This document shows positions 1 through 32,000 of a stretch of DNA of 32,000 bases, in pieces. The stretch is taken from assembly GCA_964648855.1 (NCBI GenBank), contig CAZYLT010000006.1:98069-130068 (forward strand), in the 5' to 3' direction. The translations under genes were made by a program, and so were the position numbers. The notes beneath the pieces were generated by a model. That model was not told where the DNA came from. It did not search any database and saw only the letters and a program-made list of their open reading frames with translations. Positions within the stretch are counted from its first letter, which is position 1, and each line of letters opens with the position of its first letter. Source of the stretch: an uncultured archaeon. Its GTDB lineage: Archaea; Asgardarchaeota; Thorarchaeia; Thorarchaeales; Thorarchaeaceae.

Positions 1-181
1 AAGGGGCCATTATAGTTAGTACTGTAACAAGGTTGATGATAGTCGCAATGCCCATTATCATTCCATGTATTTTGTATGGCTTCTTCTTTATCCATCCAGC
101 CACTAACATGATGACCAATGCAGTTTGGATAATCAGATTGATGTCGTAAATCAATGCTGCTTGCTGTGAAAATATTCCCAT
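1..181 (-). CDS. Membrane protein, DUF420-like (partial, runs off window start)
   Basis: Hand translation from ATG at 181: MGIFSQQAALIYDINLIIQTALVIMLVAGWIKKKPYKIHGMIMGIATIINLVTVLTIMAP..., open to the edge. Two hydrophobic helices around a KKK..H..M loop. Not in the ORF track. Confidence 0.7.
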   Translation of the reverse strand, partial: MGIFSQQAALIYDINLIIQTALVIMLVAGWIKKKPYKIHGMIMGIATIINLVTVLTIMAP

Positions 182-245
182 TCCAATCAGTTGTGCATGA
201 TGTTGGTGGTTCCCCTTAAATCCTTCTCACAACTGATATTGGGGA

Positions 246-287
246 CGAAAGAATGAAGAGAGATGCCCAGCACCCCGGGCAGGGGTG
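246..287 (-). terminator. Hairpin plus pyrimidine tract, possible end of the hydrogenase operon transcript
   Basis: Minus strand CACCCC-UGCCC-GGGGUG hairpin (287-271) followed by CUCUCUUCAUUCUUUC. Confidence 0.35.
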
Positions 288-328
288 TCCGATTCGGCTC
301 ACAACTTTACGCCGAACCTTCATCCGCC
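278..328 (-). promoter_or_regulatory. Eukaryote-like SECIS element for vhuU
   Basis: Minus strand: GGCGG-AUGAA-GGUUCGGC-GUAAAGUUGUGA-GCCGAAUC-GGAC-ACCC-CUGCC. AUGA...GA non-Watson-Crick core, 8-bp helix II (318-311/298-291), unpaired AAA 11 nt after AUGA, 5-bp helix I (328-324/282-278). Lies 80 nt 3' of an in-frame UGA at a Ni-ligand position. Confidence 0.85.
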
Positions 329-472
329 GCTGGTTACAATCTCCTTCCGTGCTATCTCGCGACCCTCATCGTCCACGATGGTAAGATGAGCGCCGCAGGA
401 TAGTCAGCAGTCGTAGCAGCGAACCACCATTTCCAGGAGGTTCAGCAGTCCTTCAGGTATGTCGTCTGTCAT
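320..472 (-). CDS. vhuU: [NiFeSe]-hydrogenase small selenopeptide subunit VhuU (Sec23 at TGA 406-404)
   Basis: Hand translation: MTDDIPEGLLNLLEMVVRCYDC-U-LSCGAHLTIVDDEGREIARKEIVTSGG*. Matches the L2 motif R-x-Y-D-P-(C/U)-x-S-C-x-x-H that is missing from the upstream large subunit. Starts 13 nt after the vhuA stop, with a SECIS directly downstream. Confidence 0.93.
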
Positions 473-485
473 TTTTGTTCACTTC

Positions 486-1799
486 TCATATCATGGGGTC
501 TGGTAAGTCCAGACTCTCATGTTCCTTATTCTCGAATACTTGCTTGGCTGCCTTCAATAGGCTCTTCTCGAGCCCGGCGATGTTATTATTGGTGGCAACT
601 ACCATATTCACCTTTGTGATAACGCCATTCTCATCAGTCCAGTAGTGGTGGATGAGAGTACCTCTCGGTGCCTCCACACAACCAACACCATTCCCCTTTC
701 TGGGTTCAACATCAGCCAGTTTTACATCTGTACTAACAATATCCGGGTCATTGAGGAGAGCTTCCATCTCTTCTACAGCTTGAACCAACTCAATAACTCG
801 GGCCCAGTGGTAGGCAAAGGTAGCATGAATCGGCCGCCCTAAGGCGTCACGCATTTCCTCCAGGGCCTCTTGGGCAATGGGGGTGGCCATCTTGTCTGCC
901 ACGTTTATTCTGGCAAGACTATTAGCCCGCCAGATGCCCTCCGGATATCCCTTTTGCTTATAGTATACATGTGTGGCGTATGAGTGATTAGAAACGTATT
1001 CTCCGTAATATTTGCGGTAATGCTTTGGATTGAAGTCTTCTACTATCTTACCATCTGGATCCATCACTCTTAGTTTGCCATCATAGATCTCCAGGTTGCC
1101 TTTGTCATGCAACCCGAGGTAATAAGTTGGAACCACTGCAAGTTTGGTTATGGGATCCCAATAATCCTGCACGACTTTTTTAGCTAGGTCAACAGTATCA
1201 AGAGTCTGTTGTTTGGTCTTCTCAATTCGTTTCAGGAATTCATCTCGCTTTTCCTCTGAAAATGGATTCAACATTCCGCCCGGTGTTGCAGTCACGGGAT
1301 GGATTGCTTTACCACCTACAGCGGCACACAATTCCTGCCCGAACTTCATTACTTCAAGTGCCATCTTGCCTACATCTGGAAGGCTCTTGATGATTTGCAC
1401 AACGTTGCGCTTCTCAGGCTTAGCAAACGGTCCTGCAAGAAAGTCGGGCGCAGCAAGTGCAAAGAAATGCAATGCGTGGCTGCTGTACTGTTTCGCGTTT
1501 ATCAGTAGTCTGCGCAATTTAATAGCAGCAGGTGGGGGAGTTACTTTCCATGCCGCTTCAACACTTTTCACTGCAGCAAGGTGATGGGGCTCTGGACATA
1601 TCCCACAGATTCTTGGTGCGATACGTGGTGCTTCCTCAGCAAATCGTCCCTCCAAGAACTTCTCAAAGAAACGAGTACTACTCACGTTGAATTGAGCATC
1701 CTTGACTTTACCATCTTTTCCTAAGACTACGGTAATTTCACCATGTCCTTCTAGGCGGGTCACTGGTTCAATCCTGATTGTCTTATCGTCTTTGGTCAT
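486..1799 (-). CDS. vhuA: F420-non-reducing (group 3c) [NiFe]-hydrogenase large subunit, split type lacking the C-terminal L2 motif
   Basis: IEPVTRLEGHG, L1 motif RICGICPEPH, EAPRGTLIHHY, VATNNN; ends without DPCxxC. Confidence 0.95.
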   Translation of the reverse strand: MTKDDKTIRIEPVTRLEGHGEITVVLGKDGKVKDAQFNVSSTRFFEKFLEGRFAEEAPRIAPRICGICPEPHHLAAVKSVEAAWKVTPPPAAIKLRRLLINAKQYSSHALHFFALAAPDFLAGPFAKPEKRNVVQIIKSLPDVGKMALEVMKFGQELCAAVGGKAIHPVTATPGGMLNPFSEEKRDEFLKRIEKTKQQTLDTVDLAKKVVQDYWDPITKLAVVPTYYLGLHDKGNLEIYDGKLRVMDPDGKIVEDFNPKHYRKYYGEYVSNHSYATHVYYKQKGYPEGIWRANSLARINVADKMATPIAQEALEEMRDALGRPIHATFAYHWARVIELVQAVEEMEALLNDPDIVSTDVKLADVEPRKGNGVGCVEAPRGTLIHHYWTDENGVITKVNMVVATNNNIAGLEKSLLKAAKQVFENKEHESLDLPDPMI

Positions 1800-2707
1800 T
1801 TCTTCTCCTCCCTTTCTTTTCCTTTCATTTTCGAAAGATACGAATCTGCATAGTCAGTGAAATAGAATGACCCAATGGGATCTGGGAATGCCGCCTTCAA
1901 CTCCTCCGGCTCCATCTCAGCAATAGCTCCTAATGCCGAAATGATCTTTGCACCATGATCATTTACAGCTGGTGGTGGACCGAAACAACCCTTGCATGGT
2001 GTATTGACCGTTGGACACTGTGCTCCACACATTCCAATCGTCGCAAATCCAAGGCAGAGATACCCCTGGTCTAATAGACATTTGTCAGGGTCGATATGGC
2101 CCTCATGTGCACGATGAAACTTGGTGATATGTTTGTCCTTCTTTTCCTTTGGACATTCATCGCATACCGTCTTAGTGGGCAGATCGAATGGTTGCCCCTT
2201 AATGAGTGCCGTTAATGCTTCCGCAGTGTTGTCACTTGTTGGTGGGCAACCGGGAAGTCGTACTTCAAAGGAAACAATATCTGGATTTGGGATAATGTGC
2301 TCTACAAATCCGGGCATGTTCTCAGTAGGAATTCTACCATCCTCGACGGTGTCTGCCTCTAGGAATTTTCGTCGTAGGAGCTCATCTAACGCCCATTGAT
2401 TTCCAAGACCCTGTACTCCTCCATATACTGAGCAGGAACCCCATGCCACCAAGACCTTGCTCTTTTTGCGCATGAGCTTTAGTAGATGCTCGTCTTCCTT
2501 GGTTCTGCAGCTTCCTTCTACCATACCTATGTGAATGGAACCATCCGGCATGTTTTCAAGGTCTTTCAACTTGAAGTCAACTACTGCTGGCCAATACACA
2601 ATCTCTAGTTCAGGTAGAACGTCCAATAGACGAAGATGCAGGTCGACTAGTGCCTGATCGCATCCCCAGCATGAAGTCAATTGAGCAAGTGCTATTCTCT
2701 TTGCCAT
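1796..2707 (-). CDS. mvhG: F420-non-reducing hydrogenase small (FeS) subunit
   Basis: SCWGC, GSCSVYGG, LPGCPP, VCDEC, CLLDQGYLCLG...CGAQCP...PCKGCFGP; ATGA overlap with the large subunit gene. Confidence 0.95.
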   Translation of the reverse strand: MAKRIALAQLTSCWGCDQALVDLHLRLLDVLPELEIVYWPAVVDFKLKDLENMPDGSIHIGMVEGSCRTKEDEHLLKLMRKKSKVLVAWGSCSVYGGVQGLGNQWALDELLRRKFLEADTVEDGRIPTENMPGFVEHIIPNPDIVSFEVRLPGCPPTSDNTAEALTALIKGQPFDLPTKTVCDECPKEKKDKHITKFHRAHEGHIDPDKCLLDQGYLCLGFATIGMCGAQCPTVNTPCKGCFGPPPAVNDHGAKIISALGAIAEMEPEELKAAFPDPIGSFYFTDYADSYLSKMKGKEREEKK

Positions 2708-2708
2708 T

Positions 2709-3173
2709 TTAGTTATCCTTCCCTGCTGGATTTGGTCCTAGCTTTTTGATTCTCTCTACCATTGCTGTTACGCCCTGAGTAAATACATCACCTTCAGCCG
2801 CGCTTGCCCATTGAAGATGGACACGTTGTGAGTCTATACCCGCCTCCTTCAACATAGTTTGGAGTAACACAAATCTGCCTCTCATCTTGAGGTTACCGCT
2901 TGTGTAGTGACAATCACCAGGATGACACCCACTGATGAGAACACCGTCTGCGCCTTGATTTAGTGCATCAAGAATGAAAACAGGATCTATTCGCCCCGTG
3001 CAGTTGATTCTGATGACCCGCACATTTGAGGGCATCTGCATCCGGCTTGTTCCCGCAAGGTCTGCCCCGGCATAACTGCACCAGTTGCAGCAAAACGCCA
3101 AGATTCGGGGTTCAAAGCCTGACTGCCGCTTCTTTTTCTTTTTCATGGCTGTCGTCTGACTTACTGATGTCAC
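2709..3173 (-). CDS. mvhD: Hydrogenase [2Fe-2S] subunit delta (all-Cys form)
   Basis: FCCNWCSYAGADLAG, CTGRIDP, GADGVLISGCHPGDCHY. Start is probably GTG 3173 (GGAGGT 9 nt upstream) or ATG 3146, rather than 3299. Confidence 0.95.
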   Translation of the reverse strand: MTSVSQTTAMKKKKKRQSGFEPRILAFCCNWCSYAGADLAGTSRMQMPSNVRVIRINCTGRIDPVFILDALNQGADGVLISGCHPGDCHYTSGNLKMRGRFVLLQTMLKEAGIDSQRVHLQWASAAEGDVFTQGVTAMVERIKKLGPNPAGKDN

Positions 3174-3433
3174 GCTGGAATGACCTCCTGCGGCTTGTTG
3201 CTCGCTATGATTATTGATTATTAAGATTCTGTTTAGTCGCACTTTTCTTTGGGCAGAAGCAATCATAATTCTTCTTAGAATTATGGTTTTCAAACACATT
3301 GAGATCTAGTGTTTCACGATAGTTTCTCATCCACGCATTCATGTCTTTCATCTATCGAGTTTAGCAACAGTTTTTATGTCCCGCTCCTTATGGTACATGA
3401 GTTGCTGAGCTATAACTGGAACGGTGAAATGAT

Positions 3434-3670
3434 TTGATTCTGGCATTCATAATGGCCAAGCTCGAAAGCGCGAAGGCACGGAGAGTACTCGATGATGTTA
3501 GAGAACTAGAAGAAGTAATGGAGGCACACCTGATATACGGAGCCTATGATCTCATCATCAAGGGGAACTTCAAGACTCCAGAATCATTGAGCTCCTTCGT
3601 TGTTGATACTTTGCGCAAGATTGATGGCGTGAAGGACACCGTAACGAATGTATGTGCTAGTCAGGAATAG
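3434..3670 (+). CDS. Stand-alone Lrp/AsnC ligand-binding (RAM) domain protein
   Basis: 78 aa with EAHLIYGAYDLIIK and LRKIDGVKDTVT, typical of the AsnC C-terminal domain; no HTH. Confidence 0.9.
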   Translation: MILAFIMAKLESAKARRVLDDVRELEEVMEAHLIYGAYDLIIKGNFKTPESLSSFVVDTLRKIDGVKDTVTNVCASQE

Positions 3671-3702
3671 AGTATCAGGTTCCTCAAAGGATTCTCGCTC
3701 TT

Positions 3703-5589
3703 CTAGTGATTTTCATCCAGGTCTAGTCGTTTCAGGGTTTCCTTCGTTGGCAGTCCTGTTTCTGGGTCCCATCCTCGGACCTCATAGTATTCATCTAGCA
3801 TTTCATTCAATTCCACAACCTCTCCCTTCGATGGCCCTTTCGGCGCAGGCACGTCAGTAAGCCTCTTTGGAAGCTGGTCATCTTTTCGAGTTACACCCCG
3901 TCTAGCGTTGAAAAGGCGGTTGAGATTAACTATTCTCTCACCAATCTCTCTCAGTTCCTCTGTTGTGAACTCAAGTCCATTATGTATCTTTAGACCGACT
4001 GCGACATCATCATAGTAGAATTCAGGCGGTATTTGTGTGCCATATTTGCACAATCCAACGCTTTCAACAACGACCATATAGTTCTCTGATTCTGCTACCA
4101 TGATTCCTTTGTACTTCGGATTCAGTCGTTCAGCCATCTCGGGAAGATACTCCTCTCCAAAACGCTCCTTTATATCATCATCAAATCCAACTTCGTCCAA
4201 GACTGGAAAGGCGTAGAGATGGTCCGCGCCTCTTGCAGCAGTGACTGCAGCAAGTCCCATCGACTTCTGGGCTCGGGGCTCCTGCCCAGCTATCTCCTGT
4301 TTTTTAACAGTCATAACAAACTCTTCAGTTCCCCGACCAATCTGTTCCGCTGCACGTTGACTCCCTTCGGCGAGGATATCACCAAAACCCTTGCGATAGG
4401 CTATCATCCGGGTTAGTTCTACAATTGCTTCATGATTGCCCCAACTGAGATCTACACCCCCTGTATCCTCCGCCGTAATAAGGCCCTCATCCCAGGCCTC
4501 CATCGCCCAAGATATAGTCCCACCAAGGGAGATTGTATCCATTCCGAATTGGTTTGCCAAATGATGGCTATACAGGATTGATTCCACATTCTCATTACCG
4601 CATCGAGAACCTAGTGCGGCCTGTGACTCAAACTCCGGCGACCCGCCCTCATAACAATAGGGCCCCTTGGGCACTCGTGTGTAACGACCGCATCGCTGCA
4701 GACACGCCCAGTCGGACCTTGGCTTCACCAAATAGTTTTCATTAATGGCTTCCCCACCGATCTTTTCGTATCCATCGAAGACCCCTTGTTTCATATTATA
4801 GGAGGGCAGTCGGCCGATGTTGTGCATCAATTCGATTAAACTAGTTGTGCCATATTTCGCTCTGTCGGGGGTGAACGGATTATCAAGCATTCGCCGGTGG
4901 AACTCATCCATTCGTTTCAGATATACATCCGGTTCTGCAACCTCAATCTTACCTGTTCCACGAATAGAGATCGCTTTAAGCTTCTTTGACCCCATCACAG
5001 CGCCCAGGCCAGAACGAGCCGAGGCTCTATCACGGTCATTCATGATCGCTGCAAAACGGACGAGATTCTCTCCAGCTTGACCAATGGCTAGTGTTCGACA
5101 TCGTATGCCATGGCGCTCTCTCAAAATATCGTCTGTTTCGAAGACATCCTTTCCCCACAAATCACTCGCATCAAGGATTTCCACTGTTTCATTCCTGATG
5201 TTAAGATAGACCGGTTCTTTAGATGCCCCTGTAAAGAAGATTGCATCATACCCTGCAAGCTTTAATTCTGGCCCCCAAAAACCAGCAGCGTGACTCTCGC
5301 CCCATATATCCGTGAGTGGTGAAAGCGCCGCAATAACGTGTCTTGATGCCTGTGGAAACATCGAACCAGTGAGTAGACCAGTTGCCATTCCCAGTACATT
5401 CTCGGGGGACAGTGGGTCTGTATCAGCAGTTGTTCTGTCATAGATGACCTTGGATAGAAGGCCTGCACCAAGGAGGTACTTTTGAATTAGTTCTTCATCA
5501 AGAGGTTTCTTCTCTATCTCCTTTGATGTGAGATTTACCCAAAGGATTTGTCCTCCCACGCCCTTTACCATCCTATTCAGCACCTCCAT
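3703..5589 (-). CDS. Tungsten-dependent aldehyde:ferredoxin oxidoreductase family protein (AOR-1)
   Basis: DPLSPEN, SPLT, GPAG-like GQAGENLVRFA, RSGLGAVMGSKKLKAI, GMDTISLG, RGADH, YYEVRGWD...GLP. Confidence 0.95.
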   Translation of the reverse strand: MEVLNRMVKGVGGQILWVNLTSKEIEKKPLDEELIQKYLLGAGLLSKVIYDRTTADTDPLSPENVLGMATGLLTGSMFPQASRHVIAALSPLTDIWGESHAAGFWGPELKLAGYDAIFFTGASKEPVYLNIRNETVEILDASDLWGKDVFETDDILRERHGIRCRTLAIGQAGENLVRFAAIMNDRDRASARSGLGAVMGSKKLKAISIRGTGKIEVAEPDVYLKRMDEFHRRMLDNPFTPDRAKYGTTSLIELMHNIGRLPSYNMKQGVFDGYEKIGGEAINENYLVKPRSDWACLQRCGRYTRVPKGPYCYEGGSPEFESQAALGSRCGNENVESILYSHHLANQFGMDTISLGGTISWAMEAWDEGLITAEDTGGVDLSWGNHEAIVELTRMIAYRKGFGDILAEGSQRAAEQIGRGTEEFVMTVKKQEIAGQEPRAQKSMGLAAVTAARGADHLYAFPVLDEVGFDDDIKERFGEEYLPEMAERLNPKYKGIMVAESENYMVVVESVGLCKYGTQIPPEFYYDDVAVGLKIHNGLEFTTEELREIGERIVNLNRLFNARRGVTRKDDQLPKRLTDVPAPKGPSKGEVVELNEMLDEYYEVRGWDPETGLPTKETLKRLDLDENH

Positions 5590-6058
5590 ACAGCTTGTCT
5601 TCGTGTTCCTCGTACAGCCGTTTCAAACGCCCATCTTCGTCCTTTTTCTCAAGGCCTTCGTCAGTTGTCATCCATATGGCAAAAACAGGACATCTCTTGA
5701 TACACTGACCACATTGAATACATTTGATGGCTTTGCCCGTATCAGGATTGATTTTTATTGCATCATATGGGCACGCCTCTATGCAATCACCATGGCCTTT
5801 GCACTTATTCTTGTCAATAACAACAATCCCCTTTGATGTTCGCCTGATTGCCTCTTCTGGACATGCCTCAATACACGGTGCATCTTCGCAGTTACGGCAG
5901 AATAGTGGAAAATCAAGTCCGTTTTCTAAGCGTACAATTCTATTCCTTGCCTGTTGTGGACTGATGACTTTGTAAAAGTGCATGCTACATGTCATCGAAC
6001 AAATCATGCATCCTGTACAGACCTCCGGGTCTCCAAATACGAATCTTCGAGTAGACAT
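5573..6058 (-). CDS. 4Fe-4S polyferredoxin subunit (DmsB/CooF-like) partnering AOR-1
   Basis: CTGCMICSMTC, CRNCEDAPCIEACP, CKGHGDCIEACP, KCIQCGQCIKRCP. Confidence 0.92.
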   Translation of the reverse strand: MSTRRFVFGDPEVCTGCMICSMTCSMHFYKVISPQQARNRIVRLENGLDFPLFCRNCEDAPCIEACPEEAIRRTSKGIVVIDKNKCKGHGDCIEACPYDAIKINPDTGKAIKCIQCGQCIKRCPVFAIWMTTDEGLEKKDEDGRLKRLYEEHEDKLYGGAE

Positions 6059-6070
6059 TCTGGCATACCT

Positions 6071-7429
6071 CTATAGTTGGATTGCGTCACCCATTTTCTG
6101 GAACTGACCATGTCCTGGCTTTATGGTTGTCCTATCCTCTTCAAATACTTTGACACCCCGCACAAATGTCATAATGGGGGCTCCTGTCATTTCCATCCCT
6201 TCATACAATGTCCAGCCACATTTTGAAAAAATCATATCTGCAGAGATTTTTTCCTTCTTGGTCAGGTCGATCAAGACCATATCGGCGTCGGATCCCACTG
6301 CAAGTACCCCCTTCTTTGGGTATAAACCAAAGAGCTTGGCTGGTTTGCTTGAAGTGACTTCAACCAAGTGATGAAAAGTCAATCGATTCTTGTTGATTCC
6401 TTCAGACAGCAATACTCTACTTATCATCTGTACACCATCTACGCCTGCCCACGCGTTTCGAATATCATGCTCGCCCTCTTCCTTCTTCTCAATGGGAGCG
6501 GGTGCATGATCACTGACAACGATATCGATAGTCCCTCGAAGCAAGGCTGACCATAAAGCAGCTCTATCTTGTTTGCTCCGCAGCGGGGGATTCATCTTGC
6601 TTTTTGTGCCAAGGCGATTCATCTCATCTCTATGAAATTGTAAATGGTGTGGACAGACCTCTGTTGTTACAAGATTGCCATTTAGCTTCGCTCGTTCAAC
6701 CGAAACTAATGCCCCTCTCGTGGTGATATGTGCGATATGGAGGTGTCCTCCTGTCTTCTTCAATATGGCAATGTTACGCTCAACCGCTATTTCCTCTGCA
6801 ATTTCTGGACGCGAGAGTGCATGACTTATCGGAGCATCCCATTCTCCATCCATTCTACCAGAGAATTCGTCTAGTATATCTCTATCCTCAGAGTGGATCG
6901 CTAGGTGTCCTCCGTGTTCAGAGGTCTCGCTTAGGGCTCTGAGAATAGCTCCACCTCTTGCGTAAAATGGCTCTGCTGTAAAGGCCTTGAAGGCAGCGAC
7001 TCCTGCACTCAAGAGTTTTGGAATCATTCCAACATTCTCTGATGTCAGCATTCCACCATAAAAGGAAAAATCCACGATAGACATATTCTCTCCCAATTCA
7101 ACTTTGCGTTCAACTGCCTCAACAGTATCCACTTGGGAAACCAGTGGCATGTCAACAACTGTTGTTACTCCTCCTGCAGCAGCAGCTCTGCTACCAGTTG
7201 TAAAATCCTCATGTTCCTCCATCTCTGGATCGTGAATATGCGCATGACCATCAATTAGCCCTGGGAGGAGATATTTCTTCTCGGCATCAATAGTCTCATC
7301 AGCTTCAGGTAAGTGTTCGTCAGAAGCGATTAAGGCGATTCTCCCATTTGACACTCCCACTCCGCCTCTTACTATTCCACTCTCAAGAACAAGCTTCGCA
7401 TTTTTGATTACTAAATCCAATTTCTTCAC
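6071..7429 (-). CDS. Cyclic amidohydrolase, allantoinase/dihydropyrimidinase-like
   Basis: PGLIDGHAH, AAAAGGVTTVVDMPL, FKAF (carbamylated Lys), IHSE, HIAH, EVCPHHL, NPPLR, SDHAP. DMPL and WAGVDGVQ resemble AllB; lacks the dihydroorotase HxHxR and MPN motifs. Confidence 0.85.
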   Translation of the reverse strand: MKKLDLVIKNAKLVLESGIVRGGVGVSNGRIALIASDEHLPEADETIDAEKKYLLPGLIDGHAHIHDPEMEEHEDFTTGSRAAAAGGVTTVVDMPLVSQVDTVEAVERKVELGENMSIVDFSFYGGMLTSENVGMIPKLLSAGVAAFKAFTAEPFYARGGAILRALSETSEHGGHLAIHSEDRDILDEFSGRMDGEWDAPISHALSRPEIAEEIAVERNIAILKKTGGHLHIAHITTRGALVSVERAKLNGNLVTTEVCPHHLQFHRDEMNRLGTKSKMNPPLRSKQDRAALWSALLRGTIDIVVSDHAPAPIEKKEEGEHDIRNAWAGVDGVQMISRVLLSEGINKNRLTFHHLVEVTSSKPAKLFGLYPKKGVLAVGSDADMVLIDLTKKEKISADMIFSKCGWTLYEGMEMTGAPIMTFVRGVKVFEEDRTTIKPGHGQFQKMGDAIQL

Positions 7430-7432
7430 CTT

Positions 7433-7714
7433 TTATCCTCCCCCCACTGGTGGAAAGATTGCGATTGCATCCCCAGATTCAAGCTCAGTCCCATGGCCAT
7501 CGAGGGTTTCTATTCTCTTCCCATTAACCATGACCGAAAAGAATCTTCTGAGCTCTCCAGTTTCAGGATTGAATACGGTCTTCTCAAATTCTGGTCCAAG
7601 GTCATGCTTCAGCTTTTCAAGAAGCTCTCCAATGTTTGTGGCACTCATCTCCAGTGATTTCCTTCCCGCCTTCTCTCTCACGGTTGCAAAGAACTTGACT
7701 ATGACCTCTGGCAT
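7433..7714 (-). CDS. moaD: MoaD/ThiS/SAMP ubiquitin-like sulfur carrier
   Basis: VKFFATVRE...VMVNG...GDAIAIFPPVGGG C-terminus; first gene of an AOR operon. Confidence 0.92.
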   Translation of the reverse strand: MPEVIVKFFATVREKAGRKSLEMSATNIGELLEKLKHDLGPEFEKTVFNPETGELRRFFSVMVNGKRIETLDGHGTELESGDAIAIFPPVGGG

Positions 7715-7860
7715 ATGGTTGCCTCGCCTATTTGCCTTGGTGAGATGAGATATTAATAATTCCTAATGGACAGCTGTGGATTTTCTTGATTATATCCATC
7801 TTTTTTCACTCTGGAGATATACAATTTCCCCCATTTTCTAGGTAGAGTGTCCAACAAAAG

Positions 7861-7880
7861 TGTCAGATTTTTGTCAGATT
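7861..7880. repeat. Tandem direct repeat TGTCAGATT x2 (11-bp period)
   Basis: tgtcagatt at 7861-7869 and 7872-7880, in the divergent intergenic region. Confidence 0.5.
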
Positions 7881-7911
7881 CCTCCTTTGCCTAATCCGGA
7901 ATCGGTCGTAT

Positions 7912-7924
7912 GGGAGATTAAATA
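7912..7924 (+). promoter_or_regulatory. BRE/TATA-like promoter for the putative ncRNA
   Basis: Purine run GGGAGA followed by TTAAATA (7918-7924), about 26-28 nt before the GC-rich structured stretch begins. Confidence 0.55.
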
Positions 7925-7949
7925 GCCCTAATCACATAGAATAGTGGAC

Positions 7950-8340
7950 TAGGTGAGTGGGCCAGCAACATCGTGCGGAGCTCGCCGCCGAAAGCCCGAG
8001 GGAAGAAGTCTTCTTCTCGACGGAGGTCCGTACTCTCCACCAATGGGAACCCATCATCTCCCGGAGAGTCCGCGGCTGTTCACCATGCTCAGATATGTCT
8101 TGCTGACTTCGGCGACGGAGCCAGTACGGGTGATCATGAACCCGCCGTGATAAGAACTGTGGAAAGCCTCCCTGTGGCTGAGGGTGATGCCTCAGCAGTA
8201 ACACAGGTGGAGGAAACCAGGACCGTGTGAGGAATACTATCCCGATGACCATGGACAAAGCCCCTGCTCACTCAGTGGCCTTCGGGTACACTGGGGACGG
8301 CGACACTGGCAGGGAACGGGTGGAACACAGAAGTTTCACA
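7950..8340 (+). ncRNA. Unassigned ~390-nt highly structured non-coding RNA candidate
   Basis: More than 12 nested helices visible by eye, a cUUCGg tetraloop (8280-8285), a k-turn-like arm and a terminal hairpin. GC content is higher than the flanks, there is no credible ORF, a TATA lies upstream and the next gene has its own TATA. Confidence 0.75.
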
Positions 8341-8364
8341 CAATTTGAGTTCATTCAATCTGTC

Positions 8365-8380
8365 AGAAATAGTTTATATA
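8365..8380 (+). promoter_or_regulatory. BRE/TATA promoter of the PfkB kinase gene
   Basis: AGAAATAG-TTTATATA (TATA 8373-8380), 60 nt upstream of ATG 8441. Confidence 0.6.
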
Positions 8381-8440
8381 GGCAAGGAATGGAATATATC
8401 TTCCTGAGCAGGTCTTTTACATAGTACTGAGGCCATCTAG

Positions 8441-9331
8441 ATGGAAATCATTGTCGTAGGACATCTGAGCAGAGATTTGATAATCACTCCTGACTATGAA
8501 CGTGAGGCACTTGGTGGTGCAGCTGCCTATGCCATGATTGCTCCCCATCTTGGTGCTCTTGGTGCAGGGATAGTATCACGAGTGGGAGAAGATTTCGAAC
8601 AGACATATGTTGACGATCTCCGTGAGGCGAATTTAGATCTCTCCGGTCTACGAGTTGCTGGAGAAAAAACGACCCGGTTTGTCAACAAGTACGATAAGGA
8701 CGGTAATCGGACGCAATACGTTGAGGCGGTAGCTCCCCAAATCTATCCAGCTGATTTCTCTCCAGAGCATCTTGAAGCCAATATCTTTCATTTCAGCCCC
8801 ATTATCGGTGAAGTACACCCCAACTGTATTGAAACGACAAGGACCTACGGTGTACTGATTTCACTTGATGTTCAAGGCTATGTGCGGGAGAATGATGAAG
8901 GAAAAGTGATACCCAAGGAATGGACGGATGCGGAGCAAATTATTCGACATGTGGACATCGTAAAGTGTGACAAAGAAGAGATGCAGCTTTTTGCGGATGA
9001 TTACTCCGAAAAGGATAGTGCTGAAAAGATTCTGAGGTGGGGCCCTCATGCTGTTATCGTTACCAAGAGCCAGGAGGGTTCATCCATTTATACTAGAAAT
9101 GCTCAAGCTGATATTCCTTCAGTGGGTCCTGAAGATTATGTTGATTCAACTGGCTGTGGGGATACTTATGCAATTGCCTTTCTGCTTGAATATATGAGAA
9201 CTGGCGATGTGAAAAGGGCGGGGCTTTTTGGGGCTTCAGCATCTTCATTTAACCTCGAACATGTTGGACCGTATTCTATGTCGTCGCGCTCAGAGATTGA
9301 AGATCGAATGAAGACATATATGGAAGCCTGA
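8441..9331 (+). CDS. PfkB/ribokinase family sugar or nucleoside kinase
   Basis: VVGHLSRD, LGGAAAY, SRVGED, SLDVQG, DSTGCGDTY signature. Confidence 0.92.
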   Translation: MEIIVVGHLSRDLIITPDYEREALGGAAAYAMIAPHLGALGAGIVSRVGEDFEQTYVDDLREANLDLSGLRVAGEKTTRFVNKYDKDGNRTQYVEAVAPQIYPADFSPEHLEANIFHFSPIIGEVHPNCIETTRTYGVLISLDVQGYVRENDEGKVIPKEWTDAEQIIRHVDIVKCDKEEMQLFADDYSEKDSAEKILRWGPHAVIVTKSQEGSSIYTRNAQADIPSVGPEDYVDSTGCGDTYAIAFLLEYMRTGDVKRAGLFGASASSFNLEHVGPYSMSSRSEIEDRMKTYMEA

Positions 9332-9394
9332 GCACCTAATTCAAAACGCTTTTCTAGTCACTGATATTCTCTCAAAGAGTGCTGAGGTGACCCT

Positions 9395-10579
9395 TTGCTC
9401 GAAGACCTTGATGACTTGATGGAAATTCAAGAGATTGACTCTCTCATGGTTACGGGAAATGCATTCGATAATCCAGATGTCTACTGGCTCACCGGTTTTC
9501 GTTCTCCTGACAACGTTATATGCTTACACAATCATGGAGAGGAAACCATAGTTGCCACTGCATTCAAAACCCTTGAGAGGCTGGAGAAGGAGAGTTTCAT
9601 CGAAAAGACCTTTGACCTCACCGAGCTCTATCAATCCTTTATGGAACGTGGAGAACGTGCAACAGATAATCCTGAGAAAGTGATGGACGAGATTCTCAAG
9701 GAGAATTTTAATGGAAAAGTGATGGGGGTGCCCAAGCGATTCCCATCAGATATGCTAATTGCCATCCAAAAGTTGGGATGCGAGGTAAAGCCGGTTCCTG
9801 ATTTACTCCTGCAAGCCAGAGCGACCAAATCTGAAGAGGAAATCAAGATGATTGAGAAGGCAGGAGAAGCTACTATCTCCGCCCTATCAAAAGTTGTTGA
9901 GATGATTAAGAATACTGGAGTTGGCGCTAATGACATATTGATACGCGATGGTGAACCACTCACTGTACGTGATGTCAAGCAAGCATTGAATCACAACCTG
10001 CTCGATCTGTCGGCTGAGGCGGCTGAAGATTCGATTGTTGCCGTTGGTCAGATGGGGTTTGACTGGCACTATCTTGGAAATCCTGATGATGAGATAAAAG
10101 CCAATGTTCCAATTATTATAGATGTCTTTCCTCGACTTAAGATTGAACGATACGTGGCTGATGTCACCCGGACCGTCGTGAAGGGAACTCCCTGCGATAA
10201 GGTCAGGGAGATGTTTTACGCTGTCATGGAGGCTGGAGATGCAGTACTGGATGAGATGACCGCCGGTGCCAAAATCGATGACGTCAACATGGCATGCTAC
10301 AACACCCTCAAGAAGCATGGCTTTGATTCTTCAAGGCTCAATCCTGGCGCAATGGAAGGAATGACGCATAGTCTTGGTCACGGCATTGGACTAGAGGTCC
10401 ATGAGTATCCGAGCATGTATGTTCGCGATGGGAAATTCAAGGAGGGGCATGTGGTGGCTATTGAGCCGGCAGTATATTTGATGAACGAAGGGGGAGTTCG
10501 CATCGAGAATGACTTTGTAGTGACCAAAGATAAGCCTCGGAGAACTACCATGGGGCTGGAAGAGATATTGTATCTATAG
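9395..10579 (+). CDS. Xaa-Pro aminopeptidase/prolidase (M24B)
   Basis: RATKSEEEI, IIIDVFP...ADVTRT, HSLGHGIGLEVHE, AIEP, GGVRIEND; SD GAGGTGA before the TTG start. Confidence 0.93.
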   Translation: MLEDLDDLMEIQEIDSLMVTGNAFDNPDVYWLTGFRSPDNVICLHNHGEETIVATAFKTLERLEKESFIEKTFDLTELYQSFMERGERATDNPEKVMDEILKENFNGKVMGVPKRFPSDMLIAIQKLGCEVKPVPDLLLQARATKSEEEIKMIEKAGEATISALSKVVEMIKNTGVGANDILIRDGEPLTVRDVKQALNHNLLDLSAEAAEDSIVAVGQMGFDWHYLGNPDDEIKANVPIIIDVFPRLKIERYVADVTRTVVKGTPCDKVREMFYAVMEAGDAVLDEMTAGAKIDDVNMACYNTLKKHGFDSSRLNPGAMEGMTHSLGHGIGLEVHEYPSMYVRDGKFKEGHVVAIEPAVYLMNEGGVRIENDFVVTKDKPRRTTMGLEEILYL

Positions 10580-10584
10580 AGGAC

Positions 10585-11679
10585 CTAGTCTACACTTAGT
10601 GCATAGAACGGACAAACAGAGATGCACATCCCACACCTCTGGCATTTCTCTTCATCGATTTCAAAGAGGTCTTCTTTCTTGTTCACTGTGATGGCACGAT
10701 ATACACATGACTTTTCACAGAGTCCACATCGAGTGCACTTCTCCAGATTGACTTGAGGCTTGTTTCTCAGAGCATGTTCCTCTTTCAAGTGAGGAAGTGC
10801 CAATCCAATCAACTGACTGACAGAATTATAATCGTGTTCTTTGAGCCAATCAGAAATCTCACCTGCAATTCTACCATAGACTGTCTGTCCCTCAAGGATA
10901 GCGGCAGTACATACTTGAACGGCAGATGCGCCAGCCATCATAAACTCGATAGCATCTTCTCCAGAGGAAACTCCCCCGACCGCAATGACCGGAATATCAA
11001 CAGAGCTGGCAATATCTGCAACGCATCGCATTGCAATGGGTTTCAGAGCTGCACCGCTCAGCCATCCCTCTCCTCCATCACTACCTAAAAATGGTTTTCC
11101 AGTTTCTATGTCAATGTGTAGGCAAGGACCGTACGTGTTGATTGCGACAATCCCATCCACATGTTTCTCAACATCCTTAGCAACTGCCGCAACATCGACC
11201 TTCGGACTGAGTTTAGCAAAAATTGGGATTTCTACAGCATCTTTCAATGCTTTTGCAATCTCGACGTGTCCACCAACATAGTGTGTACTAAATTCGATGG
11301 CATGCATACCCGCATCTTCAATCTTCGGAGCAATCTCAGCAACTTCTTCAGGTGTATATCCAACACTGGCTATGACGGGAAGTCCAGAACTCAAAGCAAT
11401 AGGATACTCGCTTTCAAGCCATTGACACAACGAAATTTCACTCCAGAGTTCAGCGTTAAGCAACCCACGCCGTGATTTCACCCTTCCTCGCCCGAGTGCA
11501 GTTATGTTGGGATTAGGAACTTTTGCTGGCTTGATACTAACAGTCTTTGCCACTAATCCGCCGGCGCCCCCCGTAGCAGCATTAAGCAGGGTCATACCAT
11601 CTCGCGCAGCCGGTCCTGCAGCTGTAAGCACGGGATTCCTGAGTTTAAGACCTGCTAAGTTGACTTTGAGATCTGGCAT
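10585..11679 (-). CDS. Dihydropyrimidine/dihydroorotate dehydrogenase-like FMN protein with C-terminal 2x[4Fe-4S] (PreA architecture)
   Basis: LRNPVLTAAGP, VAKT, NAELWSE, PIFAKLSP, AINT, GWLSGAALKP, VGGV, AGASAVQVCTA, CTRCGLCEKSC, CQRCGMCISVCP. Confidence 0.88.
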   Translation of the reverse strand: MPDLKVNLAGLKLRNPVLTAAGPAARDGMTLLNAATGGAGGLVAKTVSIKPAKVPNPNITALGRGRVKSRRGLLNAELWSEISLCQWLESEYPIALSSGLPVIASVGYTPEEVAEIAPKIEDAGMHAIEFSTHYVGGHVEIAKALKDAVEIPIFAKLSPKVDVAAVAKDVEKHVDGIVAINTYGPCLHIDIETGKPFLGSDGGEGWLSGAALKPIAMRCVADIASSVDIPVIAVGGVSSGEDAIEFMMAGASAVQVCTAAILEGQTVYGRIAGEISDWLKEHDYNSVSQLIGLALPHLKEEHALRNKPQVNLEKCTRCGLCEKSCVYRAITVNKKEDLFEIDEEKCQRCGMCISVCPFYALSVD

Positions 11680-11728
11680 AGCTCTTTTTCTTTATATCTC
11701 AGCATATGAATCCTACCCAAATTCGTGG

Positions 11729-13666
11729 TCATTGCTGACTAGCAAGCATTTTTCTCTTTTTGAGGTCGTCAGCAACGTAATCCAACCGGAGTTCGTTCAA
11801 TTTTGACTCTAGGGGAAATCCGGTTTCTAGATCACATCCACGGTACTCATAATACTCATCAAGCATCTCGTCCAAGTCGGGAAGTCCGCCCTTGGCGGGG
11901 CCTGTGGGCATCGGTTCCTTCAAAAGACGTCTTGGAAGGGTTTCCTGTTCCCGTGTTATTCCTAAACGATGATTATAGGCCCGTCGAAGATGGCTGATTC
12001 GTTCTCCTGTTCTCTTGACGAAGGCTAGGTCTGTCCAGTCATTCATGCCCGTTAGAGGGGCGATTACGTTGGCAAATGTTTCGTAGTAATAGACTGGTGG
12101 CCACATGACACCATACTTGCAGATGACTGCTGAGTCTGTTAGTGCATACAGGTCCTCCATGTCTTTGATTAGTTCTCCCTTGTACTTTGGACTCATTATT
12201 TTCAAAATATCCTCAGCTTTTTCTTCACCAAACCGATGTATCGCAATCTCAGGATATCCGAGTTCTTCAAGACTGGAGAGACTGCGGAGATGATCAGCGC
12301 CACGTACATTTGTAGCGTAGGTTAATCCTACTGATTGATGTGCTCTCGGATCCTGACCAGAAGCCTCGAGCCCCTTTGAATGGACCGCATACTTCCACGC
12401 CTCTCCTCCGATTATGTCCGCTGCTTCTCGAGTTCCTTTCGCGAGTATCTCGCCAATGCCCTCCTTTTTCGCAATCAGCTCGACAAGCTCTACCATGGAG
12501 TCGATATTACCCCAACTCAAGTCCAACCCATTCGTGTCCTTCTTGTCTATGATACCTTTCTCCCATAGTTCCATGGCAAACCCAATCGTCTTTCCGCAAG
12601 AGATTGTGTCCATCCCAAGAAGGTCGCAACGCTTGCCGAGATGGAAGACCGATTCAATATCATCATTCATGCAGTTGCTACCAAATGCCATGATGGTTTC
12701 GTATTCAGGACCACCCACGGGTGTTGTCTTGAACTCCCCTTCATTGACCCTAATAATGTATTTACAGCCGACGACGCAACCATGGCAGGCCTCTTGGGCG
12801 ATGCGATACTGGTTGGCAATTATCTCAGGGCCAATTTTGTCTGCGTTCTCAAAATATCCCGTCCAATGATTCTTTGTGGGAAGACGTCCTATTTCATTGA
12901 TCATTGAAACCAAATCAGTGGTTCCGTACTTTCTCAAAGACTCAATAGAGCTGGCCCATAGGGGGTCTCTAACTCTTGCCATCTCTTCTTCGTTAGCCTT
13001 GAGATATGCGTCCATGTCATGGGCTTCAATGCCCATTGATCCACTGACAGCAATGCCTTTCACTTTCTTAGAGCCCAAAACTGTTCCAAGTCCCGCTCGA
13101 CCAGCCGCCCTGTAGTAATCCACTATGATGGCACCATAGAGCACCCCGTTTTCCCCAGCAGGTCCTATGACTGCGGTTTCTATTGAGGGGTCTTTGTGTT
13201 TTTCTCGAATCATATCCGTGGCGACATTCGTTTCTCTTCCCCAGAGGTCGGATGCCTCGAGGAGTTCTGCTGTCCCATCCTGAATGAAGAGATAGACTGG
13301 TTTTTCTGACCTTCCATTGAAGATAACAAAATCATATCCGGCATACTTTAGCTCTGGTCCGAAGAATCCTCCAGAGTGGCTTTCCGCCCAGACTCCGGTG
13401 AGCGGTCCCTTTGTGGCAAACATGAATCTTCCAGAGGGTGAGAACATTGAACCTGTTAGAGGTCCCGTGCCAACAACTAGTACGTTCTCTGGCGATAGTG
13501 GGTCTGTTGACGGCCCCGTGCGGTCCCAGAGGATTTTGGCAGCCACTCCAGTTCCGCCAAGATAAAGCCTTGCCCATTCTTTCTCCATCTCTTTCTTGTG
13601 GATCTTGCCCTTCTCCAAGTCAATGTCTAGGTATTTTCCGGCATATCCTTTGTAGGGAAATGTCAT
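11729..13666 (-). CDS. Tungsten-dependent aldehyde:ferredoxin oxidoreductase family protein (AOR-2)
   Basis: IGPAGEN, GRAGLGTVLGSKKVKGI, CHGCVVGC, PEYET, GMDTISCG, RGADH, ICK. Confidence 0.95.
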   Translation of the reverse strand: MTFPYKGYAGKYLDIDLEKGKIHKKEMEKEWARLYLGGTGVAAKILWDRTGPSTDPLSPENVLVVGTGPLTGSMFSPSGRFMFATKGPLTGVWAESHSGGFFGPELKYAGYDFVIFNGRSEKPVYLFIQDGTAELLEASDLWGRETNVATDMIREKHKDPSIETAVIGPAGENGVLYGAIIVDYYRAAGRAGLGTVLGSKKVKGIAVSGSMGIEAHDMDAYLKANEEEMARVRDPLWASSIESLRKYGTTDLVSMINEIGRLPTKNHWTGYFENADKIGPEIIANQYRIAQEACHGCVVGCKYIIRVNEGEFKTTPVGGPEYETIMAFGSNCMNDDIESVFHLGKRCDLLGMDTISCGKTIGFAMELWEKGIIDKKDTNGLDLSWGNIDSMVELVELIAKKEGIGEILAKGTREAADIIGGEAWKYAVHSKGLEASGQDPRAHQSVGLTYATNVRGADHLRSLSSLEELGYPEIAIHRFGEEKAEDILKIMSPKYKGELIKDMEDLYALTDSAVICKYGVMWPPVYYYETFANVIAPLTGMNDWTDLAFVKRTGERISHLRRAYNHRLGITREQETLPRRLLKEPMPTGPAKGGLPDLDEMLDEYYEYRGCDLETGFPLESKLNELRLDYVADDLKKRKMLASQQ

Positions 13667-13667
13667 C

Positions 13668-14159
13668 TTAGACCTCCTCCTGGACAGTTTGTATCTTCGC
13701 TACTGGTTTGATTCCACTCTTGCGACTAAGTAGTGCATTCTCAGAGAACTCGACGTATTCGATTGCACCATATTCGCATGCCTTTACACACGCTGGGTCC
13801 CCATCACACAGGTCACACTTTGCCGCTTTCTTCAATACTGGATCCATTGAGATTCCCCCATAGATACAAGCTGTCACACATCTCCCGCAACCTATACAGA
13901 TGTCAGGTTCCACGTAGAGTGCCCCGCTGGAGTTTGGTCTAATGGCCCCCGTTGGGCATGCACCGTGGCAGAGGGGGTCCTCGCACTGGAGACACACCAT
14001 GGGCAGAATGATGCCCTTTTTCTCATTCTTTATGACCTTGATTCGAGACTGGCTCGGATTGAATGTTCTATAGTGCGCCACCGAACATGCGAGCTCGCAA
14101 TTACGGCAGCCTGTGCATTTTTGGACATCAATTGTTAGGATGTGTTTCATTTTTTCCAT
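13668..14159 (-). CDS. 4Fe-4S polyferredoxin subunit partnering AOR-2
   Basis: CTGCRNCELACS, CLQCEDPLCHGACP, CIGCGRCVTAC, KCDLCDGDPACVKAC. Confidence 0.93.
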   Translation of the reverse strand: MEKMKHILTIDVQKCTGCRNCELACSVAHYRTFNPSQSRIKVIKNEKKGIILPMVCLQCEDPLCHGACPTGAIRPNSSGALYVEPDICIGCGRCVTACIYGGISMDPVLKKAAKCDLCDGDPACVKACEYGAIEYVEFSENALLSRKSGIKPVAKIQTVQEEV

Positions 14160-14363
14160 CCTCTGTTCGTGTTCTGGACGCAGTCTAGGTGTCTATAATG
14201 TTTGTACTTTAACTTGTTGTAATCCACGCTGAAATGAATTCATGTTTTCCAGACTTCCACCGAATCAGTATATATGGCATAAGTATTAGTAGATATTATA
14301 CCGTGCTGCCATTGCTGAGTTAGAGAGGGTACATGGCGAAAAAGATCGTAGAGCAATCTAGGC

Positions 14364-16184
14364 GTGAATAAGCAGATGACAGACAACTCTGGAACAACCC
14401 CCTCAATAACATCAAGTCTTGAGCAAATCAGAATGATACTAGAGGACATCGGGCTTGCGGTCATAGAATTGGACGAGCAGTTCCATTTGGTCTACGCGAA
14501 TGCAAGTGCTCAGAAGCTATTGGGTATCGATGAGAATGATTTGAAATCCAAGATAATCGCAACAGATTTGGTTGTTGACGAACAGAAATCGCTCGTTGTT
14601 CGGGGTCTTGAGAGCCTTGCCGAGGGTGTTGAACCAACCCCTATTACACTACGAATAAGACGGTCAGATGGCGTAGAAACCTTGGCTGAAGTATTCAGCG
14701 AGCTAATCATCGAAAATGATGAGGTCATCGGTTTTCGGGCATATGCCTTCGATTTGACTCGACGGCTAGCACTTGAAGAACGGTTCAAAGAAAAGGAAGA
14801 TATCTTTCAACTCATTGTTGAAAATGCAAGCTTCACAGGTATCTTGGTTGTTAATGGCGACTATCGGTTTGAATATGTGAATGATAAATTATGCGACATG
14901 GTGGGATTGTCCCGACATGACCTCTTGGGCCTTGACTTCCGAGAAGTACTGCACCCTGAGAGTGTAGACCTAGTCGCGGAGCGATATATTAGGCGACAAC
15001 GAGGTGAGAAGGTACCACGAGAATATGAGTTTCAAATAATCCGTGCTGATGGTGAAGTCAGAGATGTTATGATCAGCAGCAGTATAATCCGTAGTAATGA
15101 TGAGCGAGTGAAAACAGTTGCTCAGCTCCTCGACATAACCGAGGAGAAACAAAGCAAGCATAAACTCGAGGAGAGTGAGCGACGACATAGAACACTGATA
15201 GAAACTATGGACTCAGGTTTGGCTGTAGATGACGAAGAAGGTATCACGGTTCTAGTAAACAAATCTCTTGCCGATATGCTTGGATATGATACGGTAGATG
15301 AGATGATCGGTAGACCTATCACTGACTGGATTCACGGATGGACAGAAAAGAATGTCAAGGAGAAGATGCAGCTCAGGAAGGCTGGTCAGAAAGAGAGCTA
15401 TGAGCTGACTCTGCAAAGAAAAGACGGCAAAATTGTGCCAACTATCGTACATGCCTCTCCAATTTTTGACCCATATTCAAATTACGTGGGCAGCTTCGCA
15501 GTATTCACAGATGTTGCTGAATTGAAAAAGGCTGAAGCAGAAGTAAGATTCTTTCTTGATCTGTTATTGCATGATATTGGAAATCAGCTGCAACTTATCT
15601 TGGCAGGAGCTGACATGCTCTCTAGAGACGCCGATGAAGATCAGATATCCCGATCGAAACAATATGTTCTGGACGGTGCTCATCGATGCCTTAGTGTTAT
15701 CACCAATATTCGTCGCACTGAGCAATCTAAGAGTGAACCGCTGGCTCCGGTGAACCTGACGGAGGTACTTAAGACGCAGGTTCTCCTGTTTTCAGGGCAA
15801 TATGGTGTTCACCCCACGCTGAAAGAGCTTCCCGATTCAATGTATGTTATCGCTGATAGCGCTCTAGGACATCTATTCTGGAATTTGATGGAAAACAGCG
15901 TAAAACACAATCCAAAAGATGAGAAGACTCTAGAAATCACTGGAGAACGAAATGGGGAAACCTTCATCGTGAGCTTTGTGGACAATGGTCCAGGTCTGGA
16001 AGATAATCAGAAGCAATCGCTTCTCGACCCAACACGACGGTCTGGAGGCGTAGGTCTTCATCTTATCAGGAGAATGATGGACAAGTACGGTGGAACGATC
16101 CATGTTGATGACCGAGTTGAAGGCAGTCCAGAAGAGGGCCTGTGTATTAGAATAGAGCTTCAAATAGCTGAAGACAAATCATAG
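14364..16184 (+). CDS. Cytoplasmic PAS-domain sensor histidine kinase (3 PAS + HisKA/HATPase)
   Basis: Three PAS repeats (YAN/YVN/LVN...LLG), H-box LLHDIGNQL, N-box NLMENSVKH, DNGPG, GVGL; no transmembrane helices evident. Confidence 0.92.
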   Translation: MNKQMTDNSGTTPSITSSLEQIRMILEDIGLAVIELDEQFHLVYANASAQKLLGIDENDLKSKIIATDLVVDEQKSLVVRGLESLAEGVEPTPITLRIRRSDGVETLAEVFSELIIENDEVIGFRAYAFDLTRRLALEERFKEKEDIFQLIVENASFTGILVVNGDYRFEYVNDKLCDMVGLSRHDLLGLDFREVLHPESVDLVAERYIRRQRGEKVPREYEFQIIRADGEVRDVMISSSIIRSNDERVKTVAQLLDITEEKQSKHKLEESERRHRTLIETMDSGLAVDDEEGITVLVNKSLADMLGYDTVDEMIGRPITDWIHGWTEKNVKEKMQLRKAGQKESYELTLQRKDGKIVPTIVHASPIFDPYSNYVGSFAVFTDVAELKKAEAEVRFFLDLLLHDIGNQLQLILAGADMLSRDADEDQISRSKQYVLDGAHRCLSVITNIRRTEQSKSEPLAPVNLTEVLKTQVLLFSGQYGVHPTLKELPDSMYVIADSALGHLFWNLMENSVKHNPKDEKTLEITGERNGETFIVSFVDNGPGLEDNQKQSLLDPTRRSGGVGLHLIRRMMDKYGGTIHVDDRVEGSPEEGLCIRIELQIAEDKS

Positions 16185-16241
16185 ACACCAAAATTGTTAA
16201 TTCTAGTAGTCTTCATTGTCATCCATCGTGGAGAAGATATC

Positions 16242-17639
16242 ATGCCCAAGTCAGATTCCATTTTGATTGAGAACGGATATGTACTGACGCTTAATCCCGA
16301 ACGAACGATTATCAAGAATGGCGCAGTGTATGTGGAAGATACGAAGATAGTAGATGTTGGCAAGAGTGAGGAGCTTTCCAAGTACCCTGCTGACAGAGTT
16401 CTTGATGCAGGCGGAGGCATCATAATGCCTGGGCTCATCGATACGCACACGCATCTTGCCCAAGCCCTCATCCGAGGATGTGCGGATGATGTCTCTCTGG
16501 TCGATTGGTTGAAGAAATACGTGTGGGTGCTACAGGGTAACTTTACTGAATTGGATGGAAAGGTGTCTGCTGAGCTATGTATGGCCGAGATGATAAAGAG
16601 CGGGACCACATCTTTCATTGAATGCATGATTCACGCAAGATACGGGTTCGATGGTATTGCTCGTGCCGTAGAACGTATCGGAATGCGGGCTGCCCTCTCA
16701 AAGATTATTATGAACTCTACTGGCTACGCGGATAGCCCTGATATCATGTACCCCGGTATGGTTGAGGAAGAAGAGGCATGCCTCCGAGAAACTAAAGAGA
16801 TGCTGGGTAAATGGCATGGCGAAGCGGATGGCCGTCTGCAGGTGTGGTATGGGCTACGGTCTCTTGGAGCTGTCACTGACGATTTATTCAAGAAGGTTGT
16901 TCATCTGGCTGACGAGCACGACACTCGCATGACCATGCACTTGGGCGAAGTTGTGGACGACGTTCGTTATGTAAAGGAGAAGGGATACAAGAATCTGACC
17001 TCCTTTGCAGAGGATATGGGATTACTTGGCCCCAATATGGTCTTTGCACATGGCATCCATTTCGATGACTCCGAAATAGACCTCTTAGCAAAGACACAAA
17101 GCAATATCTCGCATTGCCCAGCAAGCAATATGAAACTCGCATCAGGATTTGCAAAAGTGCCCCTGATGCTGCAGAAGGGCGTTCCCGTATCATTGGGCTG
17201 CGATGGTGGGCCAAGCAACAATACCTATGACATGGTCTCGGAGATGAGGCTTGCTGCACTCATTCACAAGGCGTATTGTGATGACCCTTTGGTAATACCC
17301 GCAGAAGACGCGATTGAGATGGCAACTTTGGGTGGGGCCAAAGCCATGGGGATCGATGAGCAAGTGGGTTCCCTAGAGATTGGGAAACTGGCCGACATAA
17401 TCGTCGTCAACATGGATCATACGGGACTCACTCCGCATCCCAATCCCGTCTCGAATCTTGTGTATGCTGGGTCGGGACACTATGTTGACACCGTGATGTG
17501 TAATGGAACCCTGTTGATGCTTGACCGCGAACTACTCACTCTTAATGAGGAACAAGTCAAGAAACAGGCAAACACGCAGATCCATTCTTTGCTAGAACGC
17601 GCGGAGATCACCATCGAACCGAAGTGGAATGCGCAGTAG
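16242..17639 (+). CDS. Amidohydrolase, MTA/SAH / 8-oxoguanine / guanine deaminase-like family
   Basis: PGLIDTHTHLAQALIRG, SGTT, HLGE, HCPASNMKLASG, GCDG..SNN, GSLEIGKLAD. ATG 16242 preferred over 16194. Confidence 0.9.
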   Translation: MPKSDSILIENGYVLTLNPERTIIKNGAVYVEDTKIVDVGKSEELSKYPADRVLDAGGGIIMPGLIDTHTHLAQALIRGCADDVSLVDWLKKYVWVLQGNFTELDGKVSAELCMAEMIKSGTTSFIECMIHARYGFDGIARAVERIGMRAALSKIIMNSTGYADSPDIMYPGMVEEEEACLRETKEMLGKWHGEADGRLQVWYGLRSLGAVTDDLFKKVVHLADEHDTRMTMHLGEVVDDVRYVKEKGYKNLTSFAEDMGLLGPNMVFAHGIHFDDSEIDLLAKTQSNISHCPASNMKLASGFAKVPLMLQKGVPVSLGCDGGPSNNTYDMVSEMRLAALIHKAYCDDPLVIPAEDAIEMATLGGAKAMGIDEQVGSLEIGKLADIIVVNMDHTGLTPHPNPVSNLVYAGSGHYVDTVMCNGTLLMLDRELLTLNEEQVKKQANTQIHSLLERAEITIEPKWNAQ

Positions 17640-17641
17640 GC

Positions 17642-19252
17642 TCAATTAGTCGTGTTTGCGATTTCCTGAACTGACATAAACCACCTACGAATGCCCTCTT
17701 CTGGGCACGACCAGGATTGGGTGTCCTCCTGCCAGAGCTCTTTTGGAAACTCGATGTGAGCGGTTATTGAATGCCCCAATATGCCAGTCATGACATTCTT
17801 GGATACCGTGTTAATCGCTCTAGTGAAGCCATACGCACCACCCTCCGGGAGATCTGCTGCCAATATCAATTTCCCCTCTGGAGTGAACTGGACTTGACAA
17901 TATGGCAGTCTTTGTACCCAAGCAGTTATGGACTGACTCAAATCCAAATCCTCACATGTTAGAAAGACACACTCGTTCAGACCAATATGCCGGAGCCCCC
18001 AACGCCGTTCAATCAAACCACTGTCCTTGAGTCTTTTCAGGCGCTCATGTGCTCTGTTCTGCCCAATTTTCAGTTCCTTCCGTATGGCTCTGACAGATGT
18101 GTTTCGTTTGAAGACCTGAGCAAGAATCTCCATATCTAGTTGATCAAGAATTAGCTCGGTGCGTTTAATCGGTTTCTCGGTTCTTGGAATAACATTGGCA
18201 AGATCATCACTGTGTATCCTCACGAGCTCATGTTTTAGCAAGTCCCACGGAATTTCCCACCTTCCTCGCTGCACGGAATAAAAATCATAACATCGTGGGT
18301 AGCCTGCCACTGCTGTATCAAACAACTCTGCCCTTCTTCCTATCCGAGCAATTATCTTCTTGAATTCTTCTAGTGCTCTCATGCTCTTTGGGTTTTCAGG
18401 AACGGTAAGGAGGACTAGCAAGCTCCATGGTCCAGAGAGTATTCTTCTATAAGAAAGGAAGAACGGGGAGTCTACTACATAGTCCACTGGGTCTGACTTG
18501 TCTTCGCTCCTTCCTATTAAGACAAATACAAAACGAATTCCTATCTTTGAATATGGAACAAAATCTTGCCTGTGCAATACATAATTGTTCAGCAGCTCGT
18601 TCTTCTTTCTTGAAACCCATTTGTATGAAACATCTACAAGATCCGCCAACTCTCTCATCGTAATTTTTGGCTGTTCCATTAGATGTTCTACCATCTGAAT
18701 CTCGGTTGCATCGAATTCACGACTCCATCTTCTGAAGTTTTCAGACACATGAGTAGCATAGCCCGCATTATCCAATCGAATGCCGGACTGCATCCATTTT
18801 AGAAACTGACGAGTCATGTCTTCAAGCCCTAGGTTTCCCTGCAGATATTGAAGCAGGCGAAACATCTCGGATGGATAGTAGTTCCTGATGTTTCCAATAT
18901 CCTTTCTGCCTACATTCCTATGCCATAAGGCAAACCAATCGGACTGCTGGTTTCCGCCAAGATATTGGGCAGCAAATGCATTAGATAGGTCTTCGATGCA
19001 TTGAGCGCATAACGTCTTCTTCTTGAGGACCGCAGCCATATGCGCTCTGGCAGCCACCCCCTCAAGAGGCACATCATGATCGTCTAGGACTAAAACTCCT
19101 TTCCTAATCCTACCTCCAAACCAGGCATTTTTCTTTTTTTCTTTGGTTGACCGGACTTTTTCGGGCGCTTTTGCTGGTTTTAGTCCGAATCGGTCCTCGA
19201 GTTCTCTTCCAATATCATTCCAAATAGCCATTACAGTTTCGAGGTCAATCAA
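17642..19252 (-). CDS. Large regulator-like protein with two winged-HTH + Lrp/AsnC-like modules
   Basis: HTH-like ITMRELADLVDVSYKWVSRKKNEL and SVRAIRKELKIGQNRAHERLKRLKDSGLI, each followed by a (K/H)IG(I/L) beta-rich segment; N-terminal ~170 aa unassigned. Confidence 0.7.
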   Translation of the reverse strand: MIDLETVMAIWNDIGRELEDRFGLKPAKAPEKVRSTKEKKKNAWFGGRIRKGVLVLDDHDVPLEGVAARAHMAAVLKKKTLCAQCIEDLSNAFAAQYLGGNQQSDWFALWHRNVGRKDIGNIRNYYPSEMFRLLQYLQGNLGLEDMTRQFLKWMQSGIRLDNAGYATHVSENFRRWSREFDATEIQMVEHLMEQPKITMRELADLVDVSYKWVSRKKNELLNNYVLHRQDFVPYSKIGIRFVFVLIGRSEDKSDPVDYVVDSPFFLSYRRILSGPWSLLVLLTVPENPKSMRALEEFKKIIARIGRRAELFDTAVAGYPRCYDFYSVQRGRWEIPWDLLKHELVRIHSDDLANVIPRTEKPIKRTELILDQLDMEILAQVFKRNTSVRAIRKELKIGQNRAHERLKRLKDSGLIERRWGLRHIGLNECVFLTCEDLDLSQSITAWVQRLPYCQVQFTPEGKLILAADLPEGGAYGFTRAINTVSKNVMTGILGHSITAHIEFPKELWQEDTQSWSCPEEGIRRWFMSVQEIANTTN

Positions 19253-19672
19253 AGGAACTTAGCACCCTATGTGAGAGACCATATACCAACCTGAAAAGAA
19301 TTTCCTGAGGGATGAAATGGGGTCCCCCCTCCCCTACCGTTTTCGTCTTCTCACGGACAGCAAAGATACTGTAGCCAATGATGAAAGAGAAACTCGATGC
19401 AAACTCAAGAGGAGAAAGTGTTGAGTGGCTGATTCAAGTTCTCGCCCCAGTAATTGGGCATCATTTTGAACTCTGTACGCCCTCGAGAAGTACAGCCACG
19501 CCAACCAGTGCATTCCAAGTATATATACTGAGGGACAATCCACTGTCGGCGTTACAAAACCCCTTCTAAAGCGATTCTGCCGGCCATCAGGCGAGTTGGG
19601 CCCCCCTTCACACCTGCTGCGAGAGTAACGACTTCTATGTGTTGAATGAAAATAGGGTATTACCCGTTACTG

Positions 19673-20884
19673 CTAGGTTATAATCGCCTCGCGCTCGAAG
19701 AGTTTTGCTCCGATTATCAGAAACACCACTGTGAATGCTAGCAGATACAATACATTACCCAGCAGGGAGAGTGGCGTACCGACACCCGAAAGGACTCCGT
19801 TGAGGAATATGATTGCATGAGTGAAGGGTATTGCTAATACAAAGAACCCGAACAGCCCTCCATATTGTAGTATGCTTCCTGTAAAACCTAGGATGCCTAT
19901 GACCATCGTGGGGACCAAGAGCACAAGGTTGTTGATTGACTCTGCAGTGGCTTGATCCTTTGCAAGACAAGAGATCACCACTCCTATCCCAATGGCACAG
20001 AGCAGTACCAAGAATTGACAGAAGAAAATCAACGGAATTGTGGCAGTATTGACGGTGTAGAGACTGATGTAATATTCAGCTGCACTGGGCGGTAATGGTG
20101 CAGCCCGAAAGATGATCGAGAAGTTGTACATTAGTATTCCAACAACAGTGAAGGCAGAGTAGATCATCGTGAGAATGAGTCCTGCCACCAGCTTTGAGCC
20201 AAGAATCTTGATGCGGCTCATTGGTACCACTAAGAGCGCCTCCAGCGTATGCCTCTCTCTCTCACCCGCAAATGATTTGCTCACATAGGGGGCGGGCGCA
20301 AGCACAGATGTGATCATAACTAAGAATATCGCTAGCTGATGCCCGTAGGTGGCCTCTGGAGCAATGGTGTTCCAATTCACCTGTAAGTCACGAATCACGA
20401 CTATCTCATTGATTCTTTGTTTAGCAAATATGTCAATCCGTTGCGCTGCAGCTGTAGCTCTGAAATTTCCAGTATTTACCCAAATCGCGAGGGTACTTCT
20501 ATTATTAGCCTCGAGTTCTTCCGTGAAATTCTGTGGTATGAGGACCCAGACGGAGACCGAACGATTCTCCACTAAATCTTCTCCTTCTTGTCGAGTGACT
20601 TGTATCAGTGGGTTAATCAGCAATTCGTCTGTATTACCCTCGATAGCCGCATAGAGTGTGTTTCCCCAATTATCATTGTCCGCATTGGTGATATAGACAG
20701 TCTCCGGTTCTTCAGTCGTCTGAGCAACGATGAATGATAGAAATGCACCTTGAAACAACCACGCAAAGAGTGGGCTAATGATGAATCCCAAGACAAGCCA
20801 GCGAGACCGCAAGACGCTCTTAATCTCCTTCTTGAGCATCCAGATGGTCTTCTTGCCAGTTCTTCGCTTATTGCTTCTTGCCAC
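19673..20884 (-). CDS. ABC-2 type exporter permease (NatB-like)
   Basis: KKEIKS start, large extracellular loop, FAGERERHTLEALLVVP...ILGSKL, multiple TM helices, IPFTH. Confidence 0.92.
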   Translation of the reverse strand: MARSNKRRTGKKTIWMLKKEIKSVLRSRWLVLGFIISPLFAWLFQGAFLSFIVAQTTEEPETVYITNADNDNWGNTLYAAIEGNTDELLINPLIQVTRQEGEDLVENRSVSVWVLIPQNFTEELEANNRSTLAIWVNTGNFRATAAAQRIDIFAKQRINEIVVIRDLQVNWNTIAPEATYGHQLAIFLVMITSVLAPAPYVSKSFAGERERHTLEALLVVPMSRIKILGSKLVAGLILTMIYSAFTVVGILMYNFSIIFRAAPLPPSAAEYYISLYTVNTATIPLIFFCQFLVLLCAIGIGVVISCLAKDQATAESINNLVLLVPTMVIGILGFTGSILQYGGLFGFFVLAIPFTHAIIFLNGVLSGVGTPLSLLGNVLYLLAFTVVFLIIGAKLFEREAIIT

Positions 20885-20957
20885 TCTTGGTCACCAAGTT
20901 CTTACAACTCGAACTTCACAGAGTCCTATAATGATTATGTATCATCCAACTATATGG

Positions 20958-22307
20958 TTAAGACAGCCAGGGGAGAATTCTGTCGGTTATGCTCTCAAAC
21001 ACACAAGCCAAACTATTTCCCAATGCTCCGTGCTGACGGAGATAATGCTGGATGGTTCCTTTGTACTGAGCAAACCGTAGCTTATGCTCTGAGAACACAC
21101 CCTTGAAAAGGAGTTGATGACGGTGCGCTTTGCCTCTCTGTTTCCTCCACTCAGAATCAGTAATTCGTGCTCTGACTTTGGTGTAGAGTCCGGTACCTAC
21201 AATTGGGTAGGGAAAAGAGTATGAGAGATAATCAAGTGGCAGCCTGGATGAGAATCTCAAGGTATCAACCAGAGAGTCATCTGTCTCTCCTGGATAGCCG
21301 AGAATGAAAAAACCTCCTGTTTCAATGCCTGCTTGCTTTGCGGCATGAACTGCGCTCGTCACATTATCGAGGTCGATTTGTTTCTTCATTATTTTTAGCA
21401 TTCGCTCATTCCCAGACTCGATTCCAAAGAATACTCTGACACATCCTGCTCTCGCCATCTTCTCTGCCATTCTTGGAGTCAACGTGTCTGCTCGGCTCAG
21501 GCACATCCAATTAAGGTTCACATCGGATGATAGCAACAAATTGCAAATTTCTTCTACTCGGTCCGGATTGAGCGTGAAACAATCATCTTGGAAGAATACC
21601 CTGTCATATCCTAGTTTTTCTATCTGCTTCATCTCTTCAACGACTGTGCCTGCAGAGAACTCACGGTAACTTCTACCATATACGGGGTTGCTACAGAAAT
21701 CACAAGCGTATGGGCATCCACGAGTTGACATCATGCTTGTTGCTGTGTATCCATGGTACTTATTCCAGTACGCTTGGTAGGCGCCATTGGGGAATAGGTT
21801 TCTTGCTGGAGATGGTATCGATTCAAGATCTTCAATATATGGACGGGGATCATTAACAATAATGCTCCCGTTCTCATCTCTGTATGCAATACCCTTGATG
21901 TCATACCAGTTCTCGTTGCTTCGCATTCTCTCTACCAATTCAAGGAATGTTTCCTCTCCTTCATGTCGAACCACAACATCGAAGACATCTAGGAAACTCT
22001 CTGGTGTCAATGAAGGGAGCGGCCCGCCTGCAACAATCAAAGGAACCTCATCTCTTATGCTTCGAGCAATCCGAATGGCATGATGGTTCATAGTGACCAT
22101 CGAGTAAATTCCAACTATGTCGGGCTTGGCTCTCCTAATAGATTGCACAGCATCTCCAGGTTGGGAAAACGTGCAGTCAAGGAGCTGCGGGCGTATACCC
22201 GTAGTCCTGAGGACCGAAGCCAGGTATCCAAGACCCAAGGGCGGATAGCGAAAAATCGAACGGTCTAATTCCTCGTTGAAATATGGATAGACTAACGCCA
22301 CTCTCAT
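20958..22307 (-). CDS. Cobalamin-binding (class B-like) radical SAM protein
   Basis: PPLGLGYLAS, VAGGPLPS, HEGE, TRGCPYACDFC, FQDDCF, FFGIESG, FILGYPGET. Confidence 0.93.
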   Translation of the reverse strand: MRVALVYPYFNEELDRSIFRYPPLGLGYLASVLRTTGIRPQLLDCTFSQPGDAVQSIRRAKPDIVGIYSMVTMNHHAIRIARSIRDEVPLIVAGGPLPSLTPESFLDVFDVVVRHEGEETFLELVERMRSNENWYDIKGIAYRDENGSIIVNDPRPYIEDLESIPSPARNLFPNGAYQAYWNKYHGYTATSMMSTRGCPYACDFCSNPVYGRSYREFSAGTVVEEMKQIEKLGYDRVFFQDDCFTLNPDRVEEICNLLLSSDVNLNWMCLSRADTLTPRMAEKMARAGCVRVFFGIESGNERMLKIMKKQIDLDNVTSAVHAAKQAGIETGGFFILGYPGETDDSLVDTLRFSSRLPLDYLSYSFPYPIVGTGLYTKVRARITDSEWRKQRGKAHRHQLLFKGVFSEHKLRFAQYKGTIQHYLRQHGALGNSLACVFESITDRILPWLS

Positions 22308-23239
22308 TTCTTTATTCCCTTCATCTCAGATAGTGGACCAATCCTGACCAGATATTCTAGACTCTTGCTGTTGGGTGGAATCGAGAGAATGACTCCACTC
22401 CAGCTTATGATGTCATCAATTATCTCCCTACCTCTATATGCGTGTAGTTCTTCCGGTATGCTTACTTCCAAAAACAGATTTGCTACGGGCGAATAGAATG
22501 TTGCTTTCCTTCCCTCTATTCTATCCCAACCAGATATCTCATCTCGCTCCAGATGGATACCTGTATCATCTATATAGCGGTCAAAGAGGACGCCTCCGAG
22601 CTCGTTGGAGACAAAAATCTCTTGCAGTCCATTTCTATCAACATCTTCAAAATTCATGGAAACTATGATTTCTCGCTTTTCATTTTTGAATTCATAGTAA
22701 ACAGGTATGGTCCCTTTGGACTCAACTCTGTAAAATGCAGGGCTATGGTCCTTGAGATTCACACCCGTGTTTCCCGCGACTCTGCTACTCAACTCTATTA
22801 GCCTTCTACCCATTGTTGTCTTGTACACGCGGTTATACAGCCTCTGATAGACCCATGAGAAGGTTTCCGGCCCAGATGATGCTCTTTTCTGATGTCTGTC
22901 GATGAGATTCAAGTCGAATTTTTTCCATACTCTCTGTGATATGATTTCTCCTTCTTCAGAGGTTGTTGCTGTTCCAGGAAAATAGAAGTCTCGACGATAC
23001 TTCAGCAGAGGGACACCGATACCTATTCCCTCCTCGCACAGGTCCGCACTGCCTTGCTCCCTGCTTAGAATAACTCCTTTCTGAATCGGTGATGCCTTTC
23101 CACATTTTGGTTCGGGAAGTCTGCTAAGGTATAATCCTATGCGGCTGTTCTCTGAGGAATTCATTGACAATAAGCAGTGGGGACATGCATATTTTAGCAT
23201 TCGCAATGGTCGGTTGGTTTTGAATAGAGGCGAGAGCAC
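22304..23239 (-). CDS. Hypothetical protein coupled to the radical SAM gene
   Basis: 311-aa ORF with ATGA overlap onto the radical SAM start; true start may be ATG 23164. No family recognised. Confidence 0.7.
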   Translation of the reverse strand: MLSPLFKTNRPLRMLKYACPHCLLSMNSSENSRIGLYLSRLPEPKCGKASPIQKGVILSREQGSADLCEEGIGIGVPLLKYRRDFYFPGTATTSEEGEIISQRVWKKFDLNLIDRHQKRASSGPETFSWVYQRLYNRVYKTTMGRRLIELSSRVAGNTGVNLKDHSPAFYRVESKGTIPVYYEFKNEKREIIVSMNFEDVDRNGLQEIFVSNELGGVLFDRYIDDTGIHLERDEISGWDRIEGRKATFYSPVANLFLEVSIPEELHAYRGREIIDDIISWSGVILSIPPNSKSLEYLVRIGPLSEMKGIKK

Positions 23240-23339
23240 TTTGGAATTCCTGTAATCATCAGAGGAATTGCTTCACAGCAACTCAGTTGTCACTGAAGCA
23301 GATCGGAAGTGTATAACCTACTCGGGATTACGGGCTCTA

Positions 23340-24122
23340 TTACTTAGTGTACACCCCTTCTCCAGTCACCAGACCAGTAAACACCTCTTCCAGATTGGCA
23401 GCCTTGAATTTTTCTTCCAATTGGGACGGCTTGCCTGTTGCCACCAGCTCACCCTTGTTCAGAATTCCTACTCTGTCACAGAGCTCGGAGACCTCGTTCA
23501 AATCATGTGTAGTCAGAATGATTGTCCTGTTCTCTTCAGAACTCAGCCGCTTCAAGACATTTCGGACCACTCTGGCCCCGATTGTGTCCACACCAGTGGT
23601 AGGCTCATCGAGAAATACCACCTCCGGTTCAATAATCAGGGCTCGCGCAACGAGAACTTTTCTCTTCATCCCACCGCTGAATCCCTTGACAAGATGGTCC
23701 TCTCTGTCCTTTAGGTCGACGATCTCTAGCAATCGGTCAGCCCTCTCATTGAGCTCCTCCTCCTCAATACCGTAGAGCCCTCCATAGAAGGTCAAATTCT
23801 CACGAGCTGTCAATAGCTCATAAATACCCGCCTCTTGTGGTAGTAATGCTGCACGTTGACGGATATACTGTTTCTCCTTTTCAACATCTTTGCCGAGAAC
23901 GTAGGCTTTGCCCGCGGTTGGAGTGAGAAGTCCTAACAAGATTCGGATCAACGTTGTCTTTCCCGCCCCGTTGGGGCCCAAGAGACCAAAGACTTCCCCT
24001 CTGTTGATTTCTAGATTAACCTTGTTCAGTGCTGTAACTTCCTCTTTCTTACCCTTCTCGAAGATTTTGGTGAGGTTCTCAGTCCTAATCACGGGGCCTA
24101 GATTCATCTCTGTCAGCCTCAT
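23340..24122 (-). CDS. ABC transporter ATP-binding protein (DrrA/NatA-like)
   Basis: Walker A GPNGAGKTT, signature FSGGMKRK, Walker B VFLDEPT, LTTH. Confidence 0.95.
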   Translation of the reverse strand: MRLTEMNLGPVIRTENLTKIFEKGKKEEVTALNKVNLEINRGEVFGLLGPNGAGKTTLIRILLGLLTPTAGKAYVLGKDVEKEKQYIRQRAALLPQEAGIYELLTARENLTFYGGLYGIEEEELNERADRLLEIVDLKDREDHLVKGFSGGMKRKVLVARALIIEPEVVFLDEPTTGVDTIGARVVRNVLKRLSSEENRTIILTTHDLNEVSELCDRVGILNKGELVATGKPSQLEEKFKAANLEEVFTGLVTGEGVYTK

Positions 24123-24139
24123 AGTTTTCGCAATTCTCT

Positions 24140-24922
24140 CTATTCCAGATGCTCAACCTTTGGAAATGGTGGTTCTTTCTTGATGTCCTTCAGCAATTCA
24201 TAGGCCTCCTCAATATCCTCGTCGCTACCCTCAATGAATAGCGAGATTGAACCCTCGGCACCGTTTACCCCGCCAGCTGCAATTGGAATGGCTTCGACAT
24301 CGAACAGGGCCTCAAGTGCATCGATCTCCGTGAAGGGGATTCCCTCCGGTATAGATATTGCACCCACAGGTGTACCAATGGCAAGGTCCCAGTCATCTTT
24401 TCCAAACCTTCCGCAGAATTCATCATACAGGACGGGGATGCACTTTTCGAGTCCACTAGGCATGATGACCGTGATATTCCTCGAGGCAGCCGCTCCTAGA
24501 AATGACCCGACCGTTCCGCCAGTCTCACTGGCTAGAAGCACAATGGGGACCATATCTGCATCAAAGGCATTAGCGCTCTTGATGATAACATCGCCCTCAC
24601 CCATATCTGAGAGGACATCCTTGACCTTCTTCTCCTCAAGATACTCTCCCTTGTAGAAGATGGCATCATATGCTCGGCTTTCGGCTTCAGTGATCCACAA
24701 TCCTGCAGCTATCGTCACTCCCGCTATATGCTTGGTCTTATCGTAATCCGGAATGAGTTCTTCCACGAGATAACTAGAGGTTGTTCCAAGAGTCACGCAC
24801 AAGTATCCATTTTCTAGCGCGTATTGTATTTCTTCTGTGGCAAGCAATCCCTTCGCGATGAGTCGCTTGCTCTGAGCTGGGGTCAAAGTCACAAGGAGTT
24901 TCTTCATTTTCTGTTCATCCAC
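24140..24922 (-). CDS. Hypothetical protein
   Basis: 260-aa ORF in operon spacing with purB; glycine-rich motifs (LGTT, GGTVG, AAGGVNGAEG). Function not recognised. Confidence 0.8.
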   Translation of the reverse strand: MDEQKMKKLLVTLTPAQSKRLIAKGLLATEEIQYALENGYLCVTLGTTSSYLVEELIPDYDKTKHIAGVTIAAGLWITEAESRAYDAIFYKGEYLEEKKVKDVLSDMGEGDVIIKSANAFDADMVPIVLLASETGGTVGSFLGAAASRNITVIMPSGLEKCIPVLYDEFCGRFGKDDWDLAIGTPVGAISIPEGIPFTEIDALEALFDVEAIPIAAGGVNGAEGSISLFIEGSDEDIEEAYELLKDIKKEPPFPKVEHLE

Positions 24923-24948
24923 AATCTAATTGAATATATCCTGCAATT

Positions 24949-26313
24949 TTACTCTGTCGAAGCGACATCACTCTCGAAGGCTTCGATTGTTCTTTCCACT
25001 ATCCTTCCCGAGGTCTCTCTGATTTGCTCATAATACTCCTCGACATCTATTTCGTCTGCATCGAGTTTGTCCGCTATCTCAGAATCTTGTCGCAGGAGTT
25101 CGAGGAGATCTGTACCCTCTTTCCTTGACTGGTCAGCGAGTCCCCTCAATTTTGCGTGCGCCTTTGGGCGCTGAAGTCCTGCCTTTGTTAACGTGGTGAT
25201 GATATACTCACTGAGAATCATATCCTTTGATGCATTCAGATTCCTCTCAATCGTTTCCTCATCAAGCTCTAAGCCCTCAATTACCCTGGTCATCTCACGC
25301 ACGAGATAGTCCGTAAGAATGAATGCTTGAGGAATGACAAACCGCTCTGTTGAGGAGTGGCTGATATCTCTCTCCTCCCAGCTAATCACATCCTCTAGGG
25401 CGGGCGCTGTAAGGCTTCTGACTACGCGTGCAAGTCCTGAGATTTTCTCACAGGTCACGGGATTCCTCTTATGTGGCATGGCAGAGGACCCGATTTGTTC
25501 GCCATGCTTGAAAGGCTCATACATCTCTCCGATTTCAGTCCGCTGGAGATTTCTGATATCAGTCGCAATCTTGTCAAGAGAAGCAGATAGGTTCGCTAAG
25601 CCCAATATAGCTTCTGCATGACGGTCTCGCTGTGTAATCTGAGTCGTTGCGTTGGGAACTCCAAGACCGAGTTCTTTCAGAACCATCTCCTGCAGCTTAA
25701 TTCCATCCGGTCCTAATGCAGAGTGACTACCGGTAGCTCCTGCAATTTTACCGACAACCACCCTCTCTCGTGCCTCAATCAAGCGTCGCCGGTGTCTCCG
25801 AATCTCATCGAGCCATACGGCAAACCTTAGTCCATAGGTGATAGGAACCGCGTGTTGGCCATGAGATCGACCAATAGCAATCAGGTCTCCAAACTCAACA
25901 GCTCTAGCAGCAAGTACCTCGCATAATCCATCTGCCTGTTGGAGGATGACCTGATAGGCATATTCCATCTGCATGCCTAATGCCGTGTCCTTGATGTCGT
26001 TACTTGTGAGGCCAAAATGCACCCATTGGGCTCCAGCCCCCTTACACTGTTCAGCTATTGCCTCGTATAGTGCAGCCACATCGTGCCTTGTCTTTGCCTC
26101 AATCTCCATTGTCCGTGACAAGGTCACCTGCTCCGGTACTGCAGTCATGGTGATGTCGTCGGCTGCGTCTTCTGGAATCATACCCAGTTGAGCCTGTTTC
26201 TGTGCAACAGCAGTTTCTATTTGAAGCCAGAGACCATGCCGGCATTCCTCCTCGAAAATCTGAATCATCTCTTGATTTCCATATCTTCCATAATCTATAG
26301 GATTGACAGGCAA
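24949..26313 (-). CDS. purB: Adenylosuccinate lyase
   Basis: NPIDYGRYG, TRHDV, VHFGLTSND, GRSHGQHA.P, GATG, SSAMPHKRNP...E, ERDISHSSTER. Confidence 0.95.
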   Translation of the reverse strand: MPVNPIDYGRYGNQEMIQIFEEECRHGLWLQIETAVAQKQAQLGMIPEDAADDITMTAVPEQVTLSRTMEIEAKTRHDVAALYEAIAEQCKGAGAQWVHFGLTSNDIKDTALGMQMEYAYQVILQQADGLCEVLAARAVEFGDLIAIGRSHGQHAVPITYGLRFAVWLDEIRRHRRRLIEARERVVVGKIAGATGSHSALGPDGIKLQEMVLKELGLGVPNATTQITQRDRHAEAILGLANLSASLDKIATDIRNLQRTEIGEMYEPFKHGEQIGSSAMPHKRNPVTCEKISGLARVVRSLTAPALEDVISWEERDISHSSTERFVIPQAFILTDYLVREMTRVIEGLELDEETIERNLNASKDMILSEYIITTLTKAGLQRPKAHAKLRGLADQSRKEGTDLLELLRQDSEIADKLDADEIDVEEYYEQIRETSGRIVERTIEAFESDVASTE

Positions 26314-26430
26314 GACTTTACACCTAGTTCCTGCAGTGCTTCACACTCTGATATGGTTTACTTATTCTCTATGAAGCGGTATTATGAGAAAGGCTAATAC
26401 GTGAGCCTTACATTCAGGAGTGTGGTAGCA

Positions 26431-27414
26431 ATGAGTTCGGGGTTAGAACACGGGTATAGACCTGGTGAAATTCAAAAGATATTGAATGATGCCCAGAGCA
26501 TACTCAAGACTGATTTTACTGAAGTTAGAGCCCTTGCCAGCAATCTTGAGGTCATCGGAACCGCATATAGAAATCCCGAACCCCAAGACAAGACCGCGGC
26601 TGGTATATCTGTGGTGCGTCTTGGTTGCCAAGAGGTTCCTCTGACCCCTCCTGATCAATTTACGCTGTCTACAGAGGAGGTACTCACCAGTATCTGCTCA
26701 GCCAGTGAGAATGTCGATATGATGCTTGTTTCCTATATCGATCCTGACACATTCGGAGAAGGTCGCACCATAGTTGAGGAGATACCGGGGCGAGTGGAAT
26801 GTCCGGTGATCAATCTTAGAGACGATATCTATGCCCCTCAGGCAGCATTGAGCAATTTGCTTGCCATACAGAGCCGTCTGGGGCATCTCTCGGGAAAACG
26901 GATTGCAATCTCATGGGGTTTCGGTTCTATCTATCCGCTACCAACAGCACCCCATAGTATGATAGCTGCCGCATCCCAATTAGGAGCAAATGTGAGAGTA
27001 GTGGCTCCCAAGGAATTTGGCTTGCTGCGTCGTGTGATTCGTGAAGCTGAGGAAAACGCACCCGATGATGTTGTTATAGAAGAAACTGATCAGTTTGATG
27101 GCGCCTTCACTGACGTTGATGCCATCTACGCGCTGAACTGGTGTCGACTGAGTGATTTTCAACACCCTGAACGAAACAAAGAGTATGCCAGTGAATTCCG
27201 TGACTGGTTCTTCACAACTGACAATACTCCCGAAAATGGGTTATTCCTCACTCAGGCTCCTGTTCAGACAGAGTTGCTGGCAAGCCAGAAACTGTTAGCG
27301 AGTGAACGCAATATGACGCAAGATTGGCTCAAGCGGCGCGTGGTCACTCTTGCAGCATCTATGGCGTATCTTGCCCCATCACTGTCGGAACCGCCCATAC
27401 GCCACCTCATTTAG
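26431..27414 (+). CDS. Aspartate/ornithine carbamoyltransferase-fold protein with degenerate catalytic motifs
   Basis: CPVINLRDDIYAP, LSGKRIAISWG, LGANVRVVAPKEF and AFTDVDAIYALNW match the OTCase/YgeW scaffold; STRT, HPxQ and HxLP are absent. Confidence 0.8.
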   Translation: MSSGLEHGYRPGEIQKILNDAQSILKTDFTEVRALASNLEVIGTAYRNPEPQDKTAAGISVVRLGCQEVPLTPPDQFTLSTEEVLTSICSASENVDMMLVSYIDPDTFGEGRTIVEEIPGRVECPVINLRDDIYAPQAALSNLLAIQSRLGHLSGKRIAISWGFGSIYPLPTAPHSMIAAASQLGANVRVVAPKEFGLLRRVIREAEENAPDDVVIEETDQFDGAFTDVDAIYALNWCRLSDFQHPERNKEYASEFRDWFFTTDNTPENGLFLTQAPVQTELLASQKLLASERNMTQDWLKRRVVTLAASMAYLAPSLSEPPIRHLI

Positions 27415-27459
27415 TGTTTCCCTAGAGCTTTTATCAACAGATGCCACTAATGGCGTGCT

Positions 27460-28557
27460 ATGTGGGACCGCTTGCGACCTCAGACTAGAAGTGTGTGGAA
27501 GAATCCGGAAGTGCTGAATCGGCTATCACGATATCGTGATATAATCGACAAGAAGCGCTATGCGAAATACCTACTAGCAAAAGAAGTTCCCTATGAGAAG
27601 AACCTGAACCAACCATTGGATGACTTATGGTCTGCTCATGAGGAGATCTCCAAAGACTTCTGGGATTACCTTGAATCCGTTGACTCAGGTGAGGAACGTG
27701 TAGACCAATCGCCCTCTCCTAGCTTCTTGGACCTGAAATCTGAGATTGCAAATCGAATTCTACAATCATGCCATTTCTGCGAACGCAAATGTGGGGCTGA
27801 TAGGACAAAAGATGAACTGGGGTGGTGCAAATTGGCATCAGAATCTAGGGTTTCGTCAGCCTTCCTACACACAGGTGAGGAAGCTCCGCTAGTTCCGAGT
27901 GGGACCATCTTCTTTGCCTCGTGCTGCTTTGGCTGTGTCTTCTGCCAGAACTACGATATCTCAACAAATCCCAATTCGGGTGATGTTGTAGGTCCAAAGA
28001 AGCTTGCAGGTATTGCAGAAGGACTTGTACGAAGAGGTGCCATTAACATCAACTATGTGGGCGGAGACCCTATTCCCAACACCCACACCATTGTTTCATC
28101 TCTCAAACATCAGACGGCAAACATCACTCAACTCTGGAACTCCAATCTGTATTGTTCTCTCGAGACAATGAAACTGCTCTCTGAGATATTCGATGTCTGG
28201 CTTCCCGACTTCAAGTACGGTGACGATGAGTGTGCAAAACGGCTGTCAGGAGTGACCAACTATTTTGAAGTAGTTTCACGCAATCATCTCATGGCGTATA
28301 ACTCAGGTGAGGTAATCATTAGGCATTTGGTCATGCCCAATCACATAGATTGCTGTAGTATTCCGATTCTTGAATGGATCAGCGAGAACATGCCCATGTG
28401 TATGGTGAATATTATGGGTCAATACAGACCGACTCACAAAGTGCATCGTGGGTGTGACAGATTCAAGGACATCCAGAGGTCTGTAAACAACACCGAGATG
28501 CAACGCGTACAAACGAAGGCGGATGAACTGGATATTGTCTGGAAACCAGTCAGCTAG
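27460..28557 (+). CDS. PflX-like radical SAM protein (PFL-activating enzyme homolog)
   Basis: CHFCERKC, HTGEEAPLVPSGTIFF, CCFGCVFCQN, LWNSN, WLPDFKYG, IIRHLVMP, NIMGQYRP. Confidence 0.92.
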   Translation: MWDRLRPQTRSVWKNPEVLNRLSRYRDIIDKKRYAKYLLAKEVPYEKNLNQPLDDLWSAHEEISKDFWDYLESVDSGEERVDQSPSPSFLDLKSEIANRILQSCHFCERKCGADRTKDELGWCKLASESRVSSAFLHTGEEAPLVPSGTIFFASCCFGCVFCQNYDISTNPNSGDVVGPKKLAGIAEGLVRRGAININYVGGDPIPNTHTIVSSLKHQTANITQLWNSNLYCSLETMKLLSEIFDVWLPDFKYGDDECAKRLSGVTNYFEVVSRNHLMAYNSGEVIIRHLVMPNHIDCCSIPILEWISENMPMCMVNIMGQYRPTHKVHRGCDRFKDIQRSVNNTEMQRVQTKADELDIVWKPVS

Positions 28558-28720
28558 AATTCACTGTAATCGCGTAGATATTCCGTATTATGTCTACTTC
28601 TATTATGATTCATCTGTCACGCCGGATTGGAATTTGACACATGGAAAATCATCAATCTCAGAATATCACGAAAAATAGAAGAGGAAGAAGCGCGAAAAAA
28701 TCCGCGCCTCTGGTACTACA

Positions 28721-31513
28721 CTATCGACGTCTTATAATCACTATCAATGAAATAACGATTATGGCAGCTATACCGACCAATGCTAGCAATATTGGCAGTG
28801 ATAGTCCGCCGGGGAGGGTATCGGTTGTAGTCGTAGTGGTAGTTGTGGTTTCCTCAAGAACCGTCAAGATGAGTGTATCAGTTGCAGAGTTGCCGCTCTC
28901 ATCCCAAACCAGTAGTGTGAGGTTGTAAACGCCTACATCCAGCCCATCGACGTTGATCAAGATATCGCTCCCATTGGTCCATGCACCTGTGTCGTGAGAA
29001 GTACCATTAATGAAAAGCTCCCACACATCTGGATCGAGGTCAGTAGCAGTCCAATTGGCGAAATTGCCCGTTTCTCCTTCAGTGTATTCCATATCCGATG
29101 CTGAACTCAGCACTGGTGCTGTAGTATCTTCGACCACCACTGTGACCGTGTCGGAGGAAGTCTCTCCAAAGTGATCAACCACCTCTATAGTGAAAACAAA
29201 GGTTCCCACATCGTAGCCATCAAGCGAGTAGGATATGGAACCACCATTCCATGCGCCGCTGTCAACAGTCAGACCATCTTCTTCTATTACGTAGCTGTCG
29301 GGTCTGTAGCTGGATGGATTCCAGACGATATTTTGACCTGTTGTACCTAACTCCATGACAATGTCCGAGGGCTCATCGATAAATGGTCGGTACATGAGTG
29401 CCAACTCATTAATCCACACCTCAAGTCTGTCCTCATAGGTGGAATCATCCGTATCCGCACTGTATTGGCTGGTCAAATATGAATTGTAGAGTGTCTTACC
29501 ATCATTTCTGAGAACAAGTGTTGCCTTGCTATCCTCAGGCGCAGCAGTGATTCCAGCCAATGCGGTGGCATTGTCGTAAACCTGTAACAAGTCTCCTGTA
29601 CTGCCATAATCCCTCGGTCCGCTGTAATTGGAAGCTCCATATTCCAAAGGAATATTGAAGACGGGGTGATCAAAATCCCACATATATACGGGCGTTGGGT
29701 CTGCTAGGTCTCCCGCGTAGTTGATTCCTAGCTTCGGATAAAGGGTGTGACTTGGAGTTGCAGTCATATGATACCAGTTCATGAGGAGCCTGCCACCACT
29801 GTCAACATACCACTCGAAGTCGTCAAGATAGTCTGCAGCAAAACCCCATGGTGCATCAATTACGACCAACTTCCATGCCTGCTCATAGAGTGAGCGGTTG
29901 AAATAGGATATTGTTTCATGGATCATGTAGGGGATGCCCAGCTCATTCGCTGCGAGTGCTACCGAGCTTTCAAGAGCATGAATACTCTTTCCGGTGGTAA
30001 TCTGTTCTGCAGTAGGCTCATTCGTGAAGATCAACACATCGGCATCATCCGATGCGAGCCAGTTAATCACATTTAATGTGAACTTGCGATTGCTTTCGTC
30101 ATCAATATTGAAATCATCTGCGAAGTTGATGTCTGAAACCAACATGATGCGGCCGCTGTTGTGAATATCCGCGCCAGCGTATGTATCTCCTGCTTCCCAC
30201 CAAACGGATACAGCATCGTCAGTTACATTGACAAAGCCTGAAGCACCAACGTCCAGAGATGTACAGTCTTCCACGGTTGGATGAGTACCATGGCCAGTAA
30301 TAATGCCGCCTCCATCACCAGTCTCGAAGATAGAAACATCGTATGGTGACAGGATATAGTTCAGGTTCTGATTATATTCAATCAAAATGCTGACCCATCT
30401 ATCACCGAATGCGTAGAGTCCTCCTCCGGAGCTGGTCCAGGATTGGACAGCAGAGACCTCTGCAGCGGTATAATTCAACATTGGAAGCACAGTTATCAGG
30501 ACATCGAAAGGTTCTAGTCGACTCTCTGTGAGGTTGCCATCGGGGGATGGATGGAGTTTGTCGAACGTAAGCCCCCTGCTTACGATGTCGTCTCTTAGCT
30601 CTTCATATCTTCCATAGGTATTAGCATAACTATCCCACGGGTCAACGGAGTAGTATGGCTTATGGGAATAATCAAAGGCAACTCGACCTTTCGGGCGTGG
30701 ACACATCCATTCAACCGCATCAACTATCAACTCATCAAAATCAGTTGAATAAGGATTCATTGGGATGCCAATATGGACAACTCTTCCACCTCTGTCAGAG
30801 GCATCAGAAGCCACAGCAAAGGCCCATTCATCATTGTCATCGTCAGCGGTCAGACGAGTCAAGTCGTCAGCTATAGATGTGCCCTGCAATGCCGTCCAAT
30901 TGTATGCAGCCCAATCTGCACTTTGCTTGGAGAGCGAGTCACCAATCTGATACGCCTGAGTCGCTGGGTGTCTAGCCGTTACGTTATCAATGTCGTTGAT
31001 GACGTAGGTGAAATAATCGGGTTGTCCATCTGTTCCCTCTGCTTCCCTTGGGAGAATACCTTCATAACAGAGATAAGAGGCTACAGAATCGATGCTCAAT
31101 ACACCACCGCCTCCCAGCCAGAACTCCTTCACGAGCTTGGTTTCATTCTCTCGTGGTACATTGTCCGCAAGAACAAGAACGTCGTAAGCAGATGGTTGTA
31201 ACTCGTAATTGGCGATATCACTGGAAACAAGGGGAGTTACATCAAAACCAGCGTCAACCAAGAGATTATAGACTGCGGAATAATTTGTATTCATGCTACC
31301 CAGAGCATAACTAGGTGTTGTCCAGTTGGTTGAATTGTACAGCGCAACACGAACCCTTCCAGGTAATACTCTGGCGGTATCATGTTGGATCATACTGTCT
31401 TCATTTAGAATCGATTGTTGCTTGCGGATTTCGGTTCTCTCAACAGTACTGGGAGAAAAAAACAAACCAGCAACAAACAAACTCATTAGTAGGATAATGG
31501 TAACGCGTTTCAT
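28721..31513 (-). CDS. Large secreted, C-terminally membrane-anchored surface glycoprotein
   Basis: Signal peptide, three GATase1-like alpha/beta repeats, two Ig-like repeats, Thr8 linker, LPGG + TM helix + RRR; acidic, with many N-x-S/T sequons. Confidence 0.85.
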   Translation of the reverse strand: MKRVTIILLMSLFVAGLFFSPSTVERTEIRKQQSILNEDSMIQHDTARVLPGRVRVALYNSTNWTTPSYALGSMNTNYSAVYNLLVDAGFDVTPLVSSDIANYELQPSAYDVLVLADNVPRENETKLVKEFWLGGGGVLSIDSVASYLCYEGILPREAEGTDGQPDYFTYVINDIDNVTARHPATQAYQIGDSLSKQSADWAAYNWTALQGTSIADDLTRLTADDDNDEWAFAVASDASDRGGRVVHIGIPMNPYSTDFDELIVDAVEWMCPRPKGRVAFDYSHKPYYSVDPWDSYANTYGRYEELRDDIVSRGLTFDKLHPSPDGNLTESRLEPFDVLITVLPMLNYTAAEVSAVQSWTSSGGGLYAFGDRWVSILIEYNQNLNYILSPYDVSIFETGDGGGIITGHGTHPTVEDCTSLDVGASGFVNVTDDAVSVWWEAGDTYAGADIHNSGRIMLVSDINFADDFNIDDESNRKFTLNVINWLASDDADVLIFTNEPTAEQITTGKSIHALESSVALAANELGIPYMIHETISYFNRSLYEQAWKLVVIDAPWGFAADYLDDFEWYVDSGGRLLMNWYHMTATPSHTLYPKLGINYAGDLADPTPVYMWDFDHPVFNIPLEYGASNYSGPRDYGSTGDLLQVYDNATALAGITAAPEDSKATLVLRNDGKTLYNSYLTSQYSADTDDSTYEDRLEVWINELALMYRPFIDEPSDIVMELGTTGQNIVWNPSSYRPDSYVIEEDGLTVDSGAWNGGSISYSLDGYDVGTFVFTIEVVDHFGETSSDTVTVVVEDTTAPVLSSASDMEYTEGETGNFANWTATDLDPDVWELFINGTSHDTGAWTNGSDILINVDGLDVGVYNLTLLVWDESGNSATDTLILTVLEETTTTTTTTTDTLPGGLSLPILLALVGIAAIIVISLIVIIRRR

Positions 31514-31746
31514 ATTCTAATCACAGCTTCGTGCGTTAGTCCCATTAATAAACGCTATTCGCCGGTAGTTGTTCATTTGGACAAATCTATCCAAAACACC
31601 ACAAGAACAGGTTCTTGTTTCATCAAACGACTATGGGTCTTTTTGGACCTACTAAACGGGTGAGCATCGCGTGATTTCTAAAAAGCGCCCCAAATGCGCT
31701 CACACTTCTGACAATCTTCAATATTGAGTTTATGGTAGTGATACTC

Positions 31747-31848
31747 ATGCCTGAGACACTAGAATCTATCATGCAGGAACTGCGTTCAGGCGTCAACACT
31801 CTGGATGAGACCACCATGGTAGAACAGAGCGAGAGCCAATTGATGTAA
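31747..31848 (+). CDS. Possible 33-aa small protein
   Basis: MPETLESIMQELRSGVNTLDETTMVEQSESQLM*, preceded by SD-like GGTAGTGAT; no homology recognised. Confidence 0.25.
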   Translation: MPETLESIMQELRSGVNTLDETTMVEQSESQLM

Positions 31849-32000
31849 TTCCACCGAAGACAGGGTCACGAAGATGAGAGTCTTCATACAGTGCGTGACT
31901 TTTTCATTTCCAATAGCCGCCATCTTGGAGTCCAGAGAGCAAGGACGTTAAGGCAGAGGGATGCACCATAGCAAACATTGATATATCGAGATAATTAGAT

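Follow-up and report, generated by a model that had tools for sequence, protein, structure and literature searches.

A probable eukaryote-like selenocysteine insertion element in Candidatus Thorarchaeota vhuU, with the stop codon of the gene inside its core

The window analysed here, a stretch of 32,000 nucleotides, opens within a minus-strand operon that comprises an mvhD/vhuD-like gene (3299-2709), vhuG (2707-1796), vhuA (1799-486) and vhuU (472-320). The protein encoded by vhuA ends in ...LPDPMI and thus stops ahead of the DPCxxCxxH motif. The vhuU gene, 153 nt long, runs on the minus strand from an ATG at 472-470 to a UGA at 322-320, and its translation, with U for selenocysteine (Sec), is MTDDIPEGLLNLLEMVVRCYDCULSCGAHLTIVDDEGREIARKEIVTSGG. 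A Pfam search with the 50-residue product returned no match. Its last ~30 residues match the C-termini of [NiFe] hydrogenase large subunits (residues 373-403 of 3zfs_A, E = 1.5e-5), and it also matches the 27-residue Vhu subunit 9sfi_M in a comparison with PDB sequences; on the basis of these alignments we assign the small open reading frame as vhuU. In the PDB hydrogenases, the position of the Sec residue is taken by the first Cys of DPCLSC, a Ni-ligand Cys. As in other members of the VhuU class, the small open reading frame directly follows a truncated large subunit and encodes D-x-U-x-x-C-x-x-H and then a tail. VhuU is therefore predicted from its sequence to supply the Ni ligands missing from VhuA, and the tail to be of the kind that is cleaved at maturation. 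The features of the locus are collected in Table 1.

Table 1. Coordinates of genes and RNA features at the vhuU locus, numbered from the first letter of the window.
Feature	Positions	Strand	Basis or detail
vhuA-like [NiFe(Se)] hydrogenase large subunit without C-terminal Ni ligands	486-1799	-	Pfam NiFeSe_Hases, E 4.7e-29
vhuU, selenoprotein gene of 50 codons	320-472	-	translation; matches to [NiFe] large-subunit C-termini
Sec UGA, at the first Cys of a DPCxxCxxH-type motif (here DCULSCGAH)	404-406	-	PDB match; relatives
Predicted 17-bp hairpin within the coding sequence, from the first base after the Sec UGA	352-403	-	CUAUC/GAUAG, UGCGGC/GUCGCG, CUCAUC/GAUGAG
Basal stem P0, 5′ strand GAAGGAGAU (Lys-Glu codons)	339-347	-	minimum free energy (MFE) fold; 79% paired on MAFFT alignment
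Lower stem P1, 5′ strand CCAGC	329-333	-	RNAalifold; 88% paired, compensatory changes in 5 of 7 pairs
Linker GGCGG (Gly-Gly codons), 5′ strand of helix I in the earlier note	324-328	-	pairing with the P3 loop possible, almost no compensatory support
AUGA SECIS core; its UGA (322-320) is the vhuU stop	320-323	-	invariant in 40 of 40 aligned sequences
Helix II, 5′ strand GGUUCGGC	311-318	-	8 bp; all 9 aligned pairs with compensatory changes; 90% of cells paired
Apical loop GUAAAGUUGUGA, 12 nt, conserved AAA	299-310	-	two invariant A columns; loop begins GUAAAG
Helix II, 3′ strand GCCGAAUC	291-298	-	pair counts on alignment
3′ GA of the core quartet	288-289	-	G nearly invariant, A and C invariant (G-GA-C at 290-287)
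Side hairpin P3, ACCCC/GGGGU, loop UGCCC (YGCAA in most relatives)	272-286	-	93% paired; 3 of 5 pairs compensatory
Lower stem P1, 3′ strand GCUGG	267-271	-	RNAalifold and pair counts
Basal stem P0, 3′ strand AUCUC-U-CUUC (CUCCUUC in relatives)	255-264	-	MFE fold and alignment

The nearest public VhuA sequence is that of the Candidatus Thorarchaeota metagenome-assembled genome TEKIR_14 (97% identity). Other close matches are also from Thorarchaeota, and more distant ones come from Atabeyarchaeia, Sifarchaeum and Borrarchaeum. The genome that contains the window (G000; 3.1 Mb, 94.6% complete) encodes a tRNA-Sec (54.7 bits, above the Rfam cut-off), SepSecS (470 bits), SelB (281 bits) and a PSTK-like protein, which at 143 bits scores under the NCBIfam cut-off but whose gene adjoins those for tRNA-Sec, SepSecS and SelB on one contig. 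These four genes lie within ~4 kb (C6:54406-58639) on the window's own contig, ~40 kb before the window start. With the SelD gene, which contains one in-frame UGA and thus encodes Sec-SelD, the Sec machinery is present in the genome; the earlier note on this DNA had held that its absence would speak against a selenocysteine insertion sequence (SECIS) here.

A search of the genome for Sec forms of MvhD/FlpD found Cys forms in all eight copies, including the one at 2709-3299 of the window, with no in-frame UGA, unlike VhuD of Lokiarchaeia; there is thus no hdrA-vhuD SECIS in this genome for comparison. Among the VhuU, SelD and MvhD/FlpD genes, the selenoproteins found are two VhuU and SelD. The second vhuA-vhuU pair (C23:2714-2820, loci L054/L155) encodes a VhuA 68% identical to that of the window; the vhuU and the stop-in-core SECIS of this pair are almost the same as those described here. 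In selD (C12, ~36.9 kb, minus strand, locus L005) the stop UGA also falls inside a SECIS core, GUGA U GCUAUCA ... UGAUAGC G GA, which belongs to a type II element with a CCA/UGG ministem. The selD element has a side hairpin, GGCCG-UAGCAAA-CGGCC, and a lower stem, GAGACU/AGUCUC, in the same three-way layout as that described below for vhuU.

The element at the end of vhuU has the features of a type I Asgard SECIS: (i) AUGA, replaced by GUGA in rare members of the class, lies directly 5′ of the upper stem, and GA, for which AA may stand in the class, lies one base past the 3′ strand of that stem. (ii) The upper stem falls within 7-15 bp with no more than two mismatches. (iii) The loop falls within 8-20 nt and has unpaired adenines on its 5′ side. 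(iv) The gene that ends in the element has an in-frame UGA where homologues have Cys, and the genome encodes tRNA-Sec, PSTK, SepSecS, SelB and SelD. RNAfold recovers helix II and the 3′ hairpin. The earlier note had read the AUGA core as the vhuU stop, followed by helix II, an AAA-containing loop and a 3′ GA, and each of these was found on the minus strand where it had placed them. The AUGA/GA core (323-320 and 289-288) is predicted to be kink-turn-like, beneath an 8-bp helix with an A-rich loop. We conclude, with a probability of about 90%, that this is the Sec-insertion element of vhuU of Candidatus Thorarchaeota, an Asgard eukaryote-like (type I) SECIS in which the UGA of the core terminates translation. 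A second in-frame UGA is located at 299-301 on the minus strand, seven codons past the vhuU stop, where the apical loop ends on its 3′ side. Upon readthrough of the first UGA it would be a back-stop, and it is present only in some close relatives.

The motif by itself proves nothing. A bare descriptor (AUGA, a 7-12 bp stem, an 8-20 nt loop and N[GA]A) has 1064 matches in the 3.1-Mb genome, 75 of them with AAA early in the loop, and is thus not above chance. We therefore dropped the loose type I descriptor scan, both as a SECIS finder and as an argument for significance, as too unspecific. Specificity comes instead from the position of the element at the end of a gene with a UGA at a Ni-ligand Cys, from conservation and covariation, and from a covariance-model scan. 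A covariance model of the element (R1) has only two matches genome-wide, both at vhuU 3′ ends, with 83.7 bits in the window and 82.4 bits in the second vhuA-vhuU pair; the next-best match in the genome scores 14.9 bits (E = 8). R1 has no match in a Cys-form vhuU locus (L037) or in vhuA loci that have no vhuU. The curated Rfam models do not recognise the element, a cmscan of window positions 1-1200 at E ≤ 10 having returned no SECIS family and only a chance sRNA match (E = 4.8). The term eukaryote-type accordingly rests on resemblance of motif.

We gathered vhuU loci from relatives and aligned 40 distinct sequences with MAFFT (alignment A1), which were folded with RNAalifold. The 43 loci come from many genera and include Atabeyarchaeia, Sifarchaeia and Borrarchaeia-type genomes. 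In 42 of 43 Sec-vhuU loci, the first in-frame stop is the UGA inside AUGA, followed by the SECIS helix, and the same stop-in-core layout occurs in all 15 named GenBank records inspected, a set that partly overlaps the 43 loci. Sec and stop are always 84 nt apart, except in five loci where a four-codon insert makes the distance 96 nt. At the Sec position itself, 42 relatives encode U, and one Cys-form encodes C.

RNAalifold on A1 yields three helices, namely the lower stem, helix II and the 3′ side hairpin, with compensatory changes in 14 of 16 pairs. In the extended structure, pairing holds in 90% of cells, and both sides have changed in 17 of 21 pairs. None of 500 shuffles reached the observed pair values and slid controls gave 26-48%, although the sequences are kin and these statistics overstate their independence. 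The alignment of vhuU 3′ ends across Asgard genomes for which the earlier note had called thus shows covariation of helix II and near-universal retention of the stop/core overlap. Together with the Sec machinery, these results back its claim of a eukaryote-type SECIS that overlaps the vhuU stop.

Two exceptional loci are instructive. In L073 (G044:C49), an in-frame UAA occurs 13 codons after Sec and the AUGA SECIS is kept ~40 nt further on, so the stop/core overlap is not obligatory. In L037 (G013:C63), the Cys-form vhuU has UGC at the Sec site and encodes DCCLSCSAF, in which the His is replaced by Phe, and it ends in UUGA. This locus contains no helix II, no side hairpin and no Sec-adjacent hairpin, and thus serves as a natural control; judging from the loss of the His ligand, the gene may be decaying. 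VhuA orthologues at 77-86% identity, many of the closest among them, share the truncated C-terminus at a further set of loci (L022, L024, L028, L030, L031, L033, L034, L046 and L075-L082), where no vhuU and no SECIS was found within 1.2-1.5 kb downstream. These VhuA proteins may borrow VhuU from a paralogous operon, or they may be inactive.

The MFE fold of 409-249 (-66.5 kcal/mol) gives exactly the arrangement of P0, P1, core, helix II and P3, in which P3 pairs 286-282 with 276-272. In P0, the coding GAAGGAG (347-341) pairs with a downstream tract of the CUCCUUC type, and two well-populated pairs have compensatory changes, from G-C to A-U; the paired fraction listed for this stem comes from the unrefined MAFFT alignment. 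Taking P1, P0 and P3 as parts of the element therefore gives a three-way junction of ~93 nt, at ~347-255. The covariation indicates that the helix I of this element is P1 (CCAGC/GCUGG), extended by P0.

The earlier note had instead drawn a two-helix form, in which GGCGG (328-324) pairs with CUGCC (282-278) as helix I directly below the core, and had regarded the hairpin at 287-271 as a fold competing with that helix, which would make it non-functional or regulatory. Both strands are present and can pair as it described. Four of the five pairs are possible in most relatives (G-C in 33, C-G/U-G in 34, G-C/G-U in 39 and G-C/G-U/A-U in 35 of 39-40 sequences), the YGC triplet varies less than the other positions of the P3 loop, and the frhA lower stem [U/C]GG_C[C/U][A/G] given in the available part of Huang et al. 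2024 (PMC11227280) could be read as this helix. However, the 5′ strand consists of Gly-Gly codons and the sequence is mostly invariant, so that conservation of GGCGG needs no explanation at the RNA level. The changes are nearly all one-sided, and the sole double change (A-U, in three close relatives) is probably a single event. In addition, the first, outer pair cannot form in 31 of 39 sequences. This pairing also excludes P3 and leaves P1 unexplained, whereas both P1 and P3 covary and appear in the MFE and RNAalifold folds. We therefore consider the two-helix form unlikely and do not retain GGCGG/CUGCC as helix I, the covarying closing helix being CCAGC/GCUGG. The hairpin at 287-271 does exist, not as a competitor but as the conserved, covarying arm P3. 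The GGCGG/CUGCC pairing overlaps P3 by one pair and otherwise uses its loop, and it may represent a tertiary loop-linker contact or an alternative conformer. The sequences would also permit GCG (327-325) in the linker to form a pseudoknot with YGC in the loop of P3, but the Gly-Gly coding of the linker confounds a test of it.

The pairing of P0 also bears on whether the structure could be a mere intrinsic terminator, or could serve to stabilise the vhuDGAU mRNA at its 3′ end, with a coincidental resemblance to AUGA/GA. The last gene of the operon does end in this structure, a pyrimidine/U-rich tract comes next, and the bare motif has over a thousand occurrences in the genome. The downstream pyrimidine tract, however, is the pairing partner of the coding GAAGGAG. 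Furthermore, the stem covaries around an AUGA, loop adenines and a GA-C that do not vary, and the element accompanies Sec-vhuU only: neither the Cys-form nor the vhuA loci that lack vhuU have it. We regard this explanation as extremely improbable, and the SECIS reading is kept.

Upstream of the junction, a predicted hairpin (403-352) begins directly after the Sec codon. Its folding energy is -27.8 kcal/mol (z = -3.7). Across Thorarchaeia 88% of cells are paired, and four pairs have compensatory changes. These changes join non-synonymous and wobble sites, as in UGCGGC/GUCGCG, UGCGCC/GGGCGC, UGUGCC/GGGCAC and UGCGGU/GAUCGC. A comparable hairpin was sought after the selD Sec codon of the same genome and is absent there (z about 0), and it is absent from distant Asgard classes as well. 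Any recoding role would thus be specific to vhuU. In starting right after the Sec UGA within the coding sequence, the hairpin resembles the SRE of eukaryotic SelN and the bacterial SECIS, and by analogy it could act as an SRE-like element that pauses the ribosome at the Sec UGA. It differs from both in its absence from selD and distant Asgard classes, and no SelB-binding loop motif was identified in it.

Only four bases separate this hairpin from P0, so the region from the Sec codon to position 255 is predicted to form one compact structured unit. We tentatively suggest that the vhuU mRNA of Thorarchaeia carries a composite recoding module, made up of the hairpin at 403-352 and the three-way-junction SECIS at 347-255 and larger than the published stem-loop, while considering it more probable that the two do not form such a module. 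If the hairpin and P0 stack, the kink-turn SECIS would be held beside the Sec codon, which would amount to a bacterial-style 'adjacent' geometry around a eukaryote-style core.

A plausible mechanism can be outlined for how one short gene could use UGA both for Sec and as a stop. The element sits ~80 nt past the UGA that must be decoded for nickel binding by the hydrogenase. The SECIS would direct SelB and Sec-tRNA to UGA 406-404, 84 nt upstream, and the UGA at 322-320 within its own core would end translation. With a ribosome at 406-404, the leading edge would still be more than 40 nt from P0, and the SECIS would thus be intact. By the time the A site reaches 322-320, P0, P1 and the core would already have been unwound and the 5′ strand of helix II would be inside the mRNA channel; no SECIS would be left at that moment, and the release factor would win. 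Melting of the SECIS is in our view a plausible way of discriminating Sec from stop. We infer Sec insertion, the binding partner and unfolding as the cause of stop reading at the second UGA; a search of public sequencing runs for the locus returned no RNA run and only DNA runs from microbial-mat metagenomes, which may represent the sample of origin.

Alternatively, UGA 322-320 might not be a true stop: partial decoding as Sec, or readthrough, would extend VhuU as far as UGA 301-299. In the window, as in some close relatives, a second in-frame UGA does follow after 21 nt, and extra residues would be harmless in a C-terminal tail of the type removed at maturation. Nevertheless, the frame past the first UGA is conserved in neither length nor sequence, the substitutions in it track base-pairing rather than codons, and stops so near a SECIS have been argued not to be recodable (Mariotti et al. 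2016, PMC4989117). Such readthrough thus appears quite improbable, more so than the two-helix fold, and termination at UGA 322-320 remains the favoured reading.

Both the overlap and the idea behind it have precedents. Mariotti et al. (2016, Mol Biol Evol 33:2441, PMC4989117) described the lokiSECIS, with AUGA, a 9-bp stem, an 11-nt A-rich loop and GA or AA, and reported that in Loki VhuU.1 the AUGA motif doubles as the UGA stop codon. They also argued that, as in eukaryotes, a minimal distance is required and that stops near the SECIS therefore cannot be recoded. Huang et al. (2024, ISME J 18:wrae111, PMC11227280), in the part of the article available to us, surveyed 1439 Asgard selenoprotein genes and found that UGA stops often overlap the AUGA motif. 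Since the overlap and the mechanistic idea are stated in the first of these articles and, as far as the available part of the second extends, repeated there, the finding has already been published: the stop-in-core overlap and the proximity idea are known for Asgard archaea and are not new, contrary to the novelty implied in the earlier note.

The closest relatives of the element are found in the same two articles. It shares with the SECIS of Loki VhuU.1 the AUGA before a stem of ~9 bp, an A-rich loop of ~11 nt, a purine-A after the stem and the location at the vhuU 3′ end. The Loki VhuU core is AUGA_AA, whereas it is AUGA_GA here, and the Loki loop starts with adenines, compared with GUAAA here. 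The type I eSECIS-like elements of Thorarchaeia frhA (= vhuU), as defined in the available part of Huang et al. 2024, are matched more closely: the window fits NNGAN, a 7-15 bp stem, an 8-20 nt loop and NGANN, and also the G[U/G]AAA loop, reported there for most Thorarchaeia frhA, and the frhA lower stem. What differs is the extent of the model. Mariotti et al. 2016 cover the stem-loop only, without lower stems, side hairpin or Sec-adjacent hairpin; the model of Huang et al. 2024 consists of an internal loop and a lower stem, and the available part of that article makes no mention of a 3′-side hairpin, a long basal stem or a Sec-adjacent hairpin. More generally, we found no description of the Sec-adjacent hairpin or of the three-way shape in the portions of the Asgard SECIS literature examined. 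SECISearch3, which the earlier note had suggested running, fails on Asgard elements according to Mariotti et al. 2016 (PMC4989117) and the available part of Huang et al. 2024 (PMC11227280).

Similarity to eukaryotic elements (form 1, Rfam SECIS_1) lies in the position 3′ of the recoded UGA, in action at a distance and in an apparent minimal spacing. Relative to SECIS_1, the upper helix here is shorter (8-9 bp), the element overlaps the coding sequence and forms a three-way junction, and there is no Rfam match. SBP2 has been reported absent from Asgard archaea in published surveys, including that of Mariotti et al. 2016 (PMC4989117). With the methanogen-type SECIS of Methanococcus and Methanopyrus, the element shares a location at or near the 3′ end of vhuU/frhA and selD, and the same PSTK, SepSecS and archaeal SelB. 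It differs in having an AUGA/GA core and a continuous helix II, and neither the GAA_A asymmetric bulge nor the short G-C upper stem. Membership of the methanogen type was ruled out because the folded element has no GAA/A bulge.

The Asgard SECIS has been proposed as a link between archaeal and eukaryotic Sec decoding. Within that setting, the stop-in-core layout provides natural evidence, already available in the literature, that a UGA lying too near a SECIS cannot be recoded by it. The window adds one more example from Thorarchaeota, and the analysis further shows that almost all sampled vhuU genes have the overlap and that selD of this genome is arranged in the same way. The three-way architecture and the Sec-adjacent hairpin are relevant for the design of Asgard SECIS reporters or covariance models, as a minimal stem-loop construct may miss parts of the element that are under selection.

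Follow-up and report, generated by a model that had tools for sequence, protein, structure and literature searches.

Gene Content and Organization of the Locus

The window analyzed here (32,000 nt of DNA from an uncultured archaeon of the Thorarchaeaceae) contains two tight operons, MoaD–cyclic amidohydrolase–FeS1–AOR1 and FeS2–AOR2–UacX-type (PreA-like) flavoprotein, in both of which the intra-operon spacing is -17 to +49 nt, FeS1 and AOR1 overlapping by 17 nt. Gene identities were checked by open reading frames, Pfam and NCBIfam, and all named genes are present at the coordinates listed in Table 1. Both operons described in the original prediction, where the flavoprotein was called DPD-like, were confirmed in this way, as were the nearby nucleobase-deaminase-type amidohydrolase, PfkB kinase and PAS kinase.

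Table 1. Features of the window and the family evidence for each.
Feature	Position	Strand	Family evidence
VhuD/MvhD and small and large subunits of F420-non-reducing [NiFe(Se)] hydrogenase	486-3299	-	Pfam, NCBIfam
AOR1	3703-5589	-	Pfam AFOR_N + AFOR_C
FeS1 polyferredoxin	5573-6058	-	Fer4 families
Cyclic amidohydrolase	6071-7429	-	Allantoinase/DHOase/hydantoinase type
MoaD/SAMP-like sulfur carrier	7433-7714	-	ThiS family; TIGR01687 moaD_arch
PfkB-family kinase	8441-9331	+	Pfam PfkB
M24 metallohydrolase, prolidase/creatinase fold	9395-10579	+	Peptidase_M24 + Creatinase_N
UacX-type flavoprotein	10585-11679	-	DHO_dh + Fer4, 2x[4Fe-4S]
AOR2	11729-13666	-	Pfam; AOR/WOR-family large subunit
FeS2 polyferredoxin	13668-14159	-	AorA-like
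PAS histidine kinase, PAS x3 + HATPase_c	14364-16184	+	Pfam
TRZ/ATZ (COG0402) deaminase-type amidohydrolase	16194-17639	+	NCBIfam, all best matches below cut-offs
purB	24949-26313	-	TIGR00928
OTC-fold protein	26401-27414	+	

A Distinct Clade of AOR-Family Enzymes

AOR1 and AOR2 are 43% identical, and every one of the segments said to unite them (GQ(E/D)PRA..S.GL, RGADHL, RFGEE, PKYKG, CKYG) was seen in their pairwise alignment. The proposal that they form one subclade is also borne out by the tree, in which both group with a third paralogue, AOR3, encoded with its own FeS subunit elsewhere in the genome and unlinked to the island (SH-aLRT 99.8 for AOR2 and AOR3, 89.3 when AOR1 is added, and 80.7-97.3 for the whole Gln clade). 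In the AOR-family trees this clade is not nested among characterized aldehyde oxidizers, which places both window AORs outside these enzymes; the characterized members of the nearest group all oxidize a broad range of aldehydes. AOR1 orthologues in other phyla are 56-65% identical to it, and the genome contains 11 AOR-family genes. Tungsten use by the window AORs may be assumed from their family membership; WtpA was looked for and not found. A further Gln-type AOR branch adjoins AllG/FdrA-like genes, an amidohydrolase and a purine nucleoside phosphorylase.

The closest solved structures to AOR1 are 9mqx, 1aor and 8c0z. Like the heteromeric tungsten aldehyde oxidoreductases AorABC of Aromatoleum aromaticum (8c0z) and WorABCSL of Acetomicrobium mobile (9mqx), the island combines an AFOR_N + AFOR_C large subunit with a [4Fe-4S] cluster, an AorA-like 4x[4Fe-4S] small subunit, a MoaD-like accessory gene and the gene order FeS, AOR, redox partner, and the aldehyde-oxidation residues Glu311 and His444 are retained. 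However, identity to these systems is only about 40%, and PDB alignments and a motif table revealed that Tyr423 of A. mobile WorL, AorB and Pf AOR, a residue conserved in solved AORs and reported to contact the substrate, is replaced by Gln throughout the clade; in the window AORs, RGxCH also reads RGADH. Moreover, AOR1 has Asp as its first [4Fe-4S] ligand (DWACLQRC) and Phe for Tyr310 (the conserved YE reads FE), whereas AOR2 has the canonical CxxCxxxC...C motif. The redox partner differs as well, being a substrate-reducing UacX-type flavoprotein rather than an NAD-reducing FAD subunit or BfuABC.

FeS1 (15 Cys, with a non-canonical third cluster motif) is the AOR1 small subunit and invariably adjoins AOR1 in related loci. 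FeS2 (16 Cys, 4x[4Fe-4S]) has 8c0z_C (AorA) as its top PDB match (E 2.7e-35), followed by 9mqx_E and by the WOR5 small subunit, and is presumed to be an electron wire linking AOR2 and the UacX-type protein. The MoaD/SAMP-like protein ends in GGG, and similar genes adjoin clade AORs in other phyla too; it is regarded as a pterin-cofactor accessory of the AOR operon.

The Probable Ring Reductase, Hydrolases and Pathway Counterparts

The reductive uric-acid pathway was described from gut bacteria in 2025 preprints (10.1101/2025.05.19.654654; 10.1101/2025.04.24.650524). It has so far been described in bacteria only (the preprint of Li et al. does not contain the word 'archaea'), and no aldehyde arises as an intermediate in the pathway as known. 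UacX is its 2,8-dioxopurine reductase, and reduced ferredoxin has been proposed as the electron donor (10.1101/2025.05.19.654654).

The window flavoprotein lacks both the catalytic Cys loop, which is shortened relative to 1ep1 and 1gt8 and reads IEFSTHYVGG instead, and the FAD/NAD(P)H module. The signature E(F/I/L)S(T/L)HY is common to all relatives of at least 45% identity, including a protein of Clostridium sp. UBA701 (L113; 48% identity), in which genes for YgeY (632 bits), a YgeW-like protein, SsnA (551 bits), the flavoprotein and a hydantoinase follow one another in that order. This corresponds to the C. difficile-type arrangement with UacX in the place of YgfK, and the window flavoprotein was therefore classed as UacX-type, an assignment made via loop signature and clostridial context, with C. 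difficile UacX known here by description; no BLAST match was found between the window flavoprotein and YgfK. Judged by this relationship, the protein is probably a reductase of the 2,8-dioxopurine (or a related purine) ring.

The cyclic amidohydrolase scored 365 bits with the allantoinase model TIGR03178 (cut-off 358) and 307 bits with D-hydantoinase, and it is the reciprocal best match of E. coli HyuA (30% identity over the full length); by sequence it is a probable HyuA counterpart that would open a 5-substituted hydantoin ring. The gene lies inside AOR operons in Thorarchaeia, Bathyarchaeia (L097), Nitrososphaerota (L181, L182, L195) and Korarchaeia (L176). The TRZ/ATZ deaminase is 28% identical to E. 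coli GuaD versus 24% to SsnA, and orthologues of about 50% identity are found in other Asgard clusters and in that of the Desulfurococcales (L109).

Elsewhere in the genome are an SsnA-like gene (C22), two tandem carbamoyltransferase genes, a YqeA (carbamate kinase) counterpart of 48% identity and a gene for a ThrC-like PLP enzyme, all of them outside the window. The SsnA-like protein is the reciprocal best match of E. coli SsnA (31%), is 53% identical to the protein of the L099 cluster and falls below the curated cut-off (389 versus 444). Comparison against this genome gave no clear orthologue of YgeX or YgeY. In L099, two carbamoyltransferases, a hydantoinase, an SsnA-like hydrolase, a TRZ/ATZ deaminase, a ThrC-like PLP enzyme and three FeS-AOR pairs are encoded next to UacX. 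The Desulfurococcales cluster contains adenine deaminase, carbamate kinase, PALP, M20, SsnA-like and UacX genes and no AOR, and an Endomicrobia cluster begins with an 8-oxoguanine deaminase above its curated cut-off.

Distribution of the Neighbourhood and of Xdh-Type Enzymes

The neighbourhood is conserved throughout Thorarchaeia. Beyond that class, unrelated taxa were checked as well, and it recurs in other archaea of several phyla (Hermod-, Baldr- and Hodarchaeia, Bathyarchaeia, Nitrososphaeria, Korarchaeia, Hadarchaeia and Geothermarchaeota) and also in some bacteria (Endomicrobia and others). The AOR trio adjoins UacX-type genes across distant archaeal and bacterial phyla, and the order FeS2-AOR2-UacX is kept across phyla.

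Among 200 sampled Asgard genomes, UacX and AOR2 orthologues occurred together in about 41 of the 43 genomes of one Thor family, in all 15 genomes of one genus and in one genome (G029) of a further family. In a fourth lineage (G025), UacX is accompanied by clade AORs of 45-48% identity, with no clear AOR2 orthologue. The window's genome (94.6% complete) contains no PF02738 (Xdh-type Mo hydroxylase), and none was found in the approximately 58 sampled Asgard genomes with UacX and a clade AOR; the counts were 0/43 in the Thor family and 0/19 in a second family. Of ten UacX genomes lacking the AOR trio, by contrast, nine contained PF02738; no AOR1 or AOR2 orthologue was found in this group (best matches 36-44% identity). 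The Asgard genome G004 has UacX and four PF02738 genes but no AOR2. Desulfurococcaceae genome G203 has UacX with neither PF02738 nor the trio. As genomes of relatives do not count as independent cases, all these numbers overstate the strength of the pattern.

A Proposed Pathway for Anaerobic Purine Breakdown

Most likely, the island serves anaerobic purine-ring breakdown by the route known from gut bacteria. Of the purine/pyrimidine catabolism originally proposed, the purine part is favored by the UacX-type protein and the SsnA, HyuA, YqeA and YgeW counterparts, while the pyrimidine part is not. Where bacteria rely on molybdenum enzymes of the xanthine-dehydrogenase type, this island has Gln-clade AORs, suggesting a putative new job for the family. 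Their predicted role, direct hydroxylation and dehydroxylation of purines in a reductive uric-acid-type island, is put forward tentatively, at a little under even confidence. If the AORs act on purines, this would be a new function for the AOR family; no description of AOR-family enzymes in archaeal purine breakdown was found in the literature searched.

The island would accordingly represent an archaeal version of the reductive uric-acid/2,8-dioxopurine pathway, wired through ferredoxin. Based on homology and gene context, the TRZ/ATZ deaminase may feed amino-purines into the route, the UacX-type FMN/FeS flavoprotein may reduce the purine ring, and the HyuA-like cyclic amidohydrolase may open the hydantoin intermediate, after which the SsnA-like hydrolase, two carbamoyltransferases, carbamate kinase and ThrC-like PLP enzyme could yield a C3 product, ammonia, CO2 and ATP. 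AOR1, AOR2 and AOR3 would act on the ring carbons as W- (or Mo-) pterin hydroxylases/dehydroxylases, doing the job of bacterial XDH and DOPDH/XdhD, with the AorA-like polyferredoxins carrying their electrons. FeS2-AOR2-UacX might form a single module, in which UacX takes the place of AorC, the FAD subunit of AorABC. Starting from hypoxanthine, two hydroxylations would give 4 electrons, while C6 dehydroxylation would use 2 and ring reduction 2; since these balance, the internally wired system would run without electrons from outside. With substrates at the level of xanthine or urate, the adjoining Vhu/Mvh-type hydrogenase could supply electrons.

The island shares with the bacterial pathway the UacX-type ring reductase, the HyuA-like hydantoinase, SsnA-, YgeW- and YqeA-like genes in the genome and nucleobase deaminases as entry enzymes, and with the clostridial variant a presumed electron donor other than NAD(P)H. 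On the other hand, the Thor genome has Gln-clade AORs and polyferredoxins instead of an Xdh-type Mo hydroxylase, the fullest archaeal clusters have two carbamoyltransferases rather than YgeW and YgeY, an archaeal ThrC-like PLP enzyme replaces YgeX, and the Thorarchaeia genes are scattered over several contigs. The predicted AOR role resembles that of the Se/Mo hydroxylases of anaerobic purine degradation, Xdh and DOPDH (XdhD, XdhAC), in putting ring oxygen on or off at C2, C6 and C8 with low-potential electron exchange, in the several paralogues per organism and in genes lying beside the ring reductase. However, the two groups have no sequence similarity and differ in fold and cofactor (Mo-MCD/sulfido or selenido versus a bis-pyranopterin W/Mo site). 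BamB, of class II benzoyl-CoA reductase (4z3w), provides a precedent for an AOR-family enzyme with a polyferredoxin partner acting on an aromatic ring instead of an aldehyde, although it is a distant match (216-239 bits versus 428-445 for 9mqx), the window AORs retain the Glu/His pair of aldehyde oxidizers, and no Bam partner genes are present.

Alternative Explanations

Within the same purine island, the AORs might instead oxidize an aldehyde or another small donor and merely feed low-potential electrons through the polyferredoxins to the UacX-type reductase, whose substrate would in that case be reducible as it stands, with no hydroxylation or dehydroxylation beforehand, or that step would fall to an unrecognized enzyme. 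Retention of Glu311 and His444 leaves ordinary aldehyde chemistry possible, all pterin and FeS motifs are kept, the nearest solved relatives oxidize aldehydes, and the FeS-AOR-UacX order resembles AorA-AorB-AorC. UacX also has no FAD/NAD(P)H module, and ferredoxin is its proposed donor; as NAD(P)H is reported to be a thermodynamically unfavorable reductant for the ring, a very low-potential source makes sense. However, neither the pathway nor the conserved neighbourhoods show an evident step or enzyme that would form an aldehyde, the conserved substrate-contacting Tyr is lost, the trio and Xdh-type enzymes are mutually exclusive in UacX genomes, and Desulfurococcales and Clostridium use UacX without Gln-clade AORs. 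A single donor function is also hard to reconcile with three distinct paralogues that have a wire each and stay together across phyla, and this explanation, although the main rival, appears less likely than direct action on the ring. Less probable still is that both reductase and AORs are tuned not to 2,8-dioxopurine but to some other N-heterocycle or a cyclic ureide, such as a pyrimidine, a hydantoin, a pterin, a methylated purine or an 8-oxo purine, or a compound of the allantoin type. The allantoinase cut-off is only narrowly exceeded by the amidohydrolase, UacX activity is known from a single preprint, the archaeal proteins share just 45-48% identity with the clostridial one, AOR pairs in some bacteria (L065, L193, L199) adjoin a DPD-like protein retaining the catalytic Cys loop, a Gln-type AOR adjoins oxamate-carbamoyltransferase-like genes, and the PfkB and M24 genes are left unexplained. 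Against this, the loop signature exactly matches a protein in SsnA/YgeY/HyuA context, the entry enzymes are adenine, 8-oxoguanine and GuaD-like deaminases, and the clusters showed no neighbouring gene of the beta-ureidopropionase type.

That two ordinary aldehyde:ferredoxin oxidoreductases of amino-acid or sugar fermentation lie beside nucleobase genes by chance is very improbable. Such enzymes are numerous in this genome, and papers on Asgards commonly ascribe AORs to peptide fermentation, but the gene order persists between archaeal and bacterial phyla whose proteins are 45-65% identical, the amidohydrolase gene sits inside AOR operons only a few nucleotides from its neighbours, the clade is marked by a specific change in the active site, and UacX and AOR2 orthologues co-occur almost perfectly among the Asgard genomes.

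Other Genes of the Window

The purB gene and the YgeW-like fold noted further on are present, but neither supports the purine-island case. The former encodes a bona fide adenylosuccinate lyase (471 bits versus a cut-off of 326), and in the OTC-fold protein the STRT and HPxQ carbamoyl-phosphate motifs are absent, which makes it poor evidence for YgeW function. The hydrogenase genes lie directly downstream of AOR1, an adjacency found in about half of the Thor loci; the enzyme is a possible H2-linked electron source or sink, and its membership in the island is uncertain. The PfkB protein gave weak matches to ribose-1-phosphate, nucleoside and sugar kinases, all far below NCBIfam cut-offs, and its position is conserved only in Thorarchaeia, where the M24 gene, missing from the original list of genes, is kept with it and is likewise restricted to this class. 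The PAS kinase, a possible regulator of the island, is kept at the same place in many Thor loci.

Gene organization of the island

Between positions 3703 and 17639, two tight minus-strand operons were found, as had been described in the original prediction of a tungsten-dependent purine/pyrimidine catabolic island (see table). Each encodes an AOR-family large subunit (AOR1 and AOR2) together with a polyferredoxin subunit (FeS1 and FeS2). PfkB kinase and M24 hydrolase genes lie between the operons on the plus strand, with those for a PAS sensor kinase and for a TRZ/ATZ amidohydrolase further on. The genes named in the prediction are present; the M24 hydrolase was not listed there. The locus nearest to the window is SDNP01000032 (92-93% identity), and the completeness of the window's genome is 94.6%. 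Candidates for the parts of the pathway that are missing from the window are scattered over other contigs of the same genome.

Locations of the island genes, of related genes elsewhere in the window's genome (C-numbers are its contigs) and of a bacterial cluster
Feature	Location	Strand	Remarks
F420-non-reducing [NiFe(Se)] hydrogenase: VhuD/MvhD, small and large subunits	486-3299	-	directly downstream of AOR1
AOR1	3703-5589	-	operon 1
Polyferredoxin FeS1	5573-6058	-	operon 1; 15 Cys
Cyclic amidohydrolase	6071-7429	-	operon 1
MoaD-like protein	7433-7714	-	operon 1
DHO_dh + 2x[4Fe-4S] flavoprotein	10585-11679	-	operon 2
AOR2	11729-13666	-	operon 2
Polyferredoxin FeS2	13668-14159	-	operon 2
OTC-fold protein	26401-27414	+	carbamoyl-phosphate motifs absent
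YqeA-like carbamate kinase	C3		48%
FeS-AOR3 pair	C5
ThrC-like PLP enzyme	C11
Adenine deaminase	C14
Two tandem YgeW-like carbamoyltransferases	C15:37158-40322		30-31%
SsnA-like protein	C22		reciprocal best match to E. coli SsnA (31%); 53% to the L099 protein; 389 bits vs cut-off 444
Endomicrobia MAG cluster	L194:5752-20146		8-oxoguanine deaminase, FeS, MoaD, AOR3, AOR1, then FeS, FeS, AOR2, radical-SAM/SPASM protein, UacX (47%)

A flavoprotein of probable UacX type

The flavoprotein of operon 2 matches PF01180 (2e-35) and carries two CxxCxxCxxxC motifs (residues 315 and 346). An alignment with DHOD B and pig DPD showed that the FMN barrel and both ferredoxin motifs are retained and that a short IEFSTHYVGG segment stands in place of the catalytic Cys loop, ELN(I/L)SCP(N/H). 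The protein shares the FMN TIM barrel with class 1 DHOD and PreA/PydA and the C-terminal 2x[4Fe-4S] region with PreA/DPD, but lacks their Cys loop, and no gene for the NAD(P)H partner (PreT/PyrK) is found within the window. The signature E(F/I/L)S(T/L)HY is common to every relative of at least 45% identity, whereas ordinary PyrD and PreA relatives retain the Cys loop. Because of the absent loop, the lack of PreT and the purine gene context, a canonical reductive pyrimidine pathway was rejected.

Two recent studies have established a reductive urate pathway in bacteria. XDH makes urate from hypoxanthine and xanthine, and DOPDH/XdhD turns urate into 2,8-dioxopurine, after which the ring is reduced and then opened by SsnA and HyuA; the ureido groups are taken off, carbamate kinase yields ATP, and 2,3-diaminopropionate is converted to pyruvate (Liu et al., 10.1101/2025.04.24.650524). 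In Clostridium difficile, UacX (Q181U4), a PydA homologue with FMN and without the FAD domain, takes the place of YgfK as the 2,8-dioxopurine reductase, and its donor is presumed to be reduced ferredoxin (Li et al., bioRxiv 10.1101/2025.05.19.654654). A relative in Clostridium sp. UBA701, 48% identical to the window flavoprotein and bearing the same loop signature, is encoded in the order sigma-54 regulator, YgeY (632 bits), YgeW-like carbamoyltransferase, SsnA (551 bits), flavoprotein and D-hydantoinase, which is the arrangement reported from C. difficile. The putative UacX-type assignment of the window protein is made through this UBA701 protein. No BLAST similarity between the window flavoprotein and E. 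coli YgfK was detected.

Several candidate counterparts of the downstream enzymes were identified in the window's genome. The window amidohydrolase is a reciprocal best match of E. coli HyuA (30%). An SsnA gene beside the reductase is absent from the window, whereas in other archaea an SsnA-like gene adjoins UacX; the window's TRZ/ATZ deaminase was considered for this role and rejected, being closer to GuaD. For YgeY, the genome contains weak M20 matches only; no YgeX was found in it, and the ThrC-like PLP enzyme is a candidate substitute for YgeX. Two archaeal loci show such genes side by side. In one stretch of a Nitrososphaeria MAG (L099), two carbamoyltransferases flanking a hydantoinase are accompanied by FeS-AOR2-UacX, FeS-AOR3, a TRZ/ATZ deaminase, a ThrC-like PLP enzyme, an SsnA-like hydrolase and FeS-AOR1. 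No AOR occurs in the cluster of a Desulfurococcales MAG (L109), whose genes encode a hydantoinase, adenine and TRZ/ATZ deaminases, two carbamoyltransferases, carbamate kinase, an SsnA-like protein, UacX, a PALP enzyme and an M20 peptidase. By homology and gene context, the island probably serves to break down the purine ring by a route of the 2,8-dioxopurine type. It would work like the bacterial reductive urate pathway, but without an Xdh-type enzyme and without an adjacent SsnA.

The original prediction also mentioned purB and a YgeW-like fold further on, and neither was retained as a pathway member. The former encodes an ordinary adenylosuccinate lyase. The OTC-fold protein reads PEPQDK, APQA and TQAP where the carbamoyl-phosphate motifs STRT, HPxQ and HxLP are expected, and these residues make carbamoyltransferase activity improbable for it; the tandem pair on C15 is likely to supply the working carbamoyltransferases of the genome.

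Clade and active site of the AOR-family enzymes

Both AORs contain AFOR_N and AFOR_C domains over their full length (PF02730 at 3e-74 and 7e-74, PF01314 at 4e-129 and 1e-120). They are 43% identical to each other, and all of the shared segments on which their grouping had been predicted were found. The nearest solved structures are A. mobile WorL (9mqx), Pf AOR (1aor) and AorB (8c0z), at approximately 40% identity. When AOR2 was compared with 1.84 billion representatives, a single close cluster was found at 54% identity, the next matches being at most 44% identical; in another homologue search, the best 120 proteins for AOR2 were all Thorarchaeota orthologues. Phylogenetic trees were built with FastTree and with IQ-TREE (fast search, LG+G4, SH-aLRT only). 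In both, AOR2 and AOR3, a third paralogue encoded elsewhere in the genome, are sisters (SH-aLRT 99.8); AOR1 joins them at 89.3, and the enclosing clade has values of 80.7-97.3. As to the phylogenetic placement called for in the prediction, the enzymes form a clade of their own in these trees, and their relation to the solved AORs was judged by bit scores, printed alignments, motif states and a stand-in sequence, P0156, whose motif states resemble those of the 9mqx alignment.

Tyr310, Glu311, His444 and Tyr423 (A. mobile numbering) are reported to be conserved across all solved tungsten enzymes, and the last three to touch the docked substrate (PNAS 2025, PMC12318220). In AOR1, AOR2 and AOR3, the Tyr423 position is occupied by Gln, with Glu and His retained. 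Among 126 sequences compared, this Gln is essentially limited to the present clade, and Tyr, His or other residues are found in other branches. In addition, the Tyr310 position is Phe in the AOR1 of Thorarchaeia, and AOR2 reads RGADH where three solved AORs read RGxCH in the printed alignments. The cluster ligands of AOR2, CHGCVVGC...CKYG, follow the family pattern CxxCxxxC with a distal Cys, and AOR1 (4690-4716) has DWACLQRC...CKYG, with Asp in place of the first [4Fe-4S] Cys ligand. The same Asp is present in all AOR1 orthologues across phyla, including bacteria, except the Baldrarchaeota copy (Cys). Tungsten is the presumed metal of these AORs by family membership; the tungstate-binding protein WtpA (TIGR03730) was not found in the window's genome.

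FeS2 lies upstream of AOR2, separated from it by 1 nt, and contains 16 Cys in four cluster motifs. It is most similar to AorA of AorABC (8c0z_C, E 2.7e-35), so that the order FeS-AOR-UacX mirrors aorA-aorB-aorC, with UacX standing where the FAD subunit stands. An AorA-like 4x[4Fe-4S] subunit upstream of the large subunit is therefore common to both systems. However, AorC is a FAD subunit, and the downstream gene here encodes the DHO_dh + Fer4 flavoprotein; nowhere does the window encode a FAD/NAD module. The system would thus work like AorABC-type wired AORs, but without AorC and without the conserved Tyr423. In FeS1, which has one Cys fewer than FeS2, the third cluster motif reads CKGHGDCIEAC, and a ligand other than Cys, or a 3Fe type, is possible for one of its clusters.

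Conservation across lineages and relation to Xdh-type enzymes

Co-occurrence across unrelated taxa, which had been suggested as a check, was observed: the AOR-UacX neighborhood occurs in several archaeal phyla and in some bacteria. Dozens of Thorarchaeia species keep FeS2-AOR2-UacX, M24 and PfkB, and MoaD-amidohydrolase-FeS1-AOR1, with AOR identities of 75-79%. Outside this class, the AOR trio (AOR1-3) and UacX are found in Hermod-, Baldr- and other Asgard lineages, Bathyarchaeia, Nitrososphaeria, Geothermarchaeota and other Thermoproteota. Clade AORs occur in shorter or partial contexts in Korarchaeia (where the DPD-like protein is more distant, 35%), Hodarchaeaceae and Hadarchaeia (where AOR1 adjoins a carbamoyltransferase and a PLP enzyme). 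The bacteria with the cluster are Endomicrobia and unnamed lineages. The 8-oxoguanine deaminase of the Endomicrobia cluster scores 575 against a curated cut-off of 532, and the product of this enzyme is urate. In UBP18 bacteria (L191:4368-14847 and L190), a separate Gln-type AOR branch was found, which adjoins FdrA-like and AllG proteins (oxamate carbamoyltransferase), an Amidohydro_3 hydrolase, a cyclase and purine nucleoside phosphorylase in L191 and a PurU-like formyltransferase in L190.

The distribution of these genes was compared with that of PF02738, used as a marker of Xdh-type Mo hydroxylases, which is not detected in the window's genome. Among 200 sampled Asgard genomes, counted as related and not as independent genomes, UacX is present in approximately 41 of the 43 members of the Thor family, with AOR2 in about the same genomes and PF02738 in none (0/43), and in one genus of a second family both UacX and AOR2 are present in 15 of 15 genomes, PF02738 being absent from the whole family (0/19). 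One genome of a third family (G029) has UacX and AOR2 (56%) and is not among the listed PF02738 holders, and the single genome of a fourth (G025) has UacX, only clade AORs at 45-48%, and no PF02738 (0/1). G004 carries UacX (51% identical), no AOR2 and four PF02738 genes. In another Asgard family (f5), exemplified by G026:C1:2928874-2943925, two PF02738 genes have, within a few kb, a full-length DPD-like gene of more distant kind (36-37%), which looks like the bacterial-style arrangement of Xdh and reductase in Asgard archaea. Ten UacX genomes without the trio were also examined: seven Desulfurococcales-type archaea from two sampling rounds, one further Desulfurococcaceae, one Clostridium and one Chloroflexia. 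PF02738 was found in nine of them (1-12 genes each), and no AOR1 or AOR2 orthologues were found in any (best matches 36-44%). Several separate lineages thus stand on either side of the pattern, with UacX accompanied by the trio or by PF02738.

Possible role of the AORs

From these comparisons, we infer that the Gln-clade AORs substitute for XDH and DOPDH, because they exclude Xdh-type enzymes, are conserved in sets of two or three paralogues that all have an FeS wire of their own, and show an altered active site, because the pathway contains no aldehyde, and because some enzyme must make the UacX substrate in an Xdh-less genome. The main alternative is that the AORs oxidize some aldehyde and serve UacX only as a source of low-potential electrons. 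Such an electron supply is favored by the conserved Glu and His and by the activities known from all characterized relatives; the exchange at Tyr423, the aldehyde-free pathway and the mutual exclusion with Xdh-type enzymes are the observations that point to substitution.

In its specific form, the substitution model is put forward tentatively, with somewhat less than even confidence: the Gln-clade AORs might hydroxylate and dehydroxylate purine ring carbons, the three paralogues being wired by polyferredoxins to the UacX-type reductase and the electrons recycled internally, with no Xdh-type Mo enzyme. In this way, the AOR paralogues and the reductase would turn purine bases into the ring-reduced intermediate. 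In our reasoning, a metal-bound hydroxide attacking an electron-poor ring C-H next to N would formally resemble aldehyde oxidation. For hypoxanthine, two hydroxylations (+4), C6 dehydroxylation (-2) and ring reduction (-2) would balance, and this balance would fit a hard-wired complex. Through H2, the Vhu/Mvh-type hydrogenase beside AOR1 may supply the island with electrons or draw them off, and it could provide electrons for more oxidized purines. The hydrogenase-AOR1 adjacency is present in approximately half of the Thorarchaeota loci.

The known chemistry of the AOR family comprises the oxidation of aldehydes, the reduction of carboxylates and, in the single case of BamB, the reduction of a ring, and to our knowledge purine hydroxylation has been confined to the unrelated xanthine-oxidase family. 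A literature search found no paper tying AOR-family enzymes to purine degradation or reporting this pathway in archaea. There is a substantial chance that the Gln-clade AORs have a catalytic function not known before in their family. If so, purine chemistry would be added to the AOR family, purine hydroxylases would have arisen convergently in a second family, and a tungsten-type bis-pterin enzyme would have displaced a Mo/Se hydroxylase non-orthologously. Peptide fermentation is the way of life usually ascribed to Thorarchaeia and other archaea abundant in sediments. Anaerobic purine fermentation would extend to Asgard and other uncultured archaea, with substrate-level ATP generated via carbamate kinase, and nucleic-acid bases would serve as a source of carbon, nitrogen and energy in anoxic sediments. 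The 2,8-dioxopurine pathway would also be far older and wider than the gut-bacterial setting of its discovery; the words "archaea" and "tungsten" do not occur in Li et al. (bioRxiv 10.1101/2025.05.19.654654).

Additional observations

A gap of 726 nt (7715-8440) separates the MoaD-like gene from PfkB and contains a 108-codon ORF (7932-8258, minus strand) with no Pfam match. No Rfam match was obtained at gathering thresholds across the window, this gap included, and a scan for bacterial-type promoters and terminators, which is ill-suited to an archaeal host, yielded no more than shuffled controls. The window's genome contains eleven AOR-family matches, a large set of paralogues for 3.1 Mb, one of which (C1:241766-242836) has an in-frame TAA. 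Further along the window, the minus strand of 19673-24922 carries a row of genes for an ABC-2 permease, a B12-binding radical SAM enzyme and an ABC ATPase, together with two ORFs that match no family.

Follow-up and report, generated by a model that had tools for sequence, protein, structure and literature searches.

What does the GC-rich island at positions 7940-8380 of the 32,000-nucleotide stretch of DNA analysed here (the window) encode? Its GC content is 0.55-0.58 against 0.40-0.47 in the surroundings, as the original prediction had seen, and it contains no long ORF, only frames of 40-108 aa. That prediction read the island as a large and ornate plus-strand RNA, transcribed from a gene of its own and possibly a new, Asgard-specific ribozyme or RNP scaffold. 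The large structured RNA was borne out by covariation; its class was not. The RNA is the omega (reRNA) module of a TnpB family, a new member of a familiar kind of RNA and not a new class, and positions 7816-8377 very probably represent a 562-bp non-autonomous deletion derivative of an ~8.5-kb Thorarchaeota transposon which carries this omega RNA scaffold.

Folding against shuffled sequences gave a z-score of -2.05 for the plus strand and +0.38 for the minus strand. Thirty-four homologues, both gene-less and TnpB-linked, from the source genome and its relatives were then aligned, and the RNAalifold consensus comprised 87 pairs in 16 helices. Paired cells reached 94.9%, compared with 86.3% in shuffled alignments and 40-46% when the partners were slid, and none of 500 shuffles attained the observed value. 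Compensatory double changes occurred in 53 of the 87 pairs (29 shuffled, ~20 slid), a count likewise reached by none of the 500 shuffles, with a covariation score of 0.368 (0.199 and ~0.09, respectively). An invariant U-G pair in the 3' domain (8268/8308) and an invariant G-U pair in the 5' domain (8072/8148) would be mismatches if the minus strand were transcribed, and therefore indicate a plus-strand RNA.

According to the consensus fold and its pair counts, the 5' domain of the omega RNA (7995-8150, plus strand) is composed of helices H1 (7995-96/8022-23), H2 (8001-05/8013-17), H3 (8032-38/8063-69), H4 (8070-76/8144-50), H5 (8080-84/8129-33), H6 (8087-90/8095-98) and H7 (8101-11/8116-26). 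The 3' domain (8157-8330, plus strand) is closed by the long-range helix CUGUG 8157-61/CACAG 8326-30, which was 100% paired with four independent double changes, and encloses helices 8168-76/8202-09, 8178-81/8192-95, 8216-18/8319-21, 8223-26/8251-54, 8231-35/8239-43, 8261-69/8307-15, 8271-77/8289-95 and 8298-99/8304-05. About half of the helices previously drawn by eye are found in this fold: the hairpin within 7997-8019 (as 8001-8005/8013-8017), ACUCUCC 8032-38 with GGAGAGU 8063-69, the three-part arm (8168-8209) and the cUUCGg hairpin (8271-8295). The long-range closing helices and the terminal hairpin drawn in the same way failed. CAGCAA/UUGCUG, proposed to close the first domain, was unsupported, and 8101-8126 forms the local hairpin H7 instead, with compensatory changes in 9 of 10 pairs; GCCAGU 8120-25/ACUGGC 8305-10 was paired in only 70% of cells, three of its pairs having 13-24 broken cells. 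The segments of GAGC/GCUC, GCCGC 7984-88/GCGGC and CGGGU/ACCCG pair elsewhere (8070-76 with 8144-50; 8080-84 with 8129-33), and ACGGA/UCCGU would leave a 2-nt loop. The hairpin placed at 8320-39 showed no double change and had broken outer pairs, its halves pairing elsewhere (CACAG 8326-30 with CUGUG 8157-61, GUUUC 8333-37 with GAAAU 8366-70), and the RNA, thought to end at 8340, continues to 8377.

Beyond the 3' domain, the right end folds into a three-tier stem-loop (8333-8370, plus strand) built of GUUUC 8333-37/GAAAU 8366-70, ACA 8340-42/UGU 8361-63 and UUGA 8345-48/UCAA 8355-58. The outer stem was 89.8% paired, compared with 38-58% when slid, and in 48 single-sequence folds of the right end the mean z was -2.4, with z below -1 in 39. 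Its apical loop and 3' arm contain a motif (8349-8357) that reads GTTCACTCA in most copies, the family consensus, and GTTCATTCA in the window. Downstream of tnpB in Asgard-linked TnpB groups, a hypervariable stretch followed by GTTCACTCA has been described and suggested as a possible guide (Altae-Tran et al., 2023, PMC10691335). In the present family, the variable bases 5' of GTTCACTCA covary and pair with bases 3' of the motif to form a stem; the variable stretch is thus one stem arm, structural and not an obvious guide. In genome G012 (L063-L078), two right-end variants sit on the same CAGUUG/CAACUG stem, one with a 12-14-nt GTTCACTCA loop and the other with a short CCUAG loop that lacks the motif, which implies that the published GTTCACTCA motif is dispensable.

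The RNA does not stand alone in the genome. By BLAST, sequences with 66-89% identity occur at ~20 places of the 3.1-Mb assembly, several of them at contig ends. Alignment of full copies with their flanks delimited a unit from ~7810 to ~8381, and flank comparison set the element at 7816-8377 (plus strand); no inverted repeat joining the two element ends was found. The left-end module (7816-7939) carries two direct TGTCAGATT repeats (7861-7869 and 7872-7880), and its TGTCAGA recurs once at the right end (8361-8367). Part of this module, 7857-7887, matches L061:1529-1560 (87.5%) and L062:6648-6624 (84%), which are full-length elements of two other genomes. As regards the origin of 7888-7945, BLAST of 7780-7960 against the loci covering the region upstream of tnpB in the closest full element gave no match there. 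At the right end, homology stops after ..GTTTAT or ..GGTTAT in the copies of the source genome and in 14 copies of G012, and the element's last bases form an unpaired 7-nt tail, AGUUUAU (8371-8377).

Two TATA boxes had been proposed to bracket the island. The upstream one, TTAAATA at 7918-7924 (plus strand), lies ~25 nt before the start of RNA homology and is conserved in all six aligned gene-less copies; we regard it as a putative promoter. The second, at 8373-8380, did not stand as a box of the element: it is the junction between the element end and the flank, which together form TTTATATA; a PfkB-type kinase gene has its ATG (8441) ~60 nt downstream. From this arrangement, the insertion may have supplied or altered the promoter of the kinase gene.

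The element is a mobile insertion, since a genome of the same genus and a metagenome contig both show the orthologous site without it. In the former (G001:C23), 41 nt separate the two flanking sequences, which are 586 nt apart in the window; in the latter, from a 2021 metagenome of the same study, 7792 is joined to 8377 with 39 nt between and the element is absent. The orthologous intergenic region measures ~271 nt in G006 and G021 versus 876 nt in the window genome. Perfect 5-bp direct repeats surround three sibling copies (C8 CTAGA, C56 GTAGA, L026 CTTGA) and agree at four of five positions around a further one (C20). Fourteen 3' flanks in G012 follow the pattern CWWGA; the flanks read T and then CNNGA. 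In these copy flanks no TAM was separable from the consensus of the 5-bp target repeat. Both empty alleles (G001:C23:10381-10421 and a contig of run X4) read ..GAACTTCGTAGCAGT before TATAGG, a stretch missing from the window at 8378 that finishes in CAGTTAT, similar to the terminal CAGTTTAT of the element itself; its absence may reflect a deletion, a footprint left by excision or a preference in the choice of target. The family is also abundant across the mat community, as in four metagenomes from microbial mats (runs X1-X4) the summed contig depth of the element interior (7940-8380) exceeded that of the flanks 10- to 30-fold. In being short and gene-less, and in occurring as many deletion derivatives flanked by target-site repeats, the copies resemble MITEs, from which the present family differs in having no terminal inverted repeats and in an interior that is a selected structured RNA and not filler.

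The identity of the RNA follows from the company of its homologues. Divergent copies in the source genome (66-71% identity) lie at the 3' ends of ORFs of 558-624 aa on C19, C28 and C21, with a fourth on C4 detected by protein search, and in C19, C21 and C28 the homologous RNA is encoded across the final ~105 codons of full-length tnpB (~560 aa) and on to the right end. At no fewer than 11 loci of related genomes the RNA follows a full TnpB, and other loci hold the tail relic alone. This layout, on the sense strand from the 3' end of tnpB to the right end, is that of TnpB omega/reRNAs, and the RNA is like those of IS200/IS605 and IS1341-type elements such as ISDra2 in its overlap, its reach to the right end and its conserved fold. 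The partner is likewise a TnpB with zinc-ribbon and NADxN RuvC-III motifs. The ORFs matched Pfam Cas12f1-like_TNB (TNB/zinc-ribbon) above its cut-off and NCBIfam guided_TnpB at E 8e-25, which is below the NCBIfam cut-off, in addition to the Cas12f models of PADLOC and, in the PDB, solved TnpB/Cas12f structures. Three of the ORFs (L011:1356-3194, L012:1507-3180 and L013:1430-3121, minus strand) retain LGIDLG and NADRNG; in these, the canonical RuvC-II position, read from the sequences, is VA(I/L)G(R/K)hKGIR, which puts Gly in place of the expected Glu. The canonical RuvC-II glutamate thus appears to be replaced by glycine, as in the "RuvC-II rearranged" groups, and TnpBs with this Glu-to-Gly rearrangement are predicted to be active (Altae-Tran et al., 2023, PMC10691335); by analogy, the activity of the present TnpBs is likewise a prediction. 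Near these genes, the right end of the C21 element adjoins a tRNA-Gly(TCC) gene (L013:1217-1291), and the flank of the C28 element reads like a tRNA 3' end (GGGAATCGA), where ARAGORN detected no tRNA.

The window itself preserves a trace of the gene. By tblastn, 7931-8242 aligned to aa 459-563 of the C21 TnpB with 38% identity (E 5e-10), so that 7940-8248 (plus strand, frame of 7931) is a relic of the last ~105 tnpB codons, with the ancestral stop TGA at 8246-8248. An acidic tail of ~110 aa of TnpB is encoded by the same DNA as the 5' domain of the omega RNA. The conserved AGGTGAGTGGGCC at 7950 codes for G-L-G-E-W-A of TnpB; a splice-site-like AGGTGAGT at the same position, which suggested a group II intron, belongs to this G-L-G-E-W coding relic, and no intron model matched. 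Stops or frameshifts disrupt the relic frame not only in the window copy but also in C34, C8, C56, C1c and L026. The fold has outlived it: C34 and C8 keep 86 of the 87 pairs despite the broken frame, and across 10 gene-less copies 95.3% of cells were paired, with double changes in 9 pairs against 2-3 when slid and column variation of 43% at paired and 63% at unpaired positions. The gene-less lineage is constrained at the RNA level, not at the protein level.

The full parent element measures ~8.5 kb, since the left-end segment of the window copy matches DNA just past the 3' end of a giant ORF in two other genomes, and consists of the left end, the giant ORF (reverse strand), tnpB, the omega RNA and the right end. 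Upstream of each full tnpB, in the opposite orientation, lies a homologous ORF of 1540-1830 aa, and the source genome (G000) contains four full elements (L057-L060; C19:36419-41578, C21:14346-18965, C28:2809-7923 and C4:181313-186802). The giant ORF matched solely "hypothetical protein" entries from Thorarchaeota and nothing in Pfam, NCBIfam, PADLOC, a PDB profile search or the ESM Atlas. A structural model of aa 1-1000 (pLDDT 80) predicts a RecA/RAD51-like ATPase fold (Foldseek E 1.6e-4), and a Walker-A-like GSSGKS and a PD-(D/E)xK-like GRxDL...EIKTK motif could be read from alignments; the C-terminal 735 aa had no Foldseek match at E<=0.001, and no Cas1 or DDE fold was found in the ORF. We consider the giant protein a candidate for the transposition function of a new type of element. 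IS200/IS605 elements insert without target-site duplication, whereas 5-bp repeats flank copies of the present family; and in contrast to IS200/IS605, no Y1 HUH TnpA (PF01797) was found in the source genome, which is 94.6% complete. The "Cas1H-Asgard-1/2" systems (PMC10691335) are alike in their Asgard host, the variable stretch and GTTCACTCA downstream of tnpB and a repeat-flanked locus. They differ from the present element, in which the neighbour of tnpB gave no Cas1 signal in Pfam, NCBIfam, PDB sequence search or Foldseek, the variable stretch pairs as a stem in place of the suggested guide, and the motif is missing from some G012 copies. In the source genome, the two canonical Cas1 genes sit on other contigs.

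With regard to non-autonomy, the stop-broken relic frame is all that remains of coding sequence in the window copy, and its right end is homologous throughout to those of full elements. The derivative retains ~125 bp of left end with the TATA-like box, the last ~105 tnpB codons and the right end, and the retained 3' part constitutes a plus-strand reRNA scaffold of ~385 nt with its 16 covariation-supported helices, the terminal three-tier stem-loop and the 7-nt tail. Transcription would begin at the TATA-like box and, by analogy with characterised TnpB systems, would enter the flank for ~16-20 nt to yield the guide; 8378-8397 (plus strand) is the candidate guide source should the transcript pass beyond the right end, a proposal drawn from established TnpB biology. 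The RNA would then be bound in trans by the TnpB of the four full-length elements, and the complex would steer cleavage of element-free alleles, which would promote retention and spread of the element. A guide-RNA module used in trans in this manner is, we infer, the likeliest function. The compatibility of gene-less RNAs with these TnpBs, whose own RNAs are the nearest TnpB-linked ones at only 66-71% identity, is assumed.

Gene-less PATE-like elements often encode omega RNAs that are acted on in trans (Meers et al., 2023, doi 10.1101/2023.03.14.532601). PATE-like derivatives of IS605 share with the present family a short length, the lack of a protein gene, both ends, a retained omega RNA and multiple copies, and the element described here would similarly need TnpB and a transposase in trans. 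It differs from them in its Asgard host, in an ~8.5-kb parent with a giant uncharacterised ORF instead of Y1 TnpA, in a non-palindromic left end and in the 5-bp direct repeats around copies. Compared with known omega RNAs, the scaffold is distinguished by ~385 nt, about 19 helices and the lack of an Rfam match at E<=10; the haloarchaeal TnpB omega RNAs ("sotRNA") constitute Rfam RF02656 and RF02657, neither of which matched the window. At 385 nt, the scaffold is longer than omega RNAs are generally known to be, and processing may therefore trim it to a shorter mature form.

The strongest alternative concerns the present state of this copy. The family RNA may be a TnpB omega RNA and the locus nevertheless an inert, decaying remnant without a functional guide now, a reading that has a substantial chance of being correct even though we do not favour it. 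The window copy is probably partly degenerate: it breaks 8 of the 87 consensus pairs, compared with 1 of 87 in C45, C34, C8, L026 and L042, H6 is interrupted by C-A and U-U, the terminal stem-loop has an energy of -7.4 kcal/mol against approximately -15.5 in siblings, and the motif is mutated to GTTCATTCA in place of GTTCACTCA. At its flanks, the left pentamer CTGGA (7811-7815, plus strand), at the site where siblings carry identical 5-nt repeats, agrees with the right pentamer ATAGG at only two of five positions and forms no intact repeat, and the right junction lacks ~16-19 nt of ancestral flank that the two empty alleles contain. On the other hand, the 79 pairs that it keeps are level with some TnpB-linked copies (C29 with 79, C28 with 77), and neither the TATA-like box nor the final bases at the element end have been lost.

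We think it unlikely that the structure serves the transposon in another way, as a single-stranded DNA or RNA site for the transposition machinery or as a cis-regulatory or stability element of the tnpB mRNA. The terminal stem-loop with its short tail does resemble the subterminal hairpins of IS200/IS605 ends, and one full element, in genome G021, bears in its left end (L061:1579-1651) a direct 74-nt copy, terminal stem-loop included, of a right-end terminus (L043:1854-1927, 89%). However, sixteen helices over ~340 nt with invariant G-U pairs go far beyond the needs of end recognition, and two features fit omega RNAs: the RNA stretches from the 3' end of tnpB as far as the right end, and it is precisely this part that gene-less copies have kept.

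A broader proposal goes further than the omega RNA assignment, namely that TnpB with its rearranged RuvC-II, the large omega RNA and the giant neighbour work together as an RNA-guided transposition or homing machine specific to Asgard archaea, with the omega-RNA-only mini-elements as mobilisable guide-bearing cargo or as a dispersed guide reservoir. The 5-bp target repeats recall those of Tn7 and CAST elements. This is speculative, and we would be surprised if it proved correct as a whole.

That the locus is an independent chromosomal gene for a large ribozyme or RNP scaffold of a new class, as originally predicted, is now very improbable. The large multi-domain fold with its strong covariation and the conserved promoter-like box would suit such a gene, as would the lack of an Rfam match, which had been foreseen for RNase P, SRP RNA and introns and was extended to all families: none was found at the gathering score in the whole window, nor at E<=10 in 7750-8500. 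The RNA is nevertheless multi-copy, mobile, missing at orthologous sites and homologous to tnpB 3' ends, with some twenty dispersed places in the genome, linkage to TnpB, an empty site and 5-bp repeats around siblings where a gene of its own was envisaged. Two outcomes that the original prediction had named as contradicting it were thus observed, namely numerous scattered copies and codon-like conservation in a short ORF. The housekeeping RNAs are located elsewhere in the genome: GGAGGAAAC with ACAGAAG, which resembled the P4 helix of RNase P, had no Rfam match, and a good RNase P RNA lies at C6:41563; the SRP RNA is at C2:49700, and no tRNA or tmRNA was found in the window.

A small protein encoded by ORF 7973-8230 can be practically dismissed: its frame resembles the TnpB tail, which is the codon-like conservation detected there, and is still open over this range in C45 and C20, yet it has no ATG and a GTG start inside the RNA, is interrupted in the window by stops at 7937-7939 and 8228-8230, and in most siblings carries stops or frameshifts while the RNA pairs are kept.

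The distribution of the omega RNA scaffold supports part of the suggested Asgard specificity. Of 24 genomes sampled within the same family, 16 gave DNA matches, and the 16 sampled from outside it gave none; the named relatives are Thorarchaeota MAGs. TnpBs with the RNA-coding tail occurred in 30 of 43 genomes of that family, and other Asgard families showed a match to the TnpB core only (aa 10-456, 32-39% identity). The RNA is so far confined to one Asgard family, of the Thorarchaeota, and the part of the claim that fails is its standing as a new class.

These results remove a false lead to a new ribozyme and explain the look-alike "orphan RNA" stretches in the source genome and related genomes. 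They provide the first covariation-backed omega RNA structure for the Asgard-linked TnpB group. The RNA-level selection that persists in gene-less copies after the loss of tnpB argues for use in trans. A large Asgard omega RNA family is a concrete, testable system for the mining of RNA-guided nucleases and for the relation of TnpB to eukaryotic Fanzors, and the parent element, with a giant protein of no family match and 5-bp repeats, may be a new type of transposon.
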